A stretch of 63,853 nt of DNA, the filler included, from Globobulimina sp. (lineage: Eukaryota): NCBI GenBank assembly GCA_003354225.1. It is 30 parts of 30 records of this genome, joined end to end, with 100 filler letters (N's around TTAATTAATTAA, not from the genome) between each part and the next. Parts side by side here need not be neighbours in the genome. Positions count along the whole stretch, not along the records: positions 1 to 2,034 come from PIVH01009570.1; positions 2,135 to 4,167 come from PIVH01009571.1; positions 4,268 to 6,300 come from PIVH01009572.1; positions 6,401 to 8,433 come from PIVH01009573.1; positions 8,534 to 10,566 come from PIVH01009574.1; positions 10,667 to 12,699 come from PIVH01009575.1; positions 12,800 to 14,832 come from PIVH01009576.1; positions 14,933 to 16,965 come from PIVH01009577.1; 22 more parts are not named here. One strand, given 5' to 3'. The notes under the pieces are model-generated. The model was not told the DNA's origin. It searched no databases and saw only the letters and a list, made by a program, of their open reading frames with translations. The position numbers and the translations under genes are program-made. Positions 1 to 63,853 of this stretch are shown here, piece by piece. The number at the start of each line of letters is the position of its first letter. The first letter of the stretch is position 1.

Positions 1-222
1 AGATTTCCATTAAATATATATCTCTGGTATTCGTAATCTCTCAACTTTCTTAAAATAAAATCTATCGGAATCTGCTCTTAATTAACAGGAATGTCATACG
101 CAGAGTTTCTATTTAGATTCATATGAGATTCCATCGTTACCCAAAGAGTCCTGGGAGATTCAATAGATATATTTCTGATTGTCAGTATTCTAAATATATT
201 GGCACATTAAACTGGATCTAGT

Positions 223-1377
223 CTAAACACAATCTTCAGATTTGCAATTATTTTTGATAAAATCCAATACAATGTCTGTAAAATTGAAGCACACATTTCC
301 TTTGGACACGTTATGTCTCTTCTTTTTATCATAATAATTTAGTTTATTTGTAAAATAATTGATATCCAATGCAGTAATATCAACAACGATTCCTTTCTCA
401 TTTCTAAAACCCATTAAAATATTATTAACACCGCCAAGATATGACTGGATCCATATTTTTATGCATTTATACCATGGTATTATTGGTATGTTAGTCTTAT
501 TGCATTGCAATTTATTGACTTGTTTGTATGGATGATATCGCACACGATTTGTTTTACATTCTATCTCAGTCTCATTATGTTTAGAATATGTATTATAATT
601 ATTTTTATATTTGGGTACAATATATTTTTGAGTTTTAATTTCAACATATTCCATTTTATTGTTAATGCAGTCAATCTCCGCGGCCATTAATAATCTATGC
701 TTATTTAATTCACATTCAATCAAAATAACTAATTCTTCATTCTTCTCTTTGTTCTCTTTGCTCTCTGAGTTGTGCGTACATATATGCTCAAAGCGTCTGC
801 CCCACCATTGAGGTCTCAGATTTTTATCATTTTCATTATTGCATTTGTTGTCTTTCAATAAACAGACATTGTCAACAATCTCTAAATGAATAATTGCACT
901 TTTTTTAATAATATCGATGGCAAATGCATCATATTCCGGTTTCGAATGAAAATACGGCGCTGCCATAATTTTATTTATATTATTTCTAAATGTTACAAAT
1001 TGAATTTTTGATTTGGTCATATCATACGCTTCAAAATGTTGCTTCAAAACAGATGTAAATGCAGTTGTCTTTGGAATGTCATGATCTGTCTATTTTATGT
1101 TTTTATGTTTGCTGTGCAAGGATAAGTACTGTACCTTTTTAAATCCTGTATTTAAATCTTGGTCAATTTATGATGTAATATTAGGTATTAATTTTGGTAA
1201 TTCATTTTGTGTCGGAATTGTAACAAATTCTGAGTGAACACCAATATACGAACCGATATTTAAATTTATTTTATATTGTGCGGGTTTGTTAAAACGAGAG
1301 TCATATTCATACTGTCGACCATCCAATACATTCATTGATCGGATTGGGATCCAATTTGTTTGTTGATTTTGTGCCAT
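223..1377 (-). CDS. DXO: DXO/Rai1/Dom3Z-family decapping exoribonuclease; intron 1090-1134; in-frame TAA at 1168-1170; 3' end uncertain
   Basis: Motifs DLNTGF, FVTFRNNINKIM, GRRFE, AEIDC, YVEIKT, KIWIQSYLGGV..ILMGFRNEKG. The 45-nt GT-AG intron joins AAG to ACA in frame with ORF 223..1047. Confidence 0.85.
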
Positions 1378-1408
1378 TATCCAAGCTAAGTATAAGTGCC
1401 CTCAAACA

Positions 1409-2034
1409 ATGACGCAAACAATGGATGGTAAGACAAAATTAATCCAAATGTATAAAAAAAGTAAATCAGACAAGTCATTACTAAAACCTGGCAAAAAAAA
1501 TAAAAAGAAAGCAGAAAATAAACAAATAGAGGATGGAATTGTAAATGCAGAATTGGGCCAATATTTAGCAAAAGCAACACAAAATCATAGAGATGTGCCA
1601 TTTTTACAATTAACGTTACAAATAATAGAGATTATATTTTATGATTATTTTTTCCCATTTCAACGCTATACATTTGTTGGTGTTTGTAAATTATTTATGT
1701 ATTTAATGGACGACACATTACAATCAACGTTAAATAATTCAATCAATGATCATAGGATTCATAATTTTGAATTAAATGCTTATTATTTTTATGATAATTT
1801 TGATGAATTTGTAGTACCAATTTCAAATTCAATTGTCCTGGATTTAAGCAATGAAACCTTGCGAATGTTGAATACCAAACATAAGCAATTTCTGTCCTAT
1901 TTTTTTATGTATCAATCGAAATTAGCATTGCTTTATAAAAAAGAGATATTGTCATCGAAATATAAGAAACATAAGAAAAGGCACGAAAGAAGAAAGAAGC
2001 ACAATATGCAGAATAATAATAATAATAAAGACCA
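1409..2034 (+). CDS. Hypothetical Lys-rich protein, 3' truncated
   Basis: ORF of more than 200 codons from ATG 1409 to the contig end; no motif recognised. Confidence 0.6.
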
Positions 2035-2134
2035 NNNNNNNNNNNNNNNNNNNNNNNNNNNNNNNNNNNNNNNNNNNNTTAATTAATTAANNNNNNNNNN
2101 NNNNNNNNNNNNNNNNNNNNNNNNNNNNNNNNNN
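2035..2134. other. Artificial contig spacer N44-TTAATTAATTAA-N44 (first of 29; others start at 4168, 6301, 8434, 10567, 12700, 14833, 16966, 19099, 21231, 23363, 25495, 27627, 29759, 31891, 34022, 36153, 38284, 40415, 42546, 44677, 46808, 48939, 51070, 53201, 55332, 57463, 59594, 61724)
   Basis: Identical 100-nt linker with stops in all six frames, separating segments of steadily decreasing length (2034 to 2030 bp). Confidence 0.99.
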
Positions 2135-3928
2135 ATGCAAGGATGTACTGTTAGTACAAACATCGAAAAATATAGAATAGCATATTTTATCTGCCACCAA
2201 ATCCGGACTCTCAACAAAATATTTCATAAATAATTGTATTGCTTCCGCATTCATATTACTTTTCTGAAATGCATTCATCATCGCAGCAATACACACAATA
2301 TCTTTAGTTTTAGCTGGAATCGATGAGAATATGTCTATGCAATGATTGATTTCTAAACAATTGCCATAAAAATCAATCAAGGTGTTCTTTATAATTAATT
2401 CACTTTCATTCATTTTGTACATGTTTATCTGATTAATAATTTGTTTTCCTTTTGCAAACAAACCGATATTATTACAAGCTTTGATTGCATACATTATTGA
2501 GATGTTGTCATGTGTTTTTATTTTTGAATATCTTCCATCAATGCAGTTATCAAATAGTTGCACTGCAGATTTATTAAAACTGTTATGAATATATATTGAG
2601 AGCAGGCAATTAATACATATAATATCCACTGTATTATCTGCAATTGATGCAAATATTTGTGATACATTATCCATATTATCTCTGTACAAATACATCAAAC
2701 TTGTTTTAATTTGTAACGAGTACACATAATTATTATGCAAATAGTTAGTATTTGCTATTAAAAATGAATGAATTTCTTTGCCCTTTCCCATATACTCAAT
2801 GAGATCGCGGCAACATGACTTAAGAGCTAACGTATAAGTTATTCCATCCATAAACTTTGCAATTGCGTTATGGCAGTATTTATCATATAATTCTAGTAAA
2901 TCTTTATAGCATTTATTGTTGATAAAAACAGTGAACATTGTGTTGATTATAATGGTATTCATTTTATGTTCATCGACAGAATGAAATATATTTAATGCAT
3001 TGTGAATATCTTTACAGTGACCATACATTTCTATCAATCCATGCTTTAATTGAATATTATTATCCACATTGTGCAAAATTACAGCATGGATCTCCTTTCC
3101 TTTTAAATAATTTTTACTTTTTGTGCAAGCACTTATTGCCAATCTATGACAAATATCATCTTTCAATGCATTATCTGTTGCATCATATAATTGCAGTGCT
3201 GATGCATAATATTTATATTTTATATATACGCCAATCATACAATTGATACTAATCATATCTTTTTCAATGTTATTGAATATTCTCAAAGCATTTGATAAAT
3301 CATAACAATTAATTAATGCGTTTTTTATTATAACATTGTTTTTAGTTTCTTTGTTGAAAAATCCACAGTCAATTAAATGTTCTATAAATTGCAATGATGC
3401 AACATTCTTTTCACATTTTTGTATTAATTTTGTGACAAATGAACCATCGATGCTTATCGTTTTGATGTCATATTGTTTGATATATTGAATTAGTTTAATA
3501 CAATCTTTTATTTTCATATCATTTGATTTTATAAAGCAAGTTAATAATAACGAGTATAATACTGAATCATCATCGCAATGTTGTAAAGATTTGATATCAT
3601 TCCAAATCATATTCAGTGCATTTGAATCGTTTATAATATGATGTTTCAAACAAACTTTTAATAATATTTGAATCATTGAATAGCTTTTGGAAAATCCAGG
3701 TTGCTCATAGATATTAAATGCATTTTGAACCATTTGTTTGGAATTCTTATTTTTTTTATGATGTAAAATGTTCTTAATTGATTTTGTTGCTCTGTCCTGG
3801 TCCAAATGCTTGATGTTTGATGTGCTGAATAATATTGCTCTTCCTAGGTGCGAGAATATATATATTTGCCGTTGATAGAAGAATGATGCTGAAGACAGCA
3901 TTCTGGAAATATTAACACAAACAAACAT
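2135..3928 (-). CDS. PLS-type pentatricopeptide repeat (PPR) protein with possible mitochondrial presequence, 3' truncated
   Basis: Repeating triplets such as ..LAISACTKSKNYLKGKEIH / ..LIEMYGHCKDIHNALNIF / ..INTMFTVFINNK; N-terminus is Ser/Arg-rich and acid-poor. Confidence 0.9.
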
Positions 3929-4269
3929 TACTTTAGTATAGTACGCAAAAACTGAATGAGGCCCCTGTATATCATTAACAACATCGAAAATGGTGACACG
4001 TCACACGTGTTGCTTAAAAACGCCACTGAATCATTTATCAATCTGTAATTTAATGTAATTTAAATTTTTAAACAGTAAACGTAAGCAAAATACAAAAAGA
4101 AATAATGTAATGAGTAATATAAAAAACAACACATTATACTTAAAACCAATAATATAATAATCCAAAANNNNNNNNNNNNNNNNNNNNNNNNNNNNNNNNN
4201 NNNNNNNNNNNTTAATTAATTAANNNNNNNNNNNNNNNNNNNNNNNNNNNNNNNNNNNNNNNNNNNNTT

Positions 4270-6231
4270 TACAAATATTCCAATGAGATTCAGGCAATAT
4301 TTCGTCAAAAATCAGAGTCTTGGAAAAGATGGAAATCGACAGGAAATCCGACTGATTATTCAAAATTTAAGCAGCTCCGTAGACGATTAAAAAGGGACTT
4401 ACTTTTGAATAAAAGACAAGTTGTGACAGAGGCCTTTGATTCCTGTGGCTCAATCCGCGATTTCTGGTCAACATATAAAAAGTTTTCTGGAAGGTCTGCT
4501 GAGATGCCAACATTAACACTTCCTGATGGATCTTTGGCAGCTGAGCCTGCTACAAAAGCTGAAGCTCTTGCCGATCGCTTTGATTCAGTATGGTCAGAAG
4601 AGCAATTTCTGTTCCCTTCATATGTCCCTGAGCCACCAGATGAATCATATTGCAACTACAAATTTATTGAACGTCAACTTGCAACCCTGTCAATAACTAA
4701 GTCAACTGGGCCAGATGATCTACCTGCGATATTTCTGAAAAGTTGTGCTTCTGTGTTGGCACCTTCTCTTTCTATTTTATTTAATCGATCATTATCTGAA
4801 GGTATCGTGCCATCTGCTTGGAAATTCGCCTATGTTTCTCCTGTTCCAAAATGTAATCAACCATCACAGCCTACAGATTATCGGCCTATTGCCTTACTTT
4901 CTGTCATTTCCAAGATTTGTGAACGTCATATCAATTCATTACTATGGAAATATTTGGATCCTTTATTATGTGTCACTCAATTTGGATTCCGAAAAGCCCG
5001 ATCTACAGTGGATTGTCTCAACTTATTTGTACACAAGGTATCCACTAATATGGACAAGCATAAAAAAGTGGCTGCTGTTTTCTTTGATTTGAAGGCGGCA
5101 TTCGACCGGGTGCCACATGGTCCATTATTGGCAAAACTTCAAGATCGTTATGGTGTGCCTCATTCATTGCTCAAATGGTTATGTTCATATTTGTCTAAAC
5201 GTTCATATGCTGTTAGAGTAAGTGGTACATTATCTACAGTTAGATCTATACTCTCAGGTGTTCCACAGGGTTCATGTCTAGGGCCCACATTATTTATTTC
5301 ATATATTGATGGTTTACAGGGTCTTAATTTATCTGAAAATGCATCTTGTTTGTGTTATGCTGATGACTTAGCTCTTATCAAACCTATTCGTACAGCTCAA
5401 GATGAACTTGATCTGCAGGAAGACATAAATAAAATAGCTAATTTTATAACCTCTCATCACCTTCTATTAAATTCAACTAAAACAAAATATATAATTTTTG
5501 GTCGTCATCCCTCCCCTCCATCCATAAATTCTGAACTCTGGTTAGATCAAGTTCTCCTTGAATCTGTTGATGTTTATAAATATTTAGGAGTGCATTTAGA
5601 TCGTAGATTATCATTTACCCACCATGCTGATCTTTCTGCTAAAAAGGCTATTAAGGCCATTGGTGCATATAGTAGAAACTTTGGCAGGGTGGCTCCAAAT
5701 TATGTATTTGAGAATATCTACCATGCTTGTATTAAGCCTGCCCTTATGTACAGTATAGAAACCTGGTGGCCTCAAGCTCAATATGCACAAGCATCTGTTG
5801 AAAAAGTGCAAAGACTCGCTTTGAGAAAATATAACAACAATTACATACTATCTTACTCTGAATTGATGGAACGTGCTAATACAAATGGGAAAAGAAAGTG
5901 GGAACCTCTGTGGAAGAAAGTTGCTGGTCAACGTTTGATTCTGTTACACAAATATTGGTTCAATATACGATATTTTCCCAGAGAAATTCTATCATTGCCA
6001 AATCCAGATGTACGTAGAAGTGAACGTTTTGTTAAACATAATTTACAACTAGAATTGCCTAGGTTTTTAACTTATAATACTGGATCAACATTTCTTTATT
6101 ACACTGTTGTATTATGGAACAAACTTGATAATCATATAGTTCATAGTAATCCTTCAATGTTTAAAAAGTTTACTGAGTCGGCTAATTTTATGCCATTTAT
6201 TGAGAGTAGTTATGTCGCACCATTGTTATAA
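4270..6231 (+). mobile_element. Non-LTR retrotransposon (CR1/L2/Jockey-group LINE) ORF2 reverse transcriptase, 5' truncated
   Basis: KSTGPDDLP, YRPIALL, QFGFR, FFDLKAAFDRV, GVPQGSCLGP, YADD, YKYLGV; frame open from 4270. Confidence 0.95.
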
Positions 6232-6251
6232 TATTCTTTTTTATCGACTTA

Positions 6252-6300
6252 ACCTGATTCAGGTGTCAAATAAACAGATTGATTGATTGATTGATTGATT
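6252..6300 (+). repeat. LINE 3' end: ACCTGA-T-TCAGGT hairpin, AATAAA and (GATT)6 tail
   Basis: Directly after the RT stop; short tandem-repeat tails are typical of CR1/L2 elements. Confidence 0.8.
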
Positions 6301-6400
6301 NNNNNNNNNNNNNNNNNNNNNNNNNNNNNNNNNNNNNNNNNNNNTTAATTAATTAANNNNNNNNNNNNNNNNNNNNNNNNNNNNNNNNNNNNNNNNNNNN

Positions 6401-8295
6401 TCCATTTCGTCGTTAAAAAAAGCTAAACCACGCTCATTGTTAGCAGTGATTTTTCTTAATTTAACATCGACATTAACTTTTTCTCCATCCACACACTTTT
6501 TAAATATCTGATCCGCAGAAACATACCCGATTCCAATCAAATCGTCCGCAGTGACGGTGTCTTTGTCCATCAGCGTCAATTTCAATTGAAAATCGCGTTG
6601 ATATTTGTCGTGCGCATACACAAAAGCAGTCGAATTCCATTCCGGCGTCGCAGTATTGCTAATAGTCTGCGTCTGGAATGACTGTGCTCCCCATTCCACT
6701 CTGACATAGGGATCGGGTCTCCATTGGCCAATCACTGCTCCTTTCAATATTTGCAATTGCATCACGTGCGTATAATAGCGGACATTTAATTCCTTGGCAT
6801 TCTCTCTGTACTTCATCTTAATCTGTAGCTGGCAGAGCTGCTTGTTGCCATTCCTCACAAGTTTCCCATTTGCATCCTTCAATGCTACCCACTGTACCGC
6901 TGTGACAGAGTCTTTATTCGGGCAAACTCGCATCGTATAACCGCCGATAAAATCGTCTTTTGCTAATTGAACTTGATAATATAAATCAAATCGGATTCTA
7001 TCAATGCTCGAAAATAGATTCTTGCCAATCTCATCGAAGGTGGTGTTCCAAATTGGATTCAATTCATTGAAATAAGTATTGGTTTTGAATGTGGATTTAT
7101 TCATTTTTACCATAATATATGGATCCGGTTTATTGACAGTGGGATTTGGTAAATTGCGCGCTTGAATCACATAGACAGTCACTTGGTTTTCGCAATGCTC
7201 AAAGAGCAAATTAACGCCTTTTAAGCACTCTTCAGCAGTCCTGTTTTCTTTGTTTTTTACGCTATGATCGCAAATCTCGCGTAAATAGCGAATTATAGCC
7301 ATATTGACATGCTTCTCTTCTTTCTGACATTGTATATGTAATACAGTGTTTCCATCGTCATTCTGCACATTCACGTCCTCCATAAACAATGCTAAAAGTG
7401 TTATAATTTCTAATTCAACATTTTCTTCGTTGCAATTCGATGCATAAAACCATAGTTCTGTTTTGTTTATGTTTTCCATTTTAGCCAACAGAGCTCGCAA
7501 AATGTTTGTTTTCTTCATTAATACCATATCCTTTAAAAAATCTATGTTATCCATCTCCATCGCAGTACGTGGGATTTTCCAATCAATCTTCATTTCGACA
7601 GTATCATTGTTTGCCGCCTCGTGTATCCACTCAATGGACTCCGGTTGGTCGCCTTTGACTGCCCATTGCCAAACATCTCCGATCATTTCCTGCAACTGCA
7701 ACGCATCAAAATTCTCTTTAACTTCGTCTTCTATATTCAACGTAAGCTGCACCACTGATTTTTCTATGCGTTTCAGAAAATTGGTTTTGTCCGATTCATT
7801 TTGAGCAGCCGCAGTTTGCTGGCCAGCCCTTGCGAACTGACAGTAGTTTGATATCAACCGCTCCGCCAGTTTGATATTGCCCAAATAAAAGGCCATTTGG
7901 ATGGCAGTGGCGCCGGTACTCGATTTTAAAAACGGATATTTGCAGCCAACGTCAATAATTAATTGGTGTAAATGTTTTTTGTTACTTCTTTGCAATGAAT
8001 TTAATTTCTTGGTTGTTGCCACATTGTCAGTTCCAACGAGGTAATCCAAAATGCATTTATTTTTCTTAGTTCTTGCTTCTGGATCGACTTTGCCATGGAA
8101 TGAAAATATATGACGTGCGAGTTTGCCGTATTTCTGTTGGCAGCATAACATTAATAAATTTTCGTGCGTTTCTGTATCAAATACGCCATAATGTCCCATA
8201 TAAACTTGCATTTCTATGATGCCATCGTAGTCATTGGATTTGATCATGTCGCTTAACGTGGAATAATGTGGTAATATGAAGGTATGTTTGCGCAC
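6401..8295 (-). CDS. Ankyrin-like repeat plus tandem C2-domain protein, 3' truncated, start uncertain
   Basis: Ankyrin-like DVNVQNDDGNTVLH; two C2 domains (ARNL..KPDPYIMV..NPIWN and PDPYVRV..TPEWN..DKDTVTADDLIG). Confidence 0.85.
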
Positions 8296-8559
8296 GTTTT
8301 TGATTTATGCCATAATGTACAAACAAGCCTCAACCTTTATATTATTCCAGTGACATACCTTAAAGTTCGAGCATTCGATTTAATGCCTTTGAATGCAGCA
8401 ACATATCAAAAATAAGATAATAACGGAATGATTNNNNNNNNNNNNNNNNNNNNNNNNNNNNNNNNNNNNNNNNNNNNTTAATTAATTAANNNNNNNNNNN
8501 NNNNNNNNNNNNNNNNNNNNNNNNNNNNNNNNNTCTTTTTTTTTTTTTTTTATTTTTTT

Positions 8560-9048
8560 TTATTTTTTTTTTTTCTTTTTTTGTTTTTTTTTATTTTTTT
8601 TATTCATTTTTTTTCTTTTCTTTTTTTTTTTTAATTTTTTCTTATGTTCTTTTTCTATTTTTTGTTGTTGCTTTTCCATTTCCTTTGTCTTTTCATCCAA
8701 ATCCATTAAAATGGAATCAAACACATCAATTTGCTGTGGCTTTATTGGTAATGTGGTGGGGTCCGCGCCTTCCACTGATTCTTCTTCCTCAGCATCTGTC
8801 AATAAATAATTATTTTGTTTCTCAATCTCTTCTTTATTGATATCAAATATATTGTCATCAAATAAATCTTCAATATCTGATGAAATATCGATTTTCTTGT
8901 TTATATTAAAAGGTGTCGAACCAGAATAATGTAGACTTATATCACCCAATAAATTCTCGTATACTATATCTGATCCTTCATAGGATCGAGATATTGAGGG
9001 TTCACGCTCACAAATACTCATTCTCGACACCAAACACTGTACTTCCAA
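8560..9048 (-). CDS. Hypothetical acidic/Lys-rich ORF
   Basis: 162-codon ORF whose end runs into a poly(T) low-complexity tract. Confidence 0.35.
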   Translation of the reverse strand: MEVQCLVSRMSICEREPSISRSYEGSDIVYENLLGDISLHYSGSTPFNINKKIDISSDIEDLFDDNIFDINKEEIEKQNNYLLTDAEEEESVEGADPTTLPIKPQQIDVFDSILMDLDEKTKEMEKQQQKIEKEHKKKLKKKKKRKKMNKKNKKKQKKKKKK

Positions 9049-9299
9049 AGTTTTTTTAATTACAGCAACGTTAACACTCCGTTTGGTAATGGGAAAATTT
9101 GCAGCAACGTTAACACTCCGGAATTTGCAGCATTATATCCAGAAAAAAAAGCGAAGAAAGTATTTTTATTTCAAACGGTTATTATTGTGGTACTATAACT
9201 AAATATGGACTATATGGTAAGCTGTATAATTATGAGTAAAACAGTGCATATATTATGAGAGAAAAGGATACATAACACATTTATATACAATAAAGGATA

Positions 9300-10379
9300 A
9301 TGCAAAAGCCAGTAGGATTTTCATTGGATTTGAATGAGAGTATTGTAGGGGACATAGTGTTTATTGATACGAATGGAATACGAATTGAATCAAATAACAC
9401 AGTGAATAACACATTCAATGGTAAAAATTTAGCACGGACAAAATCATGGAAATTATCAGCAACCGGTTCCTTTGAGATGAATGGAATTAAAATAAAAAAT
9501 GGAATACAAAAATCGCCAGAAAAAATTGAAAATATTAATAATATAAACAACTCAAATAAAAATGTATTACAATCGATTGATGAATTAGAATTTATTGATA
9601 ATATCGGCAGTGGAGCCGTTGGAACAGTCAAAAAAGTAAAACATAAAAAAACCAATGAAATATTAGCTATAAAATGTATTGATTTTTTTGATAAAAATTC
9701 GCGGAAACAGTTTATTGACGAAATATCGTTATATTTAAAATTAAATCATCCATTTATTGTTTCATTTAAAGGTTGTTGTATTAATCATGACACTGAACAA
9801 TTATACTTAGCGTTAGAATATTGTTCAAATGGTTCATTACATTCATATATTTTAAAGAATGGTTGTTTTACAGAATTACAATGTAAACAATTAGCGCAAC
9901 AAACAATATCTGCACTGTCATATTTACAATTTAATAAAATTATTCATCGCGATATCAAGCCCCAAAATATTTTGTTGGATAATAATTTTAATGCATTATT
10001 GGCAGATTTCGGTATACAAAAAAATTTATTAAAAACATTTGCCAACACACAAATTGGTACTATGATCTATATGTCGCCGGAAAGAATGAATGGGGAAAAA
10101 TATTCCTACAATTCCGACATTTGGTCATTTGGATTAACATTATTGTTTTGTGTTTATGGTTGTTTTCCATATAATACAAATCATCAAAAAATGTCCGTGT
10201 TAGATATTCATATTGCTATCGTTCAAGATGATGTTCCCAAACTACCAGAATGCGATAAAAACGGAAAACAGTTTTCTATACAATTTAAATCATTTATTCA
10301 AGCGTGTTTATATAAAAATCAACAAAAAAGATGGAAAGCAAGTGATTTATTAATGCACCCATTTTTAACTGATAATTAA
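9300..10379 (+). CDS. MAP kinase kinase (STE7/MEK family)
   Basis: IGSGAVGTV, AIK, HRDIKPQN, DFG, activation loop TFANT, GTMIYMSPER..G..YSYNSDIWSFG. Confidence 0.9.
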   Translation: MQKPVGFSLDLNESIVGDIVFIDTNGIRIESNNTVNNTFNGKNLARTKSWKLSATGSFEMNGIKIKNGIQKSPEKIENINNINNSNKNVLQSIDELEFIDNIGSGAVGTVKKVKHKKTNEILAIKCIDFFDKNSRKQFIDEISLYLKLNHPFIVSFKGCCINHDTEQLYLALEYCSNGSLHSYILKNGCFTELQCKQLAQQTISALSYLQFNKIIHRDIKPQNILLDNNFNALLADFGIQKNLLKTFANTQIGTMIYMSPERMNGEKYSYNSDIWSFGLTLLFCVYGCFPYNTNHQKMSVLDIHIAIVQDDVPKLPECDKNGKQFSIQFKSFIQACLYKNQQKRWKASDLLMHPFLTDN

Positions 10380-11193
10380 CACCATGCCAAATTTACTTTA
10401 ATTAATATATTTCCATAAATAAAACAATGATGCATCAATTCAATTTGGCATGCACCATTCTCTCATATTCGCTCTTTTTGTATACCTCCTAATGGCTCCT
10501 ATGATGTCTTAGAATGTGATGGTTTATGAGGTATACAAAAAGATCACGATCTGGTAGTGTTTCTGTNNNNNNNNNNNNNNNNNNNNNNNNNNNNNNNNNN
10601 NNNNNNNNNNTTAATTAATTAANNNNNNNNNNNNNNNNNNNNNNNNNNNNNNNNNNNNNNNNNNNNAAAAAAGCAGTGGTAACAGAGACAGATTCGGATG
10701 ATAATACATGTACAGATACGTATAATAATGAAGGAACTAATGAAGATTTAAAAGATTTAATATCGCAAAATGTGATTGAAGTAACTGACACCGATACTGA
10801 ATGTGATACTGATTCGTATAAAACGCCGGTGAGATATTCACCAGTAATTGGAGACAGAGAAAGAGAAAGAAATAATTCAACTGAGCTATGATTTTGTTAT
10901 ATGTCAATATATTTTGTTTGTGATTTATTTTTTTTTTATTTGATTAATTTGTATTATTTATATTTTTGTGCATTCAATCTATTTTTTGCTAATTGTATTT
11001 TCAGTTTTTTCCATCAACTTTGTGTTTCTTTATTCATTTAATTTCTAATTTTTTTCATCCTTTTTTTTCTTTCTACATCACAATATTGGTTCGTTGTATT
11101 GTCGATACACTGTTGACTGAATATGAAAAATGGAAAGTTCCGAAAAGATTGCAACTGAAGTAACTCAAACCGATCCCCAATTTGAAAGGCACA

Positions 11194-11832
11194 ATGTCGA
11201 CGTCAAAGAAAAAGAGGAAATTGCAGCTCAGCGAGGAAGGAGACAATCAACCACCAACAAAAAAACGTAGACACAACGACAAACAAGCACCAAAATGTCC
11301 AAATCCATATATACCATCACAAACAAATGGTACTGGTACATCTAAAGAATATGTTGACACTTTCCCCACTAAACAAGCACCACAATGTCCAAATCCATAT
11401 ATACCATCAAAACGTTATCCATCACATTATTCACAAACAAATGGTACATCCAAAGAATATGGTGACACGCTCTCAAATAAACCCAAAAGACCAACACCAA
11501 CCAAAAAACATTTACATTCACAAAATATAAGGAAAAAAGTTCCATATTTACGTAGCTCTCAAGAGTCATTGCCTCCAATTACACGGTCTACATCAATCAG
11601 AGAAAATTTCTCACCTCGCCGCCATATCAGAAACACTAAAGCTGTATACACTGCGAATACCACTACCACCACAAAGGACACTCCTTCATCACCACACAAT
11701 GCAAAGGCAGCTGCAGTAAAGCTTCAAATTCAAATTCAAAAAGCAGCAAAACTAGGGAGATATCCACAAAAAACACACAGAAAAACCGTAATTGAAAACA
11801 AAGCACAAAATACATTTGCTTGCAATTGTTAA
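11194..11832 (+). CDS. Hypothetical basic disordered protein with NLS-like clusters and an internal duplication
   Basis: KKKRK and KKRRH clusters; KQAPxCPNPYIPS..QTNGT..SKEY.DT occurs twice. Confidence 0.5.
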   Translation: MSTSKKKRKLQLSEEGDNQPPTKKRRHNDKQAPKCPNPYIPSQTNGTGTSKEYVDTFPTKQAPQCPNPYIPSKRYPSHYSQTNGTSKEYGDTLSNKPKRPTPTKKHLHSQNIRKKVPYLRSSQESLPPITRSTSIRENFSPRRHIRNTKAVYTANTTTTTKDTPSSPHNAKAAAVKLQIQIQKAAKLGRYPQKTHRKTVIENKAQNTFACNC

Positions 11833-11896
11833 GTATTAATATTTTATATGTGCAACATTATAATTTTTCATACATGTATTAATTAAATATATAGTC

Positions 11897-12590
11897 ATGG
11901 ATTTCAAACGTGCCTTTTCTGAAAGGGGATGGTTTGTTGTATTAATTGCATTTGTGGTTGGCTTTTTATTGTGTTCTGCTGCAATGCCCATAGCATTTCC
12001 CCATACCGATGAAGCAAAAACAACCAATACAAAGTATATTGACGATAATAAATCTTGCATGTGTGATGTAAAAACGTTAAGCATTTTATGTAACTTTTAT
12101 TGCGGAGTTGTGTGACTTGTGTGTTGTATACAAATATAGGAACAAAACATCCATTGAATGTCAAGATTGTATGGATAAATATTGGGAAATGTATGAGATA
12201 CATACGTATACAGAATGTACGTATACAGAAGAATTAGAGAGTGAGATTCATGAAATGAGACAGAAAACGAATGGGTTTAATAAATGTGCCGAAGCTGAGA
12301 AGGAATTGAGAGAATGCAAAGTAAAAAACGGAGAATTGACACAAGAGATTATTAATATACGTCCAAATAGTCAATGTGTTGAGGAGTTGGATAAAATTAG
12401 GGAATTGGAACATAATTTGGGTGAATGTAATGTTGAATGGGAATCGTGTGAAATGTTAGGAAGACAAAAGGATAAATTGGATAAGAAACGATTGGAAGAG
12501 ATTGGAAAACGGAAACATAAATTTTCTCTTTGTAATCAACAGTTGAAAAGATATAAAGAAAAAGCAAAGCAAAATAAAGGAAATCAATGA
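11897..12590 (+). CDS. Signal/TM-anchored Cys-rich coiled-coil protein split by an apparent frameshift near 12108
   Basis: ORFs 11897..12115 and 12108..12590 overlap and continue the same Cys-periodic pattern. Confidence 0.5.
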
Positions 12591-12933
12591 TATAATGTTT
12601 TATTGTTTTTTTTTAATGGTTCAAAAAGCAATTAATGTTTGCTTTTTGTTCAATAAATTATTGTTAAAACATTATAAATCAGAAAAGTTCTCATTGCTCN
12701 NNNNNNNNNNNNNNNNNNNNNNNNNNNNNNNNNNNNNNNNNNNTTAATTAATTAANNNNNNNNNNNNNNNNNNNNNNNNNNNNNNNNNNNNNNNNNNNNG
12801 TTTATAAACTTAATGGGAAGTTCATTGAAAACTTATGTAGAAACAAAGAAACAAAAATAGCTTTTTCTTGTTGCACGGAAAAAAAACATAAAAAAAATTA
12901 TTACGCATTTTGTGTGCGTGCAAGGATAAACAG

Positions 12934-14148
12934 TCATAATTTAATAAATTTTTTATTTTGTGCATTATCAAATATCGACTCGTGATATCCAACATATTTT
13001 ACATTATTTGACGCATTCCAAAAAGAATGCCTTTTATCCGAATCATTTTCATTCACAGCATTTTGGTGAATTTTTGCATAAAATCCACATAAATTGTCTC
13101 GTTCCAATAATTTCTCCAAATGGTGCTGTGATGTTTGCTGTTTAATGGCATCCCAACTTGATAAAAATTTCTCTTTTTCCAACTCGATTTTATTCTCTTT
13201 ATTCTCCATATCCATTTCACCAACTTCACCATCAAAATGTTGCCATACTTTTATTTCATTTAAAGTCGCAATCATAATATTTTCGTAATTATTTGCAAAC
13301 ACTTTCTCTTCTTTGCCTGCGATTTTCGCAAATAATTCCCCATTAAAACATTTCCTTAACATTCCACATTGCAATAAATATCTATGCAATGCATTTTGTG
13401 TATGAATAATAGCTGCATTTTGATCCACATTTTGGTTATCATTCGATGTAAAATCCTCATAAGATACGTTATGATATTCGCGCTGTGTTTGGCGTATTTT
13501 ATGTTGAAATAATTGCATATTTATACTTGGATCAATATTAACGCGTTTTGGTGGCCGTATATCCGATGTATTATGATATAATAACCTTCGTTTTTTATTT
13601 TTGTTTGTTTCATTGTCGTTAAGTTTGGGCATCGATAAATTGAAGCGATCATTATTTATTTCAGTGGATATTTCCTGTTCCATTTCATGTCTCCGTCGTT
13701 TACGTTGTTGGATACGATTTCTTTCTCTCTCTCTTTCTGTGCGTTGTAAATATTCAATATCACGATCAATATCTTCTAAATCTATTCCATTTATTGTATT
13801 ATCATTGCCTTTGCCATTGCCATTGTTATTGTTATTAGCACCAATTCGTTGTTGTTGATGATGATGACCGTATTTGTAATATTGCTGTTGTTGTGGCGGT
13901 GCGTGTTGTGAGTGATGAATAAGCGAATGGATTCCTTTCTGTCCAGATGGAATAATAAGTTTTTCTTTTACCATTGCATCTAATTTATACCATAATGCAT
14001 TGAATACTGCAGTTTTTAATCCGGGATATTTAGAAAATAATGTATTACAACAAATGTTGTTTAAATGGTCATGAAATGTTACCACATTATTGAAAATTAT
14101 CCCTTTACACACTGGGCATTGATGACGAGTCACGCTTTTCTCTGACAT
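12934..14148 (-). CDS. Hypothetical protein with N-terminal C2H2/C2HC-like zinc finger and Gln/Asn-rich tract
   Basis: HQCPVCKG..FHDHLNNIC; about 400-codon ORF. Confidence 0.7.
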   Translation of the reverse strand: MSEKSVTRHQCPVCKGIIFNNVVTFHDHLNNICCNTLFSKYPGLKTAVFNALWYKLDAMVKEKLIIPSGQKGIHSLIHHSQHAPPQQQQYYKYGHHHQQQRIGANNNNNGNGKGNDNTINGIDLEDIDRDIEYLQRTERERERNRIQQRKRRRHEMEQEISTEINNDRFNLSMPKLNDNETNKNKKRRLLYHNTSDIRPPKRVNIDPSINMQLFQHKIRQTQREYHNVSYEDFTSNDNQNVDQNAAIIHTQNALHRYLLQCGMLRKCFNGELFAKIAGKEEKVFANNYENIMIATLNEIKVWQHFDGEVGEMDMENKENKIELEKEKFLSSWDAIKQQTSQHHLEKLLERDNLCGFYAKIHQNAVNENDSDKRHSFWNASNNVKYVGYHESIFDNAQNKKFIKL

Positions 14149-14198
14149 GATAAGTCTAGACAACTGTAAGTAAAATTATATAATTATATAAAGATATA

Positions 14199-14832
14199 AT
14201 GGGTACATGTTGTACTAATTTCGACGAGCGATCACCAAGAGGTAAATGTAAATAAATTTAACAATACACCCATATGCATGCACATTTCACGACCAAACTC
14301 AATATTTAATATTACACTTAAGACACAGAGAAAATCAGGAAAAGAAGAAATGAGAAAATTGTAATTGTCGGTGGAGGTCCCGCCGGCATTCACATGTATT
14401 CATTATTCTGCAAAGCTGGATGGCAGAGTAAGAATATTACTCTCTTAGAGAAATCAAACCGTATCGGCGGCAAATCGTTCACCATTCAAGACAAAGGAAA
14501 AGGAGCCAATGATGATTTAGGCATCGTGCATGAAATGGGTCTATGTTATGCCCATCCGGACTATCATGCCATTTTCGACTTAATCAAAGAATATGATCCA
14601 GACAACGAATTTAAAGGTTCATACACACCCAATTTTTTTAATTCTTTTTTACTATATTTTGGTTATAAAATGTAATTAGGTGTACCGAGCAGAGGCTTGT
14701 TTGGCACGAATTTGTACGACGAGAAGGACCCCGCAGATCAAAGACATGTCCTTTTCTCAGAGTGGATATTGGCGCAAAGTGAAGAATTAGGAGTTCCCAA
14801 AGAATTTCATTGGATCAATGATGCGATAACCG
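14199..14832 (+). CDS. FAD-dependent oxidoreductase (amine oxidase-like) with MGTCC N-terminus; introns 14242-14322 and 14617-14679; 3' truncated
   Basis: Spliced reading MGTCCTNFDERSPRDTEK..KIVIVGGGPAG..LLEKSNRIGGKSFT..HEMG; both introns are GT-AG and frame-preserving. Confidence 0.85.
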
Positions 14833-15029
14833 NNNNNNNNNNNNNNNNNNNNNNNNNNNNNNNNNNNNNNNNNNNNTTAATTAATTAANNNNNNNNNNNN
14901 NNNNNNNNNNNNNNNNNNNNNNNNNNNNNNNNATATTTTGTAGCACATTAAGTTTTTAATTGAGTTGAAAACCTTGATATCGTTGCTGAACGAATGAAAT
15001 GGCACTGAATTATCGATTTTACTTTCTTT

Positions 15030-15188
15030 TCACTTAAATGCACTAACTCTAATATAAAAGAATACCATTCGTTCTTGTGAGTACCATGTGATTAAAATAA
15101 TTAAATCTGTTGCTAGGTCCAAAATTGACACAAGTGCAGCAAGCACATCAAAAACAAAACCAATTATCTTGTAAGATGGTGTAGACAT
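15030..15188 (-). CDS. 5' part of an XK-like multi-pass membrane protein (not in the ORF track)
   Basis: MSTPSYKIIGFVFDVLAALVSILDLATDLIILITWY: hydrophobic helix with a D..TD motif. Confidence 0.45.
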   Translation of the reverse strand: MSTPSYKIIGFVFDVLAALVSILDLATDLIILITWYSQERMVFFYIRVSAFK

Positions 15189-15255
15189 GATATGAATGAA
15201 TAAGTTGGCGCTTGAAGTTTAAGCAAGTCAATTAATTCAAGACAAATTACAATAA

Positions 15256-16431
15256 TTAATAATTATAAGAAGGCAATACTTTTTGAAGATCTTTGACATT
15301 CTGCAAATTAAATAATTGATGGTTGGCTGTTTTATGTAATAACTGAAATTGAGAGTGATTATCTCTTAAATCTAACCATTCAATGAATGTATTTTCATTT
15401 TGTTTTGGTGTGAATTGGCCAGAGATATAAATAATATTTGGATTTAACACGTTGTTAAATATATATTTTATATTTTTATTATGATTTGATTTTTTATTCA
15501 ATATGCTCCATTCATTATTGTTTATATCATACATTTGTATAAATTGTGTTGCTTTATTTTGTTTACTTAAACCACCGACAGCAAATATTTTATCTCCAAC
15601 AATTATCGACGATGCTGATGAACTGTCATAGATCATATCTTTGCAATTAATAATTGTATCATTTGCAACATTAAACATTTCCATATTTTTTGCAAATTCG
15701 CCATCAAAACCTCCGATAATAAATATATTGTTTTCATTATAATTACATAGCGAAGGAAAACACTTTGAAGCACATAATGTTGACTTCATTTGTGTCCATT
15801 GTAATGTGGCTAAATTGAAATAACTTATTTTATCCATTCTATCCCAGTTTGAATCAGCGCCTCCAAAACAATATATATTATCACCAATTGCCTTGTTATA
15901 AATATATGCGGCACTCGATATTGTCTCACTTAATGACGGCAATTGTATATGAAAAGCATCATTGTCAGTATCTGCATATAATATCATTTCACATAAATCT
16001 GTGCTTTGCCACATTGCATCACGTCCACCAAACCGAAATATCATTGAAACATTATTTTGTTGCAATTGTGGCATGTTTCCACATTCGTTTTGTAACCATA
16101 ACCATGATGGTATCTTAATATTTGATACAATACAAAGACCAGCATATTTATTATTATTTTCAAGCATGAAATTAGAGGCTTCATTTGTTTTAATGTCAAT
16201 GATCGCTAATTTGGATCCGCTGCCTTTAGTTATATTTAAAATATGTATTCCAGCATTTTCACTTCCTCCATTCCATAGTATCAAATATGGATTTCCAGTT
16301 AAAAAATAATTGGAGATCATTGATATTATTTCTTTTGGTGTGGATATCAGACTGCATTTCATAATTTTACGGGTATAGCCGCTTATTAATAGCAATGAAC
16401 GTAGCGTTACTAGTACGTCTGTTCTATTCAT
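15256..16431 (-). CDS. Kelch-repeat beta-propeller protein
   Basis: Blades FRFGG, YCFGG..W, FIIGG, FAVGG..YD..NEW; N-terminal LISGY.R..IP.EII..I..Y segment. Confidence 0.9.
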   Translation of the reverse strand: MNRTDVLVTLRSLLLISGYTRKIMKCSLISTPKEIISMISNYFLTGNPYLILWNGGSENAGIHILNITKGSGSKLAIIDIKTNEASNFMLENNNKYAGLCIVSNIKIPSWLWLQNECGNMPQLQQNNVSMIFRFGGRDAMWQSTDLCEMILYADTDNDAFHIQLPSLSETISSAAYIYNKAIGDNIYCFGGADSNWDRMDKISYFNLATLQWTQMKSTLCASKCFPSLCNYNENNIFIIGGFDGEFAKNMEMFNVANDTIINCKDMIYDSSSASSIIVGDKIFAVGGLSKQNKATQFIQMYDINNNEWSILNKKSNHNKNIKYIFNNVLNPNIIYISGQFTPKQNENTFIEWLDLRDNHSQFQLLHKTANHQLFNLQNVKDLQKVLPSYNY

Positions 16432-17135
16432 TGCATTTTATAGTTCAACTAGTAAGATTGAAAACAGCTTAAATAAATGAAATATCGAACATATAGGCAT
16501 CAAATGAAATGAGAATGGAATAATATGCATTTGATGCGGAATTCAAGTGTGGTGACAGTAGTTTATGGTGAAACATTGGACGTTAAATATGGTGGTTATT
16601 CTGTAAAAATGGTACAGGATGAAAGTAGAGATCGAGGAGGTAGTTTTGGTGAAATTTTGGCCATCTGGAAATCCGGTCATTGAAAAACGCGGATTTGATG
16701 AAAAAAGTAGACTTAATAGTGTTGTAATTGACGGCAAACTCAGAAGAGAATGAACCTAAGATTTAAATTAAACAATTTATTACAACGGATTCGTCTGATT
16801 CGGTGTTACAAAGGACTCACACGAAAAGAATGAAATTTACCATATTGAGGATGATTATTTTGTTTAATCTCTAATTTATAATTATATTTAGCATATTTGA
16901 TTGAATGTTTATTTATTAATTCATTTAATGATTTCATACTATTTTTTGGATGACAAATATCAATCNNNNNNNNNNNNNNNNNNNNNNNNNNNNNNNNNNN
17001 NNNNNNNNNTTAATTAATTAANNNNNNNNNNNNNNNNNNNNNNNNNNNNNNNNNNNNNNNNNNNNAAATGATACAAAGTATATTCCACTAAGAAAAAAAC
17101 ATTTATGTGTTTTTTACATTGTCACTATGTTGCTG

Positions 17136-17771
17136 TCATTTTGGTTTATTAAGTGCATGGAATTGCGTTGCATGGCCTTCACCACAAATCTCACATATTT
17201 TTTGTTTAATGCCTCGCATTGCTTTTTTCTTTTTTTTCGGCCTATGTTTATTTTGTTGCTTTGTATCATTATCAGCTTCTTCATCAAGTATAAGATCTTG
17301 CAATTTTTTCCCTTTATTGGCTGAGGCAATTATACCTCCGTTGGCTATATTTTTATTATGGCACATTCTCCCAAATGAATAAATACCATTTAACACTGCC
17401 GTCATATTTTTGCCATCTCTCAAGTCTCCACCTTCAAACGATTCGTGTACGGACAATCCTAATTTTTTTGCTGCTGAATTAAAAGCTGCAATTCGTTGCA
17501 TATCAAATATATTCATTCCAACTCTTTGTTGCATTACTTTTGAATTTACCGCATTTGGGGCAATTTTATTTACAAATTCACAAAGTAATACGCCATTTGA
17601 TAATTCTCTCTGTAAATATTGTTCAGCATTTCCTTTTTGTAATATCTGTTTTCCCATTACACGATTTATCCAATCTACCACTTGATCATTTTGAACTTGA
17701 TCATATTTTGATTTCTGAACATCTGCTTGTTGTTTGGAGTATCCTTTGGCTTTGTTGATTTGAAAAGCCAT
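17136..17771 (-). CDS. Calponin/transgelin-like CH-domain protein with a C-terminal CxxC..H..H motif
   Basis: WINRV, LSNGVLLCEFVNKIAP, FEGGDLRDGKNMTAVLNGIYSFGR. Confidence 0.85.
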   Translation of the reverse strand: MAFQINKAKGYSKQQADVQKSKYDQVQNDQVVDWINRVMGKQILQKGNAEQYLQRELSNGVLLCEFVNKIAPNAVNSKVMQQRVGMNIFDMQRIAAFNSAAKKLGLSVHESFEGGDLRDGKNMTAVLNGIYSFGRMCHNKNIANGGIIASANKGKKLQDLILDEEADNDTKQQNKHRPKKKKKAMRGIKQKICEICGEGHATQFHALNKPK

Positions 17772-17810
17772 GTTTTGACTGAATAATATAATTAACCTAC
17801 TGACAAAAAC

Positions 17811-19098
17811 ATGGAGTTGGTTAACATGGTCTCATTAGCGCCCAATTCAGAGCTCATGGTCATTGAATATGTTCCCTTGGAAGAAACAATCAGAGACAAA
17901 AACATTTATATTGTGCATCAATGTGAAAATGGTGATAAAACACAATTATTTCACGAACTGCAAAGCGAACAAATAATTGATATTACAGCAATTGAATTTT
18001 GTACAGGAAAGAATTTAAAATCAGAAATGACTCATATTAATCAATATTTATACAAACAATTTACTCACAATCCACTATCCTGCGACCCATTAAATGAAGG
18101 ACTGGCAGTAATGAGGGCGGATAACTGTGTATATGTTGATAGCTCATCATGTGTTTATTGGCGCGTCGAAGTTATGTATCAAAGCAAAATTGGATATATT
18201 AAGGTCAGTGATGAAACATTAGCACCACAGCATCATAACTGCCTCATTCGCATTGTGATGAAACTGTGCAATTTTATTATTTCGTATGCAATGCTATGGA
18301 CAATTATTTGTGACATATTATTGATTATAAATGTATATTCTAAAGGGGAGGATGTCACATTTTTTATCACAGCCATCATATTTGTTATTATTCCAATTTT
18401 ATTCTGCGAGATTATCATATATTTTATGGTACATATTCCAACAATGTCCGTTTGTTAAATGCATTTGCAATGAATTTCCAATGATATAACAAATGGGCAT
18501 TGAAATGATATCCAATTTGAACTGGCATTATTACAGGAAATCACAGACAAAATTTTGTTGAAAAACCTTGTAATAAGTCCAGATCAAATTAGTTGCCATC
18601 TTATAACAAAAGCTTTTTACCAATAATGAATCCGACAAACTCCACCATTTAATATCTTATCCATTTTGTTTTTTATACATTCCAATTTTAAATATAGCCT
18701 TTTTTTTCTTCAGCAATCATCCCAAAATAACATTTTTATGCAGTTTAATAGCAATGTTGTTATGCGGTATAATGACATTTCCATTGTTTATAATCAATTT
18801 GTCTTTTATTTTAGGTATCATCTCAAATTAAATTAACATGTCACATTACTCATACTCATACATATTCCAATATTGATCCGATTTAGTTAGTATTTGGAAA
18901 ATGTGACACGTTAATTTGGATTGTATAGAAACATACGATGAATATGAAACAATTTCTATTTTCAACATATTGCAATTCATATTTTCATTATTTACACTTT
19001 CCGTGTCACCATTTATTAATTTATTAATCATAAAAATCAAATTTTTTATGATGGATGGAATTGCATTGACATTTAAAGACAAACTGAAATTATATTTT
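17811..19098 (+). CDS. Multi-pass membrane protein (XK-like); frame broken after 18458 by introns and/or lesions
   Basis: Hydrophobic helices in ORF 17811..18458; further TM-like segments in other frames at about 18620-18830 and 18916-19098. Confidence 0.5.
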
Positions 19099-19198
19099 NN
19101 NNNNNNNNNNNNNNNNNNNNNNNNNNNNNNNNNNNNNNNNNNTTAATTAATTAANNNNNNNNNNNNNNNNNNNNNNNNNNNNNNNNNNNNNNNNNNNN

Positions 19199-20790
19199 TC
19201 ATCAATAAAAATGATGTTTTAGCTAAGTCTTCGTCCACTTGGGATGGAATTATGTGACCACTGGCTAGACCTGGAAACATTACAGTGGGGCACTTCTGAC
19301 TATATTGGTACCTGATCCATACATGGAACCCTTTCAGGCCGAGTGGTACCATTATTGAACACAAGTTCCATCTGGTACCATATATGTTATGGTACAACTT
19401 AGTCTGAAAGGGTACCATATGGTACGGGTTCCATCCATGCATGCATATGCATTGTGTACTATATGGTCAGAAGTGCCCCACTGTATTATGTAAATGTACG
19501 GTAACAGTTCGTACTGTCATGTTTCAAAAGATTGTAATGTTTGTGCAATCGTTTTCAGCAAAAAAAGTCCAGCTAAATTTTGTCTATGGGATTTCACTTT
19601 AGACAGTAATAATGGTTGGAACTTCCTTCCCAGCACAGGAACCCAGACTGACTGAGAGGCCACTTCTTCTGCCACTTCGTAATTGTTTTGCAAGCCCATA
19701 GACAACAGGTCGGACTTGTTTTCTCAAGATTAGAAAATCGTTTTTATATCACGTCGCCTATTTTGAAACATAAGTGAAACGGGTTGACGATAAAGGATCG
19801 ATAAATTATGATGTGCATTTAAACTCTACTATTCATACGTATAGTCAACAGTATACAAAGTACAGTTTTGTACGGTGAAAGTATACGACGACCTGTTACC
19901 ACATACTGACAGTAGAACGCCTAAAAGCCTTAGTAAGAAATACCTACTTGCATGTACACTATTAGGCATTTCAAGTGCGCTACTTCCAGTGCTACTTTCA
20001 CTTGTTCTCGCTTCGGACTTGACATAAAACTTGAATTATTGGCCGAATCTTTAGGCAATTTCAAATCGCAATTAGCCCCATATTGCAACATCCCTGCAGC
20101 TGCAGTCAACGCCACCCTTTGTAATGCAACCAAAACGGCAGTAAATTCGTCATGATTCATTTCTTTGGCCATGTAACATTTGGGTGTTTCCAAATTACCA
20201 AACGATGACGAAATATAACCGTCTGAAGAAGCCGCGGCAGCTGCCGCGATTCCGGCCGACGCGGCTAATGAGGCTGTGGAAGTGCTCGGGCCTGGAGTCG
20301 GGGTCCGACACGACCACTGCATGGGGAACCAGATTTTTCGGCCAATATGAGTTCGGCCTCTCGTTCGCAAGCGACAATACGATGCAATTCGGACTGGCCA
20401 CAGAGAATGTAACTGAAATTAATGGTATTTTCGATATACACAAATCATCACGCGTGATGATCAAATGCAGATTATCACGTCGACGACCGTGACAACACAC
20501 ATAATATACGTTTTAATAACGCGTGATACGGCAAACGTTTGATTCAAATGGAGATCACGTTGACAACCGCGATTAACACGATTTTTCATCGCGCGTGACA
20601 TGACGAACGTACTTTTGGGGGTGGTCATAGCAGTAGGAGGGGGTTGTCTCAATTCGTCCAGTACTGCAGCAACAGAAGGGTCGCAAGGTGTCAAGAGAAG
20701 TAATTGTCTAACTTGACCACTTATATTTTGTTCATCCAATGTGGCTAATTCATTCAAAAGATCGAATACTTGACCATTTGATGTCATCAT
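19199..20790 (-). CDS. Internal exons of a metazoan-type USP24/USP9X-like deubiquitinase
   Basis: VFDLLNELATLDEQNISGQVRQLLLLTPCDP and MNHDEFTAVLVALQRVALTAAAG resemble USP24 segments recalled from the family; base composition differs from the AT-rich contigs. Confidence 0.6.
19283..19483. mobile_element. Tc1/mariner-type MITE (201 bp)
   Basis: Perfect 18-bp TIR CAGTGGGGCACTTCTGAC, TA on both flanks (19281-82, 19484-85), internal GGTACCAT subrepeats. Confidence 0.85.
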
Positions 20791-20906
20791 ACTGAGGGGA
20801 GGACTTTCTCGTTTTCACTCGCGCTTTTGGCATCTCTGAAATGATGTATACAAATGATGATTTAAAGTAGCAAGCTTGCATAAAGTTTGTAGCCGAGCAC
20901 GTACGT

Positions 20907-21230
20907 GTGACAATCGAAGAAAGGGTGATATCGAATAAAAAAGTGTGACAATCGAAGAAAGCGTGATACAAAAGCGTGACAGTCTAAGAAAGCGTGATAC
21001 AACAGCGGATATAAAAGCGTGTCAGTCGAAGAAAGCGTGATACAACAGCGTGACAATCGAAGAAAGCGAGATATACTCGAATAAAAAAGCGTGACAATCG
21101 AAGAAAGCGTGATACTCGAATAAAAAGCGTGACAATCGAAGAAAGCGTGATACTCGAATAAAAAGCGTGACAATCGATGAAAGCGTGATACTCGAATAAA
21201 AAAGCGTGACAATCGAAGAAAGCGTGATAC
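20907..21230. repeat. Minisatellite, unit about 38 bp (GTGACAATCGAAGAAAGC + GTGATACTCGAATAAAAAAGC)
   Basis: About 8-9 imperfect tandem units running to the contig end. Confidence 0.95.
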
Positions 21231-21356
21231 NNNNNNNNNNNNNNNNNNNNNNNNNNNNNNNNNNNNNNNNNNNNTTAATTAATTAANNNNNNNNNNNNNN
21301 NNNNNNNNNNNNNNNNNNNNNNNNNNNNNNTACAAAATCTTCCATGTCACCCGAAC

Positions 21357-22649
21357 ATGTTTTCGAGTAGCGCTTGTATTATGGCAGTGGACAGAGCAAA
21401 TCAACGAAAAAGTTCAACATCAAAAAAATCGACAAAATCGAAAGCAAATATTATTAATCCATATCTAGATGAAGACCTAATAAATAATATACGTAAAAAT
21501 ACAGGTGATTCATTACAAAGTGCAAACACAAATCATTCTTTACAAAGTTTAGGTGGATTGGATGAGAACCACGAGAATGACTATGCCAATGCTGATCAGG
21601 AACTACAGAAATTCTTGGATACAAATGAGCCAATCACACTAAATATCGGTGGCATAAAATACCAGACCACACTAACCACATTGTCTAAATATAAGGAATG
21701 TTTATTATACAAAATGTTTGAAGGATTATTCTCAATTAAACCAAACAAAGATGGCTCCTATTTTATTGATAGAAATGGCAAATATTTTGAATATATTTTA
21801 GATTATTTGCGAAATGGAAAGTTAAATATACCCATAAATGACAATAATTCATATTTGATACATCATTTGCTGTCCGAAGCGGATTACTATCAAATTGCGC
21901 CCTTAATCCAAGAATTAACATTCTTAAAAATTGGAACAAAGATATTAAAGCCAGAAAATTTATCCAAAATACAGCAATGGATAATTCAAGAATTTCCAGA
22001 CAGAAAAAATAATAATTTAATATTCCAATGGAAATTATTATATGAATGGAATTGTGATGATATTACATTAAAAAATCCATATAATGTCATGCACGCAAAA
22101 TGTGAGGGTATTAGCAGTATATTAATTGTATTATTATGTGGTAATCGGGTATTCGGCGCCTATTCATCGGTTAAATGGAAAGCAAAGGATATTAATGATA
22201 ACGAATCATTTGTTTATTGGTTAGGTAAGGAAGTTATTGCAAATAATATTTATAACGGTAATGATAATGATCATGATCATGACCATTCATTCGATACAGA
22301 TTCAAAAACTAGTGCTAATCATCGTGATTCCCATCATCCCCATCCCCATCATCATGATCATGATCATGATGAAATAAAACAAGACATAAAACAAGACAGA
22401 AAACATAAGTTTAATTATGATTCTTATCGAGAATTTAAATCATTTGATAGTAATTCAGAAAATCATCGATGTATGAAATTTTGCGGTGGATATAATGATG
22501 TTGTTGTTTGTAGATATCGTGCAGCAAAACAGCAATATGGACATTTTTCAATATATACAAATGAAACTGGTTATACTGTTACCGCCTCTGGCCCCTTATC
22601 CTTAGATAATTCTATGCATTTACAACGAATGGAAATATTTCATATTTGA
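21357..22649 (+). CDS. KCTD-type BTB/POZ plus TLDc-like domain protein with a His/Asp-rich insert
   Basis: ITLNIGGIKYQTTLTTL..YFIDRNGKYFEYILDYLRNG..EADYYQI; WKLLY..HAKCEG..RVFGAYSSVKW..ESFVY. Confidence 0.9.
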   Translation: MFSSSACIMAVDRANQRKSSTSKKSTKSKANIINPYLDEDLINNIRKNTGDSLQSANTNHSLQSLGGLDENHENDYANADQELQKFLDTNEPITLNIGGIKYQTTLTTLSKYKECLLYKMFEGLFSIKPNKDGSYFIDRNGKYFEYILDYLRNGKLNIPINDNNSYLIHHLLSEADYYQIAPLIQELTFLKIGTKILKPENLSKIQQWIIQEFPDRKNNNLIFQWKLLYEWNCDDITLKNPYNVMHAKCEGISSILIVLLCGNRVFGAYSSVKWKAKDINDNESFVYWLGKEVIANNIYNGNDNDHDHDHSFDTDSKTSANHRDSHHPHPHHHDHDHDEIKQDIKQDRKHKFNYDSYREFKSFDSNSENHRCMKFCGGYNDVVVCRYRAAKQQYGHFSIYTNETGYTVTASGPLSLDNSMHLQRMEIFHI

Positions 22650-22840
22650 ATTGATAATTTTTTTTGTTTAATTAAAGTGTTCCAATTTTGCCTCTGTCTG
22701 TCGATGGTTGTGAGAAAAAAAAACATAATCCTATTGTCATTGCAAAAAACAAAGTGAAACAAGAGATTGAAATTTAAAATAACTGTAAAAAATCAATTAA
22801 ATATGTCAGTCAACGAATGAACACAAATCTAAATAATTAA

Positions 22841-23362
22841 TTATTTATAAAATGGTAAGGTTTCAACATCCTTTGTCATAACTTTTGAATACGCTTCTTC
22901 AAAATCCTTGGGTATAATGACATATCTGTTATGTCTGACCGCCTGCAATCCAGACTCTTGGCATATGGCCGCTATGTCGGCAGCAGATAACTTATCACTT
23001 CGAGAGACATAATCCTCCAAATCCACTTCATCCGACAAGTTCATTTTAGCAGTACATACTTGAAATATTAATCTTTTCTGTCTCCGATCAGGATGAGGAA
23101 ATAATATCTTTCTATCCAACCGCCCGGGTCTTAGCAATGCCGGATCCAATGTATCCGACCTATTGGTCGCCATAATTACTTTGACATTGGTAGTTTGATC
23201 AAAACCATCCATTTGATTTAAAAATTCTAATAATATTCTTTGCACTTCTCGATCTGCACCGGTTTGCGCATCAAATCGTTTTGTTGCAATGGCATCCACT
23301 TCGTCTACAAATATAATGGAAGGCGCATTATCTTTTGCCAATCGAAATACATCCAGTACCAT
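22841..23362 (-). CDS. PSMC4: 26S proteasome regulatory ATPase Rpt3 (subunit 6B), 3' part
   Basis: [41 protein letters not shown]-terminal HbYX motif FYK. Confidence 0.95.
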
Positions 23363-23883
23363 NNNNNNNNNNNNNNNNNNNNNNNNNNNNNNNNNNNNNN
23401 NNNNNNTTAATTAATTAANNNNNNNNNNNNNNNNNNNNNNNNNNNNNNNNNNNNNNNNNNNNTCTTGTTGCGCGAGCACATATATTGCAATATCTTAAAT
23501 AACTAATTCCTGCCGCACGATATGCCTCTTTGTAGAATGACATTGTGACCTATGTTGATGAAAGACTGTCGAATGATGTTTTACTTTCACTTCAAAAAAC
23601 AGTAAACCTTTTTCGCTCCGATGCAGCCTGACCACACGTTCCGGTGCAACCAATAAAAAACCAGTAAATTATAGCGAAGCTGATCAAGTCATCACGATCT
23701 TACATTCAGTGCAGTTTTGTTATTTAATTCTATTAATTCCAAAAAAAATCTCAAAAACAAACACAAAATCCCGGCCCGCAAAACTGCAAATAACACCGTT
23801 AGAGATTGAATATGTATCAAAATCCACCAACTTCTCCTCGCCGACCAGTACGTTCATGCACTCGTAAACGCAAACAAAATGAA

Positions 23884-25494
23884 ATGAGTCAGCCATCGGA
23901 ATCTGATTGCAATCCGACCGACGAATATCATCCACCAAACAAAAAGCGTAAAGTAAATCATATCGACAGTTAAGTCTCACAAAATTCCTGCAATTTTTTT
24001 CAAAAATTAATTATTTAAATTAACACATATGAATACAACACAGCGCCTCACCCACAACGTAGATCCACGCGATTAGCTTGCAAACAATCACAAAATGTAT
24101 CCCCTCACAAACACCAGAACGGATATTCACAGTTAGATGGTATCGATGAACAGACAGGAAACGAGCATAAAGATATAAGTCAACCAACTACCACAAATCC
24201 CACCTCTCCGACACTCAGAAAGTCCAAACGCTTACAATCCAAAAACAACAACATTAACAACAATGTCTTGCAAGAAACCGATTTCCCCACAAATGCATCC
24301 TCCATCGTGCCAATCCTCGACGCTTCAAATGCCAATAAATGGAGCAATCGGTTACGAAAATCCACCCGCATAAAACCACCGCATCGCACGGGAACCGACG
24401 AAGACGACGACACCATCAAAAACAAAAAAAAGCGTGATTCTGATTATGGCGATGCTGAATTCGAGCAAGATTTGCAAGTTCTCGTCTTTTTCCCCACTGT
24501 TTACACATATCGGCGTTGCACATTCCATTTGCAAAACAAATACGTTTTCTAGGAGGAAGATGCAGAAATTGACGACATGAACGACGCAGACGACATGGAC
24601 CTGAATGACGAAGATGAATCCGATGGCTTTACGTCGGGCGGTGGTCGCCGACGATCCAAGCGATTATCTGCAAAATCCACCATTCATTATTTCAACGATG
24701 GCGCGGCGATGCAAAATGGAAACGGCACCACAGAAATACATGAAAATGGCAATGGCGCCGCCGAGAAATCCAAATCCAACTCGTTGCCATTAGCCCTCCG
24801 TCGCTCTAAACGCAATCGCAAACCGACGGTACGCATCTATGAAATGGAACAATTCAAACAATACAAAATCCAGCAAGATCGCCGGCAATCGCTGCGTAAG
24901 AAAAACCCGGTAAACTACGCGGAATCTCCCGACGAAGAACAAGCGAGCTCCGACGAAGTAGGCACTTCCTTCTCGCCCCACAGAACTCGCCGTAGTCGCA
25001 GCAAAAACCTCCGCAAACGCAAGAAAAGCCGCGTCCGTGGCCGTGGGCGAGGCCGTGGTCGCCGCAGATCCGTCTCGTATGCAGATAGCAGCGACGATTC
25101 CTCCTCGGAATACTCTACGGATACATTCATGGATATGCGTGAACAGAAACGCATTCGCCGCGAACGCAAGAAAATAAAACCGATCCAATTGCACGACTTA
25201 GGCCTGTACCACGACGGCATGGCGCCCAATCTCAACAAAAACAAAGCCAAACAGGCGCCGGCAGACATATCCCCGATGGACATCGACATGGACATCAGCT
25301 GGGATATGGTGGGCGGACTGCAACATCACGTGCAGAAATTGAAGGAGATGGTGATTTTGCCGTTGCTGTACCCGCGCGAGTTCGAAGCATTTAAGATGTC
25401 GACGCCGAAAGGGGTGCTGTTCCACGGCCCTCCGGGTACGGGCAAGACGCTCGTGGCCCGCATATTGGCCGCGCAGTGCTCGCAAGGCACCAAT
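23884..25494 (+). CDS. ATAD2: ATAD2/Yta7-like AAA+ ATPase, N-terminal part; introns 23969-24043 and 24478-24552
   Basis: ADISPMDID..SWDMVGGL..HVQKLKEMVILPLLYP..F..F....PKGVLFHGPPGTGKTLVAR after a long acidic/Arg-Ser-rich region. Confidence 0.85.
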
Positions 25495-25594
25495 NNNNNN
25501 NNNNNNNNNNNNNNNNNNNNNNNNNNNNNNNNNNNNNNTTAATTAATTAANNNNNNNNNNNNNNNNNNNNNNNNNNNNNNNNNNNNNNNNNNNN

Positions 25595-26040
25595 ACCCGT
25601 TGAACCAAAAGCAGCGCCGGAGTCCAAGCAAGAACCGCAAGTATCGGATGTCAAAGAAGAGTACTTTGAATCTGTGGAAGATGACGGTGTAAAAGAAAAC
25701 GGCACAGTTCGAGTGACAGTGAATGCACAGAGATTAGAGACAATGTGGGCTGAGGCAGAGTTGGGCGTAAATGAGGATAAAGGAATGTATTTAGGCGCAG
25801 TGGGCAAAATTACTGAGATAGAGGAAGATGACGACACTGTACAGCTACGATGGGGCAATTACGATACGTGTTGGATCCCAATTAAAGCTTGCGTTTTTTA
25901 GTAAATTCTCTATTTATTCCACTTTTGCACTGCGAAAATGCGATGCTTTATCATTTTCAAGAAATTTCCTATTACTTAATATACAGAATTCAAATGGAGC
26001 AGAACCAACATTGCCAAATGGAATGAACCCTCATTTGTAA
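25595..26040 (+). CDS. 3' part of a protein with a Mind-bomb-repeat (SH3_15-like) domain; intron about 25893-25986
   Basis: GTVRV..RLETMW..GMYLGAVGKITEIEEDDDTVQLRW..W.P..C. Confidence 0.55.
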
Positions 26041-26423
26041 ATAAAGAAATGCAATTTTATAAATACGGATCATAATCAATTACTATTTGTGAATGTATTT
26101 CTTATTTATAGTGCTAATGAATGAGTTTTTTTTTCTCGCCTAATAATATTAATTAATTTTTACAAACATTGCATTATAAACTAAATTGATTAGGCGTTGT
26201 GTGCAAGGATACTAAAAATGTGGTTCCGTCTAGAAACAGAGTCACCTCAAATTACAGAGAAATTCAGGAAGCACAGACAATTCAGATTTGTGTACGTTAC
26301 GTTTGTTTATGATTTGCAACAGCATACAAATACACAAAATAATCTGACGTTGAAAACATGTGCTCTTTATCGGATTTGTCGTGAAATCGTTATAATTAAA
26401 TATATTTTTGGTGTCAAAAGGAT

Positions 26424-26880
26424 TTATTTATGTTTCATATCGATAATATCATAGATCAATGGATGATTATCCTCATTATCTCTTTCAATTTGCAATTCCG
26501 AATCTACATTGACTTTTTTGTTTTCATTGTGATTCGTCTCCGATAAAAACACTGAAAGAGAATGTTGCAACCCGTGAAATGTCATATATTCGTTAATTAG
26601 TTCATGTATCAATAATTCCTTCTTATTCCATTGCATTTTATTTGTTGTACTTTTGATATCTTCCATATTGTCATTGGCTCTCTTTTCTACATTGTCAACT
26701 CCCAATTCCTTTCCTATTTGCAACGATGCGAATATCTCCGCTCTTATTTTGGCTTTCAATTCCGATAATACTCCTTTCTCCTCCAATACTTGTTTGACAG
26801 CTATTAAACCATCCAATACATCGCAATGCACACAAAACAAACACAACAAATCAACATATACCATTTGTAAGACTGTCCAT
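26424..26880 (-). CDS. CEP20: FOPNL/FOR20 (CEP20) LisH-domain centriolar protein; intron 26801-26861
   Basis: Spliced MDSLTNAVKQVLEEKGVLSELKAKIRAEIF..LLIHELINEYMTFHGLQHSLSVFLSET. Confidence 0.8.
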
Positions 26881-26979
26881 GTTTACTTTGTAGAATTCAC
26901 TGGAACAAAAAAGATGAAAATGTATGAACTTAGTTCGAAAACATTAATTTGCACGCTTCAAAATGACAACATTTAGTAT

Positions 26980-27417
26980 TTATTGATTTTTCAATTCATT
27001 TATCCATTCTCTGATACGACTGCGAGGTCCAATTTTAGGTATAAGATGTTTTAAATCATCTTCACTCAAATTAATCAGCTCAGCATCGTATATTTCTTCG
27101 ACACAACACCTTTGAAAATAGAATTTCCAGTCATCGCCACATAATATCTTCAATGCTTCCATAAGTTTTCCATTTTGCTTAACTTCCTTATCAACGATGT
27201 CTACATCTTGCTTTTCCTCTTCTTCATTATGTGGATCCACTTTACTTTTTACATTATGTACATGAAAATTTACTAACTGCTTTTGCATATTTTGCCGTTC
27301 CTTTTGACCTCGTTTCAACTGCGTTGTTTTCACAAAATTAGATATATCCTCATCTGTATAATTGGAGATCAGTACCATTTTAAATGCATGTTTCCCTCTG
27401 CCATAATAATGAGACAT
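26980..27417 (-). CDS. Small protein with a C-terminal SAM-like domain
   Basis: EEIYDAELINLSEDDLKHLIPKIGPRSRI. Confidence 0.7.
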   Translation of the reverse strand: MSHYYGRGKHAFKMVLISNYTDEDISNFVKTTQLKRGQKERQNMQKQLVNFHVHNVKSKVDPHNEEEEKQDVDIVDKEVKQNGKLMEALKILCGDDWKFYFQRCCVEEIYDAELINLSEDDLKHLIPKIGPRSRIREWINELKNQ

Positions 27418-27506
27418 TTTTTGTTTTATCTCAAACTATATAGAAACCAAACTACTTTCTATTACAATCTAACTCAAAACAAAACACACAAATCACACCA
27501 AACTGC

Positions 27507-27626
27507 ACATTTTTGATAGCATTTTACACCTCCAACATTGTCACATTTCACCTCCAAACCAAACCTTGTGCCACTTGGAAATGAATATATCATCGATTGC
27601 ATCAATTGAGTGCCTAAGCCCTTGCC
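27507..27626 (-). CDS. C-terminal fragment of a GNAT N-acetyltransferase (not in the ORF track)
   Basis: GKGLGTQLM..LEVKCDNVGGVKCYQKC matches GNAT motifs A and B. Confidence 0.55.
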
Positions 27627-27832
27627 NNNNNNNNNNNNNNNNNNNNNNNNNNNNNNNNNNNNNNNNNNNNTTAATTAATTAANNNNNNNNNNNNNNNNNN
27701 NNNNNNNNNNNNNNNNNNNNNNNNNNATTCATTATCATTCATTACAAGTCATTCCCAATCATATCCATTAATTCCTATTCAAATCCATTCAATATATAAT
27801 TGTAAAATAAATGAAATGAATGCCAGTCTTAT

Positions 27833-28307
27833 TTGGATTGGGTCTTAGTAATTTTGCATAATATGAAAGAGGAAAATGTTGCAAAAGCAATTAAATATAA
27901 AGATATTATAATTAGTTCGGATGGTTTGCCGTTTGTTGATAAAAAGTATGGCCATCCAAGAGCATCTGGGACATTTTCAAGAGTTTTATCAAAATATGTG
28001 AGGAGTGAAGGTATTATTAATTTAATGGATGCAATCAAAAAAATGAGTTATTTACCATCCAAATTGTTGGAAAAGCTATCTGATGATTTTAAATTTAGAG
28101 GAAAAATACAAATTGGCTGTTTTGCGGATATTACCATTTTCGATAAGGATAAGGTAATTGATATGGGTACGTGTAATGTATGTGTTTGTGAATGGGGTTA
28201 TGATTGTGCAAAATCAAAGGATTGTACCTAATGTGTATCCTGGAAGACCGTTGAGATCAGACTTATATCATTATTTTCTTCAAAGTGATGATAAAATTGA
28301 ATTATAA
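27833..28307 (+). CDS. N-acyl-D-amino-acid deacylase/amidohydrolase C-terminus with a frameshift at about 28171
   Basis: SDG..GHPRASGTFSRVL..AIKKMSYLP..RGKIQIGCFADITIFD; continues in another frame as VMYVFVNG..VYPGRPLR. Confidence 0.8.
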
Positions 28308-28432
28308 CTAGAAACATATCGTTCTCTTCCAAACGATTGCTTTCACAGCTCTTAGAGTAAAGTGGCTATAAAGTTTTTGTGTTTTTGATTTTATCAGAAG
28401 CGGTTTTTCCGCAAAACTGCCTTCACCTTAAA

Positions 28433-29758
28433 ATGTCAAAGGAGAAAATAAAGCAAACTCAAACAAACTGCGTTAAAAGAAAAAGGGTACAACGCGTTGT
28501 AAAAAATGCATATGTTGATGTTTATGATGTGACTGCTCAACCCGGTGATAATTATTGCGAATGGATCAAAATAACTAAACAAAGGCTCAAAGTCAGGATT
28601 ATATTTGCATGCATTCAATTATTTTATTTGCATACTATACATATATGTTATACCATTTAAATACCATTTAATTATAAAGTAGTTTCAAAAATCATTCTCC
28701 GTTAAAAATACGCATTGGGGATTAAAGCATTTGCAACTTTGCTACTAAAAATTGGTGCGACGTCACAGTGTGTTTATTTGGACCAAATATTTGGTCCATT
28801 GGACCAAATCTGATTTGGTGTGGACCAAAGTGGACCAAATAAATGGACTAGCTCGGAATATTGAAATAAAAACACTGTGCGACGTCGACAATGTTTTTTG
28901 TTAATTATTTTATACGTTTATGTTAATTATTTAACATTAAGGACCGTGATCGCGTGTTATTACACATCAAAATCCAGAAACTGCAATCAATTGTAACCCA
29001 CGAGTTAGCAGCGAATGGTTTCCAACCAACCCAATTTATGGTGAAACAAGCAATCGTCGATAACACGTTGGCGGCATTCAGCAATAAGGTCAATGCCTGG
29101 AAAGGAATCAATATCAAACGGAGGATATCACCGTTTCTACGATTCTATGATTATTTTTGTGTCGGAAAAAAATGGTGGGATCGATCGAAAACAAACATAT
29201 CAGGCGATTTATTTTGGTGTAATATTTTTGCGTTCATCCAAAAGGTCTGTAATATCGATCTATATCTAAATTAATATTTGTGTACATGTTCCCCCCGCAT
29301 TAGTTACATAAATTTGTGCTATTTTACGCATTGAAGATTAAAGGATGTGCAACTTTGCTATTACAGGGACTAAAACCGCAAAGTTGTAAATCCTTAAAGT
29401 ATTAAATTAAATCCACAAATCCATAGTCCATAGGGCAATGATTACAGAATTGTAGCATTTCATTCACTGTCATTAAGATATATGTTAATTTTTTTGTATA
29501 TGTTAATTTTTTAAGATTGTGCGAAATAATTATCGTTTATTGTTTAAAATTATTTCCGCGTTAATTGATGGCACCGTGAAATATAATAATACCAAATCGC
29601 AACCATTGATCAGCAACATCACCCTGACACATTCCAAGCAGATCCGTGAGTATTTATTTAATATAAATAATTCGTTAACAATTAAGCAGTGGGTTCAAGA
29701 GAATAACAAAAAAAAAGGAAATGCAAATGTTGTTCGAGAGAAAATCCGACACGGCCTC
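28433..29758 (+). CDS. Multi-exon hypothetical protein, 3' truncated
   Basis: Coding-like blocks (28433-28590, 28942-29243, 29516-29758) separated by AT-rich, intron-like gaps; exon model not resolved. Confidence 0.45.
28764..28879. mobile_element. 116-bp MITE with CACAGTG termini (Transib/RAG-like) and CGACGT flanking duplication
   Basis: TIR CACAGTGTGTTTATTT vs CACAGTGTTTTTATTT (15/16); CGACGT at 28758-63 and 28880-85; internal TGGACCAAA repeats. Confidence 0.75.
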
Positions 29759-30091
29759 NNNNNNNNNNNNNNNNNNNNNNNNNNNNNNNNNNNNNNNNNN
29801 NNTTAATTAATTAANNNNNNNNNNNNNNNNNNNNNNNNNNNNNNNNNNNNNNNNNNNNTGGTGACTGACAAAGGCAAAAATTATATAGGTTTGCCTTCGT
29901 TTCTCAGAAACAATAATAGTCTGACGTTGAAAACCGGATGCTCTTTAATTCAATCTAATTAATGTTTAATTTAATTTGTCCACATTTTCATCCTTCAATC
30001 CATAATTCCATAAAGCTCTTACAAGGTCATCTGAATATATAACACTAATTATATTTATAGTTTAATGAAAAACCTTTTATGAATAAAAATC

Positions 30092-31890
30092 ATGTGGCAA
30101 TCTGAACATAGTAATGGTGACGAATTGCGCCATGCATGTTTACACAACGACGTGGCGACAGTACGCAAACTACGCAAATTAAATAATGTAAATATAGAAA
30201 TCGAAGATTCGAATTGTACAACCCCTCTAATGCTTGCATGTTATTATGGAAATTACGATGTTGTTTACGAATTGATCTCCAATCAAAACGCATTGATTGA
30301 TCATGGAAACAATATGGGTGCAAATCCATTGCATTACGCCTGCGAACAGCAACACATTGAGATTGTAAAATTATTACTCGACAACAACGCAAACATAAAT
30401 ATCCAAACCAAAAAAGGCTATACGCCGTTACATTACGCGGCCACTACAAATAATTTTGAATTATGTAAACTTTTATTATTATGCGGCGCAAACAAAACAG
30501 CCAAAGATATTTATGGTCAGAGCGCCGTCAACATCGTCAATAAGAAAAAACGCACCGATATCATTTGTCTATTCCAATTAGAAACCAATGATGAAATAAA
30601 AAAATTACAAAGCCATCGTCAACACACAAATCCATTGAAATCTATTAAAAGCAACACTCATTCCATCGAATTAGAAAAAGAGCGCATTATGCGAGGCGAG
30701 ATAAGCACATTAAAGGATATATTAAATGAGATTTCCTACGAAAACGATCGCAGAGTCGACAAATTGATGCAACGCATCGGCTGTATTGAAGATTATGTGC
30801 AAGGACTGTCCGTTTCTGTGCACTCCATTTTAGAAACGCCAAAATTTCGCAATATGCACATTACTGTTCCTCAGAAACAACATATTGTAATCACCGAAAT
30901 GGAGATTGCGATGGATATCGATACGCCCATTACAGAATTGAATACACCAATGTCTGATCGCGACAATGTGCCTATTGACTTGCATACAGATATCGATATC
31001 GATTATGAATATGACTTAGAACAGTTAGAAGATGATGGCTGCAGAGACCGACCCGGTTTGCACGCGATACCGTCATTGCGACCGGAGGCAAATTCATTAG
31101 ATTTGGGTGGCTTCAGTGATGACGAAGGCACTACGATGACGGGTACGGCCTATTCGACTACGCCTAAATTGGCCAATATTGTGCAGGATGAAGTGGATGG
31201 CATTGACGCAGACGCTGTGCTGGTACATATGTCGCCTATTACGGAGTACATAGACGATGGTGATGTGAGTAATCCGACGCCTACGCCTGCGATGTTTACC
31301 ACTTTGCTGAAAAATCAATATAATTCATCGCCGGTAGCCCCTACACCATATACTTCACCGCATAAACCACGTACTCTTATTCAAAGCGATGAGCATCGGC
31401 AAAGAGCTAAGACCGAATCTAAATAGTTTGTAACATACATTTTGTTTATTAATTGCTGCTATAAACTGATAAAACATAATCAAAAACAAGTGCGAATTAT
31501 GATGGCATTGCGCCGCATATCAACGATGATGACATTCATAATTATCCAGACTTAGATGATGCAGAAGCTACGTATCGAGAAATTGTGATTTCTGAAGAAG
31601 AATATGTCAAATTAATGTGTGCTCGGCCGGAAACAGTCCGGCATCATAGCGATCCCATAATGCATGTAAATAGAGATCCGGGCCATGGCCAAATGAGCGA
31701 TATCGCCATACCAAATACCATTGGTATGCTAGGTATAATATCTCCGACCACCGTGGATGCGGTGCGACGGAGCACTTTGCATCACGAAGAAATGACGAAT
31801 GCGGCTCGCAAATTCGAGTCAGGAACGTTTTATAGCGGCAGGAAAATCAGCGTCAAGCTCAAGAAGGCGAAGGCACGACGCAATCGGACA
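30092..31890 (+). CDS. Ankyrin-repeat protein with coiled coil and acidic tail; probably continues in a further exon to the contig end
   Basis: TPLMLAC, NPLHYAC, TPLHYAA ankyrin cores. Confidence 0.85.
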
Positions 31891-32075
31891 NNNNNNNNNN
31901 NNNNNNNNNNNNNNNNNNNNNNNNNNNNNNNNNNTTAATTAATTAANNNNNNNNNNNNNNNNNNNNNNNNNNNNNNNNNNNNNNNNNNNNCTCGTGGCCT
32001 GCAAAATGGCGTCCTTGGCTTCAGCTGAGCCTCGTCTGGGGCCTTTCCAAGACCCAAAAGGGGAGCCCGCGCCTA

Positions 32076-32651
32076 AGCGATCCACATTTTAATATCATTG
32101 GACTCGAACCTTGCGGTGTTTGCAAAGAATATTTGCAAAAATTCCAAGAGGAATCTCCGGAATTCTGTGTGGTGACCTTTCCGGATTCCGAATTTAAATC
32201 AATTTATGAATATTTTCCAGCTAATTATCCAGTTGAAAATGTTGACGCGGAACAAACACAAAAGGCATTGGAACAAATCTGGATATGTTTAAGTTGCGAT
32301 GTTTCTAATTCGGGATATTCCACAGATTGTTATCTTTGTGTGTATCCAAAAAATGCAATGTCGCGGAAATTTAAATATTCAATATTTCAAAATCCTTCCT
32401 TAGCATTGAAAGTAGTTAATGCAATCCATGAAAATTATTATCCGGACGAAGCATTCACATACATTGATATAAGCGGTAAATTAAATGATTTGGATACAAA
32501 GCAATGTTACATTGTACATGACATTTTGACGCATTTAGCTTCTTCAAGACGCAAAGTACTGTATCGACTCGAATGTAACAAGAAATTCAAAGTATATAAA
32601 GAATCATTTGGAAATTATAGAGAGTCTCTCACAAAGAATCTTCATCATTGA
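32076..32651 (+). CDS. Cytidine-deaminase-like protein, 5' end missing
   Basis: Frame upstream of 32133 reads IGLEPCGVCKEYLQKF..KSIYEYFP (PCxxC plus CDA C-terminal pattern); the HxE motif is not in the contig. Confidence 0.4.
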   Translation, partial: SDPHFNIIGLEPCGVCKEYLQKFQEESPEFCVVTFPDSEFKSIYEYFPANYPVENVDAEQTQKALEQIWICLSCDVSNSGYSTDCYLCVYPKNAMSRKFKYSIFQNPSLALKVVNAIHENYYPDEAFTYIDISGKLNDLDTKQCYIVHDILTHLASSRRKVLYRLECNKKFKVYKESFGNYRESLTKNLHH

Positions 32652-32808
32652 ATTCATTGATTTTTGTTCCTATTTGGATTAATAACTATAATTTCGGAAT
32701 TTCAAAGCTAGAAAGAAGCACAACAATTAAAAACAATTGACTTTTTAGGTTCACACTTCTAAACACTTCTTTTGTGATTGACTAAGTTTTTTCAAGCTTT
32801 TTGCACAT

Positions 32809-34021
32809 TCAGTCTGGAATTGGCGCACGCATAGCACCAAAATAATTAACTGTCCCCAACACATCTCTTTCGTTTTGATATCTCATAAAATTGCGTCTGC
32901 ATTCATTATGAATCTCTGTGGTTAAAGCAATATATTTTTTATCTCCAACTACAAATAAAACAGTAATATTACAAATAAATTGTACATTTAAAGTATCCAA
33001 TAATTTCCTACAATAATATTTAATAAAATGCATTGTATGATATTTCCAGTTAACAATAACATTTTTGGCAGAAATTAATCGATTTTTTGGGTTTATTAAA
33101 TGAAAGGCAATTATTTTCCTAACACCAGTGCCATACAATTTATTTACTTTATGGAAACATTTATAATTATTAAATACAATTTGAGTGCCCTCACACACGG
33201 ATATTGGACAAGAAATAAACCCTCTCCGTTGGTTGTAATATCTCTCATCACTCGATTTAATGCATATTAATTCCAATTCGCCGCCGCCTATTCCTTTGGA
33301 TATCTCATAATAATACAATCCAACGGCCATAATATCTTCATATAAACCTTCTTTATGGAAATTGCCATAATAACTCTCTTCCTCATCACACTCAGAAATA
33401 TCATTAATAAGATAAGCTTGGATTTTCACAATGCATTCTAATTCGTAATCTCTTCGATGTTTGTCAATTTATTACAGAAATAAACGACATGTTTAATGTG
33501 AATACTATTAAAATCACATCAAATATGTGGTTTATTTGCTGTACCTCAAGTTAAGATATGTAATATGTTCAAATTGTTTTACAAATGATAAAAATAGTTG
33601 CGATATTACAGGGTATAAAGTGTTTCTATATTCATAAGGATCTAAGTTTGGTATTTCCGATAACAACTCACATTTTTTCAAATTATTACTCACTTTGAAT
33701 ACAGTCGGTATCCAATGATGATATGAAATACAGTCAAATCTATCATCAATTCCCTTTTTAAATAAATGTGAAAGTTTATTTGAATGTTGTAATGTCGATA
33801 AATGTTTGTCTGGATCGATAATACCTTTTACCTTCCATTTACGTGTCAAAATATTGCCAGCTTTGTCAGTCATTGCTCTTTCAAAAATATCAATATTATC
33901 ATATTTTGCTTCATGTTCATTTACTAAACGTTTCAAATTACAATGCAATTTGTTATCATTTGCAAATGCAACCACATCATTTTCAATTTTATAACAAACA
34001 GTAAATGGATATTTTGTAATG
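32809..34021 (-). CDS. DUF4246-like putative 2OG-Fe(II) oxygenase, at least 2 exons, 5' truncated
   Basis: WIPT.F..SEIPNLDP..LYPVI; FHKEG..EDIMAVGLYYY..EG..IVFNN..HKV..G.RKIIAFHLINP. Confidence 0.75.
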
Positions 34022-34121
34022 NNNNNNNNNNNNNNNNNNNNNNNNNNNNNNNNNNNNNNNNNNNNTTAATTAATTAANNNNNNNNNNNNNNNNNNNNNNN
34101 NNNNNNNNNNNNNNNNNNNNN

Positions 34122-34334
34122 TTGAGAGACTTGTGATAAACCTAAACATTGCACACCAGATAAGTCGACAGGAAATGAAGCGTTTACATCATTGGTACAA
34201 TTGCCATAAATATCATGCACTCCAAAATGGAATAACCATCCAAAATCCATTTTTAATCGAGTACGTGGTTGTTGTCCCAAAATTGGAGAGCAAAGTATTG
34301 CTGTAAACACTACCAAAAGCGTCGGCATGGCCAT
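34122..34334 (-). CDS. Secreted glycoside hydrolase family 2 (beta-galactosidase-like), N-terminus only
   Basis: Signal peptide followed by PRTRLKMDFGWLFHFG. Confidence 0.6.
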
Positions 34335-34365
34335 GGTTTAAATATAACAAAGCAGAGTTCACAAC

Positions 34366-36093
34366 ATGGACATCACCATCAAACTAGTTTTGAAAGGTGA
34401 CATCCGAGGTTTCAATGATGACACTATCAATTTGCAGTCATTGAACCAATTTGTCACACACGCATTTAAAATTAATACATTTCAATTGAGATATTTAGAT
34501 GATGAGCAAGATCAAATTACAATTGCAAATGACTCTGAATTGCAACACGCGATACAAAGAGCAATCAATGATGAACGAAAGTCATTGAAAATATACGTAA
34601 CAATCATGACATCAACAATACAGCCTCAAGAATGGAGCTGTTCCCTCTGTACATATTTAAATAAATCAAATGCAATAATTTGTGCTGCGTGTCAAAATAA
34701 AAAAGAATCCATTCAGGCCGATGATAAATGGCCCTGTCGAATATGTACATTTTTAAATGAATCAAATAAAGCAAACTGTTCAGTATGTGATGAACCAAAC
34801 AAGTTAAGATTTATAAATGTGTCAAAATAACAATGCTATCGATCCTAAATACAAACAAAAGGCAAAACCAGCAAAAGAAATTATAGCAGAATTAAATAAT
34901 TCATCAAAAAAAATCAAAAAACAATCATTATGTTGTCAAAAAGATATTAAATCAAAATTTGAAGAATTAATAATTAAAATTAAAAGCAAAGAAGAAGAAT
35001 TAATAAATAAAATAAAAAACATCGAACAAACTGAAATCAGCAAAATAAACTCAACAATAAAAGAATTAGAGACTTCACCGGAAAATAAAATGGCACAACC
35101 GGTGGTACATAATGCTCGTTCATTTGTAATTACTTTCAAAAATATTGCCGTATCATCCATATGCTCTGTAGATTATGGAAAGAATCATATGTCTGCATTA
35201 CCATCCATATCCAGAGCATTAGGAAAAAGAAGCGGCGTTAGAAGAGGGATACCATCATTCGGAGTGCCTAGACGTTTTGGATTAGGCAAACGTGGAGCGA
35301 GAAGGGGTAGAGGGGCGCCTAGAGCACAGCCCAAAGTGCCTGGATCCGGACATTTTGGGTTTGGAACAGGCAAACGTGGGAAAAGTGTAGCAAAAAGAGG
35401 TAGAGGAGCGGCTACAGCACAGCCTAGAGTGCCTACACATTTTGTATACCAACAACCTGTAAATTGTAGTCAAGTGTCTGACTGTATTCATGTCAAGAGC
35501 ATGATAGCAGTGATGCACAAATATACAAATGCGAAATCATATGATACAATGCGTGACGTAGATACAATGAGTGTTTTTGATATGATTTCACCCATATAAT
35601 ACAAGAACATGATGACGATCAACAGTTTGAATACATTGTAAATCAGCTTAGTGCCTGTGATATTACTAAGTGCACAATTTTTGGTATAATTGGACAATCA
35701 TTAAGCTGTAATCAACAGATATTGAACAAAATACATAATTATTTGCATCATTGTTATGATATCGGAAATAGATTCACCATCAAAGATAAAGAGATTATAA
35801 ATAATGAGAGTAAGGATGAGGAAAAATATGATAGTAAGGATGAATTCGAATGTTTAACAAATAGAAAAGTCATTAAAATGAATAAAATATTACGTGCAAA
35901 ACGTGCAATAATATCTGATGTTGGTGGTCGGTTAAATGAACGCATGCATCAAAAATATGATCAGTTAGTTGTAACGGATGAAAAATGCAGCGATAAAATG
36001 TATCACTTTGGGTACTTATTCCAATATGGTGATGATGACAATGTTTCTCGTCAAAGCATCAAAGTGAATCCCAAATTGACTTTGGCCAACTAA
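34366..36093 (+). CDS. PB1 + two RanBP2 zinc fingers + coiled coil + Gly/Arg-rich protein; probable intron 34819-34861 and frameshift near 35578
   Basis: FQLRYLDDEQDQITIANDSEL; WSCSLCTYLN..C..C and WPCRICTFLN..C..C; the downstream frame YDFTHIIQEH..CDITKC runs into ORF 35722..36093. Confidence 0.75.
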
Positions 36094-36370
36094 GTGATTT
36101 TCGAGACCGTTACATTTCATGTCTCCAATGTCTACACTTGTCTTTTAGATTGNNNNNNNNNNNNNNNNNNNNNNNNNNNNNNNNNNNNNNNNNNNNTTAA
36201 TTAATTAANNNNNNNNNNNNNNNNNNNNNNNNNNNNNNNNNNNNNNNNNNNNGTTTTTTTGTAGCTATTATTTTATATTGGAGATGGAGCTATTATTTTT
36301 TTCAAAAAAATGGATCGATGTACAATATTTTTCGGCCAGATCCGACACAAACTGTGCATTGTCGCATATA

Positions 36371-37321
36371 TCAAAATTTTGTAGCAAGTCTGCACCAAAT
36401 TGGATAATGATCTGATTCTCCAATTTGTATCATATCGGAATGTATTAATACAAAGTCGTTTGGTGAATAATATATATGATCAAATAATTTCGGTGCGCAA
36501 CAACACATAAAATGACAACAACCTCTCCATGAATATGGTTCATGTCTGCAACAGAACAAATAATTATGCTTTTTCTTATTATTCCATATTGATTTTAATC
36601 CAAATTCATTTTGTAACAATGTATGACAATCTCCATCCATACAATTAAAATCACCAATAATGACTGTTTTCATTTTATTATTATAATATTCACCATTTAA
36701 ACAGTGTCTTATTTCTTTTGCACGTATTTCATTCCGTGAGTCTCCGCAACATTCAAATGTACAGTCGCAACAATGATAACATGTACAAGGTAGCAAACAA
36801 CATATACATTGATGCAAATTGTTTGGCGGAAATGGAGCAATTAAATGGATTGAATAAATCTGTAATAGCGTCGCTTCATTGTTGTGCATGTCAACATTCT
36901 TATTTTCATTTTGTGAGTTATCAACAATATCCAATGTAAATCTATGTGCACTATACCACCATTTGTGAAATCTTTTAATTACATCCAATGATTTGATCTC
37001 ATAATTTGTTAACAAAATAGTGCCGCCTTCACCATATCTATCATTTACACATTTGATATACCGCCATTTTGATGCAATTCTTGTATTATTTGTTACAACG
37101 CGTTGCCAATTTTTATTTGTTTCTTGAAGGATCAAAATATCAGCTTTTATTTTACAAATTGCGTCAATGGTTGCTTGGCGATTAAACCCTTTAAAGTATA
37201 CATTGTAACATACAAAATCAATTTCATTTTCTTCTATATTGCACCTATCAATTTTTTTTTCAAAAGGGAGCAATGTTGCTGTTTCTTTTTGTAAATGACG
37301 TTTAGAGCTACCAGTTCCCAT
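36371..37321 (-). CDS. Endonuclease/exonuclease/phosphatase (EEP) family protein, likely myristoylated, Cys-rich
   Basis: YNV, DILILQET, IIGDFN, FDHIYYS, SDHYP; N-terminus MGTGSS. Confidence 0.9.
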   Translation of the reverse strand: MGTGSSKRHLQKETATLLPFEKKIDRCNIEENEIDFVCYNVYFKGFNRQATIDAICKIKADILILQETNKNWQRVVTNNTRIASKWRYIKCVNDRYGEGGTILLTNYEIKSLDVIKRFHKWWYSAHRFTLDIVDNSQNENKNVDMHNNEATLLQIYSIHLIAPFPPNNLHQCICCLLPCTCYHCCDCTFECCGDSRNEIRAKEIRHCLNGEYYNNKMKTVIIGDFNCMDGDCHTLLQNEFGLKSIWNNKKKHNYLFCCRHEPYSWRGCCHFMCCCAPKLFDHIYYSPNDFVLIHSDMIQIGESDHYPIWCRLATKF

Positions 37322-37375
37322 TTATATTGTCCCTGATCCAAAAACTTGCACAGTAAAAACTGTCCAGTCCTCAAC

Positions 37376-38283
37376 ATGCACTCACCGCAACCTCCTCGGT
37401 ACGAATCATATCATCATTCCACTGTCTATTCCTGCATACATTGCATGGAAATTGCACAAGTCAAGTCATTGAAAAACAGCAATCCACCAAGTCGCAGAGA
37501 GACCGCCATGAATGAATTGAATGACTTAATAATGTCGTATTACATAAATTGTTTGCCCTCCAACCAAGACGCGAGTGCAATAAAACAACTCTATGAGTTC
37601 ACAATTGAGTGCATGGAAGAGATATTATCGTACGAAGAGTACAAAATGCATGCTCCAAATACAGAGTTGGCGATAATATTCGGCAGTATTGGCTTTGACC
37701 TACAATCCAAATATTCAGACATCGACATTGCTGTAAATATACCTCAATTCACAAACACATTGATTCATTCTAATCAAATTCAAAAAGAACAATCGAAATA
37801 TGCGAGGAAGTTGTTATCGGAGCTCGCACAGATAATGACGCGAAAATATGTAATAAAACATGGTTCAAACTTAAATGTTTAGTGCAAGGATGACATATTA
37901 ATAAAATAAAATAAATTCTCAGCAAATAACAAACACTAAAACAGGTAGAAAAAGTGTTGCATGCCAAGGTGCCGATAATTAAGATCAACGACACCGACTC
38001 CAACAGTGAGAGTGACATTTCTTTGGCAAATTTTTACACCAAACCAAGCCTTAAATTGATGAGAAAGTTTACGTGTTTTGAGGATCATAGAATTAAACCA
38101 TTTGTAATGTTTATAAAGTTAAAAACTACCAAAAAGTATATTTTGTTAATAATTGCAAGTATTTTTTTTGCAAAATAGAATGTGGAGTAAACAGCGTGGG
38201 ATAAATAATGCATTTGGTGGCTATTTGAATTCTTTTGGTTTTACTTTATTAGCAATTAAATATTTACAATACGTGACACCGTC
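37376..38283 (+). CDS. Terminal uridylyltransferase / non-canonical poly(A) polymerase (Cid1/GLD-2 type); introns about 37877-37944 and 38118-38178; 3' truncated
   Basis: FGS..SDIDIAV, AKVPIIK..DIS, IK.WSKQRGINNA..GYLNSF..LL.I.YLQ. Confidence 0.9.
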
Positions 38284-38383
38284 NNNNNNNNNNNNNNNNN
38301 NNNNNNNNNNNNNNNNNNNNNNNNNNNTTAATTAATTAANNNNNNNNNNNNNNNNNNNNNNNNNNNNNNNNNNNNNNNNNNNN

Positions 38384-38761
38384 CATGCATAGACTCGAAA
38401 AGGTGACTGTTGACAAAACGTGTTAGAATTATTTACCTTATATTGCCATGAGTATGAAACCACAGTCCACAATTAATTGACCCTGTGCTCCTTCAAAGGG
38501 TACTTCCATCCAAGAGCCAGGCTCAGATAAAGGTTGTTGAACGAGAGCGTATCGCGTTGCATAATACGTCAACATGGCTGTTTTTATAGAATTGGCAATA
38601 ACATTTCTGGCCTGTTGTCCGGGTGCGGTATTTGAAACCATTTCTGCAGTGATCGAAGTGTTGGCAAATTCAAATTCAATGATCCAATCATAACAAACTA
38701 AAGAAGATGAATTAGTACCCAACATTGCAAGAAATGAAAATAAAAATAATAATTTCCTCAT
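38384..38761 (-). CDS. Secreted hypothetical protein, 3' truncated
   Basis: Signal peptide MRKLLFLFSFLAMLG. Confidence 0.5.
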
Positions 38762-39003
38762 GATTTCTTTTTGTTTGTGTTCTTGATATATTGTAATTAG
38801 TTTTGGTTAGGTACTGCTTTGGATATTAATTTTTTACTGGAAACGCAACCATGATTGGTGACTGAGTCATTTTTAGGATATCTTGTGCGTTGCTTCAGAA
38901 AATGTATTTTGAGTTTGGACTAGTTATTCAAATCGGAATTAAATGTAAAAAGTAATGGCATTTTATAAATTTCAAACACTAATTAAATTTTTACAACTCA
39001 ATC

Positions 39004-39695
39004 TTATCCCCATTTAAATCCAGCAGCAAACCCAGCAATAAAGCCAGATCCAGCAAATACAGACTGTTGCAAAATGGCCATATATTTTCCTTTCAATATT
39101 GCGATATCTTTCGCATCAAATTTTCCATCGTCATTTTGGTCCACTGCCTTTATCACATCACTTTCAACTCTCATCCAATTAATTGTTATGTATCCGCTAT
39201 ATTGCAATGCCTATGTTACAATATCACCAATGCCAAAGAATGTGTGTATGTACAAATTAACGCAACTTGTAATGCAACAAAGCTTAGACCAATTAACGTA
39301 GCAGCAGCTTTTGTTACTTTCTTGGAGGCCACACCAGCGCACGCACCCATACATACACCTTTTGTTTATAAGTTTTATTCTGGAAAACAACTCAGCAAAT
39401 AAATATTTTCCATACCGAATGTAATTGGTCCTGCTGCTGATTTCAATGACAATGAGCTTGTATTAGCTTTGTTTGGTTCTGACATTGTTTGTTGTTCTGA
39501 GGTATTTTCTTTGTTGTTTGTGGTTGAGTCGATTGCTGATCCTGCGGCGAATAATCTAATTTAATACGTTTTTGGTTAATTTATTAATAGTATAAATTTA
39601 TTGATAATGATCATGTAATGGGTGTACATAATTAAACTAAACGTAAGGTGTCTTGGTTTAATGTGTTGTTGAAGTCTTGCAAACAATCTAGACAT
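39004..39695 (-). CDS. FUN14-family mitochondrial outer-membrane protein, multi-exon
   Basis: GVCMGACAGVASKKVTKAAA.LIG, LQYSGYITINW, DQNDDGKFD.KD, GFIAGFAAGF; first exon MSRLFARLQQHIKPR. Confidence 0.8.
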
Positions 39696-40038
39696 GCAGA
39701 TAAGTCAACGATGAGTAGCTAAGTTGAGAAAAATCTTATTTGATTACAAAACAATCGGAATGAATTCCAATCATTGCCATTAATAAAAGCAATGACTCAT
39801 TTCAAAGTTCAAACACATTGATCGCCAACAAAATACAATTAATCAATTGCAACATGAATAAGCTCAACAAAAATAACCAAACAGTGGCATGCCCCGATGA
39901 TATATAATAGAGATTTTTATATCATTTCTCACAAATCTTTCATCATAATCCATAATCATAAATTCTTTATTTTATACAACAACCAACTCATAATTATCAA
40001 TTTTGTTTCAAGTTTTATATTAATACTATCTTTTCATT

Positions 40039-40414
40039 ATGGTCGCTTCTATCACTTTATTATTATTATTAGCAATGATTAAAATTGTTTGTATTGAGTC
40101 TGTTGACAATCACATTCATTCTGTGCCTCCCGGTCGACTTCGATCTTACACGACTGCACAATTAAGTAAATACAAAATAACATTAAGTTGGAGACATCAC
40201 ACTGACATTGAAATTTCAAATGGTATGCAGAGCGCTAAAAAAATGGCAAATGTCAATGAAGCTGGAAAATATGCAGTATGTGTTCAAGCAGTAGTGGATG
40301 GTTCATGGGGATGCACCGAATGGATTTACAGCAATGGCGTTGATGTGACTTCTTCGACAAGCAGTAATACCAAGCATCATATTATGAGAGTTATCGGAAT
40401 TACAACGAACGGCG
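40039..40414 (+). CDS. Secreted hypothetical protein, 3' truncated
   Basis: Signal peptide MVASITLLLLLAM; frame open to the contig end. Confidence 0.5.
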
Positions 40415-40514
40415 NNNNNNNNNNNNNNNNNNNNNNNNNNNNNNNNNNNNNNNNNNNNTTAATTAATTAANNNNNNNNNNNNNNNNNNNNNNNNNNNNNN
40501 NNNNNNNNNNNNNN

Positions 40515-41753
40515 TCCTTAGCAGTCGGCCAATCATTGTAACCTTCTTCGTTCATATTCCAACCAAACCAATATTTTAATTCAGCAACAGGTGCTAATTT
40601 CAAATTATTTTCAAATCTATAAACTAAATCCGGATTTGACATATAATCTCTACCAAAAGCAATTAAATCACCATGACCGGACGCTATGGCTTTCTCTGCG
40701 CTCTCCTTTGTATATCCGACATTGCCCATTAATGCCGTATACACCGTATTTTTGTCATTCTTATCCTTATTTCTATTTATATCATCAATTATATCTTTGC
40801 CCATTTTCAATGTAAATGGCTTCGTTAAATTATGAAACGGCAGAAACTGAGTAAATGTGAGTCCATCCATCAAATGTATATATCCAATATTTTTATATGT
40901 CAACCATTCAATAGCTTTACTAAATAATTCAATATTATCAGCGCATCCCATACCACCATAGGTTCCATTTGGTGATATTCTAATGCCGATGCGATAATTC
41001 TCGATCCCTTTACTTAATAATTTATTAATAATTTGCTTCATAAACAACAATCGTTTCTCAATGGTACCACCATACTCATCGTTTCTTTTATTGCATATCG
41101 ATTGAAGAAATTGATCGATTAAATATCCGTTGGCACCATGGACTTCAATCAAATCGAAGCCAGCTTTGATTGCATTTACTGCTGCATTGCCATAGTCATT
41201 TATAATTTGATTAATTTCGTTTTTGTCTAATTCTTTTGGTGTTTGGTGTGGTTTTTTGATGCCTTTATTTGTGGTGACATTACCTTTTAAGCCAATAGAT
41301 GATGAGGAGACAATTTGTTGTCCAGTTACGTCGGAATGTGCTTGCCGTCCCTGATGCCATAGTTGGAGGGCAATAATACCATTTAGTTTATGTACTGCAT
41401 CAACAATTTTTCTCCATTCTATCACTTGTTCCTCATTCCAAATGCCTATATGCCAAAGAAAGTTATGTTTAGTTGAGATAAATGATGCAATTATTTACAC
41501 AAATTGCCACTATATATATAAAATAGTAAATACCAGGAGCTCGATACCACCCCGTTCCCTGAGGGCTGATACCCGCCGCTTCAGCGATCAATAACCCAGC
41601 ATCTGCTCGTTGTACATAATGTGTTTGCATAATCTGTGTTGGTATATGTTTTTCCGTGGCACGACCGCGTGTAAGCGGAGCTAATACAATACGATTGCGC
41701 AACACAAATGGTCCCAATTTGAAGGGAGTGAATAATATTGAGGAGGATGCCAT
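40515..41753 (-). CDS. Old Yellow Enzyme / NADH:flavin oxidoreductase; intron 41446-41533
   Basis: LRNRIVLAPLTRGRA, QLWHQGR, EVHGANGYLIDQFL, RNDEYGG, FGRDYMSNPDL. Confidence 0.95.
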
Positions 41754-41822
41754 TCAAGTTCAAAAGTAAGCGCTTTTTGATTATTTGTATTTTGTTGAGT
41801 GAAGTTGAGTAAATAATTAAGC

Positions 41823-42230
41823 ATGTCAACAAGACCAGGAACAAGTTTATTCGATTTAAAATCTAAAATCCGACGTAATCCGCAAGCCTACAAAAATGAT
41901 GTATTACGGCAAATAAATCATTGGGAGTCAATATTATCATTATTACGAATTAGCAACAAAGCAAACACAACTCGTTCCCGCACAAAAGACTTACAAGCTT
42001 TAATTGATTTTTTATCCGCAATTGTCGACAAATATCCATCCGAACAGCGATGCATTACACTGTTCCCAGCAGATTTATTCAATTTACTCGATGAACATCA
42101 CGAAACTTTAAATGTAATCATCAAAAAATGCATCATTAAAAACTTAGTCGTCCTACAAAACAAATCATTGCTCGACACCACCAAATTATTATCCCTATTT
42201 TTCAGATTGTTATCATTAAACAGCAAAATA
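41823..42230 (+). CDS. SDA1: SDA1 (60S biogenesis) N-terminus, cut off by a chimeric junction
   Basis: LKSKIRRNPQAY..Q..H..LIDFL..YP..FP..L..LL..H..LLSLFFRLL. Confidence 0.7.
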
Positions 42231-42544
42231 CCTGTTTGTCCATTAAATACATAGCTCTTTATATTCATTAGTTTGTAACGAATTTCGGTATTCTGATAAA
42301 ATGAATGATCTCCTGCAAAACGATTGCTCCTAAATCCTCTGAGATTCGTTCTTCCACCTATAAAATTAGCATGGTAAAATTCATAATCCCCAATATTTGT
42401 AGCCCCTCCAAAACGGAATGCAAATATTACTCTGGGATCTTTCCTGAAACTGAGATAGAAACTTAAATCCGAGTGAATCTTTATGAAATTTCTCCCTTTT
42501 TCTCTTACACTGTAGTACCCACCAGCCTCTGTCTCCCAAAAAAT
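42212..42544 (-). CDS. Bacterial (Bacteroidota-like) BamA/TamA Omp85 beta-barrel fragment (not in the ORF track)
   Basis: 111 open codons ..GDYEFYHANFIGGRTNLRGFRSNRFAGDHSFYQNTEIRYKL.. Confidence 0.75.
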
Positions 42545-42645
42545 TNNNNNNNNNNNNNNNNNNNNNNNNNNNNNNNNNNNNNNNNNNNNTTAATTAATTA
42601 ANNNNNNNNNNNNNNNNNNNNNNNNNNNNNNNNNNNNNNNNNNNN

Positions 42646-42992
42646 AAATTGGTTTAATTGAAACAAAAGAATGGAAAAGAAATGAAATTAAAATACATAT
42701 TAATATCAATTGTAATAAAAAGGTTAGGCTAAATGATTGTGTATCAAATATTGGAAAAATTATTCATTGGTTGGATTATTCCGAAATTAATGATTTTATG
42801 TTTATATTGACATTAAAAGGTCTGAATGCTACAATCGATAAAAATATTTTATTAAAAGAATTACAATCAAAAGCAAACTATTTATCACTGAATGTAAAAG
42901 TTAGCAGATTAAAAAATGAGTTTGTAGTCACAAATATTGATTGCAAAATTAATGGATTTAAGGAATCATTTATAATGCAGACATATTATTGA
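42646..42992 (+). CDS. 3' fragment of a hypothetical protein
   Basis: Open frame from near the contig start to TGA 42990-92. Confidence 0.4.
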
Positions 42993-43186
42993 CATCTGGT
43001 AGGTATCATACACTTTAATTGTTTCTCGGACTGTTCAATGTGTTTTTTGTTGCGAAAATTCTTGAATCATAAGCACAAAAATCAACAAATACGCAAAAAT
43101 AATCTGACGTGCAAAATAATAACAAGTTACAATAACCAAACAATTCAATTGACAAAAACACAAAAATAATACATGCGATCTCAAAA

Positions 43187-44280
43187 TCAGTCTAAAACAT
43201 AATCAACAACTTTTTGTCTCGTATTGCTTTGTTGTTGAACATCATCCATTGTAAATGTAGGAAATGCTTTATTTCCCTCTTCATATTGCAACCAATTATC
43301 GGCTGCCCACTGATATTCCCCATCCACACAATGTACCATTAATGCGTGTCTCGCGTCCTCTGAATAATTGGCATCACTCCAATGGACCACCTCGCCGTGC
43401 AATATCACCACATCTCCACATTTGGCCTCCACCGCAATGCCTCCCTCTTTCGATAAGCCTCCATCACCAATTAACGGCACTAATTCAGTCGCATTGTTAT
43501 CATGCTCTCTTCGTTTAAACCTATTTTTTAATCCAATAGTATGTGACTTGGGTACGACCCACGGACAGCCATTCGCTGCAGTCGTGTCATCGATGCATAG
43601 CCAAAAACCATGACACGACGCAGTAGGTTCCGTGAATAAAAAGCTCGAATCCTGATGGATGCCTACCTCGCCACCAATGCCTGCTTGCTTGAAGATGTAC
43701 ATACATTGGATTGGAATCGGCCGCAACATACCAACATCGTATGTTAATTGCGGTAAATATCCATATACATACCTTGTTTTTGTAGGTAATGTATGTAATG
43801 TCAAACATATATTTAAGGTGGGAAACGTAACGAATGTATGATGGGATCAAGTGTATGCAGTGCGTGACCTATCTTATTTATGGCAAGTTTAGCTGGACGC
43901 GTTAGAGTACCATGCGTATCAAAGGCACGTTCTTCCCAAAAATATGCAATTTTATCACCGCTTTCTAAAAAATATTGGTCTGTGTATTGGGTTTCAGTGC
44001 GATGTGTGGTGAAAATGGATTTAGTTGTTTGTGGGTCAAAATTATCCAATAAATAATCAATTCGATTCTTGCAATTCTGGGCAACTTTGCGAGGGATAAA
44101 ATCTTTCAGCCATAAATAACCATTTTCTGATAAAAATGCTTTTTGTTCTTCATTTAATGCGTATGCTGATTTAGTCACGTTTTGCGTTGAAAAAAATGAT
44201 TGTTGACACATATAATTAATTTTACTCAATTTATTGAACGGCGAAAGCCGATTTACTATATTGCTATGATTAAGTTTCAT
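43187..44280 (-). CDS. PHYHD1: Phytanoyl-CoA dioxygenase domain protein (PHYHD1-like), one intron
   Basis: YFLESGDKI.YFWEE.AF, INKIGHALH.LDP, MYIFKQ.GIGGEV..HQD.SFL.TEP, HG.VVH.S.AN.S..RHA. Confidence 0.9.
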
Positions 44281-44842
44281 TTTGTTTAATTTTCTTTTAT
44301 TTTACAATAGTTTGATGTTTTGAATATTTTGTTAATTATGAAAGTGCGCTAATTATCACGAACCCACTGTATAGATCGAATATAAACAACAAACAATAAC
44401 ACAAAAATCAAACGATCTACAAAAAAAAATGCATGGGTATGGTACATGATATGAAGCGAAGAAAAGATTTTCAAAGAGTTTCATCAAACATTGCAACACT
44501 TTTCTCGTATTTTCGTCCAGTCTTTTTGGTAAGTTTTGCGTTAGCTTTGTCTGGTGAGTAGATCACGCAACAAACACGAAACCAACAACACCGCCCTACC
44601 CATACTAACAAGCCCTTTACCAAAATGATGTGTGATCAAAAATCTCATCACCAGACATTGCAGACAATATATTCTCNNNNNNNNNNNNNNNNNNNNNNNN
44701 NNNNNNNNNNNNNNNNNNNNTTAATTAATTAANNNNNNNNNNNNNNNNNNNNNNNNNNNNNNNNNNNNNNNNNNNNTGCTGAAGATGCAAGATACAGTTC
44801 TTAGTTCTTAGTGTAGAAAAACCAAAAACCAAAAACCCACCT

Positions 44843-45844
44843 ATGCCCATCGACCATCCAGAGTTTCATCCAGGATATGCTGCCTTGATATTGGTGTTTT
44901 TAGCAGCATGCGCCTCTTTATTTAAACCAAAAGATGATTATGCGCCATTAAAATTGAATCAATTTACTCATTATTCTGCAAAACATGAAAAATGGAAGAA
45001 TCGTGGACAATTTTGTTTAGCGCGAGTACAATATTGGACAATACGATTTATATTTTATTATGCGATCCCTCATGTTGCCATCGGCTTATATTTATTGACA
45101 ATTGCGTTATCGATTGGGATTTCTGTATCTCGGGTAAACAGAGAGTTGCATTCAAATTTATCCATATTACAAAATGATGCAATGTTTTGTGACGATGTGG
45201 ATCCGCAATTAACCATTGATCTAAATCGTATTGCACAAGACACACAAAATTGGAGTGATCAATTGACCTGGTTACTAATTGCCTATTTCTTTCACGTTTA
45301 GTGCATATTTTATATAATATCCACATATTATATTATATTAAATATATAGAAAATGTTTGGAGCGACATTATTAGTGAATGGTGGAGGAAGTGTAATGATT
45401 GGAGCAGTTGTGTTTGATCCATGGTTATTAATAAGCACTTTTTGGGGAACAAATATAGAAAATGGTATATTATTAACACTTGACAGTAAATCAATGAATG
45501 AATGTTTAACAAAGTGGGATAATAATCATTCTATGTTTAATGCATTGGAATCAATTATTTACGGTGTAAATAGTTGCAACATATGTTTATGGGCAATGGT
45601 TGCAATGTCACTATCTGTTGGATTGGCAATTGATATCATTTGCACATTTCTGCGTGAATTTGAATATTGTTTGAAAAAAGATTTAACCGAAGATGATGCA
45701 GTTTGGAACAAAATGAATGTTATCGAAAATGTTGTTGACGCTCTTGATGAGGTCGTCGAAGAAGCATTGGAAAATTACGGAATAAAAGACGGCGAAAAAG
45801 GAAGCGCCACAAACGACATTCAGCTCGAAATTAATACCAAATGA
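44843..45844 (+). CDS. Multi-pass membrane protein, two exons (intron about 45296-45349)
   Basis: Several hydrophobic helices in consecutive ORFs separated by a GT-AG gap. Confidence 0.65.
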
Positions 45845-45910
45845 ATGATTCTTTATCGATCCTTGCACAAGTAACAAGTAACAAGTTACATAAATTGTTT
45901 TTGTTTGTAT

Positions 45911-46531
45911 TTATTTATCATCATTTCCTTCATTTTTTGTTGCATTATCAACATCTTCCTGCTCAATACCAAACAATTGATTCAATTCACCGTTTTTGAA
46001 CATATCAACAACAATGTCATGACCACCAATTAATTCTCCTTTATAATATAATTGAGGAAATGTGGGCCAATCACTGTGAGAATTAATAGTGTTAGAAGAG
46101 GCAGATATAAATCAAATCAAATACTAGTACCTGTATTCTTTAATAGCTTGCCGTAATGCAGGGTGTGATAGAACATCTCTTGTATTATATTCAACTTCTA
46201 AATATTCAAGCATTGCGATTAAGTTTTTTGAAAATCCACATTGTGGCATTTGTGGTGTTCCTTTTATGAATACAAATACTTGATTATTTGTCACATCATC
46301 TTCAATTTGTTGTTTAACTAACTTAATATCTCCTGTTTTATATGATGTTTGAAAATCTGGATGAATGCCACCTGATCCTGTACCATCTGAGCAATACCGT
46401 TTGGTATGATTTATTTTAGAAAATCTATGCAATGATATCGAACTAAAAGTTCGTGTATGATAATTTACATTGTGTTTAATGAAAAATAATAATGCGGGAG
46501 CATAGCGTTTTGCTACTTGGAAATAAGACAT
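45911..46531 (-). CDS. GLRX5: Mitochondrial monothiol glutaredoxin; intron 46074-46130
   Basis: KGTPQMPQCGFS, KEYS/DWPTFPQLYIKGELIGG; presequence-like N-terminus. Confidence 0.95.
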
Positions 46532-46588
46532 GTTGAGATGATTACTTTATTTTTGTAGCTGCCTCAACTAAGTCAACTTGGGTTTAAA

Positions 46589-46807
46589 ATGTCAATTTCC
46601 AAAAGCAAATTAGCTGCTGAAGAAAAGGAATTTTGGTGCAATTGGAAACAATATATCACAAAATCTAATGACGAAATTGAAAAAGACTTACTATCATTAA
46701 AAAAACAGCATAAATCATTTATGTTTATTTATGAATATTTGCAAAAAGAGTTTGCAATTCCAATTAAATTATCAAATACAATTATTTTATATTTGCCAAT
46801 AAAAAAG
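46589..46807 (+). CDS. Hypothetical protein, 5' fragment
   Basis: Open from ATG to the contig end. Confidence 0.5.
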
Positions 46808-46907
46808 NNNNNNNNNNNNNNNNNNNNNNNNNNNNNNNNNNNNNNNNNNNNTTAATTAATTAANNNNNNNNNNNNNNNNNNNNNNNNNNNNNNNNNNNNN
46901 NNNNNNN

Positions 46908-48550
46908 TTGATTCTGTCGATAGCGTTTCTGTTGCCATCCCGCTTGCGATTGGAGGGGTGGTGGCGGTGCATACCGCTATGTATTCCAGCACCAAAGTCC
47001 TTATTTATTCTTTTCTTCAATTTCTTGTTGTTTTTATTGTTTTTGTCTGTCTGTTGCATGGAATTAAAGTCGTTATAACTTATTCGTTTTGCATTATTTT
47101 TATATTGCTTTTTATTTATTTTATTGTCCGGTGTGATGCTCGTGTTCGTAGGCATTTGTTTAAAGCCATTAAAACTGACATTTCTGTTTTGTTTTAACGC
47201 CTTCATATTGGGCTGAGACTGGTACATATTTCGATGTGCCCAGAACTCGCTGAGTGGGTTCGGATTATTTGGGTTGAATTGGAATTGGATGTGGTTGTAA
47301 TCCCGTTCATTGTTACTATTTTCCGGCGTGACCGGCGAGATACTTTGCTCAATGCTGGGCATTTTGAATGGATATGGCTTCATTGCAGCGGCAGGCGTTT
47401 TGCTTTGGCTTTGCTGTTTTTTTTTATGTGGCAGTTTCTGTTTTATTTCCTGGCACACTTCGTGCGATTGGGAGTGTGCAATGGTTGGCGCCATGCATTT
47501 CTCGGGCAACGCATCGATGGCAATGCTGTCTATGTCGATGGTAAATGGCGAAAGATCGCCGGGTGAGGAAGGCGTGTGATTTGCCGGTGTATTATTAGCA
47601 GATTTAATTTTGCTGCTCGTTGGACTTAAGATTGGCAATGGTTTGCTTGGCGGTAATGAGCCGACTCGCTGATGACTTATTTTTTGTATTTGTGGGATGT
47701 GGAACGGCGATTTAACGAATGCATTTTCATCGGGTGGCGGTGTGGACGTAGTGAACATAGAATGTGTGACAATATGTCGTTTGCCCGTGATTTTTTTCTT
47801 CATATTATTCAAGTGTTTGTCGTATGTTTTTGGTGAGATATTATGCGCAAATACTTGCTGAATGTGGTAGGAAACACTGTCATTTATGTCTATTTTGCTC
47901 GGTTTATTGTTGGCTTTATCAATGGGAATGGATGGCTGATGAATTTCCTCCACAATCTGTGCAATTTCATCCCTATCCAATGGCATAGCGTCGACGTCGG
48001 AATGTTCAGCGATATCTTCGTCGCTGCTGTCATGCCTTACCACTGTGTTGCGATGGTATGGCTCATCGTCATCGTTGATGACGGATTCCTTGATGTCTTT
48101 ATATTTATTGTGCATATCTGTGGAGTCGTGGATGATTACAGAGCCTTTATGATAGCCTTTGGGAGGCACTGACGATTCGTAATCGGTTTCGGTGGCATCC
48201 GGATTCTCATTGATTGTGTTGTCGTCACTCTCTACGGCTTCTATAGTGTCTATGTTGTCATATTCATCTGCTGCGGATAGGGTTAATTTCTTTGCTACTT
48301 TGTTGTGTTTTGGTATTGAATGGGACGACTCCTCGTCGCTGCTGTCTGTGCCTTCGTCGCTACTCAGCAATGCGTTCTTATCGTGGTTTATTGCACTTGT
48401 CTTTGGTTTTAGGCGTTTGTTAGTTGTGTAGGTATAACTATTGACAGAATAAGTGCGAGCTGGCTTAGACTGCGGCTGCGGCTTAGTTTGCGGTAAAGGT
48501 CTCGAGGGTGCCCGTCTTCGACTGACGAAACTTGATGACGCGGTCGGTCC
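46908..48550 (-). CDS. Long disordered Ser/Pro/Asn-rich hypothetical protein; 5' end probably replaced by foreign GC-rich DNA
   Basis: More than 540 open codons; composition shifts near 48550-48600. Confidence 0.65.
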
Positions 48551-48850
48551 AGTCGATCTCGCCAACCTGGAGGGGAGGGTCCGGCGAATCCAGTCAACAA
48601 GGCGGGGCGGTTTACCCAGCCAGCAAGGCGGGGGCGGCTTACCCAAACAACCAAAAAGCATCGGCTTAATTGAGTTTTATAGAGTGGCGCTCAGAAAATT
48701 TCGGAGGTTAGTTTCATCAATTTGCTGATTTTCAGCGAAACTCTGCTTTTGGTACACTTGTGACACGCTGCTAAATAGCAAAGACGAATCTTTCTCTCGC
48801 TTTGTTTGATCGTCACAGCGTGTTTATTCAATAAAACAGGAGACGTACCC

Positions 48851-48938
48851 ATGCCGACAGAACCCGATATTTTTAATGTCGATAATCAAGCCGAATACAT
48901 GAAACAACTCGGTACCGACTTTACCGAGGGCCTCAAGA
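48851..48938 (+). CDS. Bacterial-type gene start with Shine-Dalgarno (possibly a P-type ATPase N-terminus)
   Basis: AGGAG at 48838-42, 8 nt before ATG; MPTEPDIF..LGTDFTEGL. Confidence 0.4.
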
Positions 48939-49285
48939 NNNNNNNNNNNNNNNNNNNNNNNNNNNNNNNNNNNNNNNNNNNNTTAATTAATTAANNNNNN
49001 NNNNNNNNNNNNNNNNNNNNNNNNNNNNNNNNNNNNNNAATAAAAGTCAACAGTTTTTCAACAGAATATACCATGCCGTTTTGACAACTTTTCATTGTAA
49101 GAATTCGTCCATAATTGTTTGAAAAAAAGAGTCATAGACGAATGAGCACGAAACGAAACGCAATAAACGCTTATCCTTGCACTCAACGCGTTTTTCAAAA
49201 TATGTAATTTTTTGTGAATTGTGATGCAGTTTGAAACTGAAAATTGTGTCGGTTGCAATGCACAAATATATAGCTTCAAAATACG

Positions 49286-51069
49286 ATGGATAAAATTATC
49301 GATGCTTCAAAGCAAATGGATGACGATGAGCCATTTTGGAGCATTGAGTGTGAGAACGAAGACGAGGATGAAATGATACATTCGACCGTGGCCCATCCGT
49401 ACCCATCTACGCCGACATCGATATCTGTTGACATGGATCATCATAAACGATTATTGGAACTACAAATGTTTCCGAAACGAATCAGTAAATTACAGAATGA
49501 ATTAAAAGATGTTAATCACAAATTAAACACAGAAAAGGATAACAATGCCCAAGTCATTGTATATTGGAAGAATAAAACAAAGGAAATTTCTACAAAAAAC
49601 ACTGATCTTTGCAAGCGAATGGAGGTATTTACGAAATTAAAAACAAATTATATTTTTATGTGTCAATTTGCAGATTTTTATATCAGTTTGAAACTGCATA
49701 TTTTTGTTTGAAAATTCAGAATTTGGAAGGAATGGCAGATGCGTTAGTTTTGACCAATGACAATTTATTGAAACATAATGATTCATTGAAAGCGGAGCTG
49801 CATAGTAATAAATTCACGGCATCCGCACATGAAATATTTTTACAAATGAAAACCAAGGAAGAAACGCAAAAAACCATTGAATTGCAACAAGAATTGGATG
49901 TATTACAAGACGATTTATGTCGAAAAAATGCATTAATTTCAAAATTCGAGAAAAGTAATCGTATTACAAAAGAATCCATGGCCCAACAAAAAAAATTGCA
50001 TCACACTGAAATGTTGCAATTGACGAACAAATTGCATTTATTAACAGAATTAAGTCAGGTACTTCACTCAAAAACGTTTTTTTTTTTTATTTTTTTTTTT
50101 TTTCCCGATATTTTCTGACAACAACAACAAATATTTCAGGAAGAGATTCAGCAAACTTTTCATTTAACAATCCAGGAATTACAATCTATTTTAGATCAAA
50201 ATACAACAACAATCGAGATGGATGACACTGACATGAATGAAGAAAATAAGATTGATTTATCACCAAAAGTAAAACCACATATTACCGATTCAGATGTGGG
50301 CGATATCGATGATGCGGATATTATCGAAGCCGAAGACAAATTGGCTTCGTATTTTGCGCGACATAAACAAAGACAGTTAGCTATAAACCATTCCATTTCC
50401 AATCGAAATAACTCTGTCGAGCCCATCGAAGAAGTAAACGAAGATGTTGATGATGACAAGAATATCAATGTTGTTCCACAAACCATAAAACCACAAATTG
50501 TTCAAATTGTCGATGACGATGCTGAGTTAAGAAAAAAAATCAGTTTCAAACTGAAAATATTTTTTTTTTTTAGTTTCATAGCTTGAAACTATTTTTTTTC
50601 AGTTTGAAACTACTTTTTTTTGTGTGATAGGGACGAAAATATTTTGACACCACCATTGCAAGAAGAAGCACCATATATCGTCGACGATACACTCTCGATG
50701 GCAATCAGCAATGTGTCAGTCTCAAATGTAGCAAATTCAAACTGTTCAACCCGCGGCAATTCGACCCGCGGCGATCAATCACCAGCGTCTAAAATCGATG
50801 AACCGCCAAAAATAAATGAAAGCAAAGGCAAACCCATCGAGGAAAAAGAAAACAATGCCACAGAAATTATCCATGGCCAAGATACGGAGTTAAGTGCTGC
50901 AAAAAGATCAGTTTGAAACATTTTTTTCAGTTTGAATCAAAGCCTGTAATTTTCCGAGAACATAATTTTCCGCAAACAGGCAATTGCAAAATTTATTGGA
51001 GACCAAAACGCAAGATATTGAAATCGCGGTGGAAGAGTTTGTGAGCGAAGAAAAATCCGATTCGGGCGG
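49286..51069 (+). CDS. Multi-exon coiled-coil protein (introns about 49625-49719, 50059-50139, 50526-50630, 50911-50979), 3' truncated
   Basis: GT-AG introns link the ORF-track fragments; heptad-rich sequence. Confidence 0.7.
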
Positions 51070-51169
51070 NNNNNNNNNNNNNNNNNNNNNNNNNNNNNNN
51101 NNNNNNNNNNNNNTTAATTAATTAANNNNNNNNNNNNNNNNNNNNNNNNNNNNNNNNNNNNNNNNNNNN

Positions 51170-52462
51170 AAAGTTTACAAAAAGCTCAAACGAAAGTATT
51201 GGTGGCGAAACATGAGAGGAGAATTAAAATCACACATCCACAGTTGTCTATCATGTGCAATTCGCCAAGGAAATCGTCTTCGACACGAACCTCCACTAAA
51301 TCCAATACCCAGTCCAGACAAACCATGGGAACTATTGGCCTTGGATTTGGTCGAACTACAACCAACCGAGAAAGGAAACAAGTATGTATTGGTAATAGTC
51401 GACCATTTTTCAAAATATATGCAAGCCGTCCCACTTCCAAATAAAAAGGCAATCACCGTAGCCGAAGCCTTAAGAGACAATGTGTTTCAACAATTTGGAA
51501 CCCCAAAACGAATCATTACCGACAGAGGAAGAGAGTTTACCGGCGCCCAAGTGCAACAAATCCTGAAAGATTGGAACGTAAAGCACAGCACCACCACACC
51601 ACTACATCCTCAAGGAAATGGGTTAGCTGAAAAATTGATTCGAACATTGGCAGACATTCTCTCAAAAATTGTATCAGCCAACGGACAATACTGGGACGAA
51701 CAAATAGCTTACGCTGTTTGGGCCTATAATCAAACACCAGCCGACTCAACCGATATCAGCCCTTATCAATTATTTTTCCACCGAGAAAGTAACCCTGTTG
51801 GACACAGTGCCATTGAACAACTTCCAGTAACAGTATACCCAAGTGGACAAACAACAGCGGAAGAAAGGGCCCTACATGATCTTTACTTGGAACACGCACG
51901 AATCAGTTTACAAGAAAGTAAAAGATGACAGAAAATTCAATATGATAAAAGATGGAAAGTAAACCCAAATCTGTACCAAATTGGAGACAGAGTTATGGTA
52001 TTTCATCCCGATAAACGCAAAACTAAACTCAGTGCACTCTTTGCTGGACCATATCAAATCGTGAAAATCAAAAATACCGTAGCTTACACCATCCCAATGA
52101 AACCAAAGAAAAATACCAAACCTCACGCAGTCAACTTCGATCGATTGTCATTATGTTATCCAGAACTTCCCAATTACACCTTCAAAGGAAGAAAAGGAGA
52201 ACTAGTCCCTGTGACCTTACGGTCCCATCCTCGAAAGGGGGAAGTCATGACATCAGATGACATAAAAAACGAACACGATGAAGCTCAATTGAAAACGAAT
52301 CCTGAAACAGGAGGAGTCGAACCAAGCGATTCGGACGACGACGATACGATAACCGAAGATACGGTAGCAAATTCACCATCCGCAATCGATGTCTCAAATT
52401 TGGAATCAGAATCGTCCGACTGGGGAAAACAATTAGCCGAAGGAACGTTGGAGAAAAAGTGA
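51170..52462 (+). mobile_element. Ty3/gypsy LTR-retrotransposon integrase, inactivated by in-frame TGA at 51926-28
   Basis: YWW.NM..C..C zinc motif, DDE core (ALDL, IVDHFSKY, TDRGREF, GLAEK), then QK.QYDKR..GD.V and GPY motif in the same frame. Confidence 0.92.
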
Positions 52463-53300
52463 ACTGAAAGAAAAGAGAAAATTTTCGACAACTTGTCAAA
52501 ACTTCAAATTCAAAACACCATTGACAACTCTCTTAATATTTCAGACTCATTACCGGAACTCAGACTTGTCCAAACAAACCAAGCTCCGGAGAAGGGAAAT
52601 GGCAGCAGCCCAAAAGAAGGCCAAATGATGGAGGAAGCAGAGACGGCTTTACAGCCTGACAAGAAGCCTACTCCATGTGGAAAACAAGAAACAAGTTGTT
52701 GAACTTGTTCGGACTTTTTGTACATATTATTTTTTTGTTTTGTTTTCTATTATAATTATGTGTAGTAGTCCGGTTTTAGAAAACCGATGCCGGTCATTTC
52801 TTACCGAAGGCTCTTGTGTGCGGGAGCGTAGGTTAGTAGTTGCCTTGCGGAATAGCCGCGGCGAGTGTTGTAAATATTTCTTCTTAATGTGATATAAAAG
52901 TGTGGTAAAACTGTTGTGTTAGAAAATAGAAAATTCGGGTCTAAATCCTTAATGCTTTAAAGTAGTTTTTATTTAAAAATTTTTTATTAGTCAATAGTGA
53001 GCTAAACCTCAAACATTATTCTAGGACTATTGCTCAAAATAATCAATCAGTGATGTTGAAATTGTTGTTGCCCAACATATTATTATAAACTGTTTTCTAC
53101 CATAAAAACTTCGTACCAACGGTGAGGCCTAAATTTTGAATTATTACTGTGTTAAATTCACATTGTTACCGTTTTGATATGCATAACCTGACTACTACCA
53201 NNNNNNNNNNNNNNNNNNNNNNNNNNNNNNNNNNNNNNNNNNNNTTAATTAATTAANNNNNNNNNNNNNNNNNNNNNNNNNNNNNNNNNNNNNNNNNNNN

Positions 53301-53507
53301 AAAACCTATAGAAACCTATCAAAAACCTATAGTAAACCTATAGAAGCATATCATAATCTATAGAAAACATGTGGAAACCTATCAAAACATATAGAAACCT
53401 ATCAAAAACTGTAGAAAACCTATAGAAGCATATCAAAACCTATAGAAAACATGTGGAAACCTAACAAAACATATAGAAACCTATAGAAAAACTATATTAA
53501 ACCTATA
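53301..53507. repeat. Tandem repeat of 10-12-bp units AAACCTATAG/AAACCTATCA with higher-order structure
   Basis: About 19 imperfect units from the contig start. Confidence 0.9.
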
Positions 53508-53512
53508 TTGGC

Positions 53513-53624
53513 AAGGCGGCCCCTCCAAAACCCCCCTACTATGGACAAACCCCCGCCCCAGGGGGCGGGGGTTTGTGCACGCCCCTGGCGTGCCCATAGT
53601 AGGGGGTTTTGGCGGGAACGCCTT
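53513..53624. other. GC-rich T-shaped (three-way junction) inverted-repeat structure
   Basis: Outer stem 53525-44/53594-612, arm 53545-76, arm 53577-93, no unpaired bases at the junction. Confidence 0.85.
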
Positions 53625-53762
53625 TCCCATAGTCCGGCCATTATGGGGAATTTTGTAGTTTTTAAACTTTTATTATTTTTTGAATGTATTTTATTAATAT
53701 TTTAACTGTAAGTCTATTATTTTTAACGTTTTTTCGGTATTTGAACCGTTTTTCCTTTCCGC

Positions 53763-53842
53763 GTCCTCATATATGAGGACTCAAGAGTGTTCTGCCCTCC
53801 TCCTATCCTCATATATGAGGATGCATCCTCATATATGAGGAC
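53763..53842. repeat. Three copies of the palindrome TCCTCATATATGAGGA
   Basis: 53764-79, 53806-21, 53826-41; the last two form a perfect 36-bp palindrome. Confidence 0.9.
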
Positions 53843-53860
53843 TTAGGAAGGCTTTGTTGT

Positions 53861-54068
53861 GTACCTACCGCAGAACAAAATGGTACCTATCCCATAAATA
53901 GCTGTACCTACCACAGAATATATGGTACCTATCCCATAAACAGCTGTACCTACCATACAATATATGGTACCTATCCAATAAACAGCTGTGCCTACCATAG
54001 AATATATGCTATCTACCCCATAAACAACTGTACCAGCCATAGAATACGTGTTACTTATCCCATAAACA
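53861..54068. repeat. 42-bp minisatellite (2 x 21 bp), 5 copies
   Basis: GTACCTACCATAGAATATATG-GTACCTATCCCATAAACAGCT starting at 53861, 53904, 53946, 53988, 54030. Confidence 0.95.
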
Positions 54069-55432
54069 TCCAATGTTTTTACGTTATTTTAGACAATTTT
54101 TTCCTCTTACCCTCACATTAAGTGGACTTGCTCTCATATACAAGGGTGGGAGAGGTCTGTCCACATATATTTTGTTGCAATACGATAAAAATGGTAAGAA
54201 ATAAAAAAACGATAACAATAATAAACTACCTATTAAATAATAATAAAATCGATTCAAAAAACATAAAAATAATAAACCGACATTTTAAATAGTAATCAAA
54301 TAATAAAAAAGGGTAACAAACCTAACCCAAAATAAGCTCTTTTTATAGAAACGAGTTCTTGCTCCACTGGTATATCTCACTCAAAATAGATCATGTCATT
54401 CATATTGTGATTGTCATCAAAGAATGCAGAAGTGAAACAAACTGTACAACAGGCCAAAGATCATCCTAAGGTACAAAGAATGGTACCACCACAGCCGGAA
54501 ACTAAGTTGATAAAATGTTTTGACCACCTAGAGGATAAAGTGAAGAAGAAAAGAAACCATAGAGAACTGAAAAACCGTCACACAAAAGAGATAATATCAG
54601 TAATTGTCATTTTCTAAATACAAGAAGACCATATATTTAATTCAAGAGGCAAATGTGCTCTGTCAAACATTGTACAGTATGGTTACGGCTAAAGATGTTG
54701 AAATTGTCTGCGATTATGTCTGTTTTTTAAAATTTGTTTTAAAAGGTATCATGCGCATAGGTGACATCATCCACAATCATCGATCTCATGACAAGACCAT
54801 GTTTTATGTGTGGGCGAACAAAACCAGTCTTTCTAATCGGTTGGCAGATCTCTGCAGTGTAATTGAATGCACAAGTTAAAAGTTACTTTTTAGTTCTAGC
54901 AATCAAGAATTTATTTTAACACGGCTGCATAAAACTTATATTGGGGCTAAGATGTCTGATTATCGCTAAAAATTACTTGAAATTTGGGAACCTCTGAGAG
55001 TATGAATGAAAATTATAGGTAGAGGGATAGATAGCAGATAGAAAGGATGAATAAAAATAAAAGAGTTTTGTTGTTTTTTATTTATCCAGTTTTCCTGCAT
55101 ACCTATCTATCAAAAATGGTGTTTTTAGTTTAACAAACTATGCAGCAAATCGCACCCGCATACCTTATTCTTTTATCCTTTTGATAAAAATCTCTAGACT
55201 CTTTTGTGTTAACATTGACATACAAAACGAATCCAGTAGTCAGTTCTTCCTAATCTTTTTATAGATCGCCATGGTGTATTTAAGGCTTTTTTGAATTTTA
55301 TAGCATGACTACACAATAGTTTATTTGTTGANNNNNNNNNNNNNNNNNNNNNNNNNNNNNNNNNNNNNNNNNNNNTTAATTAATTAANNNNNNNNNNNNN
55401 NNNNNNNNNNNNNNNNNNNNNNNNNNNNNNNT

Positions 55433-56038
55433 AAAACCGCGCCAGATTTAAAAGTCAATATAAAAAAGTCAAAACAGTCAATATCCGCAGAAGAACTGTT
55501 AAATATTATTAATATTTCAGATACAAATTTGTTTGTAACAGAAACTGAAATGGGCAGAAAAACTGAAAATGACAAACATATTCCACAAGAAAGTGAGTCT
55601 GATTCGGAATGCAGTTTTTCATCAATTTCAACAGATTCAAGTTATGAAGAGCAAAATGCTCAGTTTATGCCATTGGAAGTTCCCACAATATCAATGCCAT
55701 CGGATCAGGACCAACAAAATCGAGATAATCAACAAAATCGAGATAATCAACAAAAACGAATACGAAATAAAGCAAGAAAGAAATGCAAGAATAAAAAAGC
55801 AAAAGTAAAGAAAAAAAAGAAAAGTGCTGTTGGTAAATTTAAACAAAATCTGTCCAAACCAAATTGGAAGAAAGTGAGTGTAAATGGCAGGATATCTTCG
55901 TGCGAATCATTAGTTATCTTAGATGAAGATGATTCTTTTGCAGATTCACAAAATGATGAATTCCGACACGAAGAAGATATAACAGACAAACAGTTATTTA
56001 TGCAATCCATCAAAAGTGGCAGTGTGGTAGATCCGTAA
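55433..56038 (+). CDS. 3' fragment of a charged low-complexity protein
   Basis: Open frame with acidic and Lys-rich blocks. Confidence 0.5.
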   Translation, partial: KTAPDLKVNIKKSKQSISAEELLNIINISDTNLFVTETEMGRKTENDKHIPQESESDSECSFSSISTDSSYEEQNAQFMPLEVPTISMPSDQDQQNRDNQQNRDNQQKRIRNKARKKCKNKKAKVKKKKKSAVGKFKQNLSKPNWKKVSVNGRISSCESLVILDEDDSFADSQNDEFRHEEDITDKQLFMQSIKSGSVVDP

Positions 56039-56077
56039 AGTGACAGTAAACGACAGAAGAATTCGGAGTTAAACGGA

Positions 56078-57082
56078 TTAAAACTTTTTTCTTTGTAACA
56101 CTTGATTAACATTTATTTTCCAATGTTCTTTATCTTTTAATAAATAGAGATAATCATTGCAATACCATTTACAAATTAAATCTTTGATTCCATTTGGTAT
56201 ATTTAGCACAAATAATCCTTTTTGTTCTTGAATATATCCTTCAACCAATTTATCATTACCTTCTGGCATAACAATTGAATGAAACAACGAAGGTTTTGGA
56301 CATGATATCTTTGATTCAAATATATATTTATTATCAAGGTCAAAAATAAATATTTTATTAGATGTTGTTAATCCGAAGCTATCCTCAAATGATCCACCTG
56401 ATATAATAACATATTTTTCATCGCCAGTTGTCGCATAGCCAAAATGTCTCATTTTATGCGGTAACACAATATCCAATGCCTTCCATTCTTTTGTTTTATG
56501 TGAATAATACCATATTGTATCTAAATATTGCCCCAAACCATTCATTCCACCAAACAAATAGATATCGTTTGATTTTGTCATATGCGCTAATCCAGGATTG
56601 AGGTTTCCACCCATTGATGCTGTGAATGTATGCATTTCTTCAAATGATTTGCTGCCGGCATTCCATTTTAAATGTTTTGTGTTTAACGAACCTTGAAATA
56701 CATGCAACGTACCATCAATGACAGTGGATGGCGAATACATTCCTGTTGTAGTCACATTTTTGATTATTTTGTATTTTCTTGTTTTAATATGAATCACAAG
56801 CAAAGCATTTCCATGATCCACCATATACAATATTTGTTTATCATTATCAATTGCCAATGATGGGAATGAGTAGCTTTCCTCTCCGGGAAATGGTAAAAAC
56901 AATGACCATTTATCGTTGGTAATATTATAAATGAATAAGGCATTATTAAAGTTAGGTGCTTGTATTATATCTGACATGACAATAAATTCATTATTATTCA
57001 ACATTAGTGGTCTCGAAAAGTAATTAGCATCACATCTTGTTAATTGGATCCATTTTCCTTTTTCATTTTCTGCTAGTTCCAT
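56078..57082 (-). CDS. Kelch-repeat protein
   Basis: IYLFGG..DTIWYY..EW, VIISGG..IFIFD; C-terminal LVEGYI..IP.GI..LI.KWY..HWKIN. Confidence 0.9.
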   Translation of the reverse strand: MELAENEKGKWIQLTRCDANYFSRPLMLNNNEFIVMSDIIQAPNFNNALFIYNITNDKWSLFLPFPGEESYSFPSLAIDNDKQILYMVDHGNALLVIHIKTRKYKIIKNVTTTGMYSPSTVIDGTLHVFQGSLNTKHLKWNAGSKSFEEMHTFTASMGGNLNPGLAHMTKSNDIYLFGGMNGLGQYLDTIWYYSHKTKEWKALDIVLPHKMRHFGYATTGDEKYVIISGGSFEDSFGLTTSNKIFIFDLDNKYIFESKISCPKPSLFHSIVMPEGNDKLVEGYIQEQKGLFVLNIPNGIKDLICKWYCNDYLYLLKDKEHWKINVNQVLQRKKF

Positions 57083-57710
57083 GGTTAAAAAAGATCTAGA
57101 TTTTCTGCTTCAACTAAATGATACATGACAAAAGATAACCACTCGATGGTAGATAAGTTATACTTTTTATACAGACGCAAACCAAAAATTTCATTGTATT
57201 GTATTTGTATTGTCCCATAAATTCGTCAAAAAAAAACAGAAACCATAAATATTATCCTTATGAATGATGATGCCAAAAAATCACTGTATTGTTATTGATA
57301 AATATAATATACAGCAATTATACACCATCTACATGTATACTTGTATAGTGACATGCAGATTTCTATATCTGTGTACAAGATGTCACATATCAAATGCGAC
57401 ATCACATTACACTGCAGACACACACTGCAGACACACACTGCAGTCACAACTATTGAGCTAATNNNNNNNNNNNNNNNNNNNNNNNNNNNNNNNNNNNNNN
57501 NNNNNNTTAATTAATTAANNNNNNNNNNNNNNNNNNNNNNNNNNNNNNNNNNNNNNNNNNNNTCTTCGATTAGGGATAGATATGCATAAGCAGCAATACC
57601 TGAGCTCGGTAGGTGCTGTACTCATAGGGTACTCAAAGCGAACCTGGTTTTCAGCTTGGTTACATATTCTTCTATTTTAGTATTCTTGAAATAGTTGCCA
57701 ATTTTCGTTT

Positions 57711-57770
57711 TTGTCACTAAATAGTCACAAATAGTCAAAAATAGTCACTAAATAGTCACATAGTGACTAA
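57711..57770. repeat. Short tandem AAATAGTCAC repeats ending in an inverted copy (GTGACTA)
   Basis: 4-5 imperfect copies immediately upstream of the PPR ORF. Confidence 0.75.
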
Positions 57771-57787
57771 TTAACTTGTGTAGGCTC

Positions 57788-59593
57788 ATGAAATGTTTGA
57801 AACTATCCAATCTCATGACCAATATGTACACATCAGCATTATTTATGGTTAATGGTAGAAATTATCACTATAAAAAACTAACTGCGATGAACAGTTATGA
57901 TGCAATGAAAGAAATGAAATCTTTACAACAATACGACAAACCCAATATGGTGATAAGAGGTTTGCAAATATATAACAACTTGGCAGAAACAGAACAAAAT
58001 GAATTTATAACCAATAAATTATTAAAAATATGTTTGGAAAGTAATAATGATAGCGACGTACAGAAAATTATAGAATTTTCAAACAGTCTCATTGACACAA
58101 ATAATATTAAATCATTCAGTTGGTTTTTATTATTAAATTGCTGCACAAAATTAATTAAAAACAAACAGAATATGAACACAAGGAATATAATGAAACTTTT
58201 GTATGGCATCAAAACAGCAATAATCAATACTAACAATCATAAGCATAACGGTGATATCGATGAATATAACAAAATCAAAAAATCTTTAATTAAAATGTAC
58301 TCTCATTGTCAAGATCCAGTAAATGCAATGGATGTTTTTAATTCTATACCTCGACAGAAAAAGGACATTGTATCGATTGGTGCGATGATGAAATGTCTTA
58401 TAAATAATAATGAAAATAGACGCGCACTGCAAGTATGTGATAGTTATGATGGCCAACATATTAACGATGTATTAACCCGTTTCTACTTAACAGCTTGTTT
58501 AAACTTAAAGGACTATGAGAAAGGAGAAACATTCATTGCTTACAATATAAATCATATGAATGTAAACAATGACGCATTGACTAATGCTTTAATTGATTTT
58601 TATGGCAAAAGTGGTGGCATTAATAATGCATCAAAGATATTTAATAAAATTCCACAAAACAAAAAAAATGTTGTATCTGTTAATAAAATGATGAAATGTT
58701 TTGTTGACAACAATGAAAACGCAAAAGCAATATTGTTATATGAAGAATATAATGGTTCACCTGATGATGTAACAGATTTATTATTTATTAAAGCTTGCGG
58801 CAATATTGGCGACTACGAGAAAGCTAAGAAAGTAATTGATGTCATACCTGATATAAATAAGCGATGTATTCAATTTCTAACTAATTTGATTGATTTTTAT
58901 GGCAAAAATGCCGCACTCAATGACGCATTAAAGGTATTTAATAACATAGCACCAAAGAAAAAAAATATTATATCTATCAATACGATGATGAAATGTTTTA
59001 TGGATCGTAATGAATATGAAAAAGTCATATCGTTATATGAGGAATTTGCACAATATGCACAATTGCAACCGACTGATGTAACAAATTTAACATTTATTAG
59101 AGCCTGCAGCAACATTGGCGATTATGAGAAAGCCAAAAAAGTAATTAATGCGCTGGATATTGTAAATAATGTAAACCAGCATAGCATCCAATTTCTAACT
59201 AATTTGATTGATTTTTATGCCAAAACGGGGGAACTGCAAAATGCATTAAATATATTTAACAACATTCCAGCAAAGAAAATAAACATTATCGCAATCCATA
59301 CAATGATGAAATGTTTCATTGACCACAACGAAAATGGGAAAGCAATATTGTTGTACGAAGAAATTGTAAATAATAGATATGGCGACACTGACATAGCCAA
59401 CGTATTATTTATTAAAGCATGCGGCAACATTGGTTATTATGATAAATGTCTAAAATTAATCAATTCCGTGAGTAATAATATAAATAATCAAAGCATTGAA
59501 GTGGTTACGACTGTTATTGATTATTATGGTAAAACCGGCGATATTCACAATGCGTTGAATATATTTCATAACATACCGCAAAACAAAAAAGAT
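57788..59593 (+). CDS. PLS-type PPR protein with recently duplicated triplets, 3' truncated
   Basis: Repeated LIDFYGK.G....A..IF..I...KK / IVSIN.MMKCF.DNNE..KAI.LYEE / DVT.L.FIKACGNIGDYEKAK, about 4.5 times. Confidence 0.92.
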
Positions 59594-59708
59594 NNNNNNN
59601 NNNNNNNNNNNNNNNNNNNNNNNNNNNNNNNNNNNNNTTAATTAATTAANNNNNNNNNNNNNNNNNNNNNNNNNNNNNNNNNNNNNNNNNNNNAAAAATC
59701 TGGCAAAT

Positions 59709-61723
59709 ATGAATGTTACAGTTTCACACAGCGTGAGCACTGACTCTCTCTCTCTCCCGGTTCCTACCCTCTGCGTCCCACAAACTACCGCAGCTGACCA
59801 TGATTCAGATCAGTTTGCTAAATTTGTCACATTGACAAACCTTGCAAACCACATCGAAAACAATATACCCACTCCAAACCTACCACAGCTCCCCGCAAAC
59901 GACACACAAACAACAGCAGATCGGTCAGAAAACAGCAATGATTTGTACCGTTCATTTGTTCAACAAATCGAAACTGCGGAATCGAAAACGGTTCCTTCCT
60001 CCGGGGCATCTCCACCACAAGCCACCCCCACACCGTCGCAAACCACAGCACAGGCCGATTTTTTAAGTTACAAACAGTCTTTCTTTAACTCCCTCCACCC
60101 AGACGCTGCTGACCCACCTGCGGCGTTACCGGAAGTAGCTCCCACAACGGAATCTGCAACGGCAGCCACCATCCCTCCCACCAACCAACGTTCCGCAGAA
60201 TTATCCTTTATCCATTACAAAGATACTTTTTTCAGATCCTTGGAGCCCACGCCTCCTCCTCCCAATCCCGCAGAGTTGGCCTTTATCCAATATAAAAACC
60301 ACTATTTCGACTCCATGCTTCCCCCACCAATTACTGCTACGCCGCATCCACCAAATCCACCTCCCCAACAGCCACAGAGTACCGTCCCGAATGTAACGAC
60401 CAGCTCGTTTGATATGGACGCATTTCTCCACAGCCACCACGTGGCGGCGCCGCAGCCCTCCAACCAACAGCTCTTTGACCAATATGTGGCAAAAAATGGA
60501 GACAAATTGGAGGCAGATTACAGCATTTCACAATTTATTGCTGAGAATGATCTCCCTACCACCTCCCCACAACAATTACACGCGGCTGATATGACGAATG
60601 ACATCCCGCCACAGCCGGATCCCTTCGTTTTAAACATTTCCCCCATCAAGAAACAGCAACAAATTGTGCCCACCAATGACAGCCCGATTATTGTCCACGA
60701 TGCGGAGGAAAAGTATGGTTCCCCGCCACCGTTCAGCTCCATCGTTCCAACACTGTCCATATCCAATATCGCCGTCCCAGCTCCTTCTATCCACACATCA
60801 GACAGCTCTTTCCTACCAATTCTCCGTGAATTCGCCAACATTCCCACCCACCTTATCCCCACAAATAAGCCGTTCAATAACCAACAGGATGCGTACCCAA
60901 TCAACGCAAATCTTTCGTGCATTGCACCTTCATCAGAGCCAACCTATGGGTTCTTTAATAACAAGTACTTGTACCTCAGAGCCAGTAAAAAGTACACTTT
61001 TACCCAGAATCTGCATGCACCAAAACACCACGCCACAAATTGGGTACTGCGCAATACAGCGTTCAGCCATTCCAAACTCTCCACTGTCAAAGTCAATTCC
61101 CCTTCTTTTACAGCCTCGGACAATATGTTAAGTATCTTCAGCAGAGGCACAGGCTATGTCTTAACTTGTCCCAACGTGAATTTCCATCAACTCCATGTTG
61201 GCATTTATAAATGGGAGAATTCTGTGCGACTCCGATGGTGGATCCAGAACGTCCACAAAGAGTCCTGTCCGAGATGGCTTCGCAACGCAATAATTTACGG
61301 CATCTTAGGCAACGACACCGAGGATAATTGGAGTGACTTCTATGGCAACTTAGTGGAAGACCGCGACCGCTATAATAAGATCCCACAAACACCAAACAAT
61401 AACATTGAATCATTCATCACTGCGACGAGAACAGAGCTGCTCGAGCAGACCATTTATAATCAAAAGCATAATAAGATATCATTCAATCACACAGACGATG
61501 AAAAAGACGCAGTCCTCGAGCTCATTGAAGACAAAGCCCACAAAATCCTCGACGAAGATAAAGGATCGTCTTTCTCGATCATTTCATCAGCAGTCTACGC
61601 CCGCGATTTCCACAAAACCATCCTAAACAGCAACATGGTTGAAATAAAAGAATACGATATGGATGAACAGAAAGATGACATCTGTTATTTGGTAGATTTT
61701 TGGGCGAGCAAAGGGGAGATACG
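59709..61723 (+). CDS. Hypothetical Pro/Thr-rich protein with repeated amphipathic motifs, intronless, 3' truncated
   Basis: About 670 open codons; three A(D/E)..F..YK..FF.S repeats. Confidence 0.75.
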
Positions 61724-61823
61724 NNNNNNNNNNNNNNNNNNNNNNNNNNNNNNNNNNNNNNNNNNNNTTAATTAATTAANNNNNNNNNNNNNNNNNNNNN
61801 NNNNNNNNNNNNNNNNNNNNNNN

Positions 61824-62327
61824 TATAATATTATAATTTCTTATTTTGCACCAATTAATATGGTTTGCAAGTCTCTGACAAATTTTTGTATTTGTATCTA
61901 ATGCATTTTTTGCTCCTTGATGTCTTAAGTATACTGTACATACAGCTGTCATATTTTTATTTTGACATAATATCCATAAATAATTTGTACTTATTTCATC
62001 ATCCATATCATCAATATCTAATCTAGTAGGTTTCGAATCTACTTTAGCCCATACACTAATCCCTCCTGTTTTATTATCTACTTGCATCTTATGAAAACTT
62101 TCATATCCATGTATTTTATGTGTGTCTAGTACATTTTTGTATCTTGTTTCAACACAACATATAATATCTATATTTATTTCTTTTAAATGTTCATTTATAA
62201 TATCTATTTTAGAATTCATAGATAACACATTGTTATACAATATATCAATATTTTGATCCAAATATAATTTTTTATCTTTGGATCTTTTATCTGCTTTAAA
62301 ACATCTGATTGGTTTATTTGAATTCAT
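61824..62327 (-). mobile_element. Non-LTR retrotransposon ORF2, APE endonuclease domain, truncated
   Basis: LYNNV.SM.SK..IDIICCVET..IHGY..GGISVW..VCTVY. Confidence 0.75.
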
Positions 62328-62396
62328 AGTAATATTATTTATATTTGGATTATTGTGAAAATTAGGTATTGTACTGACCTTTTCTTTCTGTAATTG

Positions 62397-63524
62397 TCAA
62401 CTCAACTCTAAGGTTTCATCTCTTTGTGAATATTGTTGAACTTGATGAGGTAGATGTTGAATACTGGAAATTGGTCTCAGTTGTTTAATCATCTCTGTCA
62501 TCATTTTTAATTCAGTTTTCATTTCTGCATTATCTTTCATTATAATCATATTCTCTGATTTTAATTCAGCATATTGTATAGATAACGCTGCAACATATAA
62601 TAGTATGTTGTTACCCTCTGTCATTTTAGTTTCGGTATCTACATTTTTATTGTTCTCATCCTTATTATCTGGAAGTACCATTTTAGCTAATGGACTTGAT
62701 TGAACTTTTATTTTTGCATCTTTCTCACTAAAGTGTATTTGTTCTACTGATTGTATAGTATTCTCGTCTTGGTCTAAGTTATTATCTGTATTTGAAGTTT
62801 TGAACCTGGAAACAAGTAAATTCTTGTTTTCCACTTCAACAGCTTCAAATTTATCATCTGATTTATTTGATTTTTCTTTAATATCCTTAGTATCTGTCAA
62901 GTCTTGACTGGAAATGAGTAAATTCTCATTTTCCGTCTCGACTTTGTCAGATTTTTGTGATAATCTTGATCTCGATTTATACTTAGTTTTACATAAAGAT
63001 GAATAATCTTTTCGACCATTTTGGTCGTTACTTCTATCTAGAAATTTTAATAAATTACTTGATCTACATACATTTCTATCATTTTCTACTTTACGTCTAT
63101 CTTTAGACTCTGTTTTGCTCATATTATATATACGCATAAATCGATTATTTTGAAATAACATATAATTTTTACATAAAATATTTGATTCTTTACTTACTGT
63201 TTTTGCTTCATCTTTTCGCTCGTTTTGCTGTTTGTGTCCGTCGTCAGCCAAAATTCCACCAATAATTCTAGAAACTTCTTTTTCGTCTTTTAATTTTTGA
63301 AGGTATACACCAACCCAATTATTAATTTTTACCGTCTTATAACCTACAGTCTTACTGTAGTTTTTATTGGTTTCTGTTTTATGTGGATTTTGGTCGTGAC
63401 TAAAGGCCAGCATTTCCGTCCTATTAATTTGACGCTCCAAATTAGTTCTATTTTTAGATTTATTGATATACGATACAATTTTATCTAATATTATATTTGT
63501 ATATGTTATCGTCTTTATCATCAT
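62397..63524 (-). CDS. Putative ORF1 of the same LINE (charged, C-terminal coiled coil)
   Basis: Intronless 375-codon ORF ending 69 bp upstream of the endonuclease ORF on the same strand. Confidence 0.5.
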   Translation of the reverse strand: MMIKTITYTNIILDKIVSYINKSKNRTNLERQINRTEMLAFSHDQNPHKTETNKNYSKTVGYKTVKINNWVGVYLQKLKDEKEVSRIIGGILADDGHKQQNERKDEAKTVSKESNILCKNYMLFQNNRFMRIYNMSKTESKDRRKVENDRNVCRSSNLLKFLDRSNDQNGRKDYSSLCKTKYKSRSRLSQKSDKVETENENLLISSQDLTDTKDIKEKSNKSDDKFEAVEVENKNLLVSRFKTSNTDNNLDQDENTIQSVEQIHFSEKDAKIKVQSSPLAKMVLPDNKDENNKNVDTETKMTEGNNILLYVAALSIQYAELKSENMIIMKDNAEMKTELKMMTEMIKQLRPISSIQHLPHQVQQYSQRDETLELS

Positions 63525-63615
63525 ACTTTTATAGATTTTAAACTGTTTATTTCTTACTATAGGCTTTTCGCAATGTCTAATAAAATTGAAAGCATCTAAA
63601 AAAGAAATAAGGATT

Positions 63616-63853
63616 ATGAAGAAAACATTACCGATAATTATTCTACTTCTGTCAATTAAACTTTCATTTGCACAACAATTTACTGAATTAAAAGGAGACT
63701 ATCTTGGTCAACCACTACCAGTTGACACACCATTAGTTTTTGCTCGTCGAATAATTTCAGACACTTTACAACAGCATAGTGCACCATCGTTTTCTCCTGA
63801 TGGCAACGAAGTATTCTGGCAGACAAATTATCTTGACAGTAATGAAAAATGGC
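63616..63853 (+). CDS. Bacterial (Bacteroidota-like) secreted PD40/TolB-type protein, N-terminus (not in the ORF track)
   Basis: MKKTLPIIILLLSIKLSFAQ signal peptide; YLGQP.P..TP.VFA..IIS..HSAPSFSPDGNEVFW; AAGGA upstream. Confidence 0.75.
   Translation, partial: MKKTLPIIILLLSIKLSFAQQFTELKGDYLGQPLPVDTPLVFARRIISDTLQQHSAPSFSPDGNEVFWQTNYLDSNEKW

Follow-up and report, generated by a model that had tools for sequence, protein, structure and literature searches.

The DNA analysed here, a stretch of 63,853 nucleotides from Globobulimina sp. to which we refer as the window, consists of 30 separate contigs of 2030-2034 bases each (about 2.03 kb), joined end to end by N44, a 12-base spacer and N44. Counted on both strands of these 61 kb, the 10-mer GTGCAAGGAT occurs exactly six times, with one copy in each of six contigs, so that the six independent contigs named in the original prediction were correct, as were the position and strand of every copy (Table 1). 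About one gene in seven in the window carries the word. Its extension to GTGCAAGGATAA, which had been described for three copies, was found at 1114, 12918 and 49173. The surrounding genome is compact, with candidate introns of 45-95 nt and a convergent spacer of only 72 nt.

Table 1. Exact copies and near-copies of GTGCAAGGAT in the window, and the indel adjoining copy 5.
Feature	Position	Strand	Description
Copy 1	1114..1123	+	exact, then AAG; antisense to DXO/RAI1 gene, inside 45-nt GT..AG interval
Copy 2	12918..12927	+	exact, then AAA; 6 nt past TGA of 413-codon ORF 12937-14175 (-)
Copy 3	26201..26210	+	exact, then AC; 528-nt spacer between convergent ORFs
Copy 4	37882..37891	+	exact, then GA; sense, in candidate intron of terminal nucleotidyltransferase gene
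Copy 5	45859..45868	-	exact; 72-nt spacer between convergent genes
Copy 6	49173..49182	-	exact, then AAG; about 100 nt upstream of ATG 49286, + strand gene
4-base indel	45855..45858		adjoins copy 5; in window, absent from all four other runs
Near-copy	2135..2144	+	1 mismatch (first base A); very first base of contig 1, in open frame
Near-copy	30797..30806	+	1 mismatch (last base C); in ankyrin-repeat ORF 30083-31423

Two of the copies lie within intervals that interrupt genes. Copy 1 is contained in the GT..AG interval 1090-1134 (minus strand), directly upstream of the DXO/RAI1 ORF. This ORF begins only near residue 87 of DXO proteins with solved structures, and upstream exons are therefore needed; since a 77-codon ORF further upstream gave no DXO match in Pfam and PDB sequence searches, assignment of the interval as an intron rests on GT..AG frame logic and the missing N-terminus, from which we infer that copy 1 sits in a 45-nt DXO intron. 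Copy 4 forms bases 6-15 of a 68-nt candidate intron (37877-37944), and the two ORFs that flank it encode adjoining stretches of a single nucleotidyltransferase palm domain (profile positions 2-89 and 93-126), between which in-frame GT..AG introns of either 68 or 95 nt are possible. The remaining copies are found between genes. Copy 2 reads ATCCTTGCAC in the sense direction of the neighbouring 413-codon ORF, and the spacer with copy 3 is bordered by the ORFs 25596-25898 (+) and 26427-26882 (-, FOP/LisH). Copy 5 stands 14 nt past the TGA of the plus-strand gene (10 nt in other sequencing runs) and 42 nt past the TAA of a glutaredoxin gene. Close to copy 6, a short minus-strand open frame runs off the contig, and the spacer there may be divergent.

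The recurrence of GTGCAAGGAT in the non-coding parts of six contigs is far above chance. Against the six copies seen, dinucleotide shuffles predict 0.11 and an order-3 Markov model predicts 0.10, and none of 100 shuffles reaches six. Counted by contigs, the word has a log10 P of -8.8 among the 49,375 10-mers tested, an enrichment that consequently survives Bonferroni correction, and for k = 8-11 it tops the dispersed words of the window by over-representation. Both the shuffles and the word ranking thus uphold, within the 61-kb sample, the strong over-representation that had been proposed. Another dispersed word, AATGCATT, differs from GTGCAAGGAT in being located in ORFs at 15 of its 17 sites and was rejected as a second non-coding motif, and the remaining top words (AAAGCGTGA and others) turned out to be tandem repeats, each local to one contig. 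A tandem or low-complexity repeat is ruled out for GTGCAAGGAT by its six copies in six contigs, none of which are clustered head to tail. Moreover, all six copies fall in the 13.6 kb of non-ORF DNA, where 0.02 would be expected, and none in the 47.3 kb of ORF DNA, in agreement with the earlier view that the word is exclusively non-coding.

In non-coding DNA the copies of GTGCAAGGAT are all-or-none, and no variant with one mismatch or an indel was found in the non-coding DNA of the window. Only two one-mismatch matches occur, both in ORFs, which brings the total with the exact copies to 8 versus 3.25 expected. The first of these near-copies is directly followed by GTACTGT, a block that also stands 2 nt after copy 1, and it may represent a seventh copy with a contig-end error; the second was set aside as a chance match within the ankyrin-repeat ORF.

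Beyond the word itself, the 40-nt flanks have a mean pairwise identity of 0.355 upstream and 0.297 downstream, compared with 0.274 (sd 0.073) for random pairs. The upstream excess reflects G/T richness and not alignment, as G+T amounts to 0.72 at positions -10 to -1 versus 0.50 in the background (P about 0.003, post hoc). On the downstream side, A occupies position +1, and likewise position +2, in four of six copies in the window, or in five of six when copy 5 is taken in the form of four other runs, and the copies at 26201 and 49173 have 17 of 18 bases in common. We observed neither a terminal inverted repeat nor a paired copy, and no 2-kb contig holds a second copy in either orientation. A MITE or SINE family, which the original prediction had set against its own reading, would have flanks that align; those of GTGCAAGGAT do not, and the word is therefore not a MITE or SINE. 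Such elements also form identical short copies in non-coding DNA, but here the shared block measures only about 12-18 bp, the flanks are unrelated, and inverted ends and duplications are absent.

Sequencing runs from other studies, in which we followed the copy at 45859 (contig 21), provide an independent view of the word. Copy 5 stands inside spliced contigs of four runs (X5-X8) from three studies, and because these contigs are spliced they are RNA-derived and copy 5 is transcribed. None of the differences listed for X5, X6 and X7 falls within copy 5. Elsewhere, X6-X8 deviate from the window at about 2.8% of positions, and X5 equals the window over 630 bases of contig 21 apart from the 4-base indel; copy 5 is thus retained in other strains. 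Without bases 45855-45858 its flank takes the 12-13-base extended form, and in all four runs it is accordingly a fourth copy that extends to GTGCAAGGATAA. The loose ends of the four runs carry other, unrelated adapter letters. At 45859 they showed neither a loose end of poly(A) type nor an accumulation of starts or ends, features that contigs are in any case unable to reveal. An adapter or primer origin, considered at the outset, is contradicted by copies that are internal to contigs and by the presence of copy 5 in four runs, and GTGCAAGGAT did not arise as an artefact of assembling the window.

Several known classes of element were compared with the word and rejected. No Rfam family reached its gathering score, which rejects an RNA gene; the whole-window Rfam scan gave no match with E <= 10 at any copy, and a window scan found no tRNA. 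At 37882, local matches to RF01618, RF00151 and RF00026 scored 14.2, 12.4 and 10.9 bits versus gathering scores of 44, 42 and 44 (E = 2-4), and the word with the bases that follow it matches the first 12 consensus positions of RF01618. A C/D-box snoRNA was nevertheless rejected, as its best score (RF01618) was obtained at this site only, with D box and terminal stem absent, and the Rfam search at 49173 gave no match. Likewise, a U6 snRNA gene or pseudogene is represented by the RF00026 match at this one site (E = 2) and by none window-wide. The resemblance to the 5' ends of C/D-box snoRNAs and of U6 holds only at 37882, where GA follows the word, and differs from the other copies, which continue with AA, AC or CG. 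A shared secondary structure was rejected with z-scores of -0.6 to +0.6. At U12-type 5' splice sites, purine-T directly precedes ATCCTT at the start of the intron; here the preceding bases are TT, TT, GT, TC, CG and TT, and GT occurs only at 26201, where no intron is shown. Reassignment of stop codons was rejected too, as three of the in-frame stops lie in ordinary introns and two in a decayed retroelement integrase. Finally, only 2-3 of about 45 listed ORF ends, not all of which are gene ends, carry GTGCAAGGAT, or four if every end with the word no more than 80 nt downstream of the stop is counted (the 413-codon ORF, both convergent genes and the first nucleotidyltransferase exon). GTGCAAGGAT is not a core promoter, the general poly(A) or 3'-end signal, a mobile element or an RNA gene.

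Searches outside the window gave a similar picture. Among the literature matches listed for the 10-mer and its extended strings, none concerns a protist motif; they are animal, plant or virus studies in which the strings are presumably primers. A metagenome search with the 17-base extended pattern returned 70 loci (442 kb), which are chance matches and thus a rough control only, and none of them holds a second copy or resembles the window (blastn). With the contig 2 reverse transcriptase as query protein, no relative was recovered from metagenomes. Protein searches returned relatives at 60-73% protein identity, and no close relative that carries a name.

GTGCAAGGAT probably serves to bind a sequence-specific factor, and our preferred, if tentative, reading is that this factor has a long footprint and recognises the word as double-stranded DNA. 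The word would then be the invariant core of a lineage-specific cis-element in an AT-rich eukaryote, and the fuller element would comprise a G/T-rich patch within 10 bases upstream, the core and usually AA, about 16-18 bp in all. Its reader may be a sequence-specific protein that covers a long footprint, such as one with several Myb-like or zinc-finger units, which could act in either orientation from convergent spacers, short introns and a promoter-side spacer, and the word might serve as a general regulatory or boundary-type site. We infer the reading by a protein, the reading as DNA and the consequences of binding, and the case for a DNA-binding-protein site consists of orientation independence and a long asymmetric consensus, both drawn from the 61-kb sample. 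The occurrence of the word in both orientations relative to genes, put forward in the original prediction, was borne out by the sense copy 4 and the antisense copy 1. Since these two copies within genes face in opposite directions, the evidence leans towards a reading at the DNA level, as had been proposed: one RNA-level reading cannot cover both the sense copy in the nucleotidyltransferase intron and the antisense copy in the DXO interval. The other copies are in spacers, each strand of which is a 3' or a 5' flank.

The reading as a protein site in DNA also meets counter-arguments. Protein sites are usually surrounded by a halo of degenerate variants, and six exact copies without non-coding variants speak against one, although at n = 6 the argument is weak. 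Only one of the six copies lies on the promoter side of a gene, which for a transcription-factor site would be unusual in a compact genome. The contigs of all four runs cross copy 5, which makes a tight roadblock-type terminator unlikely. Among known systems, the general regulatory and boundary sites of compact genomes, such as the Reb1-, Abf1- and Rap1-type sites of yeasts, and the insulator-protein sites of animals are close to what we propose. Like them, GTGCAAGGAT is short, near-invariant, present in either orientation with a long asymmetric footprint, borne by about one gene in seven, and confined to non-coding DNA at gene borders that include convergent 3' ends; unlike them, it has two copies in short introns and lacks a degenerate halo, and it differs from strict roadblock sites in that transcripts cross the copy at 45859.

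The main rival, which the original prediction had not considered, is a pre-mRNA or mRNA element with the sense-strand form AUCCUUGCAC, recognised by an RNA-binding protein or by a small RNA that pairs with it; it would affect 3'-end formation, stability, translation termination or splicing in a subset of genes. We regard it as rather unlikely, and it ranks as the main rival owing to the two copies (12918 and 45859) that stand 6 and 14 nt (10 nt in the other runs) past TGA stops, a placement with a rough chance of about 0.004. Together with this placement, a sense bias of ATCCTTGCAC suits an RNA-level element and speaks against the DNA reading: relative to the nearest well-supported gene, the sense strand carries ATCCTTGCAC at five of six copies, or six of seven when the near-copy of contig 1 is included. 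This bias is not significant, however (one-sided binomial 0.11 for 5/6), the word has the opposite sense in the nucleotidyltransferase intron, and in the 72-nt convergent spacer 'sense' applies to either strand. The RNA-derived, spliced contigs around copy 5, the all-or-none exactness of the copies, which suits base pairing, and the unpaired state of the word region in predicted folds are all compatible with an RNA element, but no complementary small-RNA gene was found on either strand of the window, and the few listed ORF ends with the word do not make it a general poly(A) signal. The sub-threshold matches at 37882 to C/D-box snoRNA 5' ends and U6 could also be counted in its favour, but they are far under the gathering scores and limited to one site. 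Rbfox- and PUF-type elements are sense-strand RNA words of 5-8 bases in introns and 3' UTRs. GTGCAAGGAT resembles them in its presence in introns and just past stops, with one copy transcribed, and in being unstructured and linear; it differs in its 10-12 invariant bases and in the opposite sense of one clear intron copy.

A third explanation, which was the idea of the original prediction, holds that GTGCAAGGAT marks sites of DNA processing, that is of cutting, recombination, replication, or guided programmed elimination or fragmentation. The word would then be a genome-wide punctuation mark, in a little-studied protist lineage, that a guide RNA or a nuclease- or transposase-derived protein reads base for base in breakage, elimination, recombination or replication, and that is tolerated only where coding is undisturbed, tiny introns included. 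We consider this improbable, and the functions named at the outset (chromatin, replication/amplification and DNA elimination) drew no direct support from the analysis. The exact copies without variants agree with it, as a few known breakage or nuclease sites show such exactness. Traces of activity might be seen in the 4-base indel at 45855, the only hint of DNA breakage, which is the sole length difference between the window and the four runs in contig 21 and adjoins the word (the chance that a single indel in about 1.7 kb falls no more than 4 nt away from the word is about 0.01), and in the near-copy whose first base is also the first of its contig; a single indel and a single contig end are anecdotal, however. 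Further evidence against processing comes from copies that are intact in transcribed, spliced genes and stable between strains, from the four runs, which at 45859 showed neither a break in coverage nor an added telomere or a junction, and from the contig ends of the window, none of which carries telomere-like repeats. Ciliate breakage and elimination signals and the origin consensus of budding yeast are exact, dispersed, non-coding and orientation-independent words of 10-17 bp, as is GTGCAAGGAT, but GTGCAAGGAT comes without breakpoints, telomeres or copy-number steps and persists in expressed genes. With about 1 copy per 10 kb, and with copies in introns, it is likewise atypical of such signals.

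That the copies are insertion relics, namely unselected footprints or end fragments of mobile elements, or patches from an abundant small RNA, that spread recently, appears very improbable. A recent origin would be expected to leave identical copies without variants, copy 1 and the near-copy of contig 1 have a further 7-base block in common beside the word, and retroelement genes (RVT_1 and an rve integrase) are present in the window. Against this, both flanks are unrelated, no contig contains an inverted partner, a target-site duplication or a second copy, and the shared block has identical limits in every copy, as truncated retro-copies would not. Avoidance of ORFs would also be unexpected unless selection had removed insertions, and the weak U6-like match at one site falls well short of its gathering score. 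An origin by chance or as an artefact (assembly, adapter or primer) can practically be dismissed: the word was chosen by eye within a single window and is therefore subject to multiple testing, and the start of contig 5 presumably resembles a cDNA-amplification oligonucleotide, but the word statistics and shuffles, the internal position of the copies within continuous genes, the recurrence of copy 5 in runs with different adapter letters and the 70 metagenome loci, which were chosen for one extended-form copy and hold no second, all argue against it.

If GTGCAAGGAT is the site of one transcription factor or one RNA-binding protein, it would be a useful but ordinary annotation. If the enrichment extends genome-wide, however, with about one site per 10 kb, the word would be among the most sharply defined cis-elements of non-model protists, and an 18-bp oligonucleotide would offer an easy handle on the factor that reads it. 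Such a site would ultimately help to show how a very compact genome marks and separates its transcription units.

The original prediction had placed six exact copies of the 10-mer GTGCAAGGAT in non-coding DNA, and every one was recovered at the same coordinates and on the same strand. These are exactly the matches in the window, one in each of six contigs, and all six lie outside our mask of coding-like ORFs. All results on this word are drawn from 61 kb, for which dinucleotide-preserving shuffles give an expectation of 0.11 copies and 0 of 100 shuffles reached six. When words were counted by contigs under an order-3 Markov model, GTGCAAGGAT was the top over-represented dispersed word at k = 8, 9, 10 and 11, with log10 P = -8.8 among 49,375 words at k = 10. 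Under the mask, the six copies fall in 13,634 bases of non-ORF DNA, against about 0.02 expected, and 0 fall in 47,319 bases of ORF DNA. Words with higher raw counts form local tandem arrays within single contigs, and the largest raw k-mer counts of all come from the arrays of contigs 9 and 25 (numbering the joined parts from 0). The palindrome AATGCATT, about threefold over-represented with 17 sites in 12 contigs, was rejected as a non-coding signal and attributed to coding-sequence bias, as ORFs hold 15 of the 17 sites, the opposite of GTGCAAGGAT. In contig 23, one gene region holds four occurrences of a near-palindromic element, most of them at intron ends or close by.

Coordinates of the copies of GTGCAAGGAT and of other features in the window
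Feature	Position	Strand	Context
Copy 1	1114	+	in candidate 45-nt GT..AG interval 1090-1134 (- strand), directly upstream of DXO ORF; word antisense to gene
Copy 2	12918	+	6 nt past TGA of a 413-codon - strand ORF
Copy 3	26201	+	528-nt spacer between convergent ORFs
Copy 4	37882	+	between two ORFs covering profile positions 2-89 and 93-126 of a single nucleotidyltransferase palm domain
Copy 5	45859	-	72-nt spacer of convergent genes; 14 nt past TGA of + gene, 42 nt past glutaredoxin TAA
Copy 6	49173	-	~100 nt 5' of an ATG; spacer possibly divergent
One-mismatch copy and following bases	2135-2157		from first base of contig 1
In-frame TAA	1168-1170	-	between two open frames upstream of DXO ORF
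Intron, 54 nt, GT..AG	45296-45349	+	contig 21
Intron, 57 nt	46074-46130	-	contig 21
Shared intron start GTTTAGTGCA	45296-45305; 37877-37886		first ten bases
Convergent spacer	45842-45913		contig 21; stop to stop
Four-base indel	45855-45858		abuts copy 5
In-frame TGAs	51926-51928; 52460-52462	+	contig 24; between coding-like ORFs
In-frame TGA	62397-62399	-	contig 29; between coding-like ORFs
Tandem array, units with AAAGCGTGA / GTGACAATCGA	20907-21230		reaches end of contig 9
Tandem arrays, units with AAACCTATAG / CTCATATATGAG	53301-53500; 53766-53840		contig 25; reaching contig end
AATGCATT (examples)	2268; 13388; 45539		
Near-palindromic CAGTTTGAA(AC)	49227; 49684; 50600; 50928		contig 23
Oligonucleotide-like bases	10667-10690		start of contig 5

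The 30 separate contigs measure 2030-2034 bases each and are linked by a 12-base spacer with 44 N on either side. GC content is 28-38% in 4-kb windows, and telomere-like repeats were found at none of the contig ends. The contigs encode proteins of ordinary eukaryotic types (a DXO/RAI1 nuclease, a terminal nucleotidyltransferase, PPR, ankyrin, kelch and C2 proteins, a MAP-kinase-kinase-like kinase, an old-yellow-enzyme-type reductase, a glutaredoxin, and a retroelement reverse transcriptase and integrase), whose nearest matches are entries from transcriptomes or metagenomes, at 48-73% identity. Scans of metagenomes did not recover the organism itself. The in-frame TGAs of contigs 24 and 29 are without a surrounding in-frame GT..AG intron; those of contig 24 fall inside the rve integrase of a retroelement and resemble decay, and that of contig 29 is unexplained. 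Contig 5 opens with bases that appear to resemble the first part of a commercial oligonucleotide for cDNA amplification and may be a library-preparation leftover.

Two short introns are directly demonstrated in contig 21, where both are absent from the contigs of all four other sequencing runs compared. At the nucleotidyltransferase locus, the reading frame would allow a GT..AG intron of 68 or 95 nt, and the word would occupy bases 6-15 of the candidate 68-nt intron in sense orientation. This candidate has its first ten bases in common with the RNA-verified 54-nt intron, which may point to a preference for a longer 5' splice site. The DXO ORF aligns with solved DXO proteins only from residue 87 or so, and therefore upstream exons must exist; removal of the 45-nt interval takes out an in-frame stop ahead of this ORF. 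We grade this intron as probable rather than demonstrated because the ORF upstream gives no DXO match. Further upstream, an in-frame TAA in the expected N-terminal coding region could be another intron, a pseudogene lesion or an assembly error. A 61-codon ORF that would end 31 nt ahead of copy 26201 is without support.

One copy, 45859, could be followed in other material, as contig 21 was compared with four runs from three studies (X5, X6, which is the X8 sample, and X7). The contigs of these runs skip both introns and therefore behave as RNA, and in each run single or overlapping contigs span the convergent spacer from end to end, with the word inside. Read-through of this copy by at least one transcript follows, and it speaks against a strict roadblock, or a cleavage site, at the word; either the transcript 3' ends of the convergent pair overlap or one transcript reads through. 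About 2.8% of positions in runs X6-X8 depart from the window sequence. In X6 and X7, for which every difference is listed, none falls within 45793-45928, and among the X8 differences listed (10 of 11) none lies in the word; X5 has zero substitutions over contig 21. These comparisons show that copy 45859 is real and retained. The sole indel of contig 21 adjoins it: four window bases are absent in all four runs, including the otherwise identical X5, and without them the flank of this copy takes the longer GTGCAAGGATAAA form. We consider this worth recording, yet an anecdote.

The copies are all-or-none. Allowing one mismatch gives 8 sites in total against 3.25 expected, the only two additions lying in open reading frames, and allowing two gives 50 against 52.5; variants with a 1-2-base insertion or a one-base deletion are absent from the window's non-coding DNA. 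The ten bases 5' of the word are G/T-rich (0.72 versus 0.50, P ~0.003, post hoc), the two bases 3' are mostly AA, and copies 26201 and 49173 have 17 of 18 bases in common. A general poly(A) signal (the word is at 4 of the 45 ORF ends listed), a core promoter (1 of 6 copies is promoter-side) and a U12-type splice site (the required dinucleotide is at just one copy) are each excluded or unlikely. What remains, judged from the sequence, would be a short, sharply defined cis-element that is tolerated only in non-coding DNA. We tentatively favour, at somewhat short of an even chance, a protein that would bind it as double-stranded DNA over a long footprint and work in either orientation. The grounds are the opposed orientation of the two intragenic copies with respect to their genes, the ambiguity of the spacer copies, and the length and asymmetry of the consensus. 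The independence from gene orientation proposed earlier thus holds for the intragenic pair (37882 sense, 1114 antisense); for spacer copies, orientation relative to genes is ambiguous by nature.

The main rival, which we regard as unlikely but a serious contender, is an element read at the RNA level as AUCCUUGCAC. This string is sense at five of six copies relative to the nearest well-supported gene, two copies lie shortly past TGA stops, transcription is demonstrated for one copy, and the exactness of the word fits base pairing; however, five of six is not significant, and the nucleotidyltransferase intron copy contradicts this reading. An RNA gene is excluded or unlikely from Rfam and folding: Rfam gave zero families at gathering score and no match with E <= 10 at any motif copy in a whole-window scan, ARAGORN gave zero tRNAs, and 70-nt folds around each copy showed no common or unusually stable structure (z-scores -0.6 to +0.6). 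A close-up scan at 37882 returned sub-threshold matches to U6 and to C/D-box snoRNA models at their 5' ends (10.9-14.2 bits versus 42-44 needed), which hinge on a GA after the word that is found at that site alone, and the same scan at 49173 gave no snoRNA- or U6-like match.

A DNA-processing mark, among the functions suggested in the original prediction, appears improbable. The exactness of the copies, the indel abutting copy 45859 and the near-copy at the start of contig 1 speak for it. The near-copy is followed directly by GTACTGT, which at copy 1 lies 2 bases after the word, and could be a seventh copy altered by an error at the contig end. That the copies are insertional relics is highly improbable. 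The copies cannot be aligned over their 40-nt flanks (pairwise identity 0.355 and 0.297 versus 0.274 for random pairs), and no contig holds a transposon-like body, an inverted partner or a second copy; a check for a MITE/SINE-type family thus came out in favour of the earlier proposal, and a repeat family is excluded or unlikely given the unrelated flanks. Chance or artefact has a negligible probability, with some probability left to none of these readings, and an artefact of window assembly is excluded or unlikely given the independent runs at copy 45859 and the internal positions of the copies.

In each sequence-defined family tested, GTGCAAGGAT was found not to belong. Its nearest counterparts in behaviour are presumably the sites bound by general regulatory or boundary factors in compact genomes and, among RNA elements, short words common to introns and 3' UTRs; in form they are presumably the exact words that mark breakage or origins in ciliates and budding yeasts. 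A literature string search for the word returned, among the matches listed, unrelated animal, plant and virus subjects only, and these matches are presumably primers. We file GTGCAAGGAT as a putative lineage-specific cis-element, with a modest chance that it is something stranger.
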